NCBI GenBank assembly: GCA_964608935.1
Contig: CAZSQF010000001.1
Location: 1-53,638 of the forward strand
Source: an uncultured Actinomycetota bacterium
Lineage (GTDB): Bacteria > Actinomycetota > Nitriliruptoria > Nitriliruptorales > Nitriliruptoraceae
DNA length: 53,638 nucleotides
Direction: 5' to 3'
A program made the position numbers and the translations under genes. The notes under the pieces were generated by a model. That model did no database searches and was not told the DNA's origin. It worked only from the letters and a program-made list of their open reading frames with translations. Shown one piece after another: positions 1 to 53,638 of this stretch (positions within the stretch are counted from its first letter, which is position 1; each line of letters starts with the position of its first letter).

Positions 1-16
1 GACCGAGGAGGCCAGC

Positions 17-1326
17 GTGTGGCAGGTGAGGACGCACCCTCGCCGGCACCACCAGGTGGCCCGCGAGACGTCGGGAGCGTGGGAGAGCGCCCCGGCGGCT
101 GAGGCTGCGCCGGCGGGAACGAGGCTCCTCGACCTGCTGCGCGACCTCGTCGATCGGCTCGTCGGCCGCCCCGTGGACGAGCTCGACGAGGTCGGCATCG
201 ACCGCGAGCTGGGAGCCGTCGAGGACACGATCCGCCGGCTCGAGGCGCGCCGCTGCCGGCTCGTAGCCGCCGCCGCGACCGCGAGGCCGCCCGTGCCGCC
301 GCATCGGCGCGGCAAGCCGGAGAGGACGAGATCCGCGCCCGCGAACGGGCGCGCCGTGAGACCGGTGAGCGGCTCGCCGAGCAGCACCGCTGGACCCGAT
401 CCGATGCCCAGCGCAACCTGCGGACGGGTCAGGAGATCGGCCGCAACCCCGGTCCGGCCCAGGCCGCGTTCGACGCTGGTCGGCTCCCGCCCCGCCACGC
501 TCAGCTGCTCGCCGACGTCCTCAGGCATCTCGTGGGTGCACAGCGCGAGGAGGCGGAGCAGCGGCTGCTGGCCGCCGCGAACGACGAGGACGCGGTGACC
601 TTCGGGCGCACCTGCCGGCGGCTGCTCGCCGAGGTCGATCCCCCCGCGGCAGAACAGGACGAATCGCGTCGGCACGCACGCCAGCGTGCCTCAGTCACCC
701 CGACCGACGACGGCATGCTGGCCATCTCGGGGCTGCTCGCCGGCCTCGACGCCGAGACGTTCGCCACCGCCGTGCACGCCTACCGGCGGCCCGACGAGCC
801 CGGCGAGCATCGCCGTCCCGAACAGCGGACCGCCGAGGCGATGGTCGAGATGGCTCGCGCCGCGCTGCGCGCCGGCGACGCACCCGAGCAGCACGGTGTC
901 CGGCCGCACGTCACGGTCATGGTCGACTGGGCGACGGTGCTCGCGGACGGTGGCGTCGCCGAGACGACCTGGCTCGGCCCCGTGCCGTACGCCGAGGTGC
1001 GGCGCCTGCTCGCCGATTGTGGCGTGGGACGGCTGCTGGTCGACCCCGACGGCGTCCCGGTCGAGGCCGGCGAGGAGGTCCGCACGGTCCCAGCGGGGCT
1101 GTGGCGGACCCTGCAGGCCCGCGATGGTGGCTGCATCGCCGAGGGCTGCACCGCGCCAGCCGGATGGTGTGACGTGATGCACGTCGGCACACCGTTCCGG
1201 TTCGGTGGGCGTCTGACCCCGGCCACCGCGGCCCTCGGCTGCCGACGCCACCACCGCCAGTACGACCGGTACGGCTGGCGGATCGAGTGGAGCGACCGCC
1301 GGCCCGTACTGCGACCACCACCCTGA
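17..1326 (+). pseudogene. DUF222 / HNH endonuclease family gene (REP13E12-like), disrupted by a frameshift
   Basis: The DUF222-like N-terminus (LLDLLRDLVDRLVGRPVDELDEV...RRLEARRCRLVAAA) is in frame 2 from position 17. The continuation (RDREAARAAASARQAGEDE...AQLLADVLRHLVGAQREEAE) and the HNH-type C-terminus (EGCTAPAGWCDVMHV...GCRRHHRQYDRYGWRIEW) are in frame 1 and end at 1326. The frames switch near 250-265. The 5' end may lie upstream of the window. Confidence 0.65.
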
Positions 1327-1560
1327 CTCTCCCGCCCCGGCGCCCGGCGGCCTCCGCCACCGGGCGGCTGTGGCATGCCGACGCCCGGGCGTGGGGCCTG
1401 CAACGGCGGGCTGTCGCCTCGCGGCAGCCTGTGGGCACAGACGTCCTGCCCCCGATCTCCGCCGCGCCGTCGCGCCATCCACAGGCAGGAACCGAACGGC
1501 TCCGGGGTGGCGACCGACGGCATTTATCGTCCGTTGCCTCCCCGGGTGAGGGGTGGGACC

Positions 1561-2052
1561 ATGGCCGTCGACGAACGGCGCCGCCGCGGGTTGTTCCAGG
1601 CAGCGGCCCAGACGTTCGGGCAGGAGCACGCCGAGACGATGTTCGAGCTGTTCCCACCGTCGTCGTCGGAGCTCGCGCTGCGCTCCGACGTCGTAGCCTT
1701 GCGTGCCGACGTCGACGGGCTGCGAGCCGACGTCGACGGGCTGCGAGCCGACGTCGACGGGCTGCGAGCGGAGGTCGACGGGCTGCGTACCGACGTCGAG
1801 GGGCTCCGGGGACGGGTCGACGCCCTGTCCACGATCATGGGCGAACGGTTCGCTGCGATGGATCAGCGCTTCGACGACCAGCACCAGTTCCTGGAGGCGC
1901 GCCTCGGCGGGTTGCGCGACGAGCTGGTGGCCGCGTTCCGCGGTGAGCTGGTCACCACCGTCGCCGGCCAGACCCGGGCCGTGATCGTCGCGGTCGCCAC
2001 CGCGACGTTCGGGATCGGCGGGCTCGCGGTCACTCTCGCGCAGGTGCTGTAG
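1561..2052 (+). CDS. Coiled-coil heptad-repeat protein with a C-terminal transmembrane anchor (DUF1640-like architecture)
   Basis: ATG at 1561 is preceded by gaggggtggg. The protein has seven LR(A/S/T)DV(D/E)G heptads. The C-terminus (AVIVAVATATFGIGGLAVTLAQVL) is hydrophobic. The upstream part of ORF 1375..2052 looks non-coding. Confidence 0.6.
   Translation: MAVDERRRRGLFQAAAQTFGQEHAETMFELFPPSSSELALRSDVVALRADVDGLRADVDGLRADVDGLRAEVDGLRTDVEGLRGRVDALSTIMGERFAAMDQRFDDQHQFLEARLGGLRDELVAAFRGELVTTVAGQTRAVIVAVATATFGIGGLAVTLAQVL
1678..1824 (+). repeat. In-frame 21-bp tandem repeat, about 7 copies (consensus ctgcgagccgacgtcgacggg)
   Basis: Read directly. Copies start at 1678, 1699, 1720, 1741, 1762, 1783 and 1804. 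The copies at 1720 and 1741 are identical; the flanking copies diverge progressively. Confidence 0.9.
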
Positions 2053-2066
2053 CCGGGCTCGGTCCG

Positions 2067-3377
2067 CTACGGGCCCAGGGGACGCACGCCCAGCCCGTGG
2101 ATGTCGTTCAGCACCTTGTCGTCCGCACCGTGGACGACCTCCGGCTCGAACACCCGCAGCGTGCGGCCGCTCGGGGCGTGCATGACGGCGACACCCGGCT
2201 GGGTGCCGCTGGCGGCGTGCGGGGCCCCCGAGATCGGCTCGGGTCCACGCTGGCTGACGTAGACCAGCCGCCCGTCCGGCGAGAAGTCGAGGATGTCGGG
2301 CGTGTCGGCGATGGCGGGGATGTCGCGCACGACCTTGAAGGTCCGGGCGTTGATGATCAGGCCGTTGTCCGAGTTGCGGTTGACGGCCCACAGCCGCTTG
2401 CCGTCGGGCGAGAACCGCAGCCCGTGGGCGTCCAGGCCGCGGGCAGAGTCGGTCTGCAACAGCTCCTTGGACGCGACGTCGATGACGTACCACTCGCCGT
2501 CGGTGTCGGCGACGCCCGGACCATCCGACACCTGCCCGCTCCAGTTGGCGACCGCGTGCTGGCCGTCGGGGCTGATGTCGATGCCGCAGTTGGCCTTGAC
2601 CTCGGACGGGTCCCACGCCGCCGTGACCGCCGGCGGGTCGGCGTCGAGGTCGATCACGAACAGCGCGCCGTCGCGCCAGCCCGGGCCGAGCGTGACCCAC
2701 GCCTCGGTGGCGCCGTCCTCGGTCACGCTGTACTGGTGGCAGACCGGCGAATACGAGGTGTAGGCGAAGTCCGCGGTCGGATCGACGTCGGGGTCCACGG
2801 GCCGCCATCCGGCGTTGCTCGCCTCGGTCTCCGCCAGCAGGTCGGCCACGTCCAGTGCCGTGTCGATCTCGAAGCTCGGCGCGTCGAGGTCGAGCACGAT
2901 CTCGACGAGCTGGTCGGTGCCGAGGGCGGCGACCCACACCGCCGAGTCGTCGGGCGTGACCGCGGCCATGTGGCTGCCGCCGCCGGTGCCCAGGACCTCG
3001 ACGACCTCCTTGGCCTCGGCGTCGATGACGATCGTGGCCGCGCCAGCGGTGGCCGCGACGAACGCGAACCGGTGCGCGGAGTCGAAGTCGATCATGTGGG
3101 GAACGGTGGCGTCGCCGCCCGGCGTGTGCTGAAAGTCTCCGGCCGCGAGGGCGGCAGGGGCGACGTCGATCGTCGCGATGTCGTCCCCGCGCTCGTCGAG
3201 CACGTGGATGAGGTCGGTGCCCTGGTCGAGCATCCACACCTCGTGCGGTGCGCTCGACGGCAGCCCGGCGGGGGGTCCGGTGTCCTGCGCGCCGGCCGGC
3301 GCTCCGACCGCGGCTGCCAGCAGCGCCACCCCCAGGACCAGGCTCGTCGTGCGGCGGTGGGGGACGGTCGTGACCAT
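2067..3377 (-). CDS. Secreted beta-propeller repeat protein (YVTN / lactonase-like)
   Basis: ATG at 3375-3377 follows gaggaa. Signal peptide MVTTVPHRRTTSLVLGVALLAAAVGAPAGA. Repeated SPDG...W/Y blades (ISPDGQHAVANW, RFSPDGKRLWAVNR, DFSPDGRLVYVSQR). The longer ORF start at 3665 looks spurious. Confidence 0.75.
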   Translation of the reverse strand: MVTTVPHRRTTSLVLGVALLAAAVGAPAGAQDTGPPAGLPSSAPHEVWMLDQGTDLIHVLDERGDDIATIDVAPAALAAGDFQHTPGGDATVPHMIDFDSAHRFAFVAATAGAATIVIDAEAKEVVEVLGTGGGSHMAAVTPDDSAVWVAALGTDQLVEIVLDLDAPSFEIDTALDVADLLAETEASNAGWRPVDPDVDPTADFAYTSYSPVCHQYSVTEDGATEAWVTLGPGWRDGALFVIDLDADPPAVTAAWDPSEVKANCGIDISPDGQHAVANWSGQVSDGPGVADTDGEWYVIDVASKELLQTDSARGLDAHGLRFSPDGKRLWAVNRNSDNGLIINARTFKVVRDIPAIADTPDILDFSPDGRLVYVSQRGPEPISGAPHAASGTQPGVAVMHAPSGRTLRVFEPEVVHGADDKVLNDIHGLGVRPLGP

Positions 3378-3576
3378 CGGGGGTTCCTCGGCTGTCGCTC
3401 GCAGGCTGACGGCGGACCACCCAACCCGTCGCGGCCGAGGACCGGAAGCGGTCGGGTACCCAACCGTGCGAACCCCGCCGTGACTCCCCACGCCCTGACG
3501 GCCGGGCGTCGCGGCGCGGGCACGACCTTGCCTTGTGTGGCCGGCGGTGTCAGGCTGACGCCAGGGGAGGGCCAGC

Positions 3577-3741
3577 GTGGAGTACATCCAGCTCGTCCGG
3601 CGCGGCGAGGCCGGCGAAGGGTTCAGCCAGGCTGCCGAAGCTGCCGTGTCGTGGGTGACCGACAACGCGATGCTCGTGGCCCTCGTGGCGCTCGGTGTCG
3701 TCCTCGCCTACTTCGCCTGGCGTGGGCTGACCCGGGCGTAG
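3577..3741 (+). CDS. Candidate 54-aa small membrane protein (below the ORF-track length cut-off)
   Basis: GTG at 3577 lies 6 nt after ggggagg. It translates to VEYIQLVRRGEAGEGFSQAAEAAVSWVTDNAMLVALVALGVVLAYFAWRGLTRA, with one clear TM helix, and ends at TAG 3739-3741. Confidence 0.35.
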   Translation: MEYIQLVRRGEAGEGFSQAAEAAVSWVTDNAMLVALVALGVVLAYFAWRGLTRA

Positions 3742-3833
3742 GCGCAGCGCCACCCCTCCTCCTCGATGCGCCGCGGTGCCCGGCTGACGTAGGTTGCGAG
3801 CACGTCGTCCCGCCGCCGAGGAACGAGAGCCCC

Positions 3834-4055
3834 GTGTGCCGGAGCATCAAGACCCTTCGTCCGCCCTTCACCGAGACCGTCACCGACGCCGACGTCCGGG
3901 CCGCCGCCCTGCAGTACGTCCGCAAGGTGTCGGGCTTCCGGGCGCCGGCCGCCCACAACGTCGCCGCGTTCGAGCGCGCGGTCGACGAGGTCGCCGCCGC
4001 CACCGAGCGGCTCCTCGGCGACCTCGTCGTCCGTGGCGCCGGGGCCCGGAGCTAG
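3834..4055 (+). CDS. DUF2277 family protein
   Basis: GTG start gives (M)CRSIKTLRPPFTETVTDADVRAAALQYVRKVSGFRAPAAHNVAAFERAVDEVAAATERLL. This matches the MCRNIKTL...AALQFVRKVSG signature of DUF2277 as I remember it. These are only the last 73 codons of the 652-aa track ORF. Confidence 0.75.
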   Translation: MCRSIKTLRPPFTETVTDADVRAAALQYVRKVSGFRAPAAHNVAAFERAVDEVAAATERLLGDLVVRGAGARS

Positions 4056-4111
4056 CCCCCGGTGCCCATTGGGGACAAACCACCGGCTGGCGCCGAGTTG
4101 GAGCCGAGCGC

Positions 4112-5263
4112 ATGACCAGGCGACCGACGCTGGTCCACCTGACCACGGTGGACATGTCGCTGGCCCTGCTGCTGCTGCCCCAGCTGGTGGGCTTCCGGGA
4201 CGCGGGGTACGACGTCGTGGGCGTGTCGGCCCAGGGGCCCCACGTGGCAACGCTCGGGCAGCACGGCATCCGGCACGTGCCGCTGTCACGCTCGACCCGG
4301 GCGGCGGACGTGCGGGCCGATCTCGCCACCGCCCGCGAGTTCGTCGCGATCTGCCGGCGCCTCCGCCCCGACATCGTCCACACCCACAATCCCAAGCCAG
4401 GGGTGTATGGCCGCATCGGCGCACGCCTCGCCCGCGTCCCACACGTCGTCAACACGGTTCACGGGCTGTACGCGCTGCCCGAGGACCGGTGGCCCAAGCG
4501 GGCGGTGGTCTACGGCCTCGAGCGGCTCGCCGCCACCTGCTCGGACGCCGAGCTGGTCCAGAACCCCGAGGACCTGCCGGTCCTGCGCCGGCTGCGCATC
4601 CCCGAGCGCAAGCTGCACCTGCTCGGCAACGGGGTCGACCTGACCCGGTTCGACCCGCAGCGTCACGCCGGCGCACGGGAGCAGGTCCGGGCCGAGCTCG
4701 GCATCGCCCCGGACGAGGTGGTGGTCGGGCTGATCGGGCGCCTGGTGGCCGAGAAGGGCTACCGGGAGGTGTTCGCGGCTGCGCGCCGGCTGCGCGCCCA
4801 GCATCCACAGGCCCGGTTCGTCATCGCCGGTCCGGCCGATCCGGACAAGGACGACGCCATCACCGACGCCGAGCTCGACCGCGCCGCCGTAGACGCCGGC
4901 GTCCGGCTGCTGGGCATGCGCGACGACGTCGAGCGGCTGTACGCGGCGATGGACCTGTACGTGCTCGCGTCGCACCGGGAAGGGTTCCCGCGCTCGGCGA
5001 TGGAGGCGGCCGCGATGGGGCTGCCGATCGTCGCGACCGACATCCGCGGTTGCCGTCAGGTCGTCGACCACGACATGACGGGGCTGTTGGTCCCGGTCCG
5101 CGATCCGGACGCGCTCGCGGTCGCGATCGAGGCGCTGGTTGCCGACGACGAGCGTCGCTGCGCCATGGGACGCGCAGCCCGACGCAAGGCGGTCGCAGAG
5201 TTCGACGACCGCCGGCAGATCGCGATCACCCTCGACGTCTACCAGCACCTGCTCGCCGGGTGA
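4112..5263 (+). CDS. Glycosyltransferase family 4 (GT-B)
   Basis: Starts MTRRPTLVHLTTVDMSL. Carries HTHNPKPG, the LIGRLVAEKGY linker, and the E-x7-E region HREGFPRSAMEAAAMGLPIVATD. Confidence 0.85.
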   Translation: MTRRPTLVHLTTVDMSLALLLLPQLVGFRDAGYDVVGVSAQGPHVATLGQHGIRHVPLSRSTRAADVRADLATAREFVAICRRLRPDIVHTHNPKPGVYGRIGARLARVPHVVNTVHGLYALPEDRWPKRAVVYGLERLAATCSDAELVQNPEDLPVLRRLRIPERKLHLLGNGVDLTRFDPQRHAGAREQVRAELGIAPDEVVVGLIGRLVAEKGYREVFAAARRLRAQHPQARFVIAGPADPDKDDAITDAELDRAAVDAGVRLLGMRDDVERLYAAMDLYVLASHREGFPRSAMEAAAMGLPIVATDIRGCRQVVDHDMTGLLVPVRDPDALAVAIEALVADDERRCAMGRAARRKAVAEFDDRRQIAITLDVYQHLLAG

Positions 5264-5390
5264 GCGCGAGCCCACCGCCCCGACGGTCGCCCTTGCGCCA
5301 CTGATCGCAACACCCCGAACGGTGGACACATCGTGCCACGCGCCCTCCAGTGACGTATGGTCTCATTCTCAACTGCTGGCGGGGGTCGTC

Positions 5391-5963
5391 ATGGCGGAGT
5401 CGTCGAACGTTGGTTCGGGCACCGACCCGGCCTCTACGGACGAGGGTCGGCTGGACCGCCGCGGGTTCATCCGCGCGACCGCAGCGGCCTCCGGCGCCAT
5501 CTGGATCGCCCCGACCGTGACCGGGATGGGGATCGTGCCAGCGTACGCGGTCGGCACGCCCCCGCCCGACGAGGACGAGGACGACGACAACGGCAACGGC
5601 GTCGACAACGGCAACGGCGTCGACAACGGCAACGGCGTCGACGAGCCAAGGGACGTCGTCGACGAGGACGACGACAACGGCAACGGCATCAGCCGGCGGC
5701 GGGCCCGGGAGGAGGAGCCCGAGGCCGAGGTCGAGCCGCAGGTGCTCGATCGTGAGCCCGACGACGTCCTCGTCGGGGACGTCCCCGAGGCGGCCGCGCC
5801 CGAGGCGGCCGCGGTGCAGCCGGTCTCCCAGGAGGAGCAGATCCCCCGGACCGGCGCCGACACGGCACGCCTGCTCGGGCTCGGCACCGCCGCCGTGGCG
5901 GGCGGGGCCGCGGTGCTCCGCGCCAGCCGCGACGGGGACGAGGCGGACACCGAGGCGACATAG
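5391..5963 (+). CDS. Tat-signal, highly acidic repeat protein with an LPXTG-like sorting signal
   Basis: Twin-arginine motif LDRRGFIRATAAASGAIWIA with AYA cleavage context. DNGNGV repeats and long D/E runs. The C-terminus has QIPRTGAD, then hydrophobic LLGLGTAAVAGGAAVL, then the charged tail RASRDGDE. Confidence 0.65.
   Translation: MAESSNVGSGTDPASTDEGRLDRRGFIRATAAASGAIWIAPTVTGMGIVPAYAVGTPPPDEDEDDDNGNGVDNGNGVDNGNGVDEPRDVVDEDDDNGNGISRRRAREEEPEAEVEPQVLDREPDDVLVGDVPEAAAPEAAAVQPVSQEEQIPRTGADTARLLGLGTAAVAGGAAVLRASRDGDEADTEAT
5586..5639 (+). repeat. In-frame 18-bp perfect tandem repeat x3 (gacaacggcaacggcgtc = DNGNGV)
   Basis: Read directly. There is a fourth degenerate copy near 5668-5688. Confidence 0.9.
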
Positions 5964-6010
5964 CCGCGCCGCGCCCACGTGCTTGCGGTCTTCACCGAGC
6001 AGGAGCGGTG

Positions 6011-6823
6011 TTAGCCGCGGGCCCCGAACCGCTTGGCAGTGGCGACGATCCGTTCGTAGGTGCGTTCCGGGCCGAGGTTGCCGGTCAGCTTGGCGGCGAA
6101 GAACGGCAACGGGTCGGTGCCTCGCACCGGGATCCGGTGCAAGGCCAGCGGGTCCGTGTCGGGATGGTTGCGACCCACCTGCCCGGTGGTGGCGGACCGG
6201 AACCGGGCCCGCAGCAGCGGCGCGGCGCCAGGCACCGGGATCCCCCAGGTGAAGCAGAAGTGCTGTGGCGTGATCCCGAGGTGGGTCTCGATCACGTCGC
6301 TGCAGCGGTCGAGCTCGTCGGCGTCGAGCCGTTCGGGTCGGGCGTGGGTGTGGGTGTGGTTGCCGATCGTGACCAGCGGCGAGGCTGCCAGCTCCTCGAG
6401 CTGCGACCACGTCAACCCGGGTCCCGGGGTGCTGGCCGTCGACCCGGGCCAGTCCATCATCCCATCGATGTACGCCGTGGCCAGGTAGATCGTGAACGGC
6501 AGCCCGGCGTCGCGCAGCAGCGGCCAGGCGACCTCGTAGACGTCGGCGAAGCCGTCATCGAAGGTCAGGACCACCTTGGCGCTGTCGTCGCCGGCCTCGA
6601 GCTCGTCGAGCGCGGCATCGAGCGGGACGACCCGGTGGCGGGCCAGCACCTCCACCTGTCGCTCGAACTCTTCGGCCGCCAGGTCCCGCTCGTCGCTGGT
6701 ACCGCCCCCGATGCGGTGGTAGATCAGGATCGACGTGCCGCTGGAGGCGTCCGACCCGTGTGCGACGGCCAGGCCACGCTTGAGCGTTCGCCGCAGCCCC
6801 GGCCCCGTGATGGTGGTCCCCAT
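6011..6823 (-). CDS. Polysaccharide deacetylase (NodB homology domain)
   Basis: VVLTFDDGFADVY (the TFDDG motif), GNHTHTH, and the overall NodB-like layout. Confidence 0.85.
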   Translation of the reverse strand: MGTTITGPGLRRTLKRGLAVAHGSDASSGTSILIYHRIGGGTSDERDLAAEEFERQVEVLARHRVVPLDAALDELEAGDDSAKVVLTFDDGFADVYEVAWPLLRDAGLPFTIYLATAYIDGMMDWPGSTASTPGPGLTWSQLEELAASPLVTIGNHTHTHARPERLDADELDRCSDVIETHLGITPQHFCFTWGIPVPGAAPLLRARFRSATTGQVGRNHPDTDPLALHRIPVRGTDPLPFFAAKLTGNLGPERTYERIVATAKRFGARG

Positions 6824-7157
6824 GGGTGGAGAGGCTAGCCCAGGGGCTTGGAGACCGGCCTGCGATCGCCACTAGGCGCTCACGGGGTCCGTTGCGACAT
6901 CAGCCCCGCGGATGCGGCCACGATAGGTTGCGCAGATGTCGACACGAGGGTCCGGGCTGTCGGGGACGGCATCTTCGCTTCGCCGGGTCAGCCCGCGAGG
7001 CCGACGACCCCCGCCCCGACATGCCCGTCGCGGTCGATACCGTCCGCGCCACGCCCGTCAACGTCACCGTGCCCAGGACTGGCGGCGCCGTCGGCGTCGG
7101 GCACGAGCGGCGCGGATCGCGTCACCGCCGCACCAGCTGGGGCGGCGAGCCGCCGGG

Positions 7158-8066
7158 GTGGTGACGCTCGTGCTCGTCACCACGACGTTGGCCGGGTTCC
7201 TGGGGGCAGCCTGGTGGGGCTTCGACCTGGTGGCCAACCTGCGCCCGCAGCAAGCCATCCTGCTCACGCTGCTGGTCGTTGTGCTGCTGCACGCAGGGTC
7301 GCGTTTGGCTTCGGCGGTGGCTGCGATCGGTGCCGTGGTCAACCTGATGCTGGTCGCACCGCTCCTCGTCGTCGCCGACCCGGCCGCACACGCGTCCGAG
7401 TCGGCGACGCTGGACATCGTCTTCTTGAACGTCAAGATCGACCTCGCCGACCGCCAAGCGGTGATGCGGCATCTGCACGGCCGCGACGACGATCTCGTCA
7501 TCCTCGCAGCCGGTACGCGCAGCTGGGTCGAGCGCCTCGAGGACACGGATCTCGGCCTCCACGTCGTCGCCGGACCGGGGCGTGGTCGCGACCTCGAGCT
7601 CATCGTGCTGGCGCGCGATCCCGACGCGCTCACGGTCGTCCATCAGCGAACCGACGACAGCCGCTCAGCACTGGTCGAGATCATCACCGAGCTCGACGGT
7701 GAGCCGGTACGGGTGCTCGCGACGCACGCCGTCTCCCCACTGACTCCACCGCGAGCGCGTCAGCGCGATGCACACCTCGCGTGGGTCGCGGCGTGGGCCC
7801 AGGAGCGTGAGGAGCCCGTCGTGGTGGTCGGCGACCTGAACGCAACGCCGTGGTCGTCGAGCTTCCGCGCCCTCCTCGAGCACGGCGGCCTGCGGGACTC
7901 CCAGGAGGCACACGGGCTGCAGGCGAGCTGGCCGGCACGTCTTGGCACATTTGGGCTTCCGATCGACCACGTTCTGCACAGCCCCGAGCTGATCACCGTG
8001 GACCGTGAGCTCGGCCCGTCCTTCGGCTCCGAGCACCGGATGGTCCACGCACGACTGTCGTGGTAG
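7158..8066 (+). CDS. Membrane-anchored endonuclease/exonuclease/phosphatase (EEP) family protein
   Basis: GTG at 7158 or 7161 begins hydrophobic helices (VVTLVLVTTTLAGFLGAAWWGF...). EEP motifs are VVVGDLNATPWS and IDHVLHS. The Arg-rich 74 codons upstream in the track ORF look non-coding. Confidence 0.75.
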   Translation: MVTLVLVTTTLAGFLGAAWWGFDLVANLRPQQAILLTLLVVVLLHAGSRLASAVAAIGAVVNLMLVAPLLVVADPAAHASESATLDIVFLNVKIDLADRQAVMRHLHGRDDDLVILAAGTRSWVERLEDTDLGLHVVAGPGRGRDLELIVLARDPDALTVVHQRTDDSRSALVEIITELDGEPVRVLATHAVSPLTPPRARQRDAHLAWVAAWAQEREEPVVVVGDLNATPWSSSFRALLEHGGLRDSQEAHGLQASWPARLGTFGLPIDHVLHSPELITVDRELGPSFGSEHRMVHARLSW

Positions 8067-8178
8067 CTCGGGACCGGGCCGCCTCCAGCCCAAGCCTGGG
8101 ATCGCTACGGTTCGTCGATCAAGACGCCGCTGACTAGCGGCACGGCGGGCGCGACCGGCGCGTCAGGGGGGATCTGGG

Positions 8179-9477
8179 ATGCAGGACGATCTGCTGGAGC
8201 GGCTCGAGCGGCGCGACGCGCGGGTGGTCGTGCTCGGACAGGGCTACGTCGGGCTGGTCGTGGCGATGCGCGCCTCGGAGGCCGGCTTCGACGTGGTGGG
8301 GTTCGAGGTCGATGACGACCGGCTCGCCTCGCTCCAGGCCGGCCGTTCCTTCGTCGAGGACGTGCCGGACGAGGTGTTGCAGGCGGCCCTGGACCGTGGC
8401 TATCGGCCGACCGCGGACACGGCCGGGCTGGCCGGGTTCGACGTCGCCGTCATCTCAGTGCCGACCCCGCTGGCCGACGGGGCACCCGACCTGTCGTACA
8501 TCGAGACGGCGGGCCGGCTCGTCGGCGACCACCTCACGCCCGGTTCCCTGGTGGTGCTCGAATCGACCACCTACCCGGGCACGACCGAGGAGCTGCTCGG
8601 CCCGCTGCTCGAGGATGCGTCCGGGTTGACCGCCGGCACCGACTTCCTGCTCGGCTACTCCCCCGAGCGCATCGACCCCGGCAACCCCGCCTTCGGGCTG
8701 CACAACACCCCCAAGGTCGTCGCCGGCATCGACGCGCCGTCGACCGCGGCGGTGGAGGCGTTCTTCAAGGCGTTCGTGGAGAAGACGGTCGCGGTGCCCG
8801 GCTGCGGCGAGGCCGAGCTGAGCAAGATCATCGAGAACACCTTCCGGCACGTGAACATCGCCCTGGTCAACGAGGTCGCGATGTTCGCGCACGACCTCGG
8901 CATCGACGTCAACGCCGCGATCGACGCGGCCGCGACCAAGCCGTTCGGGTTCATGCCGTTCCGGCCCGGCCCGGGGGTGGGTGGCCACTGCCTCCCGATC
9001 GACCCGAGCTACCTGTCGTGGCGGGTGAAGACCTCGCTCGGGGAGAACTTCCGCTTCATCGAGCTCGCCAACGACATCAACCAGCACATGCCCCATTACG
9101 TGGTGCGCCGGATCACCGCGTCGCTCAACCTGGACCGCAAGGCCGTCAACGGCTCGCGCATCGTCGTGCTCGGGGTGTCGTACAAGCCCAACGTCGGCGA
9201 CACCCGCGAGACCCCGGTCACCCCGATCATCCGGCAGCTGCGCGCCCTCGGGGCCGAGGTGACCGCGGTCGATCCCTATGTCACCGGCCACGACGAGTTC
9301 GCCGGCGCGCCGTTGCGGAACGACGCCGACCACGACCTGTTGACCGGCTGCGACCTGGCGGTGGTGCTCACCGACCACGACAGCCTGGACTACGACCGGG
9401 TCGTCAAGCTCGCGCCCCGCGTCCTGGACACCCGCAACCGGATCGTCGCCGACCACGACCACGTCGAACGGCTGTGA
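8179..9477 (+). CDS. Nucleotide-sugar dehydrogenase (UDP-N-acetylhexosamine dehydrogenase type, WbpA/TviB/WecC-like)
   Basis: Rossmann motif VVVLGQGYVGLV, catalytic-Cys motif GVGGHCLPIDP, and C-terminal VLGVSYKPNVGDTRETP. Confidence 0.9.
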   Translation: MQDDLLERLERRDARVVVLGQGYVGLVVAMRASEAGFDVVGFEVDDDRLASLQAGRSFVEDVPDEVLQAALDRGYRPTADTAGLAGFDVAVISVPTPLADGAPDLSYIETAGRLVGDHLTPGSLVVLESTTYPGTTEELLGPLLEDASGLTAGTDFLLGYSPERIDPGNPAFGLHNTPKVVAGIDAPSTAAVEAFFKAFVEKTVAVPGCGEAELSKIIENTFRHVNIALVNEVAMFAHDLGIDVNAAIDAAATKPFGFMPFRPGPGVGGHCLPIDPSYLSWRVKTSLGENFRFIELANDINQHMPHYVVRRITASLNLDRKAVNGSRIVVLGVSYKPNVGDTRETPVTPIIRQLRALGAEVTAVDPYVTGHDEFAGAPLRNDADHDLLTGCDLAVVLTDHDSLDYDRVVKLAPRVLDTRNRIVADHDHVERL

Positions 9478-9534
9478 CCCGTTCGGCTGGCGCAGCGCAG
9501 CAAGGACCGACCGGAGTCGACAAGGCACGATGCC

Positions 9535-11238
9535 TCATGGGCACGGGACGCCGACGGCGATGTGCCGGTTGACTGGCACGTCGAGCAGGACGACTGATCC
9601 ATGTCCTGGGACCTCGACACGGACGTCCACCGTGGCCACGTCGCCGAGACCGAGGTGGGCGACTGGTGGCCCGCCGGCGGCGTAGCCGACGGAGGCAGTG
9701 ACCTCCCGAGCACCGATCAGCGCGTCGGAGTCGTCGAGGCCCCCGGACTCGAACACCTCGACGCGCGCGCCGAAGCCGTCGGGTGGGACCTGCACCTGCA
9801 GCCAGCCGGCGGCGGGGCTCTCGTTCACCAACAGCAGGGTCGGCTTCTCCGGATACCACTCCACGACCACGACGTCGAGCCGCCCGTCGCGGGTCAGGTC
9901 GGCGGCCCCCCCGGTCACCCAGTACTGCGCGTCGCCCAGACCCTCTGGCGGGGAAAAGCGCGGCACACCGTCGCGCAAGCCCTCATGGCGAAAAACTCCC
10001 GGGGTGGTCCCACGGGCCGCTGATGCACTCACGAGGAGGTCGGGCCACCCATCGTTGTCGAGGTCGGCGATCTCGACGTGCGGCGCCTTCGTGGCGAGGC
10101 CGGGCAGCCCCGCCTCGTCGGTGACATCCCGGAAAACCGGGTCGCCGCCGCCATCCAAGCCGTCGTTCAGGTAGACGCGCACGGGCACCTGTGCATCGAA
10201 GTCGAGGGTGCTGTTGTAGTGCTGTCCGAGGACGATGTCGGCACGTCCGTTGCGGGTGAGATCAGCGATCGCAACACCGGCCACGTCATCCTCGTCGCCG
10301 TGCACCTCCCACGAGAACACGCTGGAATCGGCCTCACGGAACGTGCCGTCTCCCTGATTGATGAACAGTCGGTTCGACCCGGCGACGAATATGTCCTGAT
10401 CGCCGGAACCGGTCAGGTCTGCCACGCCGACGCCCAGCCCGTGGATGTCGGCAGGAAGTCCCGCACTGGAGGTCACGTCGCTGAACGACATCTCGCCTTC
10501 GTTGCGCAGGAGCACACTCGAGCCGCCCGACCAGCGGTCCTCGACGACGAACAGGTCCAGCCGGCCGTCCCGATCGAGATCGAGGACACCGACCGCCCGC
10601 GCTCCACGGTCAGGCAACAGCGTGCCCGCCTCGCTGAACGATTCACCGTCGTTGGCGTAGACCACCGTCGGTCCGGCCTGGCGCTGCCCATCGCGCGGGT
10701 TGCGGGCCGCGACCAGGTCGAGGTGGCCGTTGCCGTCGAGGTCCGCGAGCACCGCCCCACTCGTTCGGGCGTGGGTGCCGGGGAATCCGTCGTGGACGGC
10801 GAAGCCGGCGGGACCGCCGCGAAGGAGCCGGTCGGGAGCCGGCCCGGTGGCTCCCCGGACCGCGTACTGCTCCTCCGGGCGATCAGCGAAGGTTCCCACG
10901 AACATGTCGAGCCAACCGTCACCGGTCACATCCCCGACGGCGAACGCGTGACCGTGCATGCCGGCGAGCGGTTCAAGGAGTCCTCGTTCGGCGGTTCGGT
11001 CGGTGAGCACGATCTCCCCACCGGATCCGTGGGCTTCCGCGCTCCAGCAGGCCGTCACACTGAGCGATCCGTTCCCCTCCATCTCCTCCGAGGACTCCGG
11101 GGCGAGCGGCGCCGGATCGTCGACCTGTGGGTGATCGACCCCATGATCCTCCAAGTCATCTCCGTCCGGGCCGGGGGTGACGCACGAGGCGACGACGAGG
11201 CCGACGACGACTCCCATCGTCGCGGGACCAGTTCTCAT
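9535..11238 (-). CDS. CRTAC1-family FG-GAP/VCBS repeat lipoprotein with a UnbV/ASPIC-like C-terminus
   Basis: Lipobox VVGLVVASC. Six Ca-binding-type loops (DLDGNGHLDL, DLDRDGRLDL, DLTGSGDQDI, DLTRNGRADI, DLDNDGWPDL, DLTRDGRLDV). The C-terminal GLGD...VDVRVEVPG is ASPIC-like. Confidence 0.8.
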   Translation of the reverse strand: MRTGPATMGVVVGLVVASCVTPGPDGDDLEDHGVDHPQVDDPAPLAPESSEEMEGNGSLSVTACWSAEAHGSGGEIVLTDRTAERGLLEPLAGMHGHAFAVGDVTGDGWLDMFVGTFADRPEEQYAVRGATGPAPDRLLRGGPAGFAVHDGFPGTHARTSGAVLADLDGNGHLDLVAARNPRDGQRQAGPTVVYANDGESFSEAGTLLPDRGARAVGVLDLDRDGRLDLFVVEDRWSGGSSVLLRNEGEMSFSDVTSSAGLPADIHGLGVGVADLTGSGDQDIFVAGSNRLFINQGDGTFREADSSVFSWEVHGDEDDVAGVAIADLTRNGRADIVLGQHYNSTLDFDAQVPVRVYLNDGLDGGGDPVFRDVTDEAGLPGLATKAPHVEIADLDNDGWPDLLVSASAARGTTPGVFRHEGLRDGVPRFSPPEGLGDAQYWVTGGAADLTRDGRLDVVVVEWYPEKPTLLLVNESPAAGWLQVQVPPDGFGARVEVFESGGLDDSDALIGAREVTASVGYAAGGPPVAHLGLGDVATVDVRVEVPGHGSVVLLDVPVNRHIAVGVPCP

Positions 11239-12665
11239 GGCAGATGCACCACGACGAGCACGACCTCGCCGAAGGATGCCTCGCCGGCATCGCCGGCGTT
11301 CATACCGATGTAGACGAGGTCTCGATCGGAGTCCACAGCGACCGCGTACGTCCCGCCGAGCCGCAGACCGAAAGCCTCCACGCCGAGCTCGTGCAGTTCC
11401 ACCAGCACGTCGTCCTCTCCAGTGTCACCGTCGACGACGACGAGCGGTGTTCCCTGCTGCCAGCCGTCACCGTGCGCACCCGGGACATAGAGGAACCGCT
11501 CTCCGTCGGGGTGCAATGCCATGGACGCCACGTAGCCGCGGGCCGGGCCGAGATCCCGCACGTTGCCGTCCGGCTCCACCGCGAACAGCTGGTCGGGGTC
11601 GCGGGTCACGCCATAGACGGTCCCGTCCGCAGCAGGGTGGGTCGACGCCCTCAGCCAGTCACCGGGGAGGCTGACGTCTGCCCGCTCGAGCCCGTCGCTG
11701 CCAGGCCGGTAGGCAGCCAACTGACCGCCCCCAACCGCAACGTGAGCCACGCCCGCGGCGTCGACCAGCACGTTGCGGTAGCCAGTGTGCCCGTCCGCGG
11801 CCTCATCAAGCACCACGTCACCGGTCAGGACATCGAACACGAAGAAGCGTCCCGTATCGGACTCTGGCTCCACCGCCTCGCCGTAGAGCAGGCCACCCTG
11901 CGGCCAGCCTGCGAGGGACGGGATACCGTGCCGGGGAACCGGCACGGTCACCGGCTCGATGGTGTAGCTGGCCGGATCGAGCCGCAGCAGCAGATCCCCT
12001 TCGTAGCCGTCCCCGAACTCGAGTCCGCGGCGGCTGCCCCAGTAGGTCGCGGCCCACACCTCGCCGCACGGGCCGGCCACGAGCTGACCGTGCACCTTCC
12101 CGTACCCCCACGCGCCGTCCTGGTGGTCGACCACGGACAACACGTCGCCGAACCGGGTCAGTGTGGACGTGTCAGGGTCGTAGGAGAAGAAGTAGCTGTT
12201 GCCGTCGGCGCCGCGATGGTCCCCAATCGCCGACCAGAAACGTCCGTCGTCGAGCACGAGGCCCTGGCCCCACTGCGACCACGGTCGCCCTTCGTGGTCC
12301 GGCCGCGGGTAGACCACGGCCTCGACCCGCAGGCCGTCGTCGCGTTCAGTGAGAAGCGTGACAGGCGCGGATGCTCCCTCGGGAGCGCCGACGCGACCGG
12401 TCGGTGGACATCCCGTTGGCCGGGTCGATCCCTGCTCGGCCGCCTCCGAATCGGGAGCTTCGCCCGGTGGCCCTAGCTCATCGTCGGGGTTGACCTCCGG
12501 CTCATGAGCATCATCCGGGACCGAGTCCGGACCCGTAACGGTGCCGCCCTCGCCGCCCACCACACACCCGGCCAGGGCGATCGTGAACCCCACAACCACG
12601 CCAGCGCCCCACCGGGGCGGCTCGCAGCGTCGCCGCTGGTGCTCGCGGCGCGGGGCTGACCGCAT
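11235..12665 (-). CDS. Lipoprotein of unknown function (probable beta-propeller)
   Basis: Lipobox FTIALAGC. Coding-like composition throughout. An ATGA overlap at 11235-11238 joins it to the downstream CRTAC1-like gene. Confidence 0.6.
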   Translation of the reverse strand: MRSAPRREHQRRRCEPPRWGAGVVVGFTIALAGCVVGGEGGTVTGPDSVPDDAHEPEVNPDDELGPPGEAPDSEAAEQGSTRPTGCPPTGRVGAPEGASAPVTLLTERDDGLRVEAVVYPRPDHEGRPWSQWGQGLVLDDGRFWSAIGDHRGADGNSYFFSYDPDTSTLTRFGDVLSVVDHQDGAWGYGKVHGQLVAGPCGEVWAATYWGSRRGLEFGDGYEGDLLLRLDPASYTIEPVTVPVPRHGIPSLAGWPQGGLLYGEAVEPESDTGRFFVFDVLTGDVVLDEAADGHTGYRNVLVDAAGVAHVAVGGGQLAAYRPGSDGLERADVSLPGDWLRASTHPAADGTVYGVTRDPDQLFAVEPDGNVRDLGPARGYVASMALHPDGERFLYVPGAHGDGWQQGTPLVVVDGDTGEDDVLVELHELGVEAFGLRLGGTYAVAVDSDRDLVYIGMNAGDAGEASFGEVVLVVVHLP

Positions 12666-12689
12666 GCCTGCCTCGCTCGACTAGCCGGA

Positions 12690-13649
12690 TCAGAACAGCT
12701 CGACGTCGCCCATCGTCAGCGCCCAGCGATCGAGGGCCGGCATCTCGGACTGGTTCACGTCGCGCCAGGTGAGAATGGGCCCCGCCCCGGGCACCGGGAG
12801 GTAGCCAGCGCCGAAGTGAGGGCGACCGGTGATCTGGAGCACCTGGTCGGCCCGGCTGAGCCGAGCCACCCTCCGCAGAACCCGAGTTGCCGTCGGCCGA
12901 TCGTGGGCGAGCAGATGACCGACGACGCACTCCGTGGCCGAACCCCGGCGCCGGAGACGGAACAACGCGAGCCCACCGGACTCCCAGACGCCGCGGTAAT
13001 GCAGCGCCCCGAACCCGTACCTCCAGCGCAGCACGTCGAGATCGAGATCGGTGCGGATCCGATCATCTGGCAGGGATTCCAAGAGCGGCTCCAGTGCATC
13101 CACGTCGGCGAGCGCGTCGAGCGCCGGCTGCCCGGCGTCGGTGGGCAGCGACCACTTGTCGGCAGGCACACGGGCACGAACAGCGCCGATCGCGGCAGCC
13201 GGGGACCGGAACCTGACCGCCACCGGCAGCTTGCCGACCTGCCGCCACCCCATCTTGAGGTAGCCCGGGCGCGACTGCTCGTTCGGGGTGTTGAACACGT
13301 GCGCCACCCCTTGGTCGCGCAACACGTCGAGCGACGAGGTGGTCAACCGACGGAAGATCCCCCTCCCCTGGTAGTCGGGGTGGGTCGCGGTGTCGACCGC
13401 GCGCACAGCCTCCCACCGGCGGCCGCGCTCGACGAAGCGCCAGCGCAGCCACACCCGCAGACCGACGATCCGTGCGTCGTCGAGCGCCACCCACGCCGGG
13501 GAGCGCCCGAAGGGGTTGTCGTGGTGCTTCCAGCGGTAGAAGGCGGCGTACTGCTCGTCGGGCACCCAGCCCAGCGACGACGCCAACAGTTCGAGGACCC
13601 TGGTGAGATCGCGATCGGTCGCTTCGCGGACCTGCAGGTCAGCGCTCAT
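12690..13649 (-). CDS. GNAT family N-acetyltransferase (two-domain)
   Basis: Starts MSADLQVREATDRDL. Acetyl-CoA motif HPDYQGRGIFRRL. The start lies 1 nt after the upstream gene's stop. Confidence 0.75.
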   Translation of the reverse strand: MSADLQVREATDRDLTRVLELLASSLGWVPDEQYAAFYRWKHHDNPFGRSPAWVALDDARIVGLRVWLRWRFVERGRRWEAVRAVDTATHPDYQGRGIFRRLTTSSLDVLRDQGVAHVFNTPNEQSRPGYLKMGWRQVGKLPVAVRFRSPAAAIGAVRARVPADKWSLPTDAGQPALDALADVDALEPLLESLPDDRIRTDLDLDVLRWRYGFGALHYRGVWESGGLALFRLRRRGSATECVVGHLLAHDRPTATRVLRRVARLSRADQVLQITGRPHFGAGYLPVPGAGPILTWRDVNQSEMPALDRWALTMGDVELF

Positions 13650-13650
13650 C

Positions 13651-14322
13651 TCATGCCTGCTCACCCTCGTCGGCATCCGCAGCAGCGTCCGGCTCACCGT
13701 CACTGCCCATGAACCGCACGGTGGTGGCATGGCCGCTGAGCGATACCCCACGACGGGTCAGTGTCACCCACAGGGTGCGCAGCAGGATGCGGACGTCGAG
13801 CCACAAACCGTGATTATCCACGTACCAAACGTCCATAGCGAGCTTGTCCTCCCACGTCATGTCGTTACGCCCGTTGATCTGCGACCACCCCGTGATGCCC
13901 GGCCGCACCTCGTGACGTCGGGCCTGGTGGGGGCTGTAGCGGGGTAGGTACTCGATGAGCAGCGGCCTCGGCCCGACCAGCGACATGTCGCCTCTCAGCA
14001 CGTTCCAGAGCTCAGGGAGTTCATCGAGTGACGTGGACCGCAGCCACCGGCCGAAGTCGGTCAGCCGCTGGTCGTCTGGGAGCAGCTCACCGTTCGGGCC
14101 ACGTTCGTCCGTCATCGTGCGGAACTTGTAGAGCGTGAAGGTCTCGCCACTGAGCCCCGGCCGCTGCTGGCGGAACAGCACAGGGGCGCCAATCTCACGG
14201 CGTACCCGCCACGCGACGACCAGCAACACCGGGCTGAGCACCACGAGCGCAATGGTCGCCCCGAGCACGTCGATTGCCCGCTTCAGACCGCGCTGACCCC
14301 GGCCGACGCGACGCGAGCTCAT
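13651..14322 (-). CDS. Small monotopic phosphoglycosyl transferase (bacterial sugar transferase, PglC/WecP-like initiating enzyme)
   Basis: KRAIDVLGATIALVVLSPVLLV, LYKFRTM and DELPELWNVLRGDMSLVGPRP. The ATG at 14320-14322 shares one base with the upstream stop (TGATG). An alternative start is 14340. Confidence 0.9.
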   Translation of the reverse strand: MSSRRVGRGQRGLKRAIDVLGATIALVVLSPVLLVVAWRVRREIGAPVLFRQQRPGLSGETFTLYKFRTMTDERGPNGELLPDDQRLTDFGRWLRSTSLDELPELWNVLRGDMSLVGPRPLLIEYLPRYSPHQARRHEVRPGITGWSQINGRNDMTWEDKLAMDVWYVDNHGLWLDVRILLRTLWVTLTRRGVSLSGHATTVRFMGSDGEPDAAADADEGEQA

Positions 14323-14954
14323 CAACGCTTCGGCGGACACGGCCGGGCCGGGACACCCACGACCGTCGTGGCCGGACTGACATCACGGATAACGACTGCA
14401 CCGGCACCGACGACCGCCCGCGCACCGATCTCCACCCCTTGGATCACAGACGCCCCGATACCGAGGTCCGCCTCGGCGCCGATCACCACTGCTCCCGCCA
14501 GCCGCACACCGGGTGAAACGAACGCGGCGTCTCCGATCCGGGTGTCGTGGCCGACCATGGCACCGTAGTTCAGGATCACGGCCCGCCCCACCTCGACGTC
14601 GCACGTCAGCAGGACCCCAGGGCAGACGATCGACCCCGGGCCGATCGTGACGCGTGGCCCCACCATGGCGCTCGGATGCACGACGGTCGCGAGCCGGACG
14701 TCGGCGGCGTCGAGTTCGCTCGCTAGCGCCCCCCGGCGCTGCGGTGAGCCGATCGCCAGCACAGCCTCGACGTCAGGGTGCTCGTGCAGCCACGAGACTC
14801 CACCCACGACGTGGTATCCGGCCACCTCTGTGCCGTGCAGAGTGGGGTCGTCGTCAACGAAGCCAACCAGGCTCGAGCCGCGACCCGCATCCGCGAGCCA
14901 CGCGGCCGCCTCGCGCCCCATCCCTCCGGCTCCGACGACGACTAGCGTTGCCAC
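14322..14954 (-). CDS. Sugar N-acetyltransferase, PglD/NeuD family (Rossmann-like N-domain plus left-handed beta-helix)
   Basis: GTG at 14952-14954 gives VATLVVVGAGGMGREAAAWL. Hexapeptide repeats follow (IGPGSIVCPGVLL..., IGDAAFVSPGVRLAGAVVIG...). Confidence 0.85.
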   Translation of the reverse strand: MATLVVVGAGGMGREAAAWLADAGRGSSLVGFVDDDPTLHGTEVAGYHVVGGVSWLHEHPDVEAVLAIGSPQRRGALASELDAADVRLATVVHPSAMVGPRVTIGPGSIVCPGVLLTCDVEVGRAVILNYGAMVGHDTRIGDAAFVSPGVRLAGAVVIGAEADLGIGASVIQGVEIGARAVVGAGAVVIRDVSPATTVVGVPARPCPPKR

Positions 14955-15047
14955 ACGCCTCGAACTCCTCGGTATACGGATGCCACACGGTAGTCGCCGG
15001 AACACGGGTTCTGCGCTTGCGAGCAGCGCAAGCACCTCCTCTACCGG

Positions 15048-15245
15048 TAAGGCCCGTTCAAGCTGGCGGTGGCCGAACCGCGCCCGCTGCGCCACACCCC
15101 GCTCCATGCTGCCGGGCGGATCGTGCGCCGCTCGCGGCAGACCTGGCTCAAGCTGCCCGACAACTGGCCCTGGACGGCGCAGCTACTCGCCGCCTACAAG
15201 CGGCTCGCCGACGTCGCCCCGCACCCGGGCCCAACCGCATCCACC
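15048..15245 (+). mobile_element. Remnant of a transposase C-terminus (IS1380-family-like tail)
   Basis: Hand translation gives ...EPRPLRHTPLHAAGRIVRRSRQTWLKLPDNWPWTAQLLAAYKRLADV. This matches the conserved LRxxLLxxAGRxxxxxRRxxLxLxxxWPW...RL tail I recall for IS1380-type transposases. A stop lies immediately upstream (15045-15047) and there is no DDE core. Confidence 0.45.
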
Positions 15246-15539
15246 CCGACATCAACGGCGATCGACAAGTCCGGCCAGCTCACTTCAGGGCCCATTGAAG
15301 GATCGGGGGTAGAGGGGCGCTCGAGCGTCCCGCGCGACACCGACGTCCGGGTCCGGGTGCGACGTGAGCCCGGCATCCTTGGATCCTGACGAGGTGTTGA
15401 TCCGCGGTCTCACGGCAGATCGCCGGGTCCGGCATCCGTGGCTCCGTCGTCTGCAGGTGCGGCGCCGCGGGGATCGGGACCGGCCGTCCGTTACGTTCTC
15501 GGCGCGGCCAGTTGTAGGCGAGCAACTCGAACAGGAACG

Positions 15540-15959
15540 GCAGTAGCTGGCACCGATGTGCGTGTCGTAATGGTTCACATAGGTGATTGGGGGGGCATCC
15601 TCGAACGCCGAGTCGATCGTCAGCATGTCCGAAGGGGCTGCACCGGCCTGCTGCATGATCCGGGCCGGAACCTGGAACAGATGCTCCGTACGCCAGCGGC
15701 GCGCACTCAAATAGCCCGAGGGTGTCGTCTGCATCTCTATTGACGGATTCCACGCGACGGCGATCTCGTCGATGTTGCGGAGGCTCAGACCCGCCTCCTC
15801 CACAGTGCGCGCAACCGCCATGGACGGGAAGACGCGGCTGAGCTTCCTCCGGTCCAGCCGCTCCTCGGCCACCGCCGAGACGACACGCCCGTCCTCGATG
15901 ACCGCCGCCGAGCAGATCCACACGTCATGGCAGATCCCGAGGATGCGCATCAGCCCCAC
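15540..15959 (-). pseudogene. Carbamoyltransferase (NodU/CmcH family), N-terminal fragment only
   Basis: MRILGICHDVWICSAAVIEDGRVVSAVAEERLDRRKLSRVFP...YVNHYDTHIGASY matches roughly the first 140 residues of a family that is normally about 570 aa. After about 15540 the frame becomes Arg/Ser-rich nonsense. Confidence 0.6.
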
Positions 15960-16142
15960 TCCGATCGATCAGGCCCCACCAAGAATCGCTCATTGCGCCA
16001 CGTGATAGCAGTTCAGCCAGACGGTCTGGGCTTCATGCGGGTCATCTCAGACGTCATCAGTTCGACATCGATGCCTGGCGCGGCCGTTGTCCAAATCGTC
16101 GGCACCACCTACCCTCGATGGAGGATGGGTACTGCGCTCGGG

Positions 16143-18686
16143 ATGTCACGCTCTGCGCTCATCTGGCTACAGTCGAAGCTGACGGATGTCGACGCTCGCT
16201 CGTACGCCGATCCCTGCGAGGTGCGCGTGTACATCCCGCCGTCCAGACCCCTTCCGGCTCGATCCAGACGATCCGCTGCGATGCTGCTGGCGGGGCTGCT
16301 GGTGGCCTCACTGCTGGTCGCCCCTGGCGCGGGCGCGGACACCGCGGACGGTTTTCCGCTCGCGGGCGACTGGAACGGCGATGGCCGAACAACCCCCGGC
16401 TGGTACCTCGACGGTGAGGTGCTCCTTCGCAACGCCACCTCCACCGGTGCGGCAGACATCCGCTTCTCCTTCGGGCGTCGGGGAGATCTCCCGATCGTTG
16501 GTGACTGGGACGGCGACGGACGCGACACTCTGGGCGTGATCCGTGGGACGACGTGGTACCTACGCAATGACAACTCGAGCGGGCCGGCCGATCTCTCCTT
16601 TGTCTTCGGGCGCGTGGGGGATGGGGACATCGCTCTAGCCGGCGACTGGGACGGCGACGGACGCGACGGTGTGGGAATCGTGCGCGGCGGGGAGTGGCAC
16701 CTACGCAATTCCCCCAGCGGTGGTCCCGCCGACATCGTCCTCACCTTCGGACGTGGACATCGCGGGGACATTCCCCTTGCCGGCGACTGGACCGGAGACG
16801 GTAGGGACACCCCCGCCATCGTCAGGAACGGGACGTGGAACATCCGCGAGACGAACTCGAGTGGCGAGGCCGACCATGTTCTCCGCTACGGACGACCACA
16901 TGATGTGCCGGTGTCCGGCGACTGGAACGGCGCCGGACACCACACTCCGGGGATCGTCCGCGACAGCGAATGGTACCTGCGGGATTCCCTCGGTCGTCAT
17001 TCCGCGGACCACGTGTTCACCTTCGGACCAGAACCGGGTAACGACGACGGAACTGGGTCAGAACCAGACGATGGTTCGCCGGAGGCCAGCGATGTGGATG
17101 ATGATTCGCACCACAACCATCAGCAGGACGGCCACAGCGACGATGACATCGACCATGGCCAGTCCTCCGATGATGCGGACGTCCTCGTAACCGGCCATCA
17201 GGCCGCTGGCTTCACAGTCCCGGCGGGTCAGACGTGGCAGGTAAAGGGCGAGGTCACGACCACGGAGAACGTGGTGGTGTACGGGACTCTAAGAATGCGG
17301 GCCGGATCGACGATTACGTTCGTCGACGTGGACGAGGGCGCCTTCGTAGGCGGTGGTATGGACGTCATCGACAGCGATGTCGGTCTGTGGGTGATGGGAT
17401 CCGGCCGCCTTGACATTCACGGCACCCCGAAGCAAGGCTGGAACCGCACCGGCGCCCACGAAACGTGGGACTCGGACGATGAGTACGTGTTGGCGCCCCA
17501 CAGCGACGAGCGGGAGCCACAGCCGTGGACGCTCGGTGAGGATGTTCCGTGTGTTGAGTTCGCTCAGGAAACGTACTGCGCCGAGGTCGTCAACCTGACC
17601 CGCGACGTGGTAATCCAGGGAACATCGGGAGGGGCGTCGCATATATTCGTTCGTTCTGATCAACCACAGACTGTCAAATACGCGACGCTACGTCACATGG
17701 GCCCGAACGGTAACGGTCCAGTCGACGGTCGTTACGCCATCCACTTCCACCATGCTCACGATGGCTCACGAGGAACTATAGTCGAAGGCGTCGTTGTCCT
17801 CGACTCCGGTGATCACGCGTTTGTGCCCCATGAATCACACGGTATCACTTTCCGTGACACCGTCGCCTACAAGGTTCGCAACACTCCCTATTGGTGGGAT
17901 CCTGGCGACCATTCTAACGATATTCGCTACGAGGGAGCCTTGGCGATGGACGTTCGGGAAGGCCGTGACTCTGGAGCGCGTCTGACCGGCTTCCGGATGG
18001 CAAGAGGCCTAGGTAATGCGTGCATCAGCTGCACTGCGGTCCGTGTTCGAGGCGGCCACCCGTCGTCTGGCTTCGGATGGATTGAGCATACACCCAACAA
18101 GTGGGAATTCCGCGATTCGGTGAGCCACCACAACAACAACGGAGTCTACCACTGGCGCAATGAGCCACATGCAGGGGACGCAGTTCACGATCACCATGAC
18201 TTTGTCGCGTACAGCAACAGCAGATTCGGCATCATCCAAGGTGCTTATAGCATTCAAGCTCGTTGGCATGGCATAGCCCTATTCGACAATGGGATGCATC
18301 GTTCGTCGGCGAGTGCACTTATCAACCAAGGCTCTCCTCGCAGCGATTTGTCGCCACCGGGCATTGTCTATCGAGGTGGCGCGATCGGTGGAAATACTGG
18401 TGGCCCCCCGATTGCTATCCGTAGCATGGCCAGCTGTCCAAAGGAAGGAAACTTTATCCTGTTCGAGAATCTGCAGTTGCTCGATTGGGACGATGAACCC
18501 ATCCATGTGGACAAGAGTGACTGCGATCTTCACGGCGGCCATTTCGACGTTCGTTTCCGCGATGTAGTCGTCGGCCCCGAAAAGCGTGATCTGCAACCGG
18601 ATGACTTTCTGATCGAGGCAATTCCCTCCGATGGCGTCATCACGGTTCACCGGAAGGATGGAACAGCGTTTACCATTCCGGGCTGA
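16143..18686 (+). CDS. Secreted FG-GAP-like repeat / G8-like right-handed beta-helix protein (putative glycan hydrolase or lyase)
   Basis: Signal peptide RSRRSAAMLLAGLLVASLLVAPGAGA. Five GDWxGDG modules, then a His/Asp-rich linker. The region AGQTWQVKGEV...VVYGTLRM, RYAIHFHH and many short beta-helix turns follow. The start is uncertain (16125, 16143 or 16221). Confidence 0.7.
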   Translation: MSRSALIWLQSKLTDVDARSYADPCEVRVYIPPSRPLPARSRRSAAMLLAGLLVASLLVAPGAGADTADGFPLAGDWNGDGRTTPGWYLDGEVLLRNATSTGAADIRFSFGRRGDLPIVGDWDGDGRDTLGVIRGTTWYLRNDNSSGPADLSFVFGRVGDGDIALAGDWDGDGRDGVGIVRGGEWHLRNSPSGGPADIVLTFGRGHRGDIPLAGDWTGDGRDTPAIVRNGTWNIRETNSSGEADHVLRYGRPHDVPVSGDWNGAGHHTPGIVRDSEWYLRDSLGRHSADHVFTFGPEPGNDDGTGSEPDDGSPEASDVDDDSHHNHQQDGHSDDDIDHGQSSDDADVLVTGHQAAGFTVPAGQTWQVKGEVTTTENVVVYGTLRMRAGSTITFVDVDEGAFVGGGMDVIDSDVGLWVMGSGRLDIHGTPKQGWNRTGAHETWDSDDEYVLAPHSDEREPQPWTLGEDVPCVEFAQETYCAEVVNLTRDVVIQGTSGGASHIFVRSDQPQTVKYATLRHMGPNGNGPVDGRYAIHFHHAHDGSRGTIVEGVVVLDSGDHAFVPHESHGITFRDTVAYKVRNTPYWWDPGDHSNDIRYEGALAMDVREGRDSGARLTGFRMARGLGNACISCTAVRVRGGHPSSGFGWIEHTPNKWEFRDSVSHHNNNGVYHWRNEPHAGDAVHDHHDFVAYSNSRFGIIQGAYSIQARWHGIALFDNGMHRSSASALINQGSPRSDLSPPGIVYRGGAIGGNTGGPPIAIRSMASCPKEGNFILFENLQLLDWDDEPIHVDKSDCDLHGGHFDVRFRDVVVGPEKRDLQPDDFLIEAIPSDGVITVHRKDGTAFTIPG
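16350..17030 (+). repeat. Five tandem protein-level modules of about 45 aa (GDWxGDGxxTxGxxRxxxWxLRNxxSxGxADxxFxFG)
   Basis: Read from the translation of 15927..18686. The DNA copies have diverged. Confidence 0.75.
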
Positions 18687-18767
18687 CGCTCAGGCGCGGG
18701 GACACATCAGACGCATGGGTACCGTGCCGTCAGCTTGCGGTGTGCACAGGAGCACGGCCGACGTGGA

Positions 18768-19874
18768 CTAGCGTCGGCGGCGATGATGTGCGCGTCGGCC
18801 GGCGGAGTCACCGTCTCTGACCTCTTCGAGAATGGCAGCCCAGCGCCATACGACATTCTCCATCTTGTAACGCTCCGAGAACGCGGCTCGTGCCCGGCGA
18901 CCCACGTCCGCAGCCCATGGGAGCACCCTCTCCACTGTTGCCGCGAGCACGTCCGGACGTCCAGGCGGGATCAGGAAGCCCGTGGTCCCGTCATCGATCA
19001 TGACCGGGACCGCACCTACGGAGCTAGCGATCGCCGGCGTCCCAACCAAGCCTGCCTCGATGATCACCGCTGGCATCCCTTCGGACAGGCTCGGCAAGAC
19101 GAGCAGGTCCGCAGCCGCGTAGACATCGCGTGGGTCCGTGGTCACTCCCAGGATGTGCACCCGTCCCGGTGCGTACTGATCGCCCAAGGTCGTCAACCGT
19201 TGACGCTCGGGGCCGTCACCCGCGATCACCAAGTGCACGTCGTCGAGCTGACGTAGCGCCTCCAACAGCGTGGACACGTCCTTCTCTGCGGACAGCGCTC
19301 CGACGAAGGCAAGACACGGCTTATCAGTTGGCAGCCCACAGTGACTCCGGGCGCGAGCGCGGACCTTTGCGTCCTTGACCTGGAAGCGCTCGGCCATCAC
19401 CGCGTTGGGGACAACGTCGATGCTTGCCGCAGGAATCTTGTAGGTCGATGCGAGGTACTGGCCGGCGGCCTCCCAGAGCACCACAGTTCTCGCCGCTCGC
19501 CGTAGCATCCACCCGATCCCTCGGCGCCGCCAGCCTGAGTTCACCCAGTAGGAGGGGTCCCCGATTGTCCGGTACACGAACGGGACACCTGTTCCCACGA
19601 GTCCCACGGCGCACGCCTCCAGCGTTGCGGACCCGTGAGCGACCACTACGTCCGCTTGACCGGCTACGCCGCGAAGCGCCCGGAAGGTTCCTACGGAACG
19701 GCGCGTCGCTCCCAGCGTCGGAAGGTCGTGGGCCTCCGCCATCCCGGAGGGACTTAGGGCAGCCACTTGCGCTCGATGGCCCACCTCGCTCAGCCCGGCC
19801 GCGAGCTCAACCGCAAACGTCTCCGCGCCACGGCGAGCATCGCTGGTTACGACGTGCAGCGAGGCAGTAGCCAC
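18768..19874 (-). CDS. Glycosyltransferase family 4
   Basis: LAFVGALSAEKD and the E-x7-E region PSLSEGMPAVIIEAGLVGTPAI. GTG at 19872-19874 follows ggagaggg. The track start at 19886 is a TTG. Confidence 0.85.
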   Translation of the reverse strand: MATASLHVVTSDARRGAETFAVELAAGLSEVGHRAQVAALSPSGMAEAHDLPTLGATRRSVGTFRALRGVAGQADVVVAHGSATLEACAVGLVGTGVPFVYRTIGDPSYWVNSGWRRRGIGWMLRRAARTVVLWEAAGQYLASTYKIPAASIDVVPNAVMAERFQVKDAKVRARARSHCGLPTDKPCLAFVGALSAEKDVSTLLEALRQLDDVHLVIAGDGPERQRLTTLGDQYAPGRVHILGVTTDPRDVYAAADLLVLPSLSEGMPAVIIEAGLVGTPAIASSVGAVPVMIDDGTTGFLIPPGRPDVLAATVERVLPWAADVGRRARAAFSERYKMENVVWRWAAILEEVRDGDSAGRRAHHRRRR

Positions 19875-20251
19875 GTCCCTCTCCAACGACGCGTAGCCCG
19901 GTGGACCGGGGCCATCCCAGTGGGCCGGTTCACGATCGGGGACGTAGCATGCACCACCGGGCCGCTAGTCGCACTGGACTGACGGAATGCTCGTGGTGGG
20001 CGATGCAAGTGATGGCCTGCCGTGCGTCGTTGTCCCGGCCGGAGCGACCATCGTAACTGTCAGCCGACCTGCGCCACCCTTGTGACCACCTACCTCGCGC
20101 CAGCAAAGCCCCCATTCTCGAGGGACTGAGTGCGACCGCCCGCTCGCCGCACACCGGCCGATCCCTCGTGCCGGTCGCAAGACAGGGGCGAGCGGCCCAA
20201 TTCAGCGCTAGCCTCGCAAACTGGGGAAAAGACAGCGGTGGGGGACGTTCG

Positions 20252-21037
20252 ATGAAGGCGGTGATCCTGGCCGGTGGGTACGGGACGCGGTTGAGCGAGG
20301 AGACCGCCGTCCGACCGAAACCGATGGTCGAAATCGGGGGCCGGCCCATCATCTGGCACATCATGAGGTCGTACGCTGCCTACGGCATCGACGATTTCAT
20401 CGTCTGTTGCGGCTATCGCGGCGACGTGCTCAAGGAGTACTTCCTCAACTACGGGCGTTGGGAATCCGACTTTACGGTCGACGTGGGATCGGGCGACATC
20501 ACGATCCACCGCGGCGCGCGGGAGAGTTGGCGCGTCACGCTGATCGACACCGGCCTCGCCACGATGACCGGTGGTCGTGTGCGCCGGGCCCGGCCTTACC
20601 TCGACGACGAGACCTTCTGCCTGACGTACGGCGACGGTGTCTCCGACGTCCACATCGGGCAGCTCATCGACTTCCATGGCCAGCACAGTGCAATCGCGAC
20701 GCTCACAGCGGTTCGGCCGCCCGGACGGTTCGGTGCGTTGACGCTCAGCCACACCGAGAACCGGATCACGAGCTTCCACGAGAAGCCCGCGGGCGAGGAC
20801 GGTGGCGACGAAGCATGGATCAACGGCGGCTACTTCGTGCTCGAACCCGAGGCGATCGACTACATCGACGGCGACGACACCGTCTGGGAGCGTGAGCCGC
20901 TTGAACGCCTGGCGCAGGAGGGCAACCTCGCGGCCTACCGTCATCACGGCTTCTGGCAGCCGATGGACACGCTCCGAGACAAGCACGTGCTCGAGGATCT
21001 GTGGCAGGGTGGGCAGGCGCCCTGGGCAGTCGACTGA
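20252..21037 (+). CDS. rfbF: Glucose-1-phosphate cytidylyltransferase
   Basis: [18 protein letters not shown]...[17 protein letters not shown]...GYRG...TMTGGR...NGGYFV...[11 protein letters not shown] is the classic RfbF/DdhA pattern. The ATG is at 20252. Confidence 0.9.
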
Positions 21038-21090
21038 TCCGGAAGCTTCCAGCTCCCTGCCCCTGAGCGTTCGACGAGAGGAGGGCTACG

Positions 21091-22344
21091 ATGCTGAGCC
21101 CCACAACCGAGCCCGAAGGTGGCTCGTCGGCGGCGGTCGTGGCCGTCGTCGGAGCGGGTTTCGTCGGGCGCGGCTTGGTCCACCGCCTGGTGCGCCGTCA
21201 GGGCATCGCTCCTCCGCTCGTCGTCAACCGCAACGCTGAGCGCGCCCGACGCGCACTGCAGGATGCGGGAGTCCAGATCGACCCCCTCGTGAGCGACGAC
21301 CCGGAGCAGCTCTCCAATGCCATCGCCGAGGCTCGGCCGGCCATCGCCACCGACGCTGGCGTCCTCCCGGACGTGCACGGTGTCGATCTCGTGGTGGAGG
21401 CCACCGGGGCGATGGCGTTCGGCACGCGGGTGATCCTCGATGCGCTGAGCTCGGGTCGTCACGTGGTGTCGATGAACGCCGAGGTAGACGCCCTGCTCGG
21501 CCACCACCTGGATGAGGTCGCGGCGAGCAGCGGCGCGACCTACACGATTGCGGACGGCGACCAGCCGGGCGTGCTGCTGAGGATGATCGCCGAAGCACGC
21601 CTGCTCGGCTTGGAGGCGGCGGTCGCGCTCAACTGCAAGCGCAACCTCAACCCTTATCAGAGCCCGGAGGACAGCCGCCCGTACGCGGAGCGTGATGGCA
21701 CCAGCGTGGAGATGACCACCGCCTTCGGTGATGGCACGAAGATGCACATCGAGAACGTCGTGACCGCCAACCTCAGCGGCCTCACTCCGATCGCGATGGG
21801 TATCCCGGGCGTCCAGACGACGCTCGCCGATGTCGCGCGCGACGTTGCGGATATGGGCATCCCCGACGGGAGCGTGCACTTCACTCTCGGCGGTGACTTT
21901 GGCGGCGGGGTGCTGGTGCTGGTTCGCTCCCCGGATCCGGAGTTCGACGCTCCCTACCTGCGATACGGCAAGCTCGGTGACGGCCCCTTGTACCCGCTGT
22001 TCCGTCCCTACCACCTGATCCACATGGAAGCTGTCGTCACGATCGAGCAGGTCCTGGGGGGCGGGCCTCCCCTCGGCCACCGCACCGCCGAGCCGGTGGC
22101 GGCCTGCCTCGCTGTGGCCAAACGGGACCTCCGCGCGGGGCAACACCTTGACGGCATCGGTGGCGGCGCCTGCTACGGGTTGGCTGCCACAGCCGACGAG
22201 GCCGCCGGTCTGCTACCCATCGGCCTGGCCGCGGACGCCGTGTTGCGGCGTGAAGTACCGACGGATCGCCCGATCATGCTCGACGACGTCGAGCTCGACG
22301 AGGACTCGGAACTCGTCCGCCTCCACCGGCCGGCCAGTGCTTGA
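21091..22344 (+). CDS. NAD(P)-binding oxidoreductase, homoserine-dehydrogenase-like with a SAF-type C-terminal domain (COG4091-like)
   Basis: VAVVGAGFVGRGL Rossmann motif. Central ADGDQPGV. C-terminal RDLRAGQHLDGIGG resembles a SAF domain. The SD gaggaggg precedes the ATG. Confidence 0.65.
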   Translation: MLSPTTEPEGGSSAAVVAVVGAGFVGRGLVHRLVRRQGIAPPLVVNRNAERARRALQDAGVQIDPLVSDDPEQLSNAIAEARPAIATDAGVLPDVHGVDLVVEATGAMAFGTRVILDALSSGRHVVSMNAEVDALLGHHLDEVAASSGATYTIADGDQPGVLLRMIAEARLLGLEAAVALNCKRNLNPYQSPEDSRPYAERDGTSVEMTTAFGDGTKMHIENVVTANLSGLTPIAMGIPGVQTTLADVARDVADMGIPDGSVHFTLGGDFGGGVLVLVRSPDPEFDAPYLRYGKLGDGPLYPLFRPYHLIHMEAVVTIEQVLGGGPPLGHRTAEPVAACLAVAKRDLRAGQHLDGIGGGACYGLAATADEAAGLLPIGLAADAVLRREVPTDRPIMLDDVELDEDSELVRLHRPASA

Positions 22345-22398
22345 GGGACCAGCGGACTCGCTCCCCACGTTGGGCCCAGTCGGACATCAGGAGGTGTT

Positions 22399-22950
22399 AT
22401 GGAGTTCAGCCTCACCGAGGTCGACGGGGCGATGCTCGTTCGACCCGAAGCGCGGCACGACGACCGCGGTTGGTTCGCCCGGGTCTTCTGTACGCAGGAG
22501 TTCAACGAGCATCGATTGGCGACGTCGGTGGCACAGGTCAACCTCGCTGAGACCGCCGCGGCAGGAACGGTGCGGGGCCTGCATTACCAGCTGCCGCCTG
22601 CCGATGAGGCCAAGCTGGTCCGGTGCGTGGCGGGGAGCATCTTCGACGTAGTGGTGGACACGCGGCGCAAGTCCCCGACCTTCGGACGCTGGACCGGCGT
22701 CGAATTGACGGCAGAGGCAGCCGCCGCGCTCTACGTGCCGGCCGGATGCGCGCACGGCTACCAGGCGCTGACCGACGGGGCCCGAGCGCTCTACCACAGC
22801 AGCACGCCGTACACACCCGGCCTGGAACGGGGCGTCAACCATGCCGATCGGCAGCTGGCGATCGGCTGGCCTCTGGAGCCGATGCATGTGTCCGAGAAGG
22901 ACCTCGCGCTTCCCGAGCTCGCGGAGATCGAGCCGGCCGATCTCCCGTGA
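22399..22950 (+). CDS. NDP-4-keto-6-deoxyhexose 3,5-epimerase family (RmlC-like cupin)
   Basis: DDRGWFARVF, RGLHYQ, KLVRCVAGSIFDVVVDTRRKSPTFGRW and YVPAGCAHGYQ. The SD aggagg lies 4 nt upstream. Confidence 0.85.
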   Translation: MEFSLTEVDGAMLVRPEARHDDRGWFARVFCTQEFNEHRLATSVAQVNLAETAAAGTVRGLHYQLPPADEAKLVRCVAGSIFDVVVDTRRKSPTFGRWTGVELTAEAAAALYVPAGCAHGYQALTDGARALYHSSTPYTPGLERGVNHADRQLAIGWPLEPMHVSEKDLALPELAEIEPADLP

Positions 22951-22968
22951 CCGCAGCAGGCGCCGAAG

Positions 22969-24297
22969 TCAGCCCGGGAAGCCGATGCCGTCGTAGCGCG
23001 ACAAACGACTGGGGTCCAGCAGACGACGCCCGTCGAGGACCACTGGGTCGCGGCCGTCAAGGTGTTCGGCGAGGGCGCGGTACTCCGGCCACGCCGTGAT
23101 CAGAACGATCGCGTCGGCCCCACTGATCGCGTGCCCGAGGTCGTCGGTGTAGGAGATGCCCTCATCGCCAAGCACGTCGCGGCAGTTCGCGGTTGCGATG
23201 GGATCGTGGACGATGACGTCGGCGCCGTCGCGCACCAGCTGCGGGACCACGGTCAGCGTCGGTGACTCGCGGACGTCGTCGGTGCCCGGCTTGAACGCTG
23301 CGCCGAGCACCGCGACACGGCGCCCGTCGATCTCGAGATGGCGCCGGAGCCGCTCCAGCAAGACCGTCGGCTGCGCCTCGTTGACGCCGATGACGGAGTT
23401 GAGCAGCCGCATGTCGACCCCAGCTGCCTCTCCGTGTGCGATAAGGGCCTTGACGTCCTTCGGGAAGCAGCTACCGCCGAAGCCGCAGCCGGCAGCGAGG
23501 AAAGTGAGGATCCCCGGGGTGATGCGGCTCCCATCGACGACCGGCGAGAGGCGACGGTCGAGGTGGACGCCGCCGAGCACCTCCGTGACGTCGACGCCGA
23601 GTTCAGCGCACAGGTTGCCGATCTCGTTCGAGAAGGAGATGAGCGTCGCCAGCAGCGCGTTGGCGGAGTACTTCACCATCTCCGCGGTCCGCGGGTCGAC
23701 CCGGACGATCGGCGTGTCCGGGAAGACCGCGTACAGCTCCGTAAGGACGTCGAGCGTGCGCTCGTCGGCCGCGCCGATCACGATCCGGTCAGGCTCGAGG
23801 AAGTCCGCGACCGCGACGCCCTCCCGCAGGAACTCGGGGTTCATCGCTAGGCCGACCTCGGCACCGATCGTGCTCCCTGAGGCCTGCTCGATCACGGGGC
23901 CGACCACCTCCTGCGTCGTGCCCGGCACCACCGTGCTCTTCACGGCTACGACGTGGAAGCGGTCCACCTCCTTGAGGGCCAGTCCGACCTGCTGCGCTGC
24001 GATGCGGATCTGGCCGAGGTCGATGCGGTCCTCACCGAACGGCGTCCCCACCGCCAGGATCGTCACCTCGGTGTCGGACACCGCCTGCGCGAGGTCGGTC
24101 GTCACCCGGAAGCGGCTGCCGACGACCCCGGCGAGGAGCTCGGCCAGTCCGTCCTCGTGGATCGGACAGACGCCCGCGTTCACGGTGGCGACCCTGTCCT
24201 CGTCCACGTCCACGCACACCACGCTGTGGCCGAGGTGCGCGAGGCAGACGCCCGAGACCAGCCCGACGTAGCCAGTGCCGACGATCGACACCTTCAC
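22969..24297 (-). CDS. ugd: UDP-glucose 6-dehydrogenase
   Basis: KVSIVGTGYVGLVSG, NPEFLREG, GFGGSCFPKD and AFKPGTDDVRESP. The GTG start overlaps the upstream stop (GTGA at 24294-24297). Confidence 0.9.
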   Translation of the reverse strand: MKVSIVGTGYVGLVSGVCLAHLGHSVVCVDVDEDRVATVNAGVCPIHEDGLAELLAGVVGSRFRVTTDLAQAVSDTEVTILAVGTPFGEDRIDLGQIRIAAQQVGLALKEVDRFHVVAVKSTVVPGTTQEVVGPVIEQASGSTIGAEVGLAMNPEFLREGVAVADFLEPDRIVIGAADERTLDVLTELYAVFPDTPIVRVDPRTAEMVKYSANALLATLISFSNEIGNLCAELGVDVTEVLGGVHLDRRLSPVVDGSRITPGILTFLAAGCGFGGSCFPKDVKALIAHGEAAGVDMRLLNSVIGVNEAQPTVLLERLRRHLEIDGRRVAVLGAAFKPGTDDVRESPTLTVVPQLVRDGADVIVHDPIATANCRDVLGDEGISYTDDLGHAISGADAIVLITAWPEYRALAEHLDGRDPVVLDGRRLLDPSRLSRYDGIGFPG

Positions 24298-25415
24298 GAT
24301 CCCGCCTCCTGCTCCGCGAGGTACCAGCGCAGCGACCGCTCCAACCCGTCGTCGAGGTCGACCTCTGGCTCGAAACCGAGTTCGGCGCGCGCCTTGTCGA
24401 TCACCGGACAGCGGCGGTTCGGGTTGTCGGTCAGGTAGTCGGGATCGTCTGAGGTCCCCACGACGACCCTCCCTTCATATCCCACCAACCGGCTGCCGAT
24501 GGCGGCCATCCGTCCCGCGAGCTCCCGGATGGAGATCTCGGGGCGGTCCACACCGATGTTGTAGGCCTCCCCCGGACGTCCGTGTACCAGGGCCCGGTAG
24601 TAGCCGTCGACAGCATCCGCCACGTAGCAGAAGGTCCGGGTGGCCGACCCGTCGGACAGCAGCACGATGTCTCGCCCCTCAAGGATGTCCCCCGCGAAGT
24701 CGGGAATGACTCGGCGGTCGTCGATCCGTAGCCCCGGCCCGTAGTTGTTGAAGGGACGGACGATGCTCACGGGAACACTGTGCTGCCGCGCGAAGTTGAC
24801 GCTGAGCGTCTCGCCGTACCGCTTCGACTCGTCGTAGCACGCGCGCGGTCCCGTACACGAGACATAGCCGCGGTAGGTCTCCGGTGTCGGGATGTGGTCT
24901 GCGTCGGGGTCGCCGTAGATCTCGCTCGTGGAAAAGAACAGCACCCCGCCCAGCGGGTCATCCGCGGCGGCCCGTTCGGCGGCGTGGTCGAGCAGGACTC
25001 GGAGGCCGCCGACGTTGGCGTCCATCGTCTCGATGGGGTACCGGCGGTAGTAGGTCGGGGATGCGATGGATGCGGCGTGGACCACGTAGTCGAACCGTGG
25101 TCCGTCCACGGGCATCGGCGACAGGACGTCGCGCTCGACGATCGAGAGCGCCGCGTCGTCCAGCGGTGCTAGCCAGCTGGGCACGCCGCGCAGGAAGGCG
25201 TCGTGGACGCTGACACGGATCGGTGGAACGTCGGGGTTGGCCGCGTTCCAGTTCAGGGGGGCCTGCACGAGGTAGTAGCCGAGAAAGCCGCCACCTCCAG
25301 TGATGAGCAGATCCCGTCCAGACAGTTCCGCGAACACGCCCCCGAGCCGCTCCCTGAGCCGCGCCAGGTCATCGACGACGACGGCCGACAACGTCGACGA
25401 TTCAGCGGTACTCAT
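24294..25415 (-). CDS. SDR-family NAD-dependent epimerase/dehydratase, UDP-glucuronate decarboxylase (UXS/ArnA-C)-like
   Basis: LITGGGGFLGYYL (the GxxGxxG motif), the STSEIYG region, and YDESKR (the YxxxK motif). It is translationally coupled to ugd. Confidence 0.8.
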   Translation of the reverse strand: MSTAESSTLSAVVVDDLARLRERLGGVFAELSGRDLLITGGGGFLGYYLVQAPLNWNAANPDVPPIRVSVHDAFLRGVPSWLAPLDDAALSIVERDVLSPMPVDGPRFDYVVHAASIASPTYYRRYPIETMDANVGGLRVLLDHAAERAAADDPLGGVLFFSTSEIYGDPDADHIPTPETYRGYVSCTGPRACYDESKRYGETLSVNFARQHSVPVSIVRPFNNYGPGLRIDDRRVIPDFAGDILEGRDIVLLSDGSATRTFCYVADAVDGYYRALVHGRPGEAYNIGVDRPEISIRELAGRMAAIGSRLVGYEGRVVVGTSDDPDYLTDNPNRRCPVIDKARAELGFEPEVDLDDGLERSLRWYLAEQEAGS

Positions 25416-25457
25416 CGGTTGCCTGACCTCTGACGACCCCGGAGAACTGGCCCGATC

Positions 25458-26168
25458 CTATCCGTCGGACGACCGCAGGAGCGCTTCGACGATCTCGAGG
25501 TCGGCTGCCGTCGCCACGTGCACGTTGCGGGGATCGCCCGGCACGACCCGCACTTCGTGGCCGAGCGCAGTGACGAGAGCCGTGTCCTCAACGGCGTCGG
25601 CCCCGGCGGCGTGTGCCGCGCGGAGGACTTCGAGACGGAAGGCCGTCGGTGTCTGGATCAGGACGAGATCATCGCGTCCCACAATGGCACCGGCCAGCTG
25701 GCCATCGCGATAGCGGACCAGGTCCGCGGGCTGCAGGCCAGGCGCCGCCGCGGCGGCCCCGTCCTCGACTGCGTGTAAGAGCGCCGCGAAGGTCTCAAGC
25801 GATGCGAGCGGGTTCGCCGCCTGGTGCACGATGACGATCCCCTCGTCCGCAGCAATGGCACCCAACCCGGCGCGCACGGACGCTCCACGGTCCGAGCCCC
25901 CAGAGACGACGTGCGCAACCGGGGGCCCGTCCCACGGACAGCCCGGCGGCAGTACGAGCACCACGTGGTCACAGGCCCGGGTGGTTGCCTCAACGGCGAG
26001 ATCCACGAGGCGTCGGCCCGACGCTTCCACGAACTGCTTTGGGCCACCGAACCTCGCACCAACCCCCGCGGCTAGCACGATGCCCCAGACGCGCCCAGGG
26101 ATCCCCTCGCTCGAACGCTGCCGCATCTTGGGACCCTGTCGCGACCCCGTTGTCGGTCGATCCCGCAT
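25458..26168 (-). CDS. IspD/TarI-family cytidylyltransferase
   Basis: GIVLAAGVGARFGGPKQF, and the VHQAANP and QTPTAF motifs. The ATG at 26166-26168 follows ggtgggga. An alternative ATG is at 26124-26126. Confidence 0.8.
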   Translation of the reverse strand: MRDRPTTGSRQGPKMRQRSSEGIPGRVWGIVLAAGVGARFGGPKQFVEASGRRLVDLAVEATTRACDHVVLVLPPGCPWDGPPVAHVVSGGSDRGASVRAGLGAIAADEGIVIVHQAANPLASLETFAALLHAVEDGAAAAAPGLQPADLVRYRDGQLAGAIVGRDDLVLIQTPTAFRLEVLRAAHAAGADAVEDTALVTALGHEVRVVPGDPRNVHVATAADLEIVEALLRSSDG

Positions 26169-26307
26169 GAAAAATCCCCACCGCTGCGTCGGAGACGGTC
26201 CGCCCCGGGAGCGCTGACCATAGACCCGACCGAGTCACCGTGTCCGTGGGTGGTCATCGAGTTCTGCGACTAGCCTGGCCGTTCCGACAACCCGGTGATC
26301 GTCCTTG

Positions 26308-28002
26308 ATGACCCGGCTCGTTCGCGGTCGTCGTGTTCCAGGGGCCGAAGACTTGTTCGCTGACGGGAGAACCGTTCCCTCCGGTGAGATAGTGGAGACG
26401 GAGGTCTGCATCGTTGGGGCGGGCCCTGCCGGGCTAGTCCTCGCGCAGGAACTCGGAGCGGCCGGCATCGAGATCGTGCTGGTCGAGCGGGGTGCGCAGG
26501 GGTCGCGACCGGCCGTTCCCGACACTGCGATCAACGTGGGCATCAAGTACGACCCCGTATCCTCCCGGTCGTTCGAGGTCGGTGGGTCCGTGCAGCGATG
26601 GAAGGTCCGCACACCCCTTGGTCAGGGATTCGGCCGGCTGCGAGAGCTCGAACCGATCGATTTCGAACGGCGCGACTGGGTCCCACACAGCGGTTGGCCC
26701 TTCGGCAAGGAGCAGCTGCGACCGTTCTATGCGAGGGCCCGTGGATTCTTCGAGTGCGACTGGCCGTCCGCCGACCCCGAACCAGGCTGGGACGAGTCGC
26801 TCCACGCCGGCCCCTTCGCTGCCGGAACACGAACGACGACCCGGGTGTTCTCGTTCGTGAACCCTGGGGTCTTCCCCGGGGGGGTATGGCGGTCGATCAC
26901 CAACTCCGAACGGGTCATGGCACTGACCAACGCCGTCGCGGTGGAGGTTCGCTGCGACGCGTCCCCGACGACTGTCTCGTCGGTGAGGGTGCAGACCGCC
27001 AGTGACCACGAGTTCTCGGTTCGGGCGCGGACGTACCTGCTCGCGGCGGGTGGGATCGAGAACGCGCGGCTTCTCCTCGTGTCGCGAGATCGGCAACCGA
27101 ACGGGTTGGGCAACCAGCACGATCTCGTCGGCCGCTACTTCATGGAGCACCCCCACTACGCCTCAGGAAGGGTGGTCCCTGCCAGTCGTGATGCATTCGT
27201 CGACGAGTCGCACTACGAGATCCATTCGCGTGACGGTGTCATCCTCCAGAAGAAGTACTGCCTCCCGGAATCGACCGTGCGGAGGGAGGGCCTGCTGGGC
27301 TGCACGTTCCGGTTCGAGGCGAAGCCGCTAACCGACAGCGACCACACGCTTCGCTACAGCGAGAAGGCCTCGTCAAGCATCGATGAAGCCACCAGCCTGG
27401 CACGTGCGGTTCTCGGCCGCCAGCGTGGACACCAGCCGGGGGAGGTCCTTCGACGGGCCCTCGCGGGGGCGCCACATGTCGTTCGGTATGCCGTGAACCG
27501 TGGTCGGGTCAAGCTCCTACGCGCGGCGAAGGCAGGCCGATACGTGGAGCCGCAGGCGTTCTGGATCCGTGCCATGGCAGAACAGGCACCCAATCCGGCA
27601 AGCCGCCTGCGGTTGCTGCCCGAACGAGACCGATTCGGCGTCCCACTCGTGGCGCTGGATTGGCGCTGGACGGACCAGGACGTGAGCAGCATGAAGCGGT
27701 CACAGGAGTTGCTCGCACAGGCGTTGGCGTCGAACGGACATCGAAGCGAATCGTTGTTGGAAGGGCGCCGTCTCCCTCCCGCGCTCTCCGGTGGCATGCA
27801 CCACATGGGGACCACGCGCATGGCCGACGCACCCCGGGACGGCGTGGTCGACCGCCACGGCCGGGTGCATGGTGTCGACAACCTCTTCATCGCAGGGTCG
27901 TCGGTGTTCCCGACCGTCGGCTACGCCAACCCGACCCTGACCATCATCGCGATGTCGCTCCGCCTGGCGGACCACGTGCGTGCTCTTGTGCGAGGATCCT
28001 GA
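26308..28002 (+). CDS. GMC-family FAD oxidoreductase
   Basis: VCIVGAGPAGLVLAQEL...VLVERG, and C-terminal HHMGTTRM and NLFIAGSSVFPT. Confidence 0.85.
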   Translation: MTRLVRGRRVPGAEDLFADGRTVPSGEIVETEVCIVGAGPAGLVLAQELGAAGIEIVLVERGAQGSRPAVPDTAINVGIKYDPVSSRSFEVGGSVQRWKVRTPLGQGFGRLRELEPIDFERRDWVPHSGWPFGKEQLRPFYARARGFFECDWPSADPEPGWDESLHAGPFAAGTRTTTRVFSFVNPGVFPGGVWRSITNSERVMALTNAVAVEVRCDASPTTVSSVRVQTASDHEFSVRARTYLLAAGGIENARLLLVSRDRQPNGLGNQHDLVGRYFMEHPHYASGRVVPASRDAFVDESHYEIHSRDGVILQKKYCLPESTVRREGLLGCTFRFEAKPLTDSDHTLRYSEKASSSIDEATSLARAVLGRQRGHQPGEVLRRALAGAPHVVRYAVNRGRVKLLRAAKAGRYVEPQAFWIRAMAEQAPNPASRLRLLPERDRFGVPLVALDWRWTDQDVSSMKRSQELLAQALASNGHRSESLLEGRRLPPALSGGMHHMGTTRMADAPRDGVVDRHGRVHGVDNLFIAGSSVFPTVGYANPTLTIIAMSLRLADHVRALVRGS

Positions 28003-29084
28003 AGGACTCCGTCGGGCCTGCGGCTTCCTTGGTCCGGTCCAGCCGCATCGATCGAGAGGCCTGGGAGCCGTCGCCTCACACCCCGCAGGATCCGTCTGAC
28101 CGGCACGGTGACGGGAGCCGTGGCCCGCGGCAGCCGCTTCGGGCGCCAGTCGGACAACGTCTCGAACAGCAACGTCTCCCAGCGGGCCGTAATGCTCTCG
28201 ACCGAGAACTCGGTGGCGCGTTCGAGGCCGTTGGCCACCATCGCCTCGTAGAGCGATGGGTCGTCGCACAGCCGTGACATCGCCTCGGCCGCGTCCTTCG
28301 GCGACGAGATCTCCAGGTAGTCGAGCGGGGATCGTCGCAGCTCCCGATACGCCGGTTCCGGACCCAGGAGGGCCGGCGTACCTGCGCGCCAGGCGTTGAT
28401 CAGCTTGACGGCCGGCTTGTGTCGATATCGGTCCAGACTGGGTGGTCGCACCGCAAGGACGACGTCCGTTTCGGCGTAGTCGTGCCATTTCGAGTTCGAC
28501 CCGATCCGGATACCCGCACCAAGACCTGCCAGGCGTGGATCATCCGACTCGAGTGGAGCGTCGACGACGAAGGTGAGGCCACGCTCGGCCAGGAATCGTT
28601 CCCATTTCTTGGTCAGGAACTCTGGGCGGAGGTTGTCCGTGTTGCCCTTGTAGGTGACGGTGGTCACGTCGGCCCCACGGTCCGGGGCTCGCGGGACCAG
28701 ACCAGGCTGTGGCCAGTTGGGGATGAAGAAGCGACGACGGCCGTCTTCCCGCAGCCCGTTGTGTTGGACGATGACGTCGGCAAAAGACACTTCGGGCGCA
28801 AGCCGGTCGGCCTGCACGCACACCACGGTCGGGCGATTCTTCCTCGACCGTTCCGCCTGGAACTGGCGCATGTCCCCCGCGAACACGACAACGATCCCGT
28901 TGCGCGGCGGATAGTTGGAAAGCTGCACTGCGTGGCCGGCCTGTCGAAGACGGATGTAGGTGTGAGGGATGGCCTGGCCCCGGGAGTTGCGGAACGGTCG
29001 CCAATCCGTCTCGGGATCGATGTGATCGAACTGCGCCGGATCCGTCAGCTTGGGCAGGTAGAAGGTGACCGTCGAGGTGGACAC
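27921..29084 (-). CDS. Hypothetical protein with a GT-B-like C-terminal half (putative glycosyl or polyol-phosphate transferase)
   Basis: Long coding-like ORF with a GTG start. DVVLAVRP...KPAVKLINAWRAGTPALL resembles the donor-binding half of GT-B enzymes. No canonical E-x7-E motif. Confidence 0.5.
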   Translation of the reverse strand: MSTSTVTFYLPKLTDPAQFDHIDPETDWRPFRNSRGQAIPHTYIRLRQAGHAVQLSNYPPRNGIVVVFAGDMRQFQAERSRKNRPTVVCVQADRLAPEVSFADVIVQHNGLREDGRRRFFIPNWPQPGLVPRAPDRGADVTTVTYKGNTDNLRPEFLTKKWERFLAERGLTFVVDAPLESDDPRLAGLGAGIRIGSNSKWHDYAETDVVLAVRPPSLDRYRHKPAVKLINAWRAGTPALLGPEPAYRELRRSPLDYLEISSPKDAAEAMSRLCDDPSLYEAMVANGLERATEFSVESITARWETLLFETLSDWRPKRLPRATAPVTVPVRRILRGVRRRLPGLSIDAAGPDQGSRRPDGVLQDPRTRARTWSARRSDIAMMVRVGLA

Positions 29085-29200
29085 GTACGCTGTCTCCGTC
29101 CGAACGAGATGGGACAGTATCGTGACCCACGTCGCTTCACGTCCTTCTGACAGGTCCCTGCTCGATCGGGGTCTATCGGCCGTCCATATGGACTGAACTC

Positions 29201-30214
29201 ATGTTGTACGGGGCGCTGGTGACGTATCGGAGGCCGGGTGAGCTCGCGGCCTTCCTCTCGGCGATGGCCCGCCAGACGCGGCCGCTCGACTACCTGGTCG
29301 TGGTCGACAACGACCCGGCGGGAAGCGGATGGCTGCCCGTCCAGGCCCATCTCGATGCGGTAGCCGCCTCCGGCGATGGAGCCGCCGCCCCGCGGATCGA
29401 CTACCTCCCGCAGGAGGAGAACCTGGGCGCGGCCGGTGGCTGGGCGGTGGGCCAGACGTTCCTGTCGCGCATCGCCACCGCTGACGACTGGATCGTGATG
29501 CTCGACGACGACGATCCGCCCACCGACGACGGCGTGCTCGAGGCGCGTGAGACCTTCACCGACAGCCTGATCCTCGAGGATCCGCTGGCGGCCGCGATCG
29601 GCGGCGTGGGGGCGTTCCTCGACCGTCGCCGCGGCCGGCTCCGACGCCTGGGCGATGCCGAACTCTCGGGCCCGGTCCGGGTCGACTACGTCGGCAGCAA
29701 CCACTTTCCCCTCTACCGCGTCGGCGTGATGCGCGAGCTCGGGCCGTTCCTCCCCGGCCTTTTCCTTGGCTACACGGAGCTGGAGTACGCTCTCCGCGTT
29801 CACGATGCCGGGTTCCGGATGTATGTGGACGGCGACGCCGTGCTCGCCCGTCGTGCTCGGCGCGGTGGGCTCGGACGCCCGAGCCGCTCGAGGAGTCGGG
29901 TGGGCACATCGATGCCGCCGTGGCGCGTCTACTACACGACAAGGAATCTGGTTTGGATGCTCAGGGCCACGGGTCACCGTGGAGGCGCCCTTCGGGTGAG
30001 TGTCCGCCGGGGGCTGGGTCGGGGCCTGTCCCAGCTTCTCGTGGCGCCTACACGCGCACCGAGGTATCTTCGCGCCGGCTTGCGCGGCGCCCGGCACGGA
30101 TGGAACGGGGTCCTCGGGCCTGTCATCGATCCGGACGACCCGTCGCTGACCATTCGTGAGGACAGGATGCTGCGACGGAACGGGCTCATGCGGGAACCGA
30201 TCGAACTCACATGA
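29201..30214 (+). CDS. Glycosyltransferase family 2
   Basis: VTYRRPGELAAFLSAMARQTRPLDYLVVVDND, the DxD region IVMLDDDD, and NLGAAGG. Confidence 0.8.
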   Translation: MLYGALVTYRRPGELAAFLSAMARQTRPLDYLVVVDNDPAGSGWLPVQAHLDAVAASGDGAAAPRIDYLPQEENLGAAGGWAVGQTFLSRIATADDWIVMLDDDDPPTDDGVLEARETFTDSLILEDPLAAAIGGVGAFLDRRRGRLRRLGDAELSGPVRVDYVGSNHFPLYRVGVMRELGPFLPGLFLGYTELEYALRVHDAGFRMYVDGDAVLARRARRGGLGRPSRSRSRVGTSMPPWRVYYTTRNLVWMLRATGHRGGALRVSVRRGLGRGLSQLLVAPTRAPRYLRAGLRGARHGWNGVLGPVIDPDDPSLTIREDRMLRRNGLMREPIELT

Positions 30215-30304
30215 TCCGCCTACTCGCCAGTCGACGGCAGCCAGGCGCCAGGGCGTACTACTGTACGCGAGCCAGGGGGCCGGGGTGTTCGTCCGGGGAG
30301 GGGC

Positions 30305-31528
30305 ATGGTGCTGATCGACAACTATCGCACAGAGGGCGGGCAAGGGATCACGCGATTCCTGGCGACGGTCCGCTGGGAGGACCGGACACGCGAGCCCTTT
30401 GACGTCAGCTTCGCCGTCCAGGAGCAAGACACGGCTCGTGCCACCCTGAACCCCGACGCGTTTCGGGTTCCGGCGGCGATCGTCGCGCTGCATGACCACG
30501 AACAACGGATCAGTGGCGAAGGGGAACTTTGCCCCTTCCTCCGCGACGGCTTGGAGAACTCGTTCGCTTGGCTCCGGCGTTGGGCGGGTTCGTCGTCGCC
30601 GGGGCCGACGATCGACCTTCCGGTCCGCTGCTCACATCCAGGGGTGGAGACGGCCGCGAGCGGCATGTTGCTGTCCGGCGGCGTGGACTCGATGGCAGCG
30701 CTCGTAGCCAACCACACTGCGTATCCCCATGGACACGAGCGACGTTTCTCGGTCGCGTTCGTAGTCGTGGGCATTCAGCACTACCGGTGGGCGCACTTGG
30801 ACGAGGTCGAGGCTCAACTTGGCGCTGCTCGGAAACAACTGGCCCCCGTGGGGGACGCGACTGGTGTGAATATCGTTCCAGTCGCGACGAATCTGCGCGG
30901 TCTGAACCGGGACAGCTGGTTCTGGAAGTACGAGTTTCAGGGCGCCGCCTTGTCCGGCATCGCGCACCTGTTCGCGACCAGCCTCAGCGATGTGGCGATC
31001 GCCAGCACGTGGCAGATCAGCCACCTCGACCGGTGGGGGTCGCATCCGCTGCTCGATCCTGGTTACGGGACACACTCGCTGCGGATCTGGCATGAACTGG
31101 CGCACCTCGGACGGCTGGAGAAGACCGAGCTGATCGCTCAGCGGCCGGAGTTGCTCCAGCCGTTGAATGTCTGCAACGAGAGGGCGGGAGGCGACCTGAA
31201 CTGCGGCCACTGCGAGAAGTGCGTCCGCACGATGCTCGCGCTCGAATCGATGGGGCAGCTGGGCGAGAGCGAGGCCTTCGCGAGGGTCACGCTCCGGCGA
31301 GACGACCTGCGGGGTATCCGGATCGGCGACCGCGGCCTCGAGGGCGAGTACCTCGAGCTGATAGAACCGCTCCTGCGGGTGGGTCGTCCCGATCTGGCCT
31401 CAGCAATCAGTCGCATGGTTCGGTTCGGCCGACTTCGCAGAAGCCTGCCCGACCGGCTGACTCGGTCCTGGCGACGCGTCGCGCCAACGGCGGTCCGCCA
31501 ATGGCTCCGAACTCCGCGGTTGTCCTGA
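30305..31528 (+). CDS. PP-loop (adenine nucleotide alpha-hydrolase superfamily) ATPase of unknown specificity
   Basis: The SD ggggagggg precedes the ATG. PP-loop motif LLSGGVDSMAAL. QueC-like Cys cluster NCGHCEKCVRT. The roughly 125-aa N-terminal domain has no motif I recognise. Confidence 0.6.
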   Translation: MVLIDNYRTEGGQGITRFLATVRWEDRTREPFDVSFAVQEQDTARATLNPDAFRVPAAIVALHDHEQRISGEGELCPFLRDGLENSFAWLRRWAGSSSPGPTIDLPVRCSHPGVETAASGMLLSGGVDSMAALVANHTAYPHGHERRFSVAFVVVGIQHYRWAHLDEVEAQLGAARKQLAPVGDATGVNIVPVATNLRGLNRDSWFWKYEFQGAALSGIAHLFATSLSDVAIASTWQISHLDRWGSHPLLDPGYGTHSLRIWHELAHLGRLEKTELIAQRPELLQPLNVCNERAGGDLNCGHCEKCVRTMLALESMGQLGESEAFARVTLRRDDLRGIRIGDRGLEGEYLELIEPLLRVGRPDLASAISRMVRFGRLRRSLPDRLTRSWRRVAPTAVRQWLRTPRLS

Positions 31529-31591
31529 GCGTGCGAACCACGACTCGAGCGGCCGCCGGCTAACGTCCGTGCGAACGAAAGGCAGCGTTCA

Positions 31592-31831
31592 GTGGATCTC
31601 GACGACGTGATGTCCCTTCTCCAGCAGACGCTGCGACTGGACGTGCCCTTGGACGCGGACACGCCCTTGTTGTCATCGGGGCTCATCGACAGCCTGGGCG
31701 TGGTCGTAGTGGTCACAGAGCTCGAGGCCCGCTACGGCGTCAAGATCGACGAGGCCGACATCGGCGTCGAGCGCTTCGACACGCCAGCCCAGATCTTGGA
31801 CTACCTGTCGTCGCGAACACGTACGGGCTGA
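31592..31831 (+). CDS. Free-standing acyl/peptidyl carrier protein (DltC/ACP-like)
   Basis: 79 aa with a GTG start after gaaagg. Phosphopantetheine-site context LLSSGLIDSLGVVVVVTELE (the DSL motif). Confidence 0.7.
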   Translation: MDLDDVMSLLQQTLRLDVPLDADTPLLSSGLIDSLGVVVVVTELEARYGVKIDEADIGVERFDTPAQILDYLSSRTRTG

Positions 31832-31928
31832 GAACGCGTTCGCGATCGGCTGTACCATTCCTCAGGCCCTCGGGCGTGACAGATGTCGAGCTTCAAGGGG
31901 GCAGGTCAGACTACCTAGGAGACCCACG

Positions 31929-33767
31929 GTGGGCAGCATCCGGCAGGTCCAGTTCGTGCTGGGCAGACACCGCCGCAGGAAATGGATCCTGCTCATCGTC
32001 CTCGCACTGATGCTCAGCGGCCTCGAGGTCGCGGCCGCTGCCCTCGTGTTCCTCCTCATCGGGCAAGTCGCCGAGCCGACCGGCCCCGTGGAACTTCCCT
32101 TCGTCGGAGATCCCGCTCGACTTCTGCCGTGGTTCAGCGACACGCAGATCGTGTTCGTCCTGACCGCGGGAATAGGCACGTTCTTCATTGCGCGTGCTGC
32201 CTTTCTCGTGTTCCAGAAGTATGCGCAGTCGAGAGTGGTTAACAACGCGACAGCCGAGATCTCCGCAAGACTGGTCAAGGGGTATCTCAAGATGCCCTAT
32301 GCCCTTCATCTGCGACGCAACTCAGCGGAACTGGTCCGCAACGCCTTTTTCAACGTCCAGACGCTGACGAAGCTTCTGGAATCGGGTGTCAAGCTGATGG
32401 CCGAATCGCTCATCATCCTGGGGCTGCTCGCGGCGATGATCCTGCTTGCCCCAGTCGCGACGATCGTTGCAACGCTAGTGCTCGGGCCCCTGACGTTCCT
32501 CGTCCTCCGAATCGTCAAGGCCAGGACGAGGGCCTATGGAGAAGCGATTAAGGAGGCAGAGAAGGAAGGGCTGACCGTCGTCCAGGAAGGACTTGCCGGG
32601 ATCCGCGACCTACGGATCCTCGGAGCGGAGGAATTCTTTGCGAAAGCCTACCGGACGACGAGAACTAGCCAGGCAAGGAGCCGCATGAGATATGCGGCGG
32701 TAGGCGAAGCGCCCCGGGCACTCATCGAAACGCTCCTGGTCCTTCTCATCGCGGGCTTCTTCGCCTTCGTCACCGCGTCGCCGGGAATGACGACGGCAAC
32801 GCTTTCCATCCTGGGGCTTTTCGCGTACGTGGGTGTCAGGATGAAGCCTTCGATTCAGGCCGTCATCTCAGGGGTCAACAACATTCGTCACTACGCTCCG
32901 GCGCTGGACGACGTCGCCAGCGACCTGCTTGCGATCAAACATCAGTCACGTGAGGCCAGTCCAGGGCCGGCCGTGCCTCGCCTTGAGAAGGAGATCAAGC
33001 TCGAAGGCGTCGACTTTGCCTACGAAGGGGCCGACACGCCAGCCCTCGTGGACATCGACCTCACCATCCCCCGCGGGACCGCCCTAGGCATCGTTGGACC
33101 CACAGGCGGGGGCAAGAGCACGCTTGTCGACGTGATCAGCGGTCTCCTCCCCCCCTCTCGCGGGACGGTTTCGGTGGACGGCGTGGACATCCACGCGTCG
33201 GACATTCGGACCTGGTACGACCAGCTTGGAGTGGTCTCGCAGGCGGTGTTCATTCTGGACGCCACGGTCAGACAGAACGTTGCGCTGGGTGTTCCGACCC
33301 ACCAGGTCGACGAGGCTGCCCTTCTCGAGGCCGTGCACCTCGCCCAGCTAGAGCCCGTGGTCAGTGAGCTGCCGGAGGGCCTGGATACCCGTCTGGGCGA
33401 GCGAGGCGTGCGGCTATCCGGGGGCCAGCGGCAGCGTGTCGCGATCGCTCGCGCCCTCTACCGACGGTCGGACGTGTTGATCTTCGATGAAGGGACCGCC
33501 GCCCTCGACAACACAACCGAGGCGGAACTTGTGGCGGCCCTCGAGGGTCTGCGCGGAAGAAAGACACTAATCCTCGTCGCCCACCGCCTCTCGACGGTCC
33601 GCCACTGCGATCACGTCATCGTCATTGAAAGCGGCCGCATCGAGGACGCCGGGACCTTTGAGCAACTCGCGGGACGACATCCGATGTTCGCTGCATTGCG
33701 GACCGGATCGGTGTCAGCGCAGCCATCTGTGGAGCAGGCTTCCCAGCCTGGTCGCGTCGGTGGATAG
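31929..33767 (+). CDS. ABC exporter, fused permease-ATPase (MsbA/PglK type)
   Basis: Six-helix N-terminal TMD. Walker A GPTGGGKST, signature LSGGQRQR, Walker B VLIFDE. Confidence 0.9.
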   Translation: MGSIRQVQFVLGRHRRRKWILLIVLALMLSGLEVAAAALVFLLIGQVAEPTGPVELPFVGDPARLLPWFSDTQIVFVLTAGIGTFFIARAAFLVFQKYAQSRVVNNATAEISARLVKGYLKMPYALHLRRNSAELVRNAFFNVQTLTKLLESGVKLMAESLIILGLLAAMILLAPVATIVATLVLGPLTFLVLRIVKARTRAYGEAIKEAEKEGLTVVQEGLAGIRDLRILGAEEFFAKAYRTTRTSQARSRMRYAAVGEAPRALIETLLVLLIAGFFAFVTASPGMTTATLSILGLFAYVGVRMKPSIQAVISGVNNIRHYAPALDDVASDLLAIKHQSREASPGPAVPRLEKEIKLEGVDFAYEGADTPALVDIDLTIPRGTALGIVGPTGGGKSTLVDVISGLLPPSRGTVSVDGVDIHASDIRTWYDQLGVVSQAVFILDATVRQNVALGVPTHQVDEAALLEAVHLAQLEPVVSELPEGLDTRLGERGVRLSGGQRQRVAIARALYRRSDVLIFDEGTAALDNTTEAELVAALEGLRGRKTLILVAHRLSTVRHCDHVIVIESGRIEDAGTFEQLAGRHPMFAALRTGSVSAQPSVEQASQPGRVGG

Positions 33768-33877
33768 GTCCCTTAGACAGATTTCGAGCCCCGCCCCAGC
33801 GAACTGGGCTGGGTTACTAGGGAGAGGTGTGGGACCGCAAGTGTGGCGTGATTCGACAGCTAGCATGTGAGGCTGGC

Positions 33878-34813
33878 ATGAACGCTGACGGATCCGGTTC
33901 TAACCTCCGCAAACTCATTCGTGAGGACTTCGCCACCCACGGATCTCGCTTGAGGAGCCCGGGGTTTCAGTCGCTGATCGTCTACCGCTTCGGCAACTGG
34001 CGCAACACGCTCGCCCCCGGAATCGCGCGGAAACTCTTGCACCTCCCCTACGAGGCGCTGAGACGCTCGGTGCGGAATCGCCACCGGATCGAGATCCACC
34101 ACATGGCGGTGATCGGTCACCGAGTGAGCGTGTCCGATCATGGAGCGATCGTCGTGGGCAACGAGTCCACGATCGGTGACGACTGTGTCATCGCCGCCGA
34201 CGTCACGATGGCGAAGACCAAGGTCGGCGCTCCGGGCCGGCCAACAATCGGTCAGCGAGTCGTGATCGGCCCCGGTGCAGCGTTCGTGGGCGGAGTCCGA
34301 GTTGGTGACGATGCGATCATCGGGCCGAATGTGGTCGTGTTCGCTGACGTGCCGGCGCGTGCGGTCCTCATGGCGCCGCAGGCGCGGATGGAGCCTCGCG
34401 CAGAACCCGACGAGGCCGTGCGGACGCAACAGGTGTCTGCTGGCCTCGTACCCTTCAGGTCTCAGGATGTGCCGAGTCGGATCCGAGTCGGCGACGGTGT
34501 GCTCGCAGCGCGCTCGGTTCTGCCTAGGTTCGAGGGGCCAGTGGACGTCGGCGACGGGTGTGTACTGCACGAGCGCGTCACGGTCGGTTGGGACCCGCCA
34601 TACGACTCGCGGCCGGAGGGGAAGCCGACACGCCTCGGCCAACGAGTCGAGCTTTCGGCGGGCTCGGTCGTCCTCCGAGGGGTTTCGGTCGGCGACGACG
34701 CCTGGATAGGCCCGAATGTGGTCGTGGATCACGATGTTCCGGCGCAGGCGTCGATGACGTGCGAGCCAGCGCGGATCTTCGGCGGACTCCGCAGCTCACG
34801 CCAACCCGAATGA
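33878..34813 (+). CDS. Acetyltransferase with a WcaB/CysE-like N-region and two left-handed beta-helix segments
   Basis: LRKLIREDFATHGSRLRSPGFQSLIVYRFGNW is paralogous to the genes at 36155 and 42956. Two separate hexapeptide blocks are present. ATG at 33878 follows gagg. Confidence 0.75.
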   Translation: MNADGSGSNLRKLIREDFATHGSRLRSPGFQSLIVYRFGNWRNTLAPGIARKLLHLPYEALRRSVRNRHRIEIHHMAVIGHRVSVSDHGAIVVGNESTIGDDCVIAADVTMAKTKVGAPGRPTIGQRVVIGPGAAFVGGVRVGDDAIIGPNVVVFADVPARAVLMAPQARMEPRAEPDEAVRTQQVSAGLVPFRSQDVPSRIRVGDGVLAARSVLPRFEGPVDVGDGCVLHERVTVGWDPPYDSRPEGKPTRLGQRVELSAGSVVLRGVSVGDDAWIGPNVVVDHDVPAQASMTCEPARIFGGLRSSRQPE

Positions 34814-34846
34814 TTCTTGCTACGCCTCAAGCCCTGACAAGCCTGC

Positions 34847-34867
34847 AACAAGAGCATTGCTCTTGTT
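34847..34867 (+). terminator. Candidate intrinsic terminator hairpin
   Basis: Perfect 9-bp stem aacaagagc / gctcttgtt with a 3-nt loop, 34 nt after the stop at 34813. No T-tract follows. Confidence 0.3.
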
Positions 34868-34931
34868 AGACGCCTGACTTCGTCATGGCGAGACTAACTG
34901 TCATATCATTGGCTGGAGAAAGGGAATCAAA

Positions 34932-36068
34932 TTGATTGGTAAATGGTCGCAAAGAATTCAACTCCGTTGCTTTCAGGGGATGCGTTCCGAGGAGCTACCG
35001 CTTTACGCAATTGGAACTGACGCTTCACCCGGAAATGACTATGTAGGGTACCAGTTCTATAGTTGGCGTATCAAGCCCGCTCTGAACGAACCAAACGCCC
35101 GGATACTTACCGATAACAAGTGGATATTCCACCAGATCGCGCGAGCCTTCCACCTCCCTACACCATCAACGTTTGCACTCTTCGACCCTGAGTTCGGGCT
35201 CACCACTGACGGGGAGCCGTGCCAAACAGTCGAGCACGTACTGGGTGTCCTGCACCGTCACCGACCTGGGGGCATCGTTGTCAAGCCGGCCGGAGGAATC
35301 CGAGGCGATGACCTATGCGTCTTTGAGGCAGTCGACTACGACGTTGGTAAGGCCAGGCGACGCACAGGCGGCCTTGTTGATCTCGCTGCTGAGCTGCGCA
35401 AGCTGCCGGCAATACGTCGAAGGAGCTGTCCCGGCTACGTTGTCCAGGAGATGCTTGTTCAGCATCCGCTGATAGCGGAGCTGTATCCGCACACGATCAA
35501 CACGGTCCGCCTCGTCACCCACATGACCAAGTCTGGCGCAGTACAGACACCGTTCGCGGTACTAAGGTTGGGGCGGGCGGGGAGTCTCACCGATTCATGG
35601 GACAAGGGCGGTGTGGCGGTCGCTGTCGATCCGGAGACCGGACGGCTATCCAGTGGAATCATCAAGCCAAAGCATGGGGGCGGCCGTGTTGACGCGCATC
35701 CCGATACTGGCGTGAGCTTCATCGACCGCACGCTGCCGATGTGGAGTGACGTGCTTGCGATCTGCACGCGGGCCGCCAAAGTCCTTCCTGGGGTCCGCTC
35801 GATTGGCTGGGATATTGTGATTGGAACACAGGGTCCGGTGATCCTCGAAGCCAACGAAGAATGGTCCCTCATCATGGTTCAAGCGCATACCGACGGATGG
35901 CTATCACTGCCCGGTGTTCGAGAGGATCTCGAGAAATTCGGCATCCGCTGTCCACCGGGACGCCCATGGCGGCCGATCATCCTGCCACGCATGGCCGCGT
36001 ATCAGGCATCACTACTCGTACGGAGCGCCAAGCGGCATGCATCGGACTTCCTCCGGAATTGGAAGTGA
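34932..36068 (+). CDS. Sugar-transfer-associated ATP-grasp ligase (ATPgrasp_ST-like)
   Basis: VVKPAGGIRGDDL, VVQEMLVQHP, TVRLVT, WDKGGVAVAVDPETG, and the IGWDIVI...GPVILEANE layout. TTG start at 34932 follows ggagaaaggga. GC is markedly low. Confidence 0.65.
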   Translation: MIGKWSQRIQLRCFQGMRSEELPLYAIGTDASPGNDYVGYQFYSWRIKPALNEPNARILTDNKWIFHQIARAFHLPTPSTFALFDPEFGLTTDGEPCQTVEHVLGVLHRHRPGGIVVKPAGGIRGDDLCVFEAVDYDVGKARRRTGGLVDLAAELRKLPAIRRRSCPGYVVQEMLVQHPLIAELYPHTINTVRLVTHMTKSGAVQTPFAVLRLGRAGSLTDSWDKGGVAVAVDPETGRLSSGIIKPKHGGGRVDAHPDTGVSFIDRTLPMWSDVLAICTRAAKVLPGVRSIGWDIVIGTQGPVILEANEEWSLIMVQAHTDGWLSLPGVREDLEKFGIRCPPGRPWRPIILPRMAAYQASLLVRSAKRHASDFLRNWK

Positions 36069-36154
36069 TGATGAGAAGAAGCCAATCTTCGCTGTCGGCA
36101 TCGACGAACATGACCTCTCGATCGAGAACAGCCGAGGCAGTTCACGGAGGTGCC

Positions 36155-36784
36155 TCATTCCTCGCGTTCTTTCGTTCGATGCCGAGCGGGCATCACCGCT
36201 GAGCCTTCGGGTACGTCCCTCGAGATGACACAGTTCGGCCCGATCCGGGCTCCGTTCCCAACAATGACGTCGCCGACTATCGACACGTTGACGCCAAGGC
36301 GGACGTCTTTCCCGAGAACCGGGGCCGGTCCGGTTCGGACCCAGCGGGCACCGAGCTGAACGCCCTGGCGAATCCAGCAACCGTCCCCGATGACGACCCC
36401 GGCATGGACGGCGATACCGCTCTGGTGGATGATTCGAACGCGCCGACCAATGAGCGCGGTTTCGTGAAGCTCTATCCCGTACCGACGAGTCGCCCGCCTC
36501 CGGAGAGTGCGAGGCACGCAGAGAACGAGTCGACGGAGAACCCCCGGCGACACCCGACGGCCGAAGCGTCCAAGACGGTAGGCGAGCAGAGCCTGGAAGC
36601 CGGGGTAGCGCCATTCACCGAGGTTCGCTTCTCGGTCTTCCCGCACGAGTGTGAGTAACTCGCGAAGCGTAGGCTCAGGGGTTGCTGTCGGTGGGGCTGC
36701 GGAGGGACGGTCGTCCAATGCCGAGACCTTCTCCACGGGTTGTCCGTCTGCAGATGTCGGGGAACCTTCATTGCGACGAGCCAC
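36155..36784 (-). CDS. Serine-O-acetyltransferase-like LbH acetyltransferase (WcaB/CysE type)
   Basis: LRELLTLVREDREANLGEWRYPGFQALLAYRLGRF, followed by hexapeptide repeats (IGRRVRIIHQSGIAVHAGVVIGDGCWI...). Confidence 0.8.
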   Translation of the reverse strand: MARRNEGSPTSADGQPVEKVSALDDRPSAAPPTATPEPTLRELLTLVREDREANLGEWRYPGFQALLAYRLGRFGRRVSPGVLRRLVLCVPRTLRRRATRRYGIELHETALIGRRVRIIHQSGIAVHAGVVIGDGCWIRQGVQLGARWVRTGPAPVLGKDVRLGVNVSIVGDVIVGNGARIGPNCVISRDVPEGSAVMPARHRTKEREE

Positions 36785-36862
36785 GGAGTGACCGTTGACA
36801 TCGAACGACCACCGAGGTGACCGAGCCTGGAGACGGGACCGGTTCCTCGCAGGGCCGGCGCG

Positions 36863-38248
36863 ATGTCGAGACCGTCGTCACGCTACCACGGCGATTGTCG
36901 CTTCCCTCATCCTGCCCATCCTGCCGGACCGATCACCCATGTCCACTACGCTGGCTCCTCTGTCGACGAAGTACGGAGCCCGAGGCGGACGTTGGTTCCC
37001 GGAAATCGTGAGCCCGAACGAACCCGACGAGGCGCGGTCTTCGTGCTGCCGACGTCGCTCACCCGCCAACGCGGCCCCGCGGCGCCCTGGATCACCACGG
37101 CGGGCTGGGCTTCGGGCGCGAAGACCGAGCTAGGGGACGCGTGGATCGTCTCGATGGCAGGCGTCGTGACCCCGGAACGGGCACTGGACCTCCTGTCCGA
37201 GACCGGAACGACCAGCCCTCGCCGGAGATCCCGCGCCCGCCGGGGGGTCCCGGAGCCGGTCGTGACTGCGGCCAAGGATGTACGACGACTACGGGAGGCT
37301 CATCGGCTCCGGCACGCCGTGCTGGTGCCTGGCCCATGGACGTCGACCGACGTTGCCTTCGTCTGGCAACGTCATGACCTGTTCCACACCGCGGGCTTCG
37401 ACCTCGCGCGCCGCCTTGACTGTCCGGTCGTCGTGGCCGTGCACGGCGGCGTGGTGCGTGAATCCGAGGGTTGGGGCGTGCACCGGCCGGGCTGGGGGAA
37501 ACTCGTGGAACGATTCGGGGAGTTCCGCCATTGGCGACGCGCGGATCTTCTCACGTGCGTGAGCGACGAGGTCGTCGCGATCGCCGAGGAAGCCGGGGTC
37601 GACCGAGACCGGATCCTGGTGACACCGAATGGCGTCGACCTGAGCCTGTTCCAAGAGTCGGACGGGCCGAGCCCGATACGGGAGCGGTTCGGGCTCGTTG
37701 ACCAATTCGTCGTGGGCTGGTCTGGGTCCTTCCGCCGATTCCACGGACTGGAGGATGCGATTCACGCGATCGTCACCCTTCAGAAGGACATTCCGAACAT
37801 CGCACTGTTCCTTGTCGGTGACGGACTGGACCGCCCTCGCATCGAGGATGCTGCGAGGACCATGGGTGTCAGGCGTCTCGTCATCACCGGCACGGTTCCT
37901 TACCGTCATGTTCCCGACTATCTCGCCGCGATGGACGTTGCGATGGTTCTTACAGGACATGAGCAGGCCTTTCACTACTCGCCGGTCAAGCTCCGTGAAT
38001 ACATGGCGTGCGGCCTTCCCGTGGTTGCTCCTCGCATCGGCGAATTGCCGAGGATGATCGAGGACGGAGTCAACGGACGCCTGGTTGAACCACGCAACAC
38101 ACAGGAGCTTGCCAGCGCAATCGCCCAGCTCGCGCGGAACGGACCCCTTCGTGCCCGTGTCGGTAGGCAAGCGCGGCTCGACATCGAGAGAACCGGCTCG
38201 TGGGAGGCGCAGGTTCGCGCGGTTCTGCAGCGACTAGAGTCTTCTTAG
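36863..38248 (+). CDS. Glycosyltransferase family 4
   Basis: VVGWSGSFRRFHGLED, LVGDGLDRPRIED and HYSPVKLREYMACGLPVVAPRIGE. The start is uncertain. An in-frame TTG at 36992 after gaggcgg is an alternative. Confidence 0.8.
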   Translation: MSRPSSRYHGDCRFPHPAHPAGPITHVHYAGSSVDEVRSPRRTLVPGNREPERTRRGAVFVLPTSLTRQRGPAAPWITTAGWASGAKTELGDAWIVSMAGVVTPERALDLLSETGTTSPRRRSRARRGVPEPVVTAAKDVRRLREAHRLRHAVLVPGPWTSTDVAFVWQRHDLFHTAGFDLARRLDCPVVVAVHGGVVRESEGWGVHRPGWGKLVERFGEFRHWRRADLLTCVSDEVVAIAEEAGVDRDRILVTPNGVDLSLFQESDGPSPIRERFGLVDQFVVGWSGSFRRFHGLEDAIHAIVTLQKDIPNIALFLVGDGLDRPRIEDAARTMGVRRLVITGTVPYRHVPDYLAAMDVAMVLTGHEQAFHYSPVKLREYMACGLPVVAPRIGELPRMIEDGVNGRLVEPRNTQELASAIAQLARNGPLRARVGRQARLDIERTGSWEAQVRAVLQRLESS

Positions 38249-38446
38249 TCCTAGGGAGGATCCCGCGCCCGCACCTCCCATCTCACGCATGATCGTAGGT
38301 ACACCTCGCTTGGAAACGAAACTGGTTCAGCGGCTTGCTTCTGAGCTGCAGGGGTGTTGTCGTGCCGACAATCACCGGCAGCTGGCGGGCGGGATGGAGC
38401 CTCTGCCGACGTCGGCGTGAGCTGCCTTACGTTACGCCGACCTCCG

Positions 38447-38488
38447 GATTGTGCGAAAATACCATCAGATTGTGCGGGTATACCATCG
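38447..38488. repeat. 21-bp imperfect tandem duplication spanning the stop codon of the HAD-like gene
   Basis: gattgtgcgaaaataccatca (38447-38467) and gattgtgcgggtataccatcg (38468-38488), with 17 of 21 positions identical. Confidence 0.85.
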
Positions 38489-40540
38489 GGCGAGCCTGCC
38501 TGTCACATGTCGAGCCGTTCCTGCTGCTCCGAGCACCTTCCGTGCCGGTGGCGAACTCACGAGCCGTGACCCGTCACGCCAGGTGAACCAATCGCCAGGG
38601 AGCGGCCGTCCCATGAGGCGTCGAGCGACGTCGCCCAGTGACCAGCTTTCAGCGAGTGTTCGCACTGCACCCGTACCAAGCGCCTCAAAGGGAAAACTTC
38701 CCCATGCGCGAGCTTCGTCAATGGTGGGTGTCAAGACGAATTGCCGCAGGTTCTCAGTCACCGTCGCTCGCAGACCGGCATGCAGGGCAACGATCTCGCG
38801 GTCGATCACGAGGTCGTCCGTGAAGCAGTCGATCGTCTCGCGCATCAACCTGAACCCCCGAGTTCCTACGAGACCGGAGGGCTGCGTTGCCAGGGTGGGC
38901 TCGACCCGATCTCCTTCACATCGATACCCGATCGTCGTGCCATGATCCGCCGTGCAGAAGACTTCGAGGAAGGGAACCAGTCCCGCGAAGCGCTCGATCC
39001 CGCGGCCGTGCACAGCATCGAAGAGAAAGACCTCAAGCGCCGCACAGCCGGCATCCGTCGCTGACGCAGGCCATGGTTCGGCGCGTTCACGATAAGCCAG
39101 GAAGCCGATGGGGGCCGACTCCTCGACCTGGGCTCGGAACTCGCTGAGGGCGACGAACTGGCTGGCCACGCCGCCGAGATCGACGATGCCGACTCGCCCG
39201 GATGCCAGGAAACCTTCCTGTGCCAGGTACGCCTGGACCTCACGCCGCGCGATCCTCGCGCGACCTCGAATGATGGTGGCGAGGTCATCACGCGTGAGCA
39301 ACTCCATCAGCCGGGTCAGCCCGGAGGTGGTCAGCTGTTCGCTCCAGCGCTCAGGGAAGAATCCGGCGGATTCCAATTCCGTGGCGACTGCCTCGGCGTC
39401 AAGGTTGAGCCGCGCGAGGATCGAGCGTATGGAGCCCTGCGCTCCGTGTGACAGCAACCAAGGAGCCGTCTGTTCGCTCAGTTCGCCAGCTGCCGCAAGA
39501 TTCAAGACTTGTCGGCTACCACAGAGGTACCTGAGATCACAGCCGACTCCGATCCTCTCCGCCAGAACCGTCGCGATCCGCAGCAACTGCTGCCCATCGC
39601 GTGCCAGGAAGTACAGGCGGTCGACCCCATGACGCGATGCCTGCTGGAGAACCCAGAGGACGTACGCCACCAGGAGTGGTCCCGCCACGCCAGCCGTCGT
39701 GTCCCTGACGGCTCGGGACAGCGGATCCGGCGCCGATACCGTGCATCGCGCGAGCCGCGATGCTCCCGCCAGGAGCGACGACAACCCTTCCGTCTCCCAA
39801 CGGCGCGCCTCCAGGTACTCCTCGAAGCGGTTCGGATTGCCGCCCGGGAGATGGCGCGTTGTGATGCCGAGCCGCTTCGCAGGGATGATGTCGACCGACA
39901 GGTCGTTGCCATGGTGCACGACTTCAGCGGCTCGAACATGCTCCAGACGGAGCACCTCCGCGAACAACCGGCCCGTGCTCTTCGCTGCGCCGTGGTGATT
40001 GGAGACGTAGACGTGGTCGCCTGGCCCGAGCACGCCGTGCCTCCTCAACTGCTCCTCGAGGAAAGTGCTCGGTAGGTACGTGTCAGAGACGAAGATGATT
40101 CGATGCCCCGCGGCCCGGGCGCTCTCGACGGCAGCTCGTCCACTCGGCAAGCAACGGAACAGTTCAGCTTCCAGCCGGAGTTCGGACTCGATCATCTGGT
40201 CTCGAACCGCTGAAGTCAATCCGAATGCAGACCCGAACTCGTCGTAGATCTCCTTCAACGTAATATGAGAGTCACGCCCCCCGGCATTCCGAAAGGCGCG
40301 ACGATCGGCCGCCAGCCGATGCCGTGCGAAGGCCTCCGGAGTGCTACGGCCCAGCCCCCTGACCTGGAGCCATCTTCCCAGTAGCAGAAAGACAGCGTGC
40401 GGCGAAGCGACGGAACGGGTGAGAACGGTGTCGAAAACATCGAACGAAGCCACGCTAAGGGGCTCCTTCGTCCTCCGACGACCCACCCAACGAGGCGTGG
40501 GAACCGCTACGAGGTCCGCCCACGCCGGTAGCTTCGCCAT
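38465..40540 (-). CDS. Large HAD-superfamily-like hydrolase (COG5610-type N-domain plus a roughly 450-aa domain of unknown function)
   Basis: ATG at 40538-40540. SFDVFDTVLTR, VSDTYLP, SNHHGAAKSTG and HHGNDLSVD resemble the HAD-like motif series seen in capsule-locus hydrolases. Confidence 0.65.
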   Translation of the reverse strand: MAKLPAWADLVAVPTPRWVGRRRTKEPLSVASFDVFDTVLTRSVASPHAVFLLLGRWLQVRGLGRSTPEAFARHRLAADRRAFRNAGGRDSHITLKEIYDEFGSAFGLTSAVRDQMIESELRLEAELFRCLPSGRAAVESARAAGHRIIFVSDTYLPSTFLEEQLRRHGVLGPGDHVYVSNHHGAAKSTGRLFAEVLRLEHVRAAEVVHHGNDLSVDIIPAKRLGITTRHLPGGNPNRFEEYLEARRWETEGLSSLLAGASRLARCTVSAPDPLSRAVRDTTAGVAGPLLVAYVLWVLQQASRHGVDRLYFLARDGQQLLRIATVLAERIGVGCDLRYLCGSRQVLNLAAAGELSEQTAPWLLSHGAQGSIRSILARLNLDAEAVATELESAGFFPERWSEQLTTSGLTRLMELLTRDDLATIIRGRARIARREVQAYLAQEGFLASGRVGIVDLGGVASQFVALSEFRAQVEESAPIGFLAYRERAEPWPASATDAGCAALEVFLFDAVHGRGIERFAGLVPFLEVFCTADHGTTIGYRCEGDRVEPTLATQPSGLVGTRGFRLMRETIDCFTDDLVIDREIVALHAGLRATVTENLRQFVLTPTIDEARAWGSFPFEALGTGAVRTLAESWSLGDVARRLMGRPLPGDWFTWRDGSRLVSSPPARKVLGAAGTARHVTGRLARWYTRTI

Positions 40541-40952
40541 GACACGGCGCGGACTCCTCACCTCCCCGGCTCCCGGCGGACGAGTACACGCGTTGCCAAC
40601 AAGCGTTCGCCTCCGATCGGACGGAGCAACACGACCAGCGAGCGGCGCCACCAGGAACCCTTCCCCAGTACGAGAAGGCGGCTTCGGCGCGCCCAGCGAC
40701 GTGCACGATGACCCTGTGTCGGGATGGCGATCCGACGAGCGCCGTGTCGAGGCCACACGTGGTAGGCCCCGACCGGCAGCGGTCGTATCTCTCGGCGACG
40801 TCGAGACCATGGTCGCTCCCCATCGACGATCAACACGACCTGCTCGCCGGAATCCTGAGGCGTATGAAGAGAGCGCAAAGATTCCTCCCAGTGGGTCGTC
40901 GAGGGATCAGGTTCGCCGTGGCCGAATGGCCCCGACCAGCCCTCACGCGGTG

Positions 40953-41957
40953 CTACCACGATGGAACCGCCCATGCAGCCCGCTCACGCAGCTGGTCATC
41001 GGACATCAGTGCCGACGCCACGGCCACATACCAGTCAGGCGGGGGGAACGAGGACACGACGGCTCGCTTCACCTGTTCGATCGAGGTCATCAATAGCGCC
41101 CATCCGAGAGGGGCCTCGAACCGCCAGCCCCGCCCGATCGTGTCAGCCAGCGTGCGACCGCACCACGTGTCGACACCCAGAACGCGTGACAAGGCGCCGG
41201 CCGCACCCAACTGCTGACGGTCGCCGACGGATTTAGCCAGCGTCAGCATCAGATAGCACTGGTCGAACCAGGGAGGAAACCGCGAAGACGCTGTCGCCCA
41301 GTCAACGACAGCAATCCCCCGCCGAGTCTGTAGGAGGTTGCCGACGGCGACGTCGCCATGCTGCCAGGTCGGCGGGGTCATGATCCCGGACGCGGCAGCG
41401 GCACTTGTGAATGAAGCGAGCTTGTCGCGATCAGGTGCCTCGAACACCTCATCAGTCGGCAGTCTCATGAACTCGGACAAGCCCGTCCTCGTGGTGTGGG
41501 CATCCCTGGCTGCGCCATAGCCGGCAAGGATGCGACTCCACTCCCCGACACTGCTGACGTAGCGCCTCAGTCGCCGGACGGCTCTTGGCGAACGCGAAGC
41601 CGCCGGGCTGGCAAGTCGCAGCCGACGACCCGGGATAACCGTCATCGCGAGCACCGTCAGCTTCGGCAGGCTCAGAACGCTCAAGGGCTCGGGCACGAGG
41701 TGACGGTGATGTGGCGGCAACAGGTCGCGCACGTCGCCGAGGTTTCGGAACTCACGAACGAGTTCAGCGCCGGCACTTGTGCCTGATCCCAATTTCAGAA
41801 CGGCTCGCGGGCGTGCCGCTCGGTCAGACTGGCGGAATATGAGCATCTGCCCAGGTCGACGGCTCCAGTTCACCACAATGTCGTGACGAGAGGGCGTCTC
41901 ACCCGGGAACCAGATCGACCATCGTTGGTCGCTCCATCGGATCGCCTGGTCAAGCAT
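40953..41957 (-). CDS. APH/choline-kinase-family phosphotransferase
   Basis: Brenner motif HGDVAVGN, followed by IAVVDWATA. Confidence 0.7.
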   Translation of the reverse strand: MLDQAIRWSDQRWSIWFPGETPSRHDIVVNWSRRPGQMLIFRQSDRAARPRAVLKLGSGTSAGAELVREFRNLGDVRDLLPPHHRHLVPEPLSVLSLPKLTVLAMTVIPGRRLRLASPAASRSPRAVRRLRRYVSSVGEWSRILAGYGAARDAHTTRTGLSEFMRLPTDEVFEAPDRDKLASFTSAAAASGIMTPPTWQHGDVAVGNLLQTRRGIAVVDWATASSRFPPWFDQCYLMLTLAKSVGDRQQLGAAGALSRVLGVDTWCGRTLADTIGRGWRFEAPLGWALLMTSIEQVKRAVVSSFPPPDWYVAVASALMSDDQLRERAAWAVPSW

Positions 41958-41994
41958 GCGGTCGGCTCCCGATCAGCCACGAGGCTAGGCTCGG

Positions 41995-42834
41995 TCAGCC
42001 GTCACGACGACGGATGACGCGCGCAGGATTTCCCACCGCGATGACATTGGACGGGATGTCCGTTGTGACGACGGCCCCTGCACCGATCACGGCTCCCTCC
42101 CCTATCCGCACGCCCGAAAGCACGATCGCGCCATACCCCAGCCACACACCGTCACCGATCAGGACAGGGCCCTTCGTCGTCAGAGATTGATTCCGGACAA
42201 GGACATTAGCGGCGGTTCCATGGTCGAAGGAGTAGATGGCACAGCTCGGGGCGATCTGCACGTCCTCCCCGATCTGGATCGGTGCAACATGCGAGGACAG
42301 GTGGCAGCGCGGATGCACGTGGGTCCGCGCACCGATCGTGACCGCTCCCCCTGGTCCGGTCTCGATGCAGACGTCTGCGTTCAGGTAGACATGGTCCCTG
42401 ATCCGAACAGTCCCACCTTCACGGTGCTGGTACACGACGACACGATCGCCGAGGAACACGTGGGGACCGAGCTCGAGCGACGCGTGGTCGAGTCGGGCGC
42501 TCGGCGCGACGTAACCGTGCCGTGTGAGCTCAGCGAGCCGGTGTCGCCCGAAGTATGGCGGCGCCGTCAAGGTCGCCAGGGTGGTCGCAAGGCGGCGGAG
42601 AAACGGGACTCGTGCCAAGCGCATCCAGCTTTCGGACCAGATCAGCCGCATCGACTTGCGAACGCCGTGGCTGCGCAAGCCGGAGACGACGCGACGACGG
42701 CCGGATCTGCCGAGCCTCAAGAGGTGATTCAACGATGACCTCCCTTCATCCCCGCCCATCCGCCAGCCGGTCGGTCCATCTGACACCGATGCTCCCAGTG
42801 GCCCCTGCGGTCTCGCGCACGCGGGAGCCCTCAC
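41995..42834 (-). CDS. LbH acetyltransferase (WcaF / maltose O-acetyltransferase-like)
   Basis: Hexapeptide repeats, with C-terminal VLIGDGVWLGYGAIVLSGVRIGEGAVIGAGAVVTTDIPSNVIAVGNPARVIRRR. The true start may be the ATG ending at 42759 or the one ending at 42651. Confidence 0.8.
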   Translation of the reverse strand: MRAPACARPQGPLGASVSDGPTGWRMGGDEGRSSLNHLLRLGRSGRRRVVSGLRSHGVRKSMRLIWSESWMRLARVPFLRRLATTLATLTAPPYFGRHRLAELTRHGYVAPSARLDHASLELGPHVFLGDRVVVYQHREGGTVRIRDHVYLNADVCIETGPGGAVTIGARTHVHPRCHLSSHVAPIQIGEDVQIAPSCAIYSFDHGTAANVLVRNQSLTTKGPVLIGDGVWLGYGAIVLSGVRIGEGAVIGAGAVVTTDIPSNVIAVGNPARVIRRRDG

Positions 42835-42955
42835 CCCGACTGCCAGTCACATCTTCATCTTGACCGATGGTGCCGGGCCGGGACATCCCACCACCAGCCG
42901 CGGCACCTTAGCTTGCTAGCGTGCCGGACGCGCCCGGGCCCGCGCGAGCGTCCAG

Positions 42956-43170
42956 GTGGTGGTCCCGTCGAAGCGCCAGAGGGCGCGGCCCTTACCAACT
43001 GCACCACGCCAACCCAATGCACAGGAACTCGTCCGTCTGGTTCGAGAGGACTGGCAGGCCAACCTGCGTGACTGGCGTAATCCGGGATTTCAGGCACTCC
43101 GCTACCGCTTGGTGCAGTTTCGACACCGGCGGGCATCGCGTCTAGGCAACGCTATCGTCATGGCGCTTGC
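42956..43170 (+). pseudogene. 5' fragment of a third WcaB/CysE-like acetyltransferase, truncated by the IS256 remnant
   Basis: QELVRLVREDWQANLRDWRNPGFQALRYRLVQF is paralogous to the N-termini of the genes at 33878 and 36155. No hexapeptide domain follows. The rest of ORF 42956..44833 is antisense to the transposase. Confidence 0.55.
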
Positions 43171-43192
43171 GGGGCGGCGGGGTGGCGTGAAC

Positions 43193-44332
43193 TCATGCCG
43201 CGGTCTTCTTCTTGGTGATCGTGCTGGTGTCGCTGGACGGTGGCGGGTCGATGCCGAGCTCCACGCGCAGCAGGTGCAGCTGGTGGCGCTCCACCTCGGA
43301 AACCGACACTCGCGACCAGCGGTCGGCGCAGCGGATGAGGGTGGCGAACACCAGCTTCATCGCGGAGCGTTCGTCGGTGAACCGGGGGATGATCTTGGTG
43401 CGGCGTTCCTCGACGAAGGAGCGTTCGGCGAGGTTGGTGGTGCGCACGTTGATGCGATGCCGGTGCGGGATGCGGTGGATGGCCAGCAGCGCGTCGAGGT
43501 CGTCGGCCAGGCAGTCCATCGCCGCGGGGAAGGTCCGCGCGAAGCGGTTGATGACCTGATCGGCGGTCGCGCGTGCCTGGTCGAGGGTGGCGGCGTCCCG
43601 GATGGTGCGCACATGGGCCATCACCTCGGGCGCGGCGTCGTCAGGCAGCTTGGCGCGGATGTTGGAAAGCCGGTGGAACCAGCAGCGGATCCTGATCGAG
43701 TCGGGCCACACGCTGCCGATGGCGTTGGTCAGTCCGGGTGCCCCGTCCGCGGTCACACTGGTCGGGGCCCGCAAGCCCCGGGCGACCATGTGGCGGAAGA
43801 ACTCGGTCCGCGCCTGCTCGGATCCCTTGTTGCCCACCGCCAGGTGCAGCAGATGCTTGAACCCGCCCGAGTCGATGCCCCAGGCCACCAGCACCGCTTC
43901 CTTCGCACCGTGCCGGCGCAGCGACTCGAACACCGCATCGACGAACAGATACTCGACCTCGATATCGGACAGATCCCGCGCGCAAAACGCCTGGAACTGC
44001 TCCCAGATCCGATCGGTGATCTCGCTCACCGCCGACTTGGAGATCTCTCCGCTCTCGCGGACGCGGCGGACGATCCCGGTTACCCTCAGGCCGTCCCATT
44101 GGCCGCGACGAAGGTCGGATGCGGACGCAGGGCGGCGCGCCACGGTCGAGCCGGACCGGAGCACGTGCACGAGTGGAACAGACTGCTCCTGCAAGAGCTG
44201 CACATCCAGAGGGAATCGAGGCAACGAGCTGTTGCCATCGTAGTGTTCGTAGCAAGCGTCCACTCGGGAGGGAACTACTGGAGTCTGGTCGGGCTGAGGC
44301 CACCATGGCGCCTTCATCGACGAGGTTGCCAT
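43193..44332 (-). mobile_element. IS256-family (mutator-type) transposase gene, probably a 5'-truncated or degenerate IS remnant
   Basis: SKSAVSEITDRIWEQFQAFCARDLSDIEVEYLFVDAVF, VLVAWGI, ADGAPGL, RCWFHRLSN and RTTNLAERSFVEERR are IS256-type DDE landmarks. The N-terminus is about 40-60 aa shorter than I expect. I could not find terminal inverted repeats. Confidence 0.8.
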
Positions 44333-44399
44333 GGAGGGTTGACACCTTCGAGGCGACGGAACGGGTCTTCGTTCCGGTCGAGATGGAGGGGATTGATTG

Positions 44400-46058
44400 A
44401 TGCCGGGTGCCTTCTACACGGCTCTCGAAACGGCTGCCTCGACCCGCGCCGACGATCCGGCGTTCACCTTCTTCGACACCGATCACCAGACGACGACCTA
44501 CACGTTCGGGGGGCTGTTGTCGGCCGCCCAGGACGTCGCTCAGCGGCTCCGCGAGGAAGGTCTCGACGATCGGAGCCGCCCCCTCGGCCTGCTCCTCAGC
44601 TCCCAAGAGGAGCAGATCGTGCACTATCTCGGAGCCCTTTGTGCCGGTGCGGTGCCGTCAATCCTGACGCCACCGAACCGCAAGCTCAACCGGGAGTACT
44701 ACGCGGTGACGATGATGGAGGTCTTGAGACGCTCCCGGTTCCGTGCGCTCGTGACCGACCTGGACGACGTCCCATTCTCGGTTCCTGCCTATGGGCCGGG
44801 GAGCATCACGCCGACACCCGCCCCGGAACCTGATGGCCCAGTGCCTGAAAACGGCGAACCGTTGGACGCGTCGTTCCTCCAGTTCTCGTCGGGGACGACC
44901 GGGATCAAACGCGGCGTACTGGTCCGGGACGAGGCCGTGCTCGCGCAGCTGCATGCCTACGCGGCTGCGCTCGGGCTGACCGACGAGGATCGGATCGTGT
45001 CCTGGCTGCCCCTCTACCACGATATGGGCTTCATCGCCTGCCTCAACATGCCGCTGCTCTTCGGCGTGCACACGATCATGATCGATCCCATCACTTGGGT
45101 CACGCGGCCATCGCTGCTGCTTCGTGCCGCTTCGCGTTTCGGCGGGACCCTGTCGTGGAACCCCAACTTCGCCTATGCCTTCATGGCGCAACGGATCCGC
45201 GATAGCGAACTCGACAGTGTGGACCTTTCCATGCTCCGGGGCCTGGTCAACTGCTCGGAGCCGGTGACCCACGCAAGCCAAGAGCAGTTTCGCGCGCGGT
45301 TCGCGCCTCACGGGCTCCGCGACGACGTGTTCCTGGGCTGCTACGCCATGGCGGAGACGACCTTCGCCCTGACCCACGGCGCGGGGTCGGACCCGGACGC
45401 TCTGGACGAGATCGGTCCCGTCGCCAGTGCCCGCGCCACGGACCGCGACCCATACGTTTCGGTTGGAAGACCGATCGATGGCGTCGAACTCGAGGTGATG
45501 AAGCAGGAGGGCGAGCCCTGCCGTGACCGTGAGATCGGGGAGTTGTGGGTGCGTTCCCCGTTCAACTTCACCGGCTACTACGGAGAGCCGGAGGCGACGG
45601 CCGAGGTGTTCGCCGGTGACTGGTACCGGACCGGTGACCTGGGGTATCGGATCGGGGACAGGTTCTTCATCACCGGACGCTGCAAGGACGTGCTCATAGT
45701 CGGCGGGGTGAACGTGTTCCCCAACGACCTCGAAGACGTGGTCGCACGGGTCGACGCGGTGATCCCGGGGCGCGTGGCTGCGTTCGCCGAGTTTGACACC
45801 CGGATGCAGACCGAGCAGATCACGATCCTGGCCGAATCGGAGCTGAAGGACGAGGCAGCGCACGAGGCGGTTTTGCGCATCCGGCAGTGGGTGCAGGCGT
45901 CATTCGAGCTGGCCTCCTTCGAGGTCCGCCTGGTGCCCCCGGGATGGCTCGTCAAGAGCTCGTCCGGCAAGATCGCTCGATCGGCCAACCGGGACAAGTG
46001 GGACCGTGAGCGGCCGCACGCCGTGGCAGCCAGCAGGAGCACGCCGCAATCCGGATGA
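44400..46058 (+). CDS. ANL-superfamily adenylating enzyme (fatty-acyl-AMP / acyl-carrier ligase-like)
   Basis: The SD ggagggg lies 8 nt before the ATG. FLQFSSGTTGIKRGV, YHDMGF, YRTGDLGY and SSGKIAR are AMP-binding core motifs. Confidence 0.85.
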   Translation: MPGAFYTALETAASTRADDPAFTFFDTDHQTTTYTFGGLLSAAQDVAQRLREEGLDDRSRPLGLLLSSQEEQIVHYLGALCAGAVPSILTPPNRKLNREYYAVTMMEVLRRSRFRALVTDLDDVPFSVPAYGPGSITPTPAPEPDGPVPENGEPLDASFLQFSSGTTGIKRGVLVRDEAVLAQLHAYAAALGLTDEDRIVSWLPLYHDMGFIACLNMPLLFGVHTIMIDPITWVTRPSLLLRAASRFGGTLSWNPNFAYAFMAQRIRDSELDSVDLSMLRGLVNCSEPVTHASQEQFRARFAPHGLRDDVFLGCYAMAETTFALTHGAGSDPDALDEIGPVASARATDRDPYVSVGRPIDGVELEVMKQEGEPCRDREIGELWVRSPFNFTGYYGEPEATAEVFAGDWYRTGDLGYRIGDRFFITGRCKDVLIVGGVNVFPNDLEDVVARVDAVIPGRVAAFAEFDTRMQTEQITILAESELKDEAAHEAVLRIRQWVQASFELASFEVRLVPPGWLVKSSSGKIARSANRDKWDRERPHAVAASRSTPQSG

Positions 46059-46372
46059 CCTGCGCAGCATCGACTGGTGGACGTCGCCGTGGCGGCGGAG
46101 GCGTGTGATCGCGCCATCCTCATCCTTCCTGGCGGACCTCGTCCGTTGCCGCAACGACCCCGTGGGCGATGTTGGAGGGTGCGCGAGGGGACTCCACCGG
46201 AGACAGAGCAGGCATTACGGCTTCCTCCCGCCGGGCCAGCCGGCCCGACACACGGTACGTTTCCGTGTTGCTGTGAGAGTTCCAGGGGGAGCTTCATCGC
46301 CCACGCACCTCCCTGGCCGGAGGCGCACGTCTACGCCCCAGGGCTGAGGCACATACCCTCCCCGACCGGAGC

Positions 46373-47785
46373 ATGCATGGAGGCGGCACGGAGTTGAGCG
46401 ATCTGGGTACCGCCGAGACCTTCGTCCTCGTCATAGCGGGGCTCGCTGCCCTTGCCGTTCTTCGAACTATCCTCGTCCGAGAAACCGACCCCGTCATCGC
46501 AAGGCTCATCGCCTTTGGTCTGTTGGCGAAACTGACGGGTTCCATGGCCCGCTATACCGTCATGGCTGGTCTCTACGACGGCCGTGGCGACTTCATGCGG
46601 TATTTCTCGAATGGTGTCGAGATCGCCAGGCAGATCCGGTTGGGCTCGTTGCCGGACCAGGCCCGGAGCACCGGGACGCCCTTCATGGACTTTCTCACGG
46701 GTGTCGTGTACGTCGTCGTCCCAAACCAACTCTGGGTCGGGTTCGTCGTCTTCAGCCTGTTGTCGTTCGTCGGTGCCTACCTGTTCCTACAGGCGTTCCG
46801 GCTCGCCATGCCCGAGGGCAATCATCGACGTTACGCCGCGCTCATCTTTTTTCTCCCGACGATGGTGTTTTGGCCGTCGAGCATCGGCAAGGACGCGTGG
46901 CTCGTCTTCACACTGGGTGTCGCTGCTTACGGTGGGAGCCGTGTCCTGAGCCGGGCGAGGTTTGGCTACCTCATCGCAGCACTGGGTGGAGCGGGTGCAT
47001 TCGCCGTACGCCCGCACATGGGCGCGTTGTTCGCAGTCAGTCTCGCGGCCGCATATGTGCTGCGGTTCCGCGACACCACCGTTCAGCGTGGCGTCGCGGC
47101 GTGGGTGTTGGGACTCGTGATCGTAGGCGCCGGTGCTGGCTACGCGGCGGCCAACTTTGGCGACGAACTACCCCGCGACGAGTCAGTCGAGGGAACCACC
47201 ACCGACCAGATCGCCGCGGAGACAGCGCGGCGCACCGAGACGGGCGACTCGGAGTTCGAGAGCCGGCCCGTGCGTGGCCTCAGCGACTTCTGGCATGCGG
47301 CGGTGACGGTGCCGTTCCGGCCGTTCCCGACAGAGGGACATAATCGTCAGGCGCAGCTGGCCGGTCTGGAAGGGCTCCTGCTGCTACTGCTCTTGATCAT
47401 CTCGATCCCTCGGCTGCGATCGCTGCCCCGCCAACTCTTGCGACGTCCCTACCTCGCCCTGGCCTCTGCCTACTGCGTCGGTTTCATCATCGCGTTCTCG
47501 AACGTGGGTAACTTCGGGATCCTGACCCGACAACGATCCCAACTCCTGCCGTTCCTCGCAGTCCTGCTCGCCCTACCGAAGCTGCAGACGGCCCTGGGGT
47601 CTCGGCATCGGCGTGGGCGCCGACCGCTGATCGTTGGAGCGTCCCGAACCGACGAGCAGCACGACGACGCACCAGCACGCACCGAGCACCCTGACCTTGC
47701 AGCACCGGTGGAGCTCGTGGTCGACCTGCCGGCCGGTGCAATGGACGAAGAGGCCGCGGACGCACCCAAACGAGACGGCACGTAA
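46373..47785 (+). CDS. Polytopic membrane protein, putative glycan polymerase/ligase (Wzy-like)
   Basis: About 10 hydrophobic segments, with one large hydrophilic loop (DELPRDESVEG...FRPFPTEGHNRQ). Confidence 0.55.
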   Translation: MHGGGTELSDLGTAETFVLVIAGLAALAVLRTILVRETDPVIARLIAFGLLAKLTGSMARYTVMAGLYDGRGDFMRYFSNGVEIARQIRLGSLPDQARSTGTPFMDFLTGVVYVVVPNQLWVGFVVFSLLSFVGAYLFLQAFRLAMPEGNHRRYAALIFFLPTMVFWPSSIGKDAWLVFTLGVAAYGGSRVLSRARFGYLIAALGGAGAFAVRPHMGALFAVSLAAAYVLRFRDTTVQRGVAAWVLGLVIVGAGAGYAAANFGDELPRDESVEGTTTDQIAAETARRTETGDSEFESRPVRGLSDFWHAAVTVPFRPFPTEGHNRQAQLAGLEGLLLLLLLIISIPRLRSLPRQLLRRPYLALASAYCVGFIIAFSNVGNFGILTRQRSQLLPFLAVLLALPKLQTALGSRHRRGRRPLIVGASRTDEQHDDAPARTEHPDLAAPVELVVDLPAGAMDEEAADAPKRDGT

Positions 47786-47813
47786 CCGACGCATCTGCGT
47801 TGTGCCGGCACGG

Positions 47814-48533
47814 TCAGCGCCCCCGCATCCAATGGCGTAGCTCACCGGCCTCGACGATTCCGGCCCCATCGGGCAACCGGTCGAGCAGCTCGGCCATGGT
47901 TCCCAGCAGCGCACGACCATCCAGATCCTGCCGGTTGCGGACCCGGCTCATTGCTCGCACGAGACGGCCTGCCGGTGTCACCGGACGGTCAGACAGCGTC
48001 CAGCTGGCGATTGGAAACCGCCCTGCTGGTCGCGCCGTGTATCCGCCGCGGTCAAGGAGGTCGAACTCCCCGAGGAGCTCCTGCATCGAAGTGGCCCACT
48101 GCAACCGGTTGCCGGGAATCTCGATTGCAACGTCGTGGGCATCCAGCGTGGCGCTTGGTCGATCCACCAGCTGGAAGCCTTCCTGCCGCCAGCGTCGCTC
48201 ATCGTCGGCCGCCCGGGTCCGTCGGGCCGGGGGCATGAGATGGGCTCGCCCGTTCTCCAACAGCACGGTGGCGTCGAGTTGGGGTCGCTCGCTGGTCTCG
48301 CCAGCCTCGAAGGCGTCGACGACATCCCAGATGGCCTCGAGGACCCGGCGCAGAGATTCGGTCCGCAGCATCCGTCGGTGACCGAGGTACAGCCGATGCA
48401 GCTCCTGCGGCCCGCCGTCGCCCGGTGACGCGAGATAAGCCGACAGGTTCGCTGGCGGATCCGCCTCAGGCACATGACGCTCGGCGAACGCCGCCGTCAC
48501 CAGCTCGCCAGCCGCCAGGTTGTTCACGCGCAC
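47814..48533 (-). CDS. Hypothetical protein, possibly a P-loop-less HprK-related pseudo-kinase
   Basis: Cys-free, 239 aa, with a GTG start. ATVLLENGRAHLMPPARRTRAA...GFQLVDRPSATLD resembles the HPr-kinase-like core by eye, but with no GxxGxGKS. The frame stays open and protein-like for 23 more codons upstream, to the stop at 48603-48605, with no canonical start there. Confidence 0.45.
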   Translation of the reverse strand: MRVNNLAAGELVTAAFAERHVPEADPPANLSAYLASPGDGGPQELHRLYLGHRRMLRTESLRRVLEAIWDVVDAFEAGETSERPQLDATVLLENGRAHLMPPARRTRAADDERRWRQEGFQLVDRPSATLDAHDVAIEIPGNRLQWATSMQELLGEFDLLDRGGYTARPAGRFPIASWTLSDRPVTPAGRLVRAMSRVRNRQDLDGRALLGTMAELLDRLPDGAGIVEAGELRHWMRGR

Positions 48534-48648
48534 GCCGAGGACGTGGCTGCCGGCACGCAGCGGGACGGTGACCGCCCAGCCTAGGCGGTCGACCTCGGTC
48601 CGTCATATGGACGGCGGCACCGCCAGGTAGCGCGGCGCGGGCGGCAGG

Positions 48649-48996
48649 TCAGCAGTCCGCATCGTCGTCCTGTTGGGTCTCTTCCGACTGCCCAGCGACG
48701 CCGGCGAGCACGCCCGCGCGGCCGAGCTCGCGGACCATCTCCAGGACGTCGTGTTCTACGGTGTTGCGCGATGCGCCGAACGCCTCCGCGAGGTCGTCGG
48801 CCATCGCGCGGATCGTCGTCTCGCCGTCGAACAGGGCGCACACGACGGTGCCGATCGCATCCAGCTGGTGCAGGTGGCCGCTCGACTCGTCGTAGAGCAC
48901 CGCCTCGTCGGCGACCTCCACCATCACCATCGCTTCGTGCAGATACGGGACGAAGTCGCTGGTGAGCAGGTCCGGGTCGTGCAGGTCGATCGTCAC
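48649..48996 (-). CDS. PqqD-family (RRE-like) protein
   Basis: AVLYDESSGHLHQLDAIGTVVCALFDGETTIRAMADDLAEAFGASRNTVEHDVLEMVRELGRAGVL fits the PqqD pattern. The GTG start overlaps the GT4 stop (GTGA at 48993-48996). The tail is acidic. Confidence 0.7.
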   Translation of the reverse strand: MTIDLHDPDLLTSDFVPYLHEAMVMVEVADEAVLYDESSGHLHQLDAIGTVVCALFDGETTIRAMADDLAEAFGASRNTVEHDVLEMVRELGRAGVLAGVAGQSEETQQDDDADC

Positions 48997-50108
48997 GCCA
49001 ACACCTCGTCGTAGATGGCCTCGATGCGCCGCGCCGCGCGACCGATCGAGAACCGCTCCTCCACGTGCCGGACGGCCAGGGTTGCCATCTTGGCACGTCG
49101 ATCGGTGTCGAACAGCAGGTCGCGGATCGCTTCCGCCAGCACGTGGGGGTCCCCGGGAGGGACGAGGACACCGTGGCGGCCGTCGTCGACGGCCTCCGGG
49201 ATCCCGCCGACCCGGGTGGCCACGCACGGCACCCCCGCTGCCATCGCCTCCAGCAGAGAAATGGGCAGCCCCTCGTACCGGGAGCCGAGCACGAACAGGT
49301 CCAGGGCGGGCAGCAGCTCGGTCACGTCGTCGCGCAAGCCGAGGAACCGGACGTGGCCGTCGAGGCCACGCGCCCGTACGTCGGCCTGGATCTGCTCCTC
49401 CAGGGGCCCCGTGCCGATGAGGAGGACGACCATGTCCGGGATGTCGCCCCGAAGCTGGTCCACCGCCGCCATCAGCCCGGCGTGGTCCTTCTTGGGCGTG
49501 AAGTTGGCGACCGTCCCGATGACCGGAGCCGCTGCCGGAACGTCGAGCAGCGATCGCGCGTGCCTGCGCGCTTGCGAGCCGCGAGCCACCGTGTCCGCGG
49601 CGACGCCGTGGAGCAGCGTCTCGACCGGCGGTCCAGGTCGCCGTCCGGTCCACCGCAGCGCTGCGATGGACGACGCGACACCGTCCGACACGGCGATGAC
49701 GGCCGTGTTGCGCCGGTAGGTCGCCGCGTTGATGGCGCGAGTGCCCCAGCGGTAGCGCTCCCACACGTTGTGCTCGGTGTGGACGAACGGGGTGTCACGG
49801 GCTGCCAGCACCCGGGCCGCGGCAGCCGGAACCGGGCTGTGGGTGTGGACGAGGTCGTAGCCGCGCTCGTGCAGCAGCCGGCGCAGCCGCAGGACCCAGC
49901 GCGGGTCGACGGTGCGACGGGCCTCGAGACAGATCGCCGGGATGTCGTGGGCATCGAGCTCGGCCACCAGTGCATTCTTCCACGGCAGCAGGTAGGCGAC
50001 CTCGACGTCGAAGCGGCTCCGGTCGAGCTTCGGCGCGACCAGCGTCAGCAGCCGCTCCGCCCCGCCGAGTCCGAGGCCCTTCATCAGCCACAGCACCCGC
50101 GTGGCCAT
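48993..50108 (-). CDS. Glycosyltransferase family 4
   Basis: MATRVLWLMKGLGLGGAERL, VANFTPKKD and GSRYEGLPISLLEAMAAGVPCVATRVGG. The ATG at 50106-50108 shares one base with the upstream stop. Confidence 0.85.
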   Translation of the reverse strand: MATRVLWLMKGLGLGGAERLLTLVAPKLDRSRFDVEVAYLLPWKNALVAELDAHDIPAICLEARRTVDPRWVLRLRRLLHERGYDLVHTHSPVPAAAARVLAARDTPFVHTEHNVWERYRWGTRAINAATYRRNTAVIAVSDGVASSIAALRWTGRRPGPPVETLLHGVAADTVARGSQARRHARSLLDVPAAAPVIGTVANFTPKKDHAGLMAAVDQLRGDIPDMVVLLIGTGPLEEQIQADVRARGLDGHVRFLGLRDDVTELLPALDLFVLGSRYEGLPISLLEAMAAGVPCVATRVGGIPEAVDDGRHGVLVPPGDPHVLAEAIRDLLFDTDRRAKMATLAVRHVEERFSIGRAARRIEAIYDEVLA

Positions 50109-51220
50109 CAGCGTGTCCTGCCGCCACGCAGCGATCTGAGGCCACGACGGATCCAGGCCACGCCGGCATCGCCGCCGCGCACCGCCGTAAAGTCGCGTGA
50201 CGGCAGCGTCACGGCTCGGAGGAAGCGGACCTTGGCGCCGACGCCGTCGAGATAGGGCAGGGACGCGACCACCTTGGCGGCGTAGGTGCGGTTGTCGCCG
50301 ATGTAGCTCGCGATGGCGCGCCGCTCGTGGCGGGTCGGGCGGTGGTCGGCAACCGCGTCGACGATGGGGCCGGCGAGGGGATAGCCCAAGAGATCGCGAC
50401 ACAGCTCCAACGCTCGTGCCAGCACCGCATGGGCTCGCCAGCGCCGGCTCAGCTCGATCACGCGGTCTGGGTCGCGGTCGCCGTTGGTCAGCATCTGCGC
50501 CACGTCACGCACGCTCCCGTATCGGGGCCGGGGATCACCCAGCGCCGCGTGGTAGCACGCGTGCAGCAGGCGGGTGTCGGGCCCGAGGGCTTGCAGCCGA
50601 CGGCCGCCGAGGTCGAACGGCTGGGCGGAGCGGAACAGCTCGTCGAGCTCGATCGCGAGGCCGAAGCTGCCGAACACGAGGCTGCGGTGGGTGTCCAGCT
50701 CGTCCCCCGCGGTCCCCTTGAGGGTGGCGCCCTTGCCAAACCGACGGTCGAACCCGGGGCTCGGCTCTGGCACCGGCCGCACGTAGCCGAGGCCCAGCAG
50801 GATGTCGAGCGCATGCTCGAACTGAGCCGACGGGAACAGCAGGTCGACGTCGCCGAACGGACGGAGCGCCGGGTCCGGATAGTCGAGGTGCGCGACCGCG
50901 GTGCCCTTGAGCACGACGAACGGCACATCGGCATGGTCGAGCGCGCCTGCCACGTCCAGCAGGCGCCGCTCGAGCTGCACCGCCGCGGCGCACGCGGTCA
51001 GGTGCAGCTCGTCCACCGCCTCGCGCTGTTCGCCCGTCACCGGTAGTACACCGTCGGTGACCGCCGCGTGGAGGAAACCCGCCAGCCGCTGGGCCCGGGC
51101 CCGTCGCACGAGGTCCTTCCAGGCAGGCTCCGGAAGCGGGGCATCCGCCAACCTGTCGCGCTGCCCGGGAAGGCCGAAGGCTGCGAGCCATCGCACGATC
51201 GGAGGCGCGGGATGGGTCAT
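50108..51220 (-). CDS. Uncharacterised nucleotidyltransferase family protein (NTP_transf_5-like)
   Basis: VVLKGTAVAHLDYPDPALRPFGDVDLLFPSAQFEHALDILLGLGY is the family hallmark as I recall it. Confidence 0.7.
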   Translation of the reverse strand: MTHPAPPIVRWLAAFGLPGQRDRLADAPLPEPAWKDLVRRARAQRLAGFLHAAVTDGVLPVTGEQREAVDELHLTACAAAVQLERRLLDVAGALDHADVPFVVLKGTAVAHLDYPDPALRPFGDVDLLFPSAQFEHALDILLGLGYVRPVPEPSPGFDRRFGKGATLKGTAGDELDTHRSLVFGSFGLAIELDELFRSAQPFDLGGRRLQALGPDTRLLHACYHAALGDPRPRYGSVRDVAQMLTNGDRDPDRVIELSRRWRAHAVLARALELCRDLLGYPLAGPIVDAVADHRPTRHERRAIASYIGDNRTYAAKVVASLPYLDGVGAKVRFLRAVTLPSRDFTAVRGGDAGVAWIRRGLRSLRGGRTR

Positions 51221-51483
51221 CCAACCTCCAGCGCGCCAGCGGCGAGCAGGTCCTCCAGGAACGGCTGTAGCTCCGCGCCGACCTGGTCGGCCTCGACCCC
51301 GTAGGCCGCTGCCACCGCGTCCGCGACAGCGGATTCGTCCATGGGTTCGGTCAGCAGCTGCCAGATGGCATACGCGGTGCCCGTGAGCAGCAGGTGGTCG
51401 TCACGTCCGGGCGCGAGGACGATGGCCCGCTGCCCGGATCGCCGCCACAGCGCCCGTGCGTCGCGACGCCACACCCGGGTCAC
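51217..51483 (-). CDS. PqqD-family (RRE-like) protein
   Basis: 88 aa. AIVLAPGRDDHLLLTGTAYAIWQLLTEPMDESAVADAVAAAYGVEADQVGAELQPFLEDLLAAGAL. It overlaps both neighbours (GTGA at 51480-51483 and ATGA at 51217-51220). Confidence 0.7.
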   Translation of the reverse strand: MTRVWRRDARALWRRSGQRAIVLAPGRDDHLLLTGTAYAIWQLLTEPMDESAVADAVAAAYGVEADQVGAELQPFLEDLLAAGALEVG

Positions 51484-53141
51484 GGCTGGACCGTCGTGCC
51501 CCGTGCTGCGGCCCGTCGGAGGGGCTCGTAGTAGCCGTAGACGCGGGCCGCCTCCCCGCCGACGAGGACGATGCCGGCCACATCAGCGTTGAGGCGGGCC
51601 AGCTTCTCGGTGGTGAGGCGGGCCTGTTCCAGGGGCGTGCGCCCGCTCCGCGAAACTACCAGGACAGCGTCGATCGCCGGGATCAGCGCGGTGGCTTCGT
51701 TGGTCGCCAGCAACGGTCCCGTGTCGAAGATGACGACGTCCGCCAACTCCTTCGTCAGCTCGACCAGGCGCTTCCCGTCTGCGACGAGCCAGGGCAATGT
51801 GACGCCGTGGGCTCCAGCGCTGATCAGCGACACCCGAGGGACCGCGGTCGCCTGCTTCAGCATCTCGAGATCTGGAGATTCGAACTCCTGCAGCTGGTGC
51901 CGACCCTGTTCGACCGTGACGCCCAGCAGCTCGTGAACCGAGGCGCGACGAAAGTCACAGTCCACGATGAGGACGGTCTGCCCCGCTTCAGCGAAGCTCG
52001 CCGCCAGGTTCGCCACGACCGTCGACTTGCCTTCCGCGGCGGTCGCCGAGGTGACCAGGAGCGTCGGAGGGGGCGTCGGCGTGCTCACCTGTGAGGCGGC
52101 TCCAACCATGCCATTACTGGTCGGCGTCTCACCGTGCAGGTGCCAGCGCGGATTGAACTGGATCGCGAGCCGCAAGCCGCGGAACGCCTCTGCCGCGTCC
52201 GAGGCCGGCTCCTCCCTGACCGGCAGTCTGACACGATCACGCTCGCGCTTCGGCCGATGCGGAATCTCGGCGACAACGGGCAGGCCGAAGGCATCTTCCG
52301 CGTCCGTGCGTGTCCGGATCCGGACATCGAAGCGGTCGACGGCGAAGACGAGGCCGATCCCAAGAATGGCGGCGAGCAGGACCGCAAGGGCGAAGCGTGG
52401 CCCCGGCCGCTCCGGCACCTCGAAGACCGCTTCGGTGGGCGGCTCGGCCGGAACCGCGACAGGCTGTTGCAGGCTGTCGAAGGTGGGTTCCTGGCCGAGG
52501 TCGATCAGGCTGAGGTCGCGGATCTCGTTCTGCACCTGCCCGTACTGGTCGACGAGGACGCTGAGCTCGGATTCGACCAGCCGGCGGTCGAGGCTGCCCT
52601 CCGGCAGCTGGCCGATCTGCTCCTCGAGCTCGCGGACGCGGACGTCGATCGTGGCCGCACGATCGGTTGCTCGCTCGAGACGCTGTGTGGCCGCGGCGTC
52701 GGCACGCTCGTTGAAGTGGTCGATGACCACCGTCGCATACGCGTTTGCGAGCTCGGTCGCCAGGTCCGGGTCCGGATGGTGGGCGCGTATCTCCAGCGTT
52801 CCCAGCCCGGCACTGGCCTCGAGCTCCACCGAGCGGATGTCGCCCGTCGTGATGCGGTCGTCCACGCGCGCGGCCACGCCGTCGACCACCTCGCCCTGAC
52901 GGGCGAGCATCATCACGAGCTCGAGGTTCTCCGTCGCCGTCGACTCGCGGGCACGGATCAGCACATGGCTGGCCTGGTAGGACACGCCCGGGTCGGCCTG
53001 CACCATCCCGTCGCGGTCCGACTCGGTGTCAGGCAGCGTGGCCCAGCCGACCACCAGGCCCAGGGCGACGGCTCCGGCCACGATCGGCCACCACCGTCGC
53101 AACGGCGTGAGGTAGCGCGCCAGGGGATTCGCGTCGGTCAT
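51480..53141 (-). CDS. Polysaccharide co-polymerase / tyrosine autokinase (Wzz domain plus BY-kinase)
   Basis: Two TM segments flank a coiled-coil periplasmic-type domain. Walker A TSATAAEGKST, Walker A' LIVDCDFRR, Walker B VVIFDTGP. C-terminal Tyr cluster VYGYYEP. Confidence 0.9.
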   Translation of the reverse strand: MTDANPLARYLTPLRRWWPIVAGAVALGLVVGWATLPDTESDRDGMVQADPGVSYQASHVLIRARESTATENLELVMMLARQGEVVDGVAARVDDRITTGDIRSVELEASAGLGTLEIRAHHPDPDLATELANAYATVVIDHFNERADAAATQRLERATDRAATIDVRVRELEEQIGQLPEGSLDRRLVESELSVLVDQYGQVQNEIRDLSLIDLGQEPTFDSLQQPVAVPAEPPTEAVFEVPERPGPRFALAVLLAAILGIGLVFAVDRFDVRIRTRTDAEDAFGLPVVAEIPHRPKRERDRVRLPVREEPASDAAEAFRGLRLAIQFNPRWHLHGETPTSNGMVGAASQVSTPTPPPTLLVTSATAAEGKSTVVANLAASFAEAGQTVLIVDCDFRRASVHELLGVTVEQGRHQLQEFESPDLEMLKQATAVPRVSLISAGAHGVTLPWLVADGKRLVELTKELADVVIFDTGPLLATNEATALIPAIDAVLVVSRSGRTPLEQARLTTEKLARLNADVAGIVLVGGEAARVYGYYEPLRRAAARGTTVQP

Positions 53142-53638
53142 ACGTGCTCACGTCCGGGTGTCCGGGCCTGGGCCTCGGGGAGCCGGATGACCGAGGCGCC
53201 CCGGTAGGCGGTCTCCCACAGCAGTTCCCGGGCCTTGTGATCGTCGCGCTGCTCCACGGCGTGGGCGAGTCGAAGGACCGCATGCCGGACATCGGTGGGA
53301 CCGAGCAGCCGGGGATGCAGTTGCAGGATCTTCGGGTGCGAGGTCGCAACTGGGTGCTCGTCGTCGCTGTTGAGCTCCTCCTCGAGCTTCTCCCCCGGCC
53401 GCAGCCCGGTGACCTCGATGCGCATGTCGACCCCGGCCCGGTAGCCGGCGAGCGAGATCATCCGGTTCGCCAGATCGACGATCCGGACCGGCTCGCCCAT
53501 GTCCAGCATGAACACCTCGCGATCCTGTGCCAGAGCGGCCGCCTGTAGGACCAACTGGACCGCTTCCGGGATGCTCATAAAGTACCGGGTCACGTCGGGG
53601 TGGGTGACGGTGACCGGACCACCCTGACGGATCTGGCG
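53138..53638 (-). CDS. CapD/PglF/WbpM-type nucleotide-sugar 4,6-dehydratase, C-terminal part (5' end lies outside the window)
   Basis: ...GGPVTVTHPDVTRYFMSIPEAVQLVLQAAAL...GEPVRIVDLA...LRPGEKLEEEL. An ATGA overlap joins it to the tyrosine kinase start. Confidence 0.85.
   Translation of the reverse strand, partial: RQIRQGGPVTVTHPDVTRYFMSIPEAVQLVLQAAALAQDREVFMLDMGEPVRIVDLANRMISLAGYRAGVDMRIEVTGLRPGEKLEEELNSDDEHPVATSHPKILQLHPRLLGPTDVRHAVLRLAHAVEQRDDHKARELLWETAYRGASVIRLPEAQARTPGREHV

Follow-up and report, generated by a model that had tools for sequence, protein, structure and literature searches.

A probable mosaic surface-glycan locus of an uncultured actinomycetotal bacterium with separable candidate tailoring modules and an uncharacterised PP-loop enzyme family

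In the window (the whole stretch of 53,638 nucleotides analysed), the genes of Table 1 suggest, at a probability of about 0.55 for the explanation as a whole, that the region is a mosaic and variable portion of a large surface-glycan locus from a high-GC organism, probably an actinobacterium, where genes for glycan assembly and export stand among three or more tailoring modules that can be separated. The assignment to actinobacteria is indirect, drawn from a DUF222 domain, the GC content and one homolog named Actinobacteria. The block 31929–42834 displayed a GC3 of 0.63–0.76, below the 0.83–0.91 of the acyl carrier protein (ACP), ANL and sugar-nucleotide genes, thus indicating that the island is a mosaic. 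ORF, Pfam and NCBIfam scans located, at or near the positions first proposed, all components of the preliminary description (PP-loop, carrier, ABC exporter, ATPgrasp_ST, ANL, APH, GT4 and four LbH genes, one truncated), and its two uronate-forming dehydrogenases were also present. Their clustering exceeds chance, since orthologs of the PP-loop, ACP, LbH, ANL, ABC, GMC and APH genes were found together repeatedly in related loci (L numbers). In the window, a co-directional run on the + strand (GT2-PP-loop-ACP-ABC-LbH328-ATPgrasp) has intergenic gaps of 59–118 nt. The observation is thus confirmed and its interpretation partly supported: the three activating enzymes had been read as one co-conserved route, and in relatives ANL, ACP and LbH are indeed linked, but the PP-loop and ATPgrasp_ST genes are separable from them, the ANL trio being present without PP-loop in L170–L174 and PP-loop tracking GMC across phyla.

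Table 1. Features of the glycan locus and the evidence for their assignment
Feature	Coordinates	Strand	Evidence
UDP-sugar dehydrogenase (UGDH)	8179-9477		
NTP-transferase (sugar-nucleotide block, part 1)	20168-21037	+	Pfam
DRL_cat/SAF oxidoreductase (part 1)	21091-22344	+	Pfam
RmlC-like 3,5-epimerase (part 1)	22399-22950	+	Pfam
UDP-glucose/GDP-mannose-type dehydrogenase (UGDH; part 2)	22969-24297	-	Pfam
NAD-dependent epimerase/dehydratase (part 2)	24294-25415	-	Pfam
IspD-like cytidylyltransferase (part 2)	25458-26168	-	Pfam
GMC-family FAD oxidoreductase	26305-28002	+	Pfam GMC_oxred_C 2e-25
GT2 glycosyltransferase	29201-30214	+	Pfam Glycos_transf_2; first gene of co-directional run
PP-loop ATP pyrophosphatase, uncharacterised family	30305-31528	+	SGGVDS at residues 123-128; fold match
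Free-standing ACP, 79 aa	31592-31831	+	PP-binding E 8e-10
ABC exporter, half-size-fused (TMD plus NBD), MsbA/HepA/PglK-like	31929-33767	+	Pfam, NCBIfam
LbH328, 328 aa, CysE/EpsC-like LbH, then second, partial LbH segment	33827-34813	+	Pfam/NCBIfam; internal repeat
ATPgrasp_ST ligase	34932-36068	+	Pfam PF14397 E 3.5e-49, 168 bits (cut-off 31)
LbH209, 209 aa, CysE/WcaB-like	36155-36784	-	Pfam/NCBIfam
GT4 glycosyltransferase	36863-38248	+	Pfam
Putative bifunctional CrpP-CriT-type enzyme, 662 aa	38465-40453	-	Homolog family, gene model, Foldseek
APH-family kinase-like protein	40953-41957	-	Pfam APH 1.3e-9
LbH279, WbbJ/Mac-like acetyltransferase	41995-42834	-	Pfam/NCBIfam
Decayed N-terminal stub of CysE-like LbH gene	42956-43192	+	tblastn, translation
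IS256/Mutator-family transposase remnant	43193-44332	-	Pfam Transposase_mut 4e-43, profile positions 120-378 only
FAAL-like ANL adenylating enzyme	44397-46058	+	Best NCBIfam and PDB matches all FAALs
Polytopic membrane protein, 470 aa	46373-47785	+	At least 6 hydrophobic segments

Gene linkage supports the reading of ANL, ACP and LbH as a carrier-dependent acylation module of a surface glycan, with putative chemistry, donor and acceptor. All eight distinct loci with ANL orthologs are glycan clusters, which agrees with the proposal that ANL and carrier serve a surface glycan and not a lipid or siderophore pathway. ACP adjoins ANL in seven of the eight and is fused to LbH in three, where the fusion lies directly upstream of ANL (L001, L168 and L173); the order is LbH-ACP-ANL in L167, ANL-LbH-ACP-LbH in L172 and ACP-ANL in L170 and L174, the stop of one gene overlapping the start of the next in L174. 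Identities between the window and these loci reach 55–73% for ANL, 46–61% for ACP and 33–47% for the LbH genes. The window ACP, with its phosphopantetheine serine within LIDSLGV (DSL site), shares 61% identity with the ACP that directly precedes the ANL in L170. LbH328, with a 44% ortholog between ANL and ACP in L172 and 33–41% identity to the LbH part of the fusions, is a candidate acyl-ACP-dependent transferase, and LbH209, with a 43–47% ortholog directly after ACP in L172 and 37–40% identity to the LbH of L001, L167, L168 and L173, a candidate second partner of ACP. Acyl-ACP-dependent LbH transferases are known (LpxA/LpxD), a first precedent against the claim of a route with no characterised equivalent.

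In such a module, the FAAL-like ANL would adenylate a carboxylic acid and load it as a thioester on the ACP, and the CysE-like LbH328 and LbH209 would pass the acyl group on to a sugar, itself a product of the adjacent nucleotide-sugar block, at one of its hydroxyl or amino groups. Since the FAAL-specific insertion of the window ANL is short (~32 residues vs 43 in solved FAALs), it is gene linkage that argues for ACP rather than CoA specificity. The analogy with Dlt aminoacylation was not upheld, since the ANL is FAAL-like and not DltA-like, transfer would fall to cytoplasmic LbH enzymes, and Pfam scans of all substantial ORFs found, as previously noted, neither DltB/DltD-like genes nor condensation or thioesterase domains. 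As for sugar supply, part 1 of the sugar-nucleotide block adjoins ANL/LbH in the same gene order in L171 (67–81% identity), its genes being present also in L170, L172, L167 and L169 and accompanying PP-loop/GMC in cross-phylum loci too, while part 2 is syntenic with L171 and L169 (42–73% identity).

This first module was split by an insertion sequence. In relatives, LbH(-ACP) lies directly upstream of ANL, often fused, whereas the window carries in that place an LbH stub and an IS256 remnant. The stub displays 40% identity to LbH209 residues 32–118 (tblastn, E 6e-11), and its translation carries the family signature REDWQANLRDWRNPGFQAL. The stub, together with a transposase lacking its N-terminal part (roughly the first 120 profile positions), shows that the LbH(-ACP) gene preceding the window ANL was destroyed by the IS256 remnant, around which no terminal inverted repeats were found. 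The remnant was missing from the preliminary description. Consequently, the ANL would have to act in trans with an ACP located 12.5 kb away if it works at all, and the module may be inactive in the window, where the ANL no longer has a neighbouring partner and may also have been deprived of its promoter.

The second module is organised around the PP-loop protein, for which, as for its family (~3,400 clusters at 50% identity), no sequence match was found in Pfam (QueC included), NCBIfam or PDB. The PP-loop motif is conserved across the family, in which a C-terminal four-Cys motif (C290-x9-C300-x2-C303-x2-C306), which may be QueC-like, is invariant. Foldseek matched the AlphaFold model (pLDDT 90), at low TM scores (~0.2), to the ATP-PPase domains of GMP synthetase and AsnS, plus NcsA, TilS and NadE; no glutaminase domain is present. 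For 48 distant family members, the gene immediately upstream encodes a RimK-type ATP-grasp ligase, and a GNAT-like gene often accompanies the pair. This arrangement mirrors NAGGN synthesis, in which Ngg (GNAT plus ATP-grasp) works with the amidotransferase AsnO. AsnB-type amidotransferases were found nearby in two (L171 and L172) of the four PP-loop-less ANL loci with examined contexts. In addition, fusions with three types of partner (pyruvyltransferase, sulfotransferase and FemAB-like GNAT) tie the family to glycan decoration. From the PP-loop motif, the four invariant Cys, the missing glutaminase, the RimK neighbours and these AsnB-type genes, we infer that the protein may be a carboxylate-amidating enzyme.

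Since PP-loop has ACP/ANL as neighbours in L001, L167, L168 and the window, and again in two distant loci (L138 and L141), the enzyme could act on a carrier-bound substrate instead of a sugar. ANL orthologs form more than 120 clusters vs ~25 close PP-loop homologs, and the partner that the PP-loop family retains most widely is a GMC oxidoreductase, not ACP or ANL. The GMC gene occurs in four of five close PP-loop loci vs none of the four PP-loop-less ANL loci, and in 10 of 11 cross-phylum loci it follows the last PP-loop copy within ~2.4 kb, directly in most (it is upstream in L091). The GMC proteins, whose N-termini showed no signal peptide, are therefore cytoplasmic. The co-linear order PP-loop (one to three copies)-GMC-(gap)-LbH279-like recurs in 11 loci of at least six phyla; orthologs of the WbbJ/Mac-like LbH279 (42–50%) lie 1.5–2 kb downstream of GMC in L007, L009, L017, L022, L028, L049, L058 and L091, and this gene belongs to the cross-phylum module. 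Under the amidation reading, the PP-loop enzyme would work with the GMC oxidoreductase and the WbbJ-like acetyltransferase, adenylating a carboxylate (perhaps a UGDH-made uronate, or one formed when GMC oxidises a primary alcohol) and then amidating it with ammonia.

The third module is the ATPgrasp_ST ligase, which lies 3.4 kb downstream of PP-loop within the co-directional run. Among the fetched loci, it adjoins PP-loop only in L166 (53% ortholog) and in L092 and L123 (30–31% relatives). A search for a characterised member of its family found none. Its characterised analogue is the ATP-grasp enzyme Cj1438C, which (with Cj1435) amidates glucuronate (PMC11800379); by analogy with Cj1438C/TupA, the putative amidoligase would join an amine to a sugar carboxylate, with uronates supplied by the two UGDH genes. 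Together with uronamide formation by the PP-loop-type enzymes WbpS/WbqG (PMC7468200), this further contradicts the claimed lack of a characterised equivalent, and amide formation on uronate carboxylates by ATP-grasp and PP-loop enzymes, proposed earlier, is reasonable.

The assembly and export set, assigned at the domain or fold level with putative activities, comprises GT2 (65% identical ortholog upstream of PP-loop in L001), GT4 (46–47% orthologs in L001 and L170), the ABC exporter (42–59% orthologs in L166–L170), probably a flippase or exporter of lipid-linked glycan, the ribofuranosyltransferase, and the 470-aa membrane protein (no Pfam match; 33% homolog in L168), which may process glycan in the manner of a polymerase or ligase. 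Genes resembling the APH kinase gene were found again in L001, L167, L169 and L170. Foldseek of the 662-aa model (pLDDT 91) retrieved 8A0M/8A0C (E 1e-25, TMq 0.67, about 680 columns) and 7SHG (E 3e-21), which predicts an N-terminal HAD phosphatase with a PRPP-dependent ribofuranosyltransferase. Following the CrpP-CriT mechanism (PMC10299916), it would put Ribf-5-P on the glycan and then take off the 5-phosphate. The earlier label of a plain HAD-like hydrolase was rejected, as the full-length fold is that of CrpP-CriT ribofuranosyltransferases, and the gene stands outside any amide chemistry.

Altogether, with putative substrates, donors and acceptors for all tailoring enzymes, most parts of the island are ordinary: the locus is known glycan-tailoring logic in varied form, plus one truly uncharacterised enzyme family, the PP-loop family, which is the part worth studying.

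With genes called under GC3 guidance and families assigned by Pfam and NCBIfam, we found every part that the preliminary description had listed for the island at 30305-46058, and the truncated LbH gene that it mentioned was located as well (the features are collected in the table below). Judged by its genes, the entire window is a surface-glycan locus, and it also encodes several GT4 and GT2 proteins, a PglC-like initiating transferase, a PglD-like acetyltransferase, a polysaccharide deacetylase, a BY-kinase-like ATPase and two UDP-sugar dehydrogenases. Within the island, the GT2, PP-loop, carrier (ACP), ABC exporter, LbH328 and ATP-grasp genes are all co-directional, with gaps of 59-118 nt. 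Outside the island, the 224-aa ORF is probably a truncated gene since only part of the carbamoyltransferase N-terminal domain is matched; the CEMIP-type protein that abuts it has homologs in the comparison loci L168, L169 and L170, and GC is at its lowest in the window where the two genes lie (GC 0.60-0.61, GC3 0.68). The partial DUF222 gene is of the HNH-endonuclease-associated type common in Actinobacteria, and the window offers few other clues to taxonomy. Concerning defence systems with QueC-like proteins (QatC, Cap9), eight island proteins gave no PADLOC match, and a defence-island reading was rejected given this empty result and the glycan genes found throughout the surroundings.

Coordinates of the features discussed in the window
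Feature	Coordinates	Strand	Remarks
DUF222 gene, partial	532-1326	+	profile positions 102-306 only
Carbamoyltransferase-like ORF, 224 aa	15285-15959	-	first ~144 positions only of the carbamoyltransferase N-terminal domain
CEMIP-type beta-helix protein, 919 aa	15927-18686	+	
Nucleotide-sugar block	20168-26168		65-81% identity to L171
DRL_cat/SAF oxidoreductase (DXR-like family)	21091-22344	+	
PP-loop protein	30305-31528		SGGVDS
PP-binding carrier (ACP), 79 aa	31592-31831		
ABC exporter, MsbA/HepA/PglK-like	31929-33767		
LbH transferase, intact (LbH328)	33827-34813	+	
ATPgrasp_ST ligase	34932-36068		E 3.5e-49
LbH transferase, intact (LbH209)	36155-36784		
GT4	36863-38248		
Predicted ribofuranosyltransferase, 662 aa	38465-40453	-	
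APH-like kinase	40953-41957		
LbH transferase, intact (LbH279)	41995-42834		
LbH stub, decayed/truncated	42956-43192	+	40% identical to N-terminal part of the 209-aa LbH; signature REDWQANLRDWRNPGFQAL
IS256/Mutator transposase remnant, 5'-truncated	43193-44332	-	profile positions 120-378 of 379 (Transposase_mut)
FAAL-like ANL	44397-46058		

The GC content is 0.70-0.75 in the flanks and 0.61-0.66 in the ~31-47 kb stretch. GC3 reaches 0.83-0.91 in the nucleotide-sugar genes, the ACP, the ANL and the transposase, and 0.63-0.76 from the ABC exporter through LbH279 (31929-42834), the minimum being the ATP-grasp gene (0.63). The GC of the close PP-loop loci is 0.58-0.64, against 0.69-0.70 in ANL loci that carry no PP-loop gene (L170-L173). 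Because of this GC3 split and of the GC difference between the two sets of loci, the island seems to combine at least two sources, with a rearrangement around an IS; tRNA genes and IS terminal repeats bounding the island were looked for and none were found. The IS itself, missed in the preliminary description, is an IS256/Mutator element lying between the LbH stub and the ANL gene, and it is a remnant, since the Transposase_mut profile is matched only partially and no terminal inverted repeats were found for the element. As stub and remnant hold the position directly upstream of the ANL gene, an ancestral LbH(-ACP)-ANL unit was disrupted, and their junction marks the rearrangement that split this normally contiguous unit. 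The intact ANL would then depend on the free ACP encoded 12.5 kb away, acting in trans, or be idle.

Orthologs of the ANL (54-73% identity) fall into more than 120 clusters among the matches listed, and their surroundings are a glycan cluster in all eight distinct loci. When co-occurrence was checked, the ANL was seen in glycan loci throughout (8/8), and the unrelated siderophore or lipid pathway named as a refutation in the preliminary description was not seen; taking the ANL and ACP for parts of a siderophore, lipid or PKS pathway was rejected given these contexts and the lack of C, TE or KS domains. The ACP adjoins the ANL, or is fused to the neighboring LbH, in 7/8 of the ortholog loci, and a CysE-like LbH lies at most two genes from the ANL in 6/8. 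An LbH-ACP fusion stands immediately 5' of the ANL in L001, L168 and L173, and the gene order is LbH-ACP-ANL in L167, ANL-LbH-ACP-LbH in L172, and ACP-ANL in L170 and L174 (with a stop/start overlap in L174). The window ACP is 46-61% identical to the ACPs of these loci (61% to that of L170), LbH328 and LbH209 are 33-47% identical to their LbH proteins, and the L172 ACP is flanked by one ortholog of each. That an LbH is fused to a carrier domain next to an adenylating enzyme is a strong argument that the LbH would draw its acyl donor from the carrier. LbH328 shows an internal duplication, residues 241-317 being 45% identical to residues 116-188, so that it consists of a full CysE-like LbH plus a second, partial LbH segment; in its 398-aa ortholog of L172 the tandem duplication is complete.

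The closest NCBIfam models of the ANL are FAALs (286 bits, under the 600-bit cut-off), and its top PDB matches are all FAALs (3KXW, 7R7E-G, 3PBK, FadD23 and FadD32). A FAAL-specific insertion after motif A5 blocks CoA thioesterification; between 'AETT' and 'VSVGRP' the window ANL has ~32 residues versus ~43 in 3KXW and 7R7G, with the alignment gapped there. The ACP scores 36 and 28 bits against the DltC models of NCBIfam, for which the cut-offs are 68 and 52, and MBOAT or DltD families were absent from Pfam scans of the window's ORFs. Because there is no DltA-like ligase, MBOAT or DltD, the module reads as carrier-dependent acylation by putative cytoplasmic LbH enzymes rather than as Dlt-type aminoacylation. 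Thus, the carrier-dependent decoration first proposed holds for the acyl part, which is well supported by the conserved linkage and fusions, and not for the aminoacyl part, given the FAAL-like ANL and the lack of DltB/DltD. The likeness to the Dlt system (DltA, DltC, DltB, DltD) lies in an ANL-superfamily enzyme and a carrier of ~80 aa predicted to act on a wall glycopolymer; unlike Dlt, transfer is predicted to be cytoplasmic and carried out by LbH enzymes.

LpxA and LpxD belong to the LbH enzymes and take acyl-ACP as donor, and in the tetronate genes of the Vibrio cholerae O1 wbe locus an ACP, an AMP-ligase and a hexapeptide transferase reportedly N-acylate perosamine. As in these systems, an adenylating enzyme, a small carrier and an LbH transferase occur together in a glycan locus, and the LbH would take its acyl donor from the carrier protein; unlike them, LbH enzymes of the window type are CysE/WcaB-like and often ACP-fused, and the ANL is FAAL-like. 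Unlike in wbe, there are no tetronate-type reductase or dehydrogenase genes here, and no member of the window module is characterised. For V. cholerae O1, the tetronate acylation and its need for wbeL are described, the ACP logic not being confirmed there (PMC3441752). A literature search for a characterised ANL-ACP-LbH glycan module gave nothing specific. In relatives, the carrier module adjoins a nucleotide-sugar block (NTP-transferase, DRL_cat oxidoreductase, RmlC-like epimerase, UGDH, epimerase and IspD-like genes) that is present in the same order in the window. Within it, the DRL_cat/SAF oxidoreductase is paired with the RmlC-like epimerase and the NTP-transferase, a trio that recurs in glycan loci over several phyla (L022, L032, L047, L049, L058, L167, L169-L172).

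In the PP-loop protein, SGGVDS covers residues 123-128, with G125, G126 and D128 invariant and S124 kept in at least 90% of 28 homologs. The AlphaFold model (pLDDT 90, pTM 0.88) places it between strand E118-122 and helix H127-139, and Foldseek matches of this model to GMP synthetase (probability 0.96-0.99, E 3e-3), AsnS, NcsA, TilS and NadE confirm the predicted ATP-PPase fold; with low TM scores (about 0.2), none of these matches is a close relative. Four cysteines are invariant among the 28 homologs (C290-x9-C300-x2-C303-x2-C306), with a spacing that we take to resemble the C-terminal four-Cys zinc site of QueC. QueC itself leads from a carboxylate through an amide to a nitrile. The protein shares with QueC, WbpS/WbqG and NASAT/WbpG an SGGxDS PP-loop, the ATP-PPase fold and the glycan-cluster context, besides a tetracysteine motif of putative zinc type. 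Unlike them, it has an extra N-terminal beta-rich domain of ~105 residues, a GMC oxidoreductase as conserved partner, no glutaminase (no GATase or Asn_synthase Pfam match), and no sequence relationship detected: nothing in Pfam or NCBIfam at E <= 0.01, no QueC match, no PADLOC match, and no sequence match in the PDB with either the single sequence or a 28-sequence profile. Membership of the AsnB/WbpS-type uronamide amidotransferases fails given the absence of GATase and Asn_synthase domains. NASATs are defined by TIGR03573 and an N-terminal CxxC...[GN]xCxxC motif before the PP-loop (PMC10607449); NASAT membership (WbpG/PseA/WbuX) was likewise rejected, with no TIGR03573 match, no N-terminal CxxC pairs and the Cys motif in a C-terminal position.

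An exhaustive HMMER search gave a family of 3,385 representatives at 50% identity (E <= 1e-30). A species-representative genome scan returned only distant relatives (<=38% identity) and a JGI metagenome scan only three close ones, all on contigs of <=2 kb; the contexts of the close relatives were obtained by exact-protein look-ups. The window clade comprises ten copies, window included, and its partners are the ABC exporter, a GMC oxidoreductase and ACP/LbH/ANL, with ATPgrasp_ST in L166. A GMC gene is present in 4/5 close PP-loop loci versus 0/4 PP-loop-less ANL loci. In eleven distant loci (Chloroflexota, Nitrospirota, Verrucomicrobiota, Desulfobacterota, Syntrophorhabdus and others), a co-linear order was found, with one to three tandem PP-loop genes, a GMC gene, a ~1.5 kb gap and an LbH279 ortholog at 42-50% identity, and with DRL_cat, RmlC-like and NTP-transferase genes usually upstream of the PP-loop/GMC genes. 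In one of them, from an anaerobe (L017, 11295-14586), the GMC gene is followed in the gap by genes for a 4Fe-4S dicluster protein and an NrfD-like membrane subunit, which implies that this GMC belongs to a membrane- (quinone-) coupled dehydrogenase complex within a polysaccharide cluster; the same locus has a PGA_cap (CapA-like) gene between two PP-loop copies. An exported GMC enzyme was rejected, as no signal peptide was found in the GMC proteins.

A second, larger group consists of 48 loci with a RimK-type ATP-grasp ligase immediately 5' of the PP-loop gene, often with a GNAT-like gene. This layout parallels that of Ngg with AsnO in the synthesis of N-acetylglutaminylglutamine amide, and by this analogy the RimK/PP-loop loci look like a putative, uncharacterised NAGGN-like pathway to a small peptide amide. 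The 48 loci are mostly from Desulfobacterota (within L003 and L006-L085; e.g., L083 71-988, L067 7627-8940, L042 7770-10988) and often carry a ~440-aa, weakly GNAT-like protein and a ~1070-aa TLC-transporter/HEAT/cNMP-binding protein. Tandem PP-loop arrays were also seen, with seven copies in L038 (a Planctomycetaceae MAG), five in L138 (with ANL and ACP) and three in L007, and also in L103; such arrays suggest that several different substrates are used or that modification proceeds in repeated steps. In rare cases (homologs P0415, P0424 and P0400), the PP-loop domain is fused to a polysaccharide pyruvyltransferase, a sulfotransferase or a FemAB-type GNAT, and separate pyruvyltransferase genes neighbor the PP-loop gene in L166 and L001. 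AsnB-type amidotransferases, which as WbpS/WbqG make uronamides (PMC7468200), lie close by in two PP-loop-less ANL loci, L171 and L172. Taken together, the fold, the Cys motif, the neighborhoods, the fusions and the nearby AsnB genes point to PP-loop enzymes that would amidate a carboxylate with ammonia, a uronate in the glycan case.

The ATP-grasp protein scores 167.9 bits with ATPgrasp_ST (PF14397), for which the cut-off is 31.4, its residues 47-319 aligning to profile positions 6-264 of 278. No other Pfam family was reported for it at E <= 0.01, and a literature search for a characterised member of this family found no paper. In Campylobacter jejuni, the TupA-like ATP-grasp domain of Cj1438 amidates the C6 carboxylate of glucuronate with serinol-P or ethanolamine-P, and the HAD phosphatase Cj1435 then takes the phosphate off the product (PMC11800379). 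Cj1438 is the nearest characterised analogue of the window enzyme, the likeness being a predicted functional one only, as sequence membership of the TupA-like (Cj1438C) type fails. As in the C. jejuni HS:2 capsule locus, UDP-sugar dehydrogenases accompany the ATP-grasp gene within a glycan cluster, amidation of a uronic acid at its C6 carboxylate would be expected by analogy, and PRPP-dependent ribofuranosyl transfer, used in HS:2, is predicted; unlike in HS:2, the window enzyme is free-standing and not fused to a GT2, and the HAD domain of the window sits in a ribofuranosyltransferase instead of a phosphoamide phosphatase. Since Cj1438 and Cj1435 are known (PMC11800379), the earlier statement that the route has no characterised equivalent was too strong for the ATP-grasp step, and two of the three chemistries do have characterised analogues.

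The gene of the HAD-like hydrolase in the preliminary description, read at first as a 781-aa ORF, encodes 662 aa. Its model (pLDDT 91) matches Bcs3 of Haemophilus influenzae over its full length in Foldseek (8A0M/8A0C, E 1e-25, TMq 0.63-0.68, 668-689 aligned columns), and also the polysaccharide ribofuranosyltransferase of T. composti (7SHG, E 3e-21). In Bcs3, CriT transfers Ribf-5-P from PRPP and the HAD-like CrpP, which retains only the first Asp of its DxD motif (D386), strips the 5-phosphate (PMC10299916). The same arrangement of a HAD phosphatase domain followed by a PRPP-transferase-like domain is predicted here, and, as in CrpP, the first Asp of HAD motif I is the only DxD Asp kept (D5 of FDVFDT, invariant among 30 homologs); unlike in CrpP-CriT, sequence identity is ~18% and there is no fused TagF-like CroT domain. 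The full-length matches and the FDVFDT motif therefore identify the modelled protein as a glycosyltransferase, a predicted PRPP-dependent ribofuranosyltransferase of CrpP-CriT type, so that ribofuranose is predicted in the polymer. A Cj1435-type phosphatase role was rejected, as the HAD domain belongs to the CriT-type transferase. In databases, the family is labelled only 'HAD family hydrolase / FMN phosphatase YigB', and one homolog (P0294) is fused to a GT2.

Several other explanations of the island were weighed. That the PP-loop, ATP-grasp and ANL enzymes act together with the carrier in one Dlt-like aminoacylation or acylation of a uronic-acid polymer, as first proposed, would agree with four genes inside 16 kb, with the adjacent and co-directional PP-loop and ACP genes (63-nt gap), with the contiguity of PP-loop, ACP/LbH and ANL in L001 and L168 (nearly so in L167), and with DltC as top, under-cut-off NCBIfam match of the ACP. 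However, besides the FAAL-like rather than DltA-like ANL and the missing DltB/DltD or MBOAT, the ANL trio occurs with no PP-loop gene in L170-L174, the PP-loop gene with neither ANL nor ACP in L166, L169 and ~150 distant loci, and ATPgrasp_ST is seldom present, which makes this single route very unlikely. Co-conservation of PP-loop and ATP-grasp with carrier and ANL is thus not strict (L166, L169 and L170-L174 split the set); amide formation on carboxylates stays plausible, and the three enzymes as one route do not, since the modules are separable. Another proposal, in which the PP-loop enzyme works on a carrier-bound acyl group, for instance by amidating a dicarboxylic acyl-ACP before an LbH moves the amide-bearing acyl to the glycan, is unlikely but the less so for the adjacency of PP-loop, ACP and ANL in 4/6 window-clade members with context, for the distant L138 and L141, which carry 2-5 PP-loop paralogs with ANL and ACP, and for the precedent of oxytetracycline synthesis, whose malonamyl starter unit is made by the AsnB-type amidotransferase OxyD. 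Against it, the conserved PP-loop partner family-wide is the GMC and not ACP/ANL, most family members have no nearby carrier protein, and the ANL resembles activators of fatty acids, not of dicarboxylates.

Two further proposals appear rather improbable. One takes the PP-loop enzyme as NASAT-like (WbpG/PseA/NASAT), converting to acetamidino an N-acetyl group set by the LbH279-type acetyltransferase; the PP-loop-GMC-LbH279-like module is indeed co-linear across phyla, and NASATs are of similar size (~380 aa), carry SGGxDS at a similar position, close to residue 122, and have a tetracysteine site for zinc (PMC10607449), but their cysteines are N-terminal (Cys44/47/79/82), TIGR03573 is not matched, 8WEX is not in the top 50 Foldseek matches, and no conserved aminotransferase stands beside the module. 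The other, that ANL-ACP-LbH builds a fatty-acyl anchor or primer for ABC-dependent export instead of a decoration, would draw on the FAAL-like ANL, on the MsbA/PglK-like exporter adjoining ACP/ANL in the window, L168 and L170, and on the acyl-ACP-using LpxA/LpxD; yet the LbH genes are of the CysE/WcaB-like short-acyl type, the FAAL insertion is shortened, and the module neighbors nucleotide-sugar genes, not lipid genes. Finally, decay would mean that the IS orphaned the window ANL and that no ANL-dependent substituent is made here. The LbH stub and the 5'-truncated transposase directly 5' of the ANL speak for this, as does the fact that the window alone, among nine ANL loci, has no adjacent ACP or intact LbH; nevertheless the ANL ORF is intact and full length (GC3 0.84), and the free ACP and two intact LbH orthologs remain, so decay is a doubtful explanation.

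The most far-reaching reading, an unlikely one (probability about 0.2), is that the PP-loop family forms a new ATP-dependent class of glycan-tailoring enzymes that would make amides (or QueC-like nitriles) together with a cytoplasmic GMC and, in the window clade, also with ANL-ACP-LbH, the wall polymer gaining a carrier-built, amide-bearing acyl group or a uronamide at the level of the polymer by a route without characterised equivalent. The new element is the PP-loop family and its GMC pairing. Wall glycopolymers of actinobacteria bear many acyl, aminoacyl, pyruvyl and amide substituents for which the genes are largely unknown, and ANL-ACP-LbH, in which LbH and ACP are often fused, is a compact module, widespread, and a candidate for the acylation of glycans from a carrier. 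In addition, the re-annotated 662-aa gene predicts ribofuranose in the glycan and would take the PRPP-dependent enzyme type, discovered only recently, into high-GC Gram-positive-type loci. The PP-loop family is large, broad in phylogeny and wholly unannotated, and its partners, strictly GMC in glycan loci and RimK-type ligases in other loci, provide two concrete hypotheses for what may be a new amidating class.

Follow-up and report, generated by a model that had tools for sequence, protein, structure and literature searches.

PqqD-like proteins, a nucleotidyltransferase and a P-loop-less HprK-related protein in a BY-kinase operon of Actinomycetota: a putative link between a polypeptide and surface-glycan assembly

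Introduction

PqqD-like domains are the leader-peptide-binding RiPP recognition elements (RREs), which take up the leader as an additional beta-strand, and, to our knowledge, the substrates bound by all PqqD-like RREs characterised so far are peptides. What, then, might two such proteins be doing in an operon devoted to polysaccharide assembly? The question is raised by the window analysed here, an entire contig of 53,638 nucleotides (53.6 kb) from an uncultured bacterium of the Nitriliruptoraceae, which ends within a CapD-like gene and leaves the region upstream of that gene outside view. A sequence-only reading of this window had described the genes as an orphan RRE cassette built into a tyrosine-kinase and glycosyltransferase operon. 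In the following, the anatomy of the operon, its conservation and its individual proteins are considered, together with the functions that may be proposed for them.

Results

Operon anatomy

The six minus-strand genes of the sequence-only reading (CapD-like, Wzz/BY-kinase, the 88-aa PqqD88, NTP_transf_5, GT4 and the 115-aa PqqD115) were all found at the coordinates that it had given (Table 1), as were its five start/stop overlaps (ATGA at 53138-53141, GTGA at 51480-51483, ATGA at 51217-51220, TGATG at 50106-50110 and GTGA at 48993-48996). A sixth overlap must be added because the reading frame of the next gene, gene X, extends up to an ATG at 48662 and thereby runs 14 nt into the PqqD115 stop. 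The seven genes, from CapD-like to X, form a single co-translated operon. In it, the stop of the CapD-like gene, which is truncated by the contig end, overlaps the BY-kinase start, and translational coupling links PqqD88 to both of its neighbours, BY-kinase upstream and NTP_transf_5 downstream. GC3 in the operon is 0.83-0.91, and the codon-position GC fits genuine genes.

Table 1. Positions of the operon genes, of two elements within gene X and of the convergent neighbour
Feature	Position	Strand	Evidence
CapD-like polysaccharide biosynthesis protein, 3' part (UDP-sugar 4,6-dehydratase type)	53138..53638	-	PF02719 Polysacc_synt_2 1.3e-38
Wzz-type co-polymerase fused to BY-kinase, 553 aa	51480..53141	-	TIGR03018 4e-25, TIGR01007 3e-22 (range about 1e-22 to 1e-25), AAA_31/CbiA/ParA
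PqqD-like RRE protein (PqqD88), 88 aa	51217..51483	-	PF05402 8.2e-12, 45.7 bits
NTP_transf_5 nucleotidyltransferase-fold enzyme, 370 aa	50108..51220	-	PF14907 8.9e-35, 120.9 bits
GT4 glycosyltransferase, 371 aa	48993..50108	-	Glycos_transf_1 3e-37, Glyco_transf_4 6e-20
Second PqqD-like RRE protein (PqqD115), 115 aa, partner of X	48649..48996	-	PF05402 1.1e-12, 48.5 bits
Gene X, revised, 282 codons	47814..48662	-	N-terminal tail MRTADLPPAPRYLAVPPSI, in-frame TGA, P-loop-less HprK-related (PEPCK-like fold) domain
In-frame TGA, candidate selenocysteine codon	48603..48605	-	aligned with conserved Cys of homologues
Hairpin, SECIS-like candidate, core stem GACCGCCUA/UGGGCGGUC	48563..48601	-	begins 2 nt after the TGA
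Polytopic membrane protein, 470 aa, convergent	46373..47785	+	conserved cassette neighbour

The BY-kinase carries the Walker A sequence AAEGKST, the motifs VDCDFRR and VVIFDTGP and a C-terminal tyrosine cluster (YGYY); with two TM segments, Walker A/A'/B and this cluster, it has the defining features of a BY-kinase with a PCP-2 co-polymerase. The operon resembles Wzc/CapAB-type systems in its Wzz-like transmembrane region followed by a P-loop tyrosine autokinase with C-terminal Tyr cluster, in the LMW phosphatase present in relatives, and in the initiating Bac_transf, GTs and ABC exporter of the surrounding locus. None of the BY-kinase operons described in the literature that was searched contains RRE, NTP_transf_5 or HprK-like genes, and PqqD is not mentioned there. 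The top NCBIfam match of the GT4 is of the PEP-CTERM stp2 type, under the cutoff. The convergent 470-aa membrane protein matches no Pfam or NCBIfam model and may be Wzy-like; its homologues flank the cassette in other loci (L003, L019, L025-27, L030, L032, L041, L044, L056, L057, L061, L091 and L093).

That the window encodes no RiPP core enzyme and no obvious precursor, as had been claimed, was upheld: Pfam scans of its approximately 45 ORFs detected no radical SAM enzyme, Asn-synthase-like cyclase, transglutaminase-like protease or YcaO, and a lasso-type precursor (leader YxxPxLxxxG...T) was found neither in the window nor in window-type loci. A P-loop HprK-related kinase is likewise absent from the contig.

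Conservation across Actinomycetota

The order BY-kinase–PqqD–NTP_transf_5 is kept in at least 17 loci of Nitriliruptoria, Acidimicrobiia and other Actinomycetota, in agreement with the earlier expectation that the cassette would be conserved beside BY-kinase/GT genes. The exact gene order of the window recurs in four contigs (L057, L061, L093 and L094), and a near-identical one in the cultured Egicoccus halophilus (L091). In the sister loci L091, L094 and L001 and in class A loci, a P-loop (Walker A) HprK-related kinase is encoded nearby, and these kinases match TIGR04352 at 1e-11 to 1e-21 (44-77 bits). In L001, moreover, the region immediately upstream of the EPS cassette is occupied by a lasso-like cluster, in which an Asn-synthase-like protein (NF033535, 134 bits) and a 46-aa ORF with a C-terminal Ser are accompanied by an HprK-related kinase, two PqqD genes, a second NTP_transf_5 and an ABC transporter; a tblastn search of the window with the cyclase-like protein of L001 gave no match. 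The term orphan is correct only in part: relatives have the P-loop kinase and, in L001, the adjacent lasso-like cluster, and the contig of the window stops in CapD.

The RRE proteins and the nucleotidyltransferase

Profile searches bore out the initial assignments, with PF05402 matching the two PqqD-like proteins at 8e-12 and 1e-12, above its gathering score of 23.4 bits, and PF14907 matching the nucleotidyltransferase at 8.9e-35, likewise over its cutoff. PqqD115 also scores 39.8 bits against the lasso B1 model NF033530, under the cutoff of 70, and is 63% identical to PqqD130 of L001, which is in frame with X. Every PqqD-like RRE has one enzyme as its partner and, in some genomes, forms a fusion protein with it. 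For instance, at least 25 loci have a PqqD gene immediately ahead of NTP_transf_5, and P0101 is a PqqD–NTP_transf_5 fusion protein; PqqD–X and PqqD–Redoxin–X fusions also exist, and a third PqqD stands directly in front of CapD in the relatives L001, L061, L091 and L093.

The NTP_transf_5 protein retains, as judged from its sequence, a complete Pol-beta-type active site: its motifs K105-G106, D124-x-D126 and D176-x-H178 are all intact, and the six named residues are invariant among 52 homologues. Its AF2 model (pLDDT 92.8) has MenT1, LnuA and ANT(2'')-Ia as Foldseek neighbours (E 1e-5 to 1e-3), with TM1012 and FKRP also among the matches. Homologues with 39-45% identity occur in 25 class B loci, mostly of Pseudonocardiaceae, beside 45-aa lasso-like precursors with the leader YxxPxLxxxG...T and a C-terminal Ser. 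These loci also hold an HprK-like kinase, a PqqD, an ABC exporter, GT4, GT2, Wzy_C and a heparinase-like gene.

Gene X encodes a pseudo-HprK protein

The last gene had been placed at 47814-48533 (239 aa). Its stop end and its domain stand; its start was rejected, as the conserved frame extends through an in-frame TGA, which had been missed, to the ATG at 48662. The shorter ORF is the 3' 85% of the revised gene, and the supposed gap of 115 nt after PqqD115 is not real. The N-terminal tail added in this way is conserved in frame with mostly synonymous changes, and homologues of the Cys type begin likewise.

The earlier suggestion that the 239-aa protein is HprK-like and devoid of Walker A was substantiated, since X aligns colinearly with HprK-related kinases across 254 columns (hhalign 97%, E 1.2e-10) and a P-loop was found in none of 145 representatives of its family. 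In X itself, PPARRTRAADDERRW occupies the Walker A position, where GxxGxGKS/T is expected, and the near-invariant Asp D151 of an LV(A)DD-like strand is kept. The Foldseek check of the AF2 model (pLDDT 91.3) succeeded in part: PEPCK and HprK/P are the only top matches, yet non-significant ones (best E 0.07). X is a paralogue of HprK-related kinases minus the ATP-binding P-loop. Compared with HprK/P and ATP-dependent PEP carboxykinase, it is alike in the colinear HprK-related core, D151 and the Foldseek neighbours, whereas it differs in the absence of Walker A from every family member examined and in its association with PqqD, either by fusion or as a separate partner, to which a thioredoxin-like domain is sometimes added. 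The family comprises approximately 1,300 clusters (1,306 representatives) and is covered by neither Pfam nor NCBIfam; of 68 X-family proteins, none matched TIGR04352 or TIGR04355. Some members carry UxxC or CxxC motifs and Redoxin (thioredoxin-like) fusions.

A probable selenocysteine codon

X is probably a selenoprotein, because its TGA aligns with a conserved Cys, recurs in four lineages and is followed by a hairpin. The codon lies in a motif [ST]-x-[C/U], five residues ahead of DxLxW, and TGA occupies the homologous site in 12 loci of at least four lineages (codon read in 11). As in bacterial selenoproteins, an in-frame UGA is aligned with the Cys of homologues and flanked on both sides by conserved coding sequence. 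The hairpin (MFE -32.9 kcal/mol, z -2.2) is conserved in six loci with only GU-compatible changes, and its stem keeps the rare Leu codon CTA while the loop position varies freely. X also resembles bacterial selenoproteins that have Sec/Cys homologue pairs and a SECIS hairpin after the UGA (FdhF, thioredoxin-like UxxC proteins) in that a hairpin begins just 3' of the UGA and has its apical loop approximately 20 nt downstream; it differs in that this hairpin, a SECIS-like candidate, matches no Rfam family, SECIS models included. The selenoprotein literature that was searched does not mention a PqqD-linked pseudo-HprK family.

Alternatively, the TGA could be an ordinary stop and the 19-codon upstream ORF a coupling micro-ORF, in which case X would start just past the TGA or at the GTG at 48533, or would be decaying. 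This would agree with the lack of an Rfam SECIS match, with the contig taken alone, on which neither Sec machinery nor a tRNA is visible, and with the GTG that immediately follows the TGA in 4/7 close loci. The hairpin, too, is found 3' of the TGA in all lineages but is strongly unusual in the window group only and modestly so in several loci: its rank among local windows is top 0.6% in this contig and 2-34% in other loci. However, the codon after the TGA is a non-start one (CGG, GGC or GGG) in seven of the 11 loci read, and a start at 48533 would remove a conserved and confidently modelled first beta-hairpin. Furthermore, 16 of the 18 homologues with a complete N-terminus have Cys exactly where the TGA lies, the stop at this site is always TGA across the four lineages, and the upstream tail evolves as coding sequence in the X frame. 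We regard an ordinary stop as quite unlikely.

Discussion

Comparison with known tailoring systems

In lasso peptides, the C-terminal Ser of the precursor is phosphorylated by HPr-kinase homologues, and the nucleotidyltransferase PsmN puts hexoses on that Ser phosphate (PMC8498205, PMC11912497, PMC7533575). In the tailoring clusters, an "uncharacterised nucleotidyltransferase" is encoded together with an HprK-family protein and a PqqD-like RRE, and often with glycosyltransferases (PMC8498205, PMC7533575, PMC11912497). The window likewise has all three protein types of the set known for paeninodin and pseudomycoidin (B1, PadeK/PsmK and PsmN), its NTP_transf_5 being likened to PsmN by literature description. 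It differs in having no precursor, cyclase or leader protease, in the translational coupling of its genes to BY-kinase, GT4 and CapD, in its two RREs (three in relatives), one per enzyme, and in an HprK-family member with a Sec/Cys motif and no P-loop.

The sequence-only reading had also pointed to the HPr-rel-A system (TIGR04352 HprK_rel_A, TIGR04353 PqqD_rel_X and TIGR04355 HprK_rel_B), which the cassette resembles in being an uncharacterised combination of a PqqD-family chaperone with two HprK-related paralogues. A co-located nucleotidyltransferase is a defining trait of that system, and the window has one (PF14907) adjoining PqqD. The cassette is the same kind of system as HPr-rel-A, which is the part of the proposal that survives, but not a member of it: TIGR04353 gives 22.5 bits for the 88-aa protein and 23.2 for the 115-aa protein (approximately 1e-4; cutoff 35), and neither TIGR04352 (cutoff 200) nor TIGR04355 has a match in the window. 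All cassette scores, those of the sister-locus kinases included, are far under the curated cutoffs (22-23 vs 35; 44-77 vs 200), and the cassette further differs in its actinobacterial host, its embedding in a BY-kinase operon and its probable selenocysteine.

Proposed function

The chances seem to us about even that the cassette is an actinobacterial, polysaccharide-embedded version of the tailoring module formed by an RRE, an HprK-like protein and a nucleotidyltransferase, for which lasso-peptide clusters and the uncharacterised HPr-rel-A cassette are the other known settings. Its most likely function, to which we would likewise give roughly half of our confidence, is to modify a polypeptide, guided by the RREs, with phospho or glycosyl-phospho groups and to couple this to glycan assembly. 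In such a model, the RREs would hold the polypeptide, and a Ser or Thr hydroxyl would receive phosphate from the P-loop HprK-related kinase that relatives usually encode close by, or perhaps from some other kinase. The enzyme with the NTase fold would then add a nucleotide-activated group (e.g., a sugar or sugar-phosphate), the precedent being PsmK and PsmN, which act on the C-terminal Ser of pseudomycoidin, and the GT4 and the rest of the locus might extend this group or join it to the exported glycan. X could be a non-kinase subunit that binds peptide or phosphate, or a redox subunit, through its Sec/Cys. Candidate substrates are a peptide encoded elsewhere and the RYLxVPPS-x-U tail of X itself.

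The overlaps, the conservation in at least 17 loci and the fusion proteins that tie the partners together favour such tailoring, as do the intact NTase site, the homology of X to HprK-related kinases, the true kinases of sister loci, the NTP_transf_5 relatives beside Ser-ending precursors in 25 loci and the published lasso chemistry (PMC8498205, PMC11912497, PMC7533575). By contrast, the missing precursor-like ORF and the missing P-loop kinase weigh against it, RRE-peptide binding is a predicted function, as is the chemistry proposed for NTP_transf_5 and for X, and the lasso-type precursors of Pseudonocardiaceae could simply be neighbours of the EPS genes there. The PqqD-like domains could, instead, be protein-protein adaptors that bind no free peptide but the leader-like tails of partner proteins, such as the tail of X, and thereby assemble NTP_transf_5, X, CapD and the BY-kinase in a single complex by which the glycan is regulated or decorated, with the NTase and X acting on sugar or lipid-linked intermediates. 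In favour of this, no precursor gene was found, CapD, NTP_transf_5 and X have one PqqD each, fused homologues use the conserved tail of X to link it to PqqD, and NTP_transf_5 has sugar- or small-molecule-modifying enzymes such as ANT(2''), LnuA and FKRP among its structural neighbours. Nevertheless, bona fide precursor peptides with a final Ser accompany the closest relatives of NTP_transf_5, and the general knowledge that characterised PqqD-like RREs bind peptides also speaks against it, so that we find this arrangement somewhat unlikely.

It is also conceivable, albeit improbable, that the cassette acts in trans on a ribosomal peptide, of the lasso type or another, whose gene lies elsewhere in the genome, and shares its location with the EPS genes without any chemical link. 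The position of the lasso-like cluster in L001 suggests this, and the equivalent region of the window is cut off by the contig end; however, the 6-10 kb visible ahead of CapD in L091 and L093 contain neither cyclase nor precursor, and the overlaps that bind the RRE and NTase genes to BY-kinase and GT4 reflect a coupling conserved across classes of Actinomycetota. Under the preferred reading, RRE-guided modification coupled to glycan assembly, a putative connection of a polypeptide to surface-glycan assembly is plausible and, if true, would represent an undescribed link between a polypeptide and the assembly of surface sugars.

Operon anatomy and surrounding locus

The cassette lies between 47.8 and 53.6 kb on the minus strand and runs from the CapD-like gene through X, the HprK-related gene without a P-loop. 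The identities proposed by the sequence-only reading for the PqqD-like, NTP_transf_5, GT4, CapD-like and BY-kinase proteins correspond to significant Pfam or NCBIfam matches, its five start/stop overlaps between operon genes were all found, and the codon-position GC of these genes is consistent with real genes. It had also stated that no RiPP core enzyme is present, and indeed the window is without a radical SAM protein, Asn-synthase-like cyclase, transglutaminase-like protease or YcaO. As for the sequence past the contig end (the window being the entire contig), the BY-kinase had no record elsewhere, and only one close relative was obtained from the metagenome scan.

Features of the cassette and of the surrounding glycan locus, with the best profile matches
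Feature	Position	Strand	Assignment or remark
CapD-like		minus	Polysacc_synt_2, 1e-38; cut by contig end
Wzz/BY-kinase, 553 aa		minus	BY-kinase domain models, 1e-22 to 1e-25
PqqD proteins, 88 aa and 115 aa		minus	PF05402, 8e-12 and 1e-12
NTP_transf_5 protein, 370 aa		minus	PF14907, 9e-35
GT4, 371 aa		minus	Glycos_transf_1, 3e-37
X, redrawn	47814-48662	minus	ATG 48662
In-frame TGA of X	48605-48603	minus
Hairpin	48563-48601	minus	opens 2 nt past the TGA
Bac_transf, PglD-like acetyltransferase, GNAT			glycan locus
Two UDP-glucose dehydrogenases, several epimerases			glycan locus
GT4 and GT2 genes			glycan locus
ABC exporter, sugar-transfer ATP-grasp			glycan locus
Carrier protein, 79 aa	31592-31831	plus	GLIDSLG motif; glycan locus
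Fatty-acyl-AMP ligase	44397-46058	plus	glycan locus
Unassigned protein, 407 aa	30305-31528	plus	glycan locus
Protein of 781 aa	38465-40810	minus	DxDxT (HAD-like) motif by eye; no Pfam match
APH-family phosphotransferase-like protein	40953-41957	minus	adjoins the 781-aa protein
Mutator-family transposase	43193-44332	minus	in stretch of reduced G+C

A single large surface-polysaccharide locus makes up the remainder of the window. Its carrier-protein-like ORF, fatty-acyl-AMP ligase and 407-aa protein suggest that the polymer is acylated or aminoacylated. Additionally, G+C falls to 0.62-0.66 at 32-48 kb, against 0.70-0.75 elsewhere in the window, and the segment has the look of a mosaic or a recent acquisition.

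Conservation of the cassette

Relatives of the NTP_transf_5 protein were found in 54 loci of species-representative genomes, exclusively in Actinomycetota, and two architectures separated when these loci were sorted by mapping the window proteins and home-made HMMs. Type I, found in Nitriliruptoria, Acidimicrobiia and other MAGs, has the core [PqqD-CapD]-BY-kinase-PqqD-NTP_transf_5-(GT4)-polytopic membrane protein, and this core usually comes with HprK-related kinase-PqqD-X or GT4-PqqD-X. The gene order of the window is matched exactly on four contigs (L057, L061, L093 and L094). In the complete genome of the cultured Egicoccus halophilus (CP036250.1, about 1.757-1.775 Mb), an HprK-related kinase of 309 aa, a PqqD and a LuxR gene are followed by PqqD-CapD-BY-kinase-PqqD-NTP_transf_5-GT4 and then by an ABC exporter, three GT4s, PglD and Bac_transf; PqqD proteins of 89 and 119 aa are among the products of this locus. 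A PqqD gene stands immediately ahead of NTP_transf_5 in at least 25 loci, and in one homologue (P0101) the two are fused. Embedding of the cassette in a polysaccharide operon is kept across several actinobacterial classes. In two related loci, a gene between CapD and DUF4012 codes for a small secreted protein whose anchor is LPXTG-like (L001, 14138-14452; L094, 2707-3129); this may be a surface protein that partners the glycan system.

The 25 loci of Type II come mostly from Pseudonocardiaceae, and their NTP_transf_5 proteins are 39-45% identical to that of the window. The loci adjoin one or two ORFs of about 45 aa that combine a lasso-type leader (YxxPxLxxxG...T) with a C-terminal Ser that never varies, for instance MRQPYEAPEITVLGSVTELTQATLFGSDTDNLTWVLPIFGDNTFS (L004-L055 set; e.g., L015, 12933-13253). 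These loci also encode an Asn_synthase-only protein of 379 aa, an ABC exporter, an HprK-like kinase and PqqD, together with EPS genes (GT4, GT2, Wzy_C, heparinase-like and beta-helix), and no transglutaminase-like protease was seen in them. In loci of the window type, no precursor was detected by a lasso-leader regular expression, by small-ORF clustering (19 loci) or by a leader-motif scan of the partner proteins. The 79-aa ORF was rejected as a precursor, being a carrier protein, and the C-terminal tail of the BY-kinase was discarded as a conserved RRE ligand because it is weakly conserved past YGYY.

The nucleotidyltransferase retains K105-G106, R120, D124-x-D126, D176-x-H178 and an LHACYHAALG block as invariant positions in 52 homologues. 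Its AF2 model (pLDDT 92.8) matched MenT1, the lincosamide nucleotidyltransferase LnuA, ANT(2'')-Ia, TM1012 and the ribitol-phosphate transferase FKRP in Foldseek, with E values of 1e-5 to 1e-2. These enzymes act on hydroxyl acceptors, to which they pass an NMP or an NDP-activated phospho-group.

X belongs to a large family of P-loop-less HprK paralogues

X had no Pfam, NCBIfam or PDB sequence-profile match, its BLASTP comparison with HprK-related kinases was not significant, and a word-indexed search returned only four homologues. Iterated searching over the ORFs of the loci and large databases, however, gathered 1,306 representative clusters (50% identity, E<=1e-3), with frequent PqqD-X and PqqD-Redoxin-X fusions; in 68 representatives, the X domain was covered by none of the NCBIfam models. 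Homology to HprK-related kinases emerged only from profile-profile comparison with a deep alignment: in hhalign, 160 X sequences against 33 HprK-related kinases from sister loci gave 97% probability (E 1.2e-10, 254 colinear columns), as compared with 75% from a shallow X alignment. The segment PPARRTRAADDERRW of the window protein aligns to the G-x-x-G-K-T-T loop of the kinases, and a Walker A motif is present in 0 of 145 family representatives. The AlphaFold2 model (pLDDT 91.3, pTM 0.89) had no significant Foldseek match in the PDB (best E 0.07), with mainly ATP-PEPCK and HprK/P, which share one common fold, in the top ranks. Taken together, the hhalign match, the missing Walker A and the Foldseek ranks bear out the original description of X as a P-loop-less HprK-like protein, and the family is a large, unannotated group of such paralogues habitually fused to PqqD.

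Three proteins outside the window (P0266, P0270 and P0273) have a PqqD-thioredoxin-like (AhpC/TSA, Redoxin)-X architecture and match the NCBIfam model of ResA-like WAxxUGC selenoproteins; such fusions hint that the family has a redox function.

An in-frame TGA in X

The limits first drawn for this gene (47814-48533) were wrong, as the conserved X frame extends through an in-frame TGA to an upstream ATG, and the true gene is the longer one, with or without selenocysteine. Homologues open with M/V-x-E-V-DRLGW, about 20 residues before the GTG at 48533; the window also encodes residues of this type, but behind the TGA. On its 5′ side, a conserved (E/A)PRYLAVPPS(T/I) is encoded in the X frame, with mostly synonymous substitutions, and this tail opens at the ATG, which overlaps the stop of the 115-aa PqqD by 14 nt (first 19 residues, MRTADLPPAPRYLAVPPSI). 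A 5′ frameshift was ruled out, since the PqqD/X junction aligns in seven loci with no indel, the usual GTG reads CGG, and the frame continues upstream via the TGA.

Unfused homologues have the same N-terminal opening, but carry Cys at the site of the TGA (e.g., MSAEAPPEPRYLPVPATGC-ARQS-DRIGW in P0172 and ..FRYVPVPPSTC-QSMI-DQMSW in P0223), and this Cys lies exactly five residues ahead of the D in DxLxW in 16 of 18 N-terminally complete homologues. Besides the window and the four contigs of identical gene order, the in-frame TGA between PqqD and X occurs in Acidimicrobiales (L047/L048), Acidimicrobiia (L036) and another lineage (L052-54). In L052-54 it forms a U-G-S-C motif; Cys-type relatives have CxxC. 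In L001, PqqD, tail, TGA and X form a single frame. Gene callers split such genes into PqqD and X or truncate X.

An ordinary stop would be an unlikely explanation of the TGA. The stop codon is TGA in 11 of the 11 loci where it was read, and in seven of them the following codon is CGG, GGC or GGG, incapable of starting translation. The hairpin just downstream (MFE -32.9 kcal/mol, z -2.2) is within the top 0.6% of local 42-nt windows, and its stem, which includes the rare Leu codon CTA, is kept in six related loci with GU-compatible changes only, while the third-codon position of the loop varies. At this site, the hairpins of the remaining lineages are of other kinds and only modestly unusual (2-34% of local windows), and no Rfam match to a SECIS model was obtained for the hairpin. 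We consider it likely that the TGA encodes selenocysteine, and PqqD-linked X is probably a new selenoprotein family.

Comparison with HPr-rel-A and lasso clusters

The sequence-only reading had proposed a divergent version of HPr-rel-A. The resemblance in kind stood and the membership did not, as sister-locus kinases with an intact P-loop reach 44-77 bits against TIGR04352 (cutoff 200) and the window PqqDs 22-23 bits against TIGR04353 (cutoff 35). RREs serve as beacons for peptide natural-product clusters; those of the window lie inside a polysaccharide polymerisation/export operon, one per enzyme and without a RiPP core enzyme. The module shares its protein types (RRE, HprK-family and nucleotidyltransferase) with lasso clusters. 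There, the precursor receives a phosphate on its C-terminal Ser from HPr-kinase homologues, and PsmN, a nucleotidyltransferase, then extends this phosphate by one or two hexoses (PMC8498205, PMC11912497). Glycosyltransferases are also frequent in lasso clusters bearing the kinase and nucleotidyltransferase (PMC7533575).

Possible functions of the cassette

The protein types shared with lasso clusters, the separate RRE of each enzyme, the Ser-ending precursors flanking the nearest relatives and the invariable polysaccharide context favour an RRE-guided modification. In this proposal, to which we give about an even chance, the RREs would guide phospho- or glycosyl-phospho tailoring of a polypeptide, this tailoring would have a chemical or physical link to BY-kinase-controlled glycan assembly, and X would be a non-kinase subunit acting through its [ST]-x-[Sec/Cys] motif. 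The RREs may instead be pure adaptors that bind the tails of partner proteins, such as that of X; this is possible, though clearly less probable. Tailoring of a peptide encoded elsewhere in the genome, suggested by L001, where the cassette has a lasso-like cluster as its neighbour, appears less probable still.

A more specific reading, and an equally improbable one, is that the cassette makes a covalent polypeptide-phosphoglycan conjugate, with the PqqD-linked pseudo-HprK as a new selenoprotein family giving the catalytic or attachment residue. The RREs would hold a ribosomal polypeptide, maybe X's own RYLxVPP-[ST]-x-[Sec/Cys] tail, to which an HprK-type kinase, NTP_transf_5 and GT4 would attach a sugar through a phosphodiester; this sugar would prime, cap or anchor the polymer whose export the BY-kinase controls.

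The component types are already known. In the literature searches, no paper was found that connects PqqD or RREs to BY-kinase or EPS operons, to PF14907 or to selenoproteins, and searches for PF14907 and HPr-rel-A themselves likewise gave nothing relevant. The conserved embedding of the components in a polymerisation/export operon, the one-RRE-per-enzyme layout and the large unannotated pseudo-HprK family with its Sec/Cys motif look new. Whatever the function, the X-family definition and the mis-called TGA-type genes stand as results, and the system is open to testing in cultured Egicoccus halophilus. Should a polypeptide be the substrate of the module, ribosomal peptide chemistry would feed surface-glycan assembly, and the product may be a peptide-primed or peptide-capped polymer or a route to protein phosphoglycosylation.
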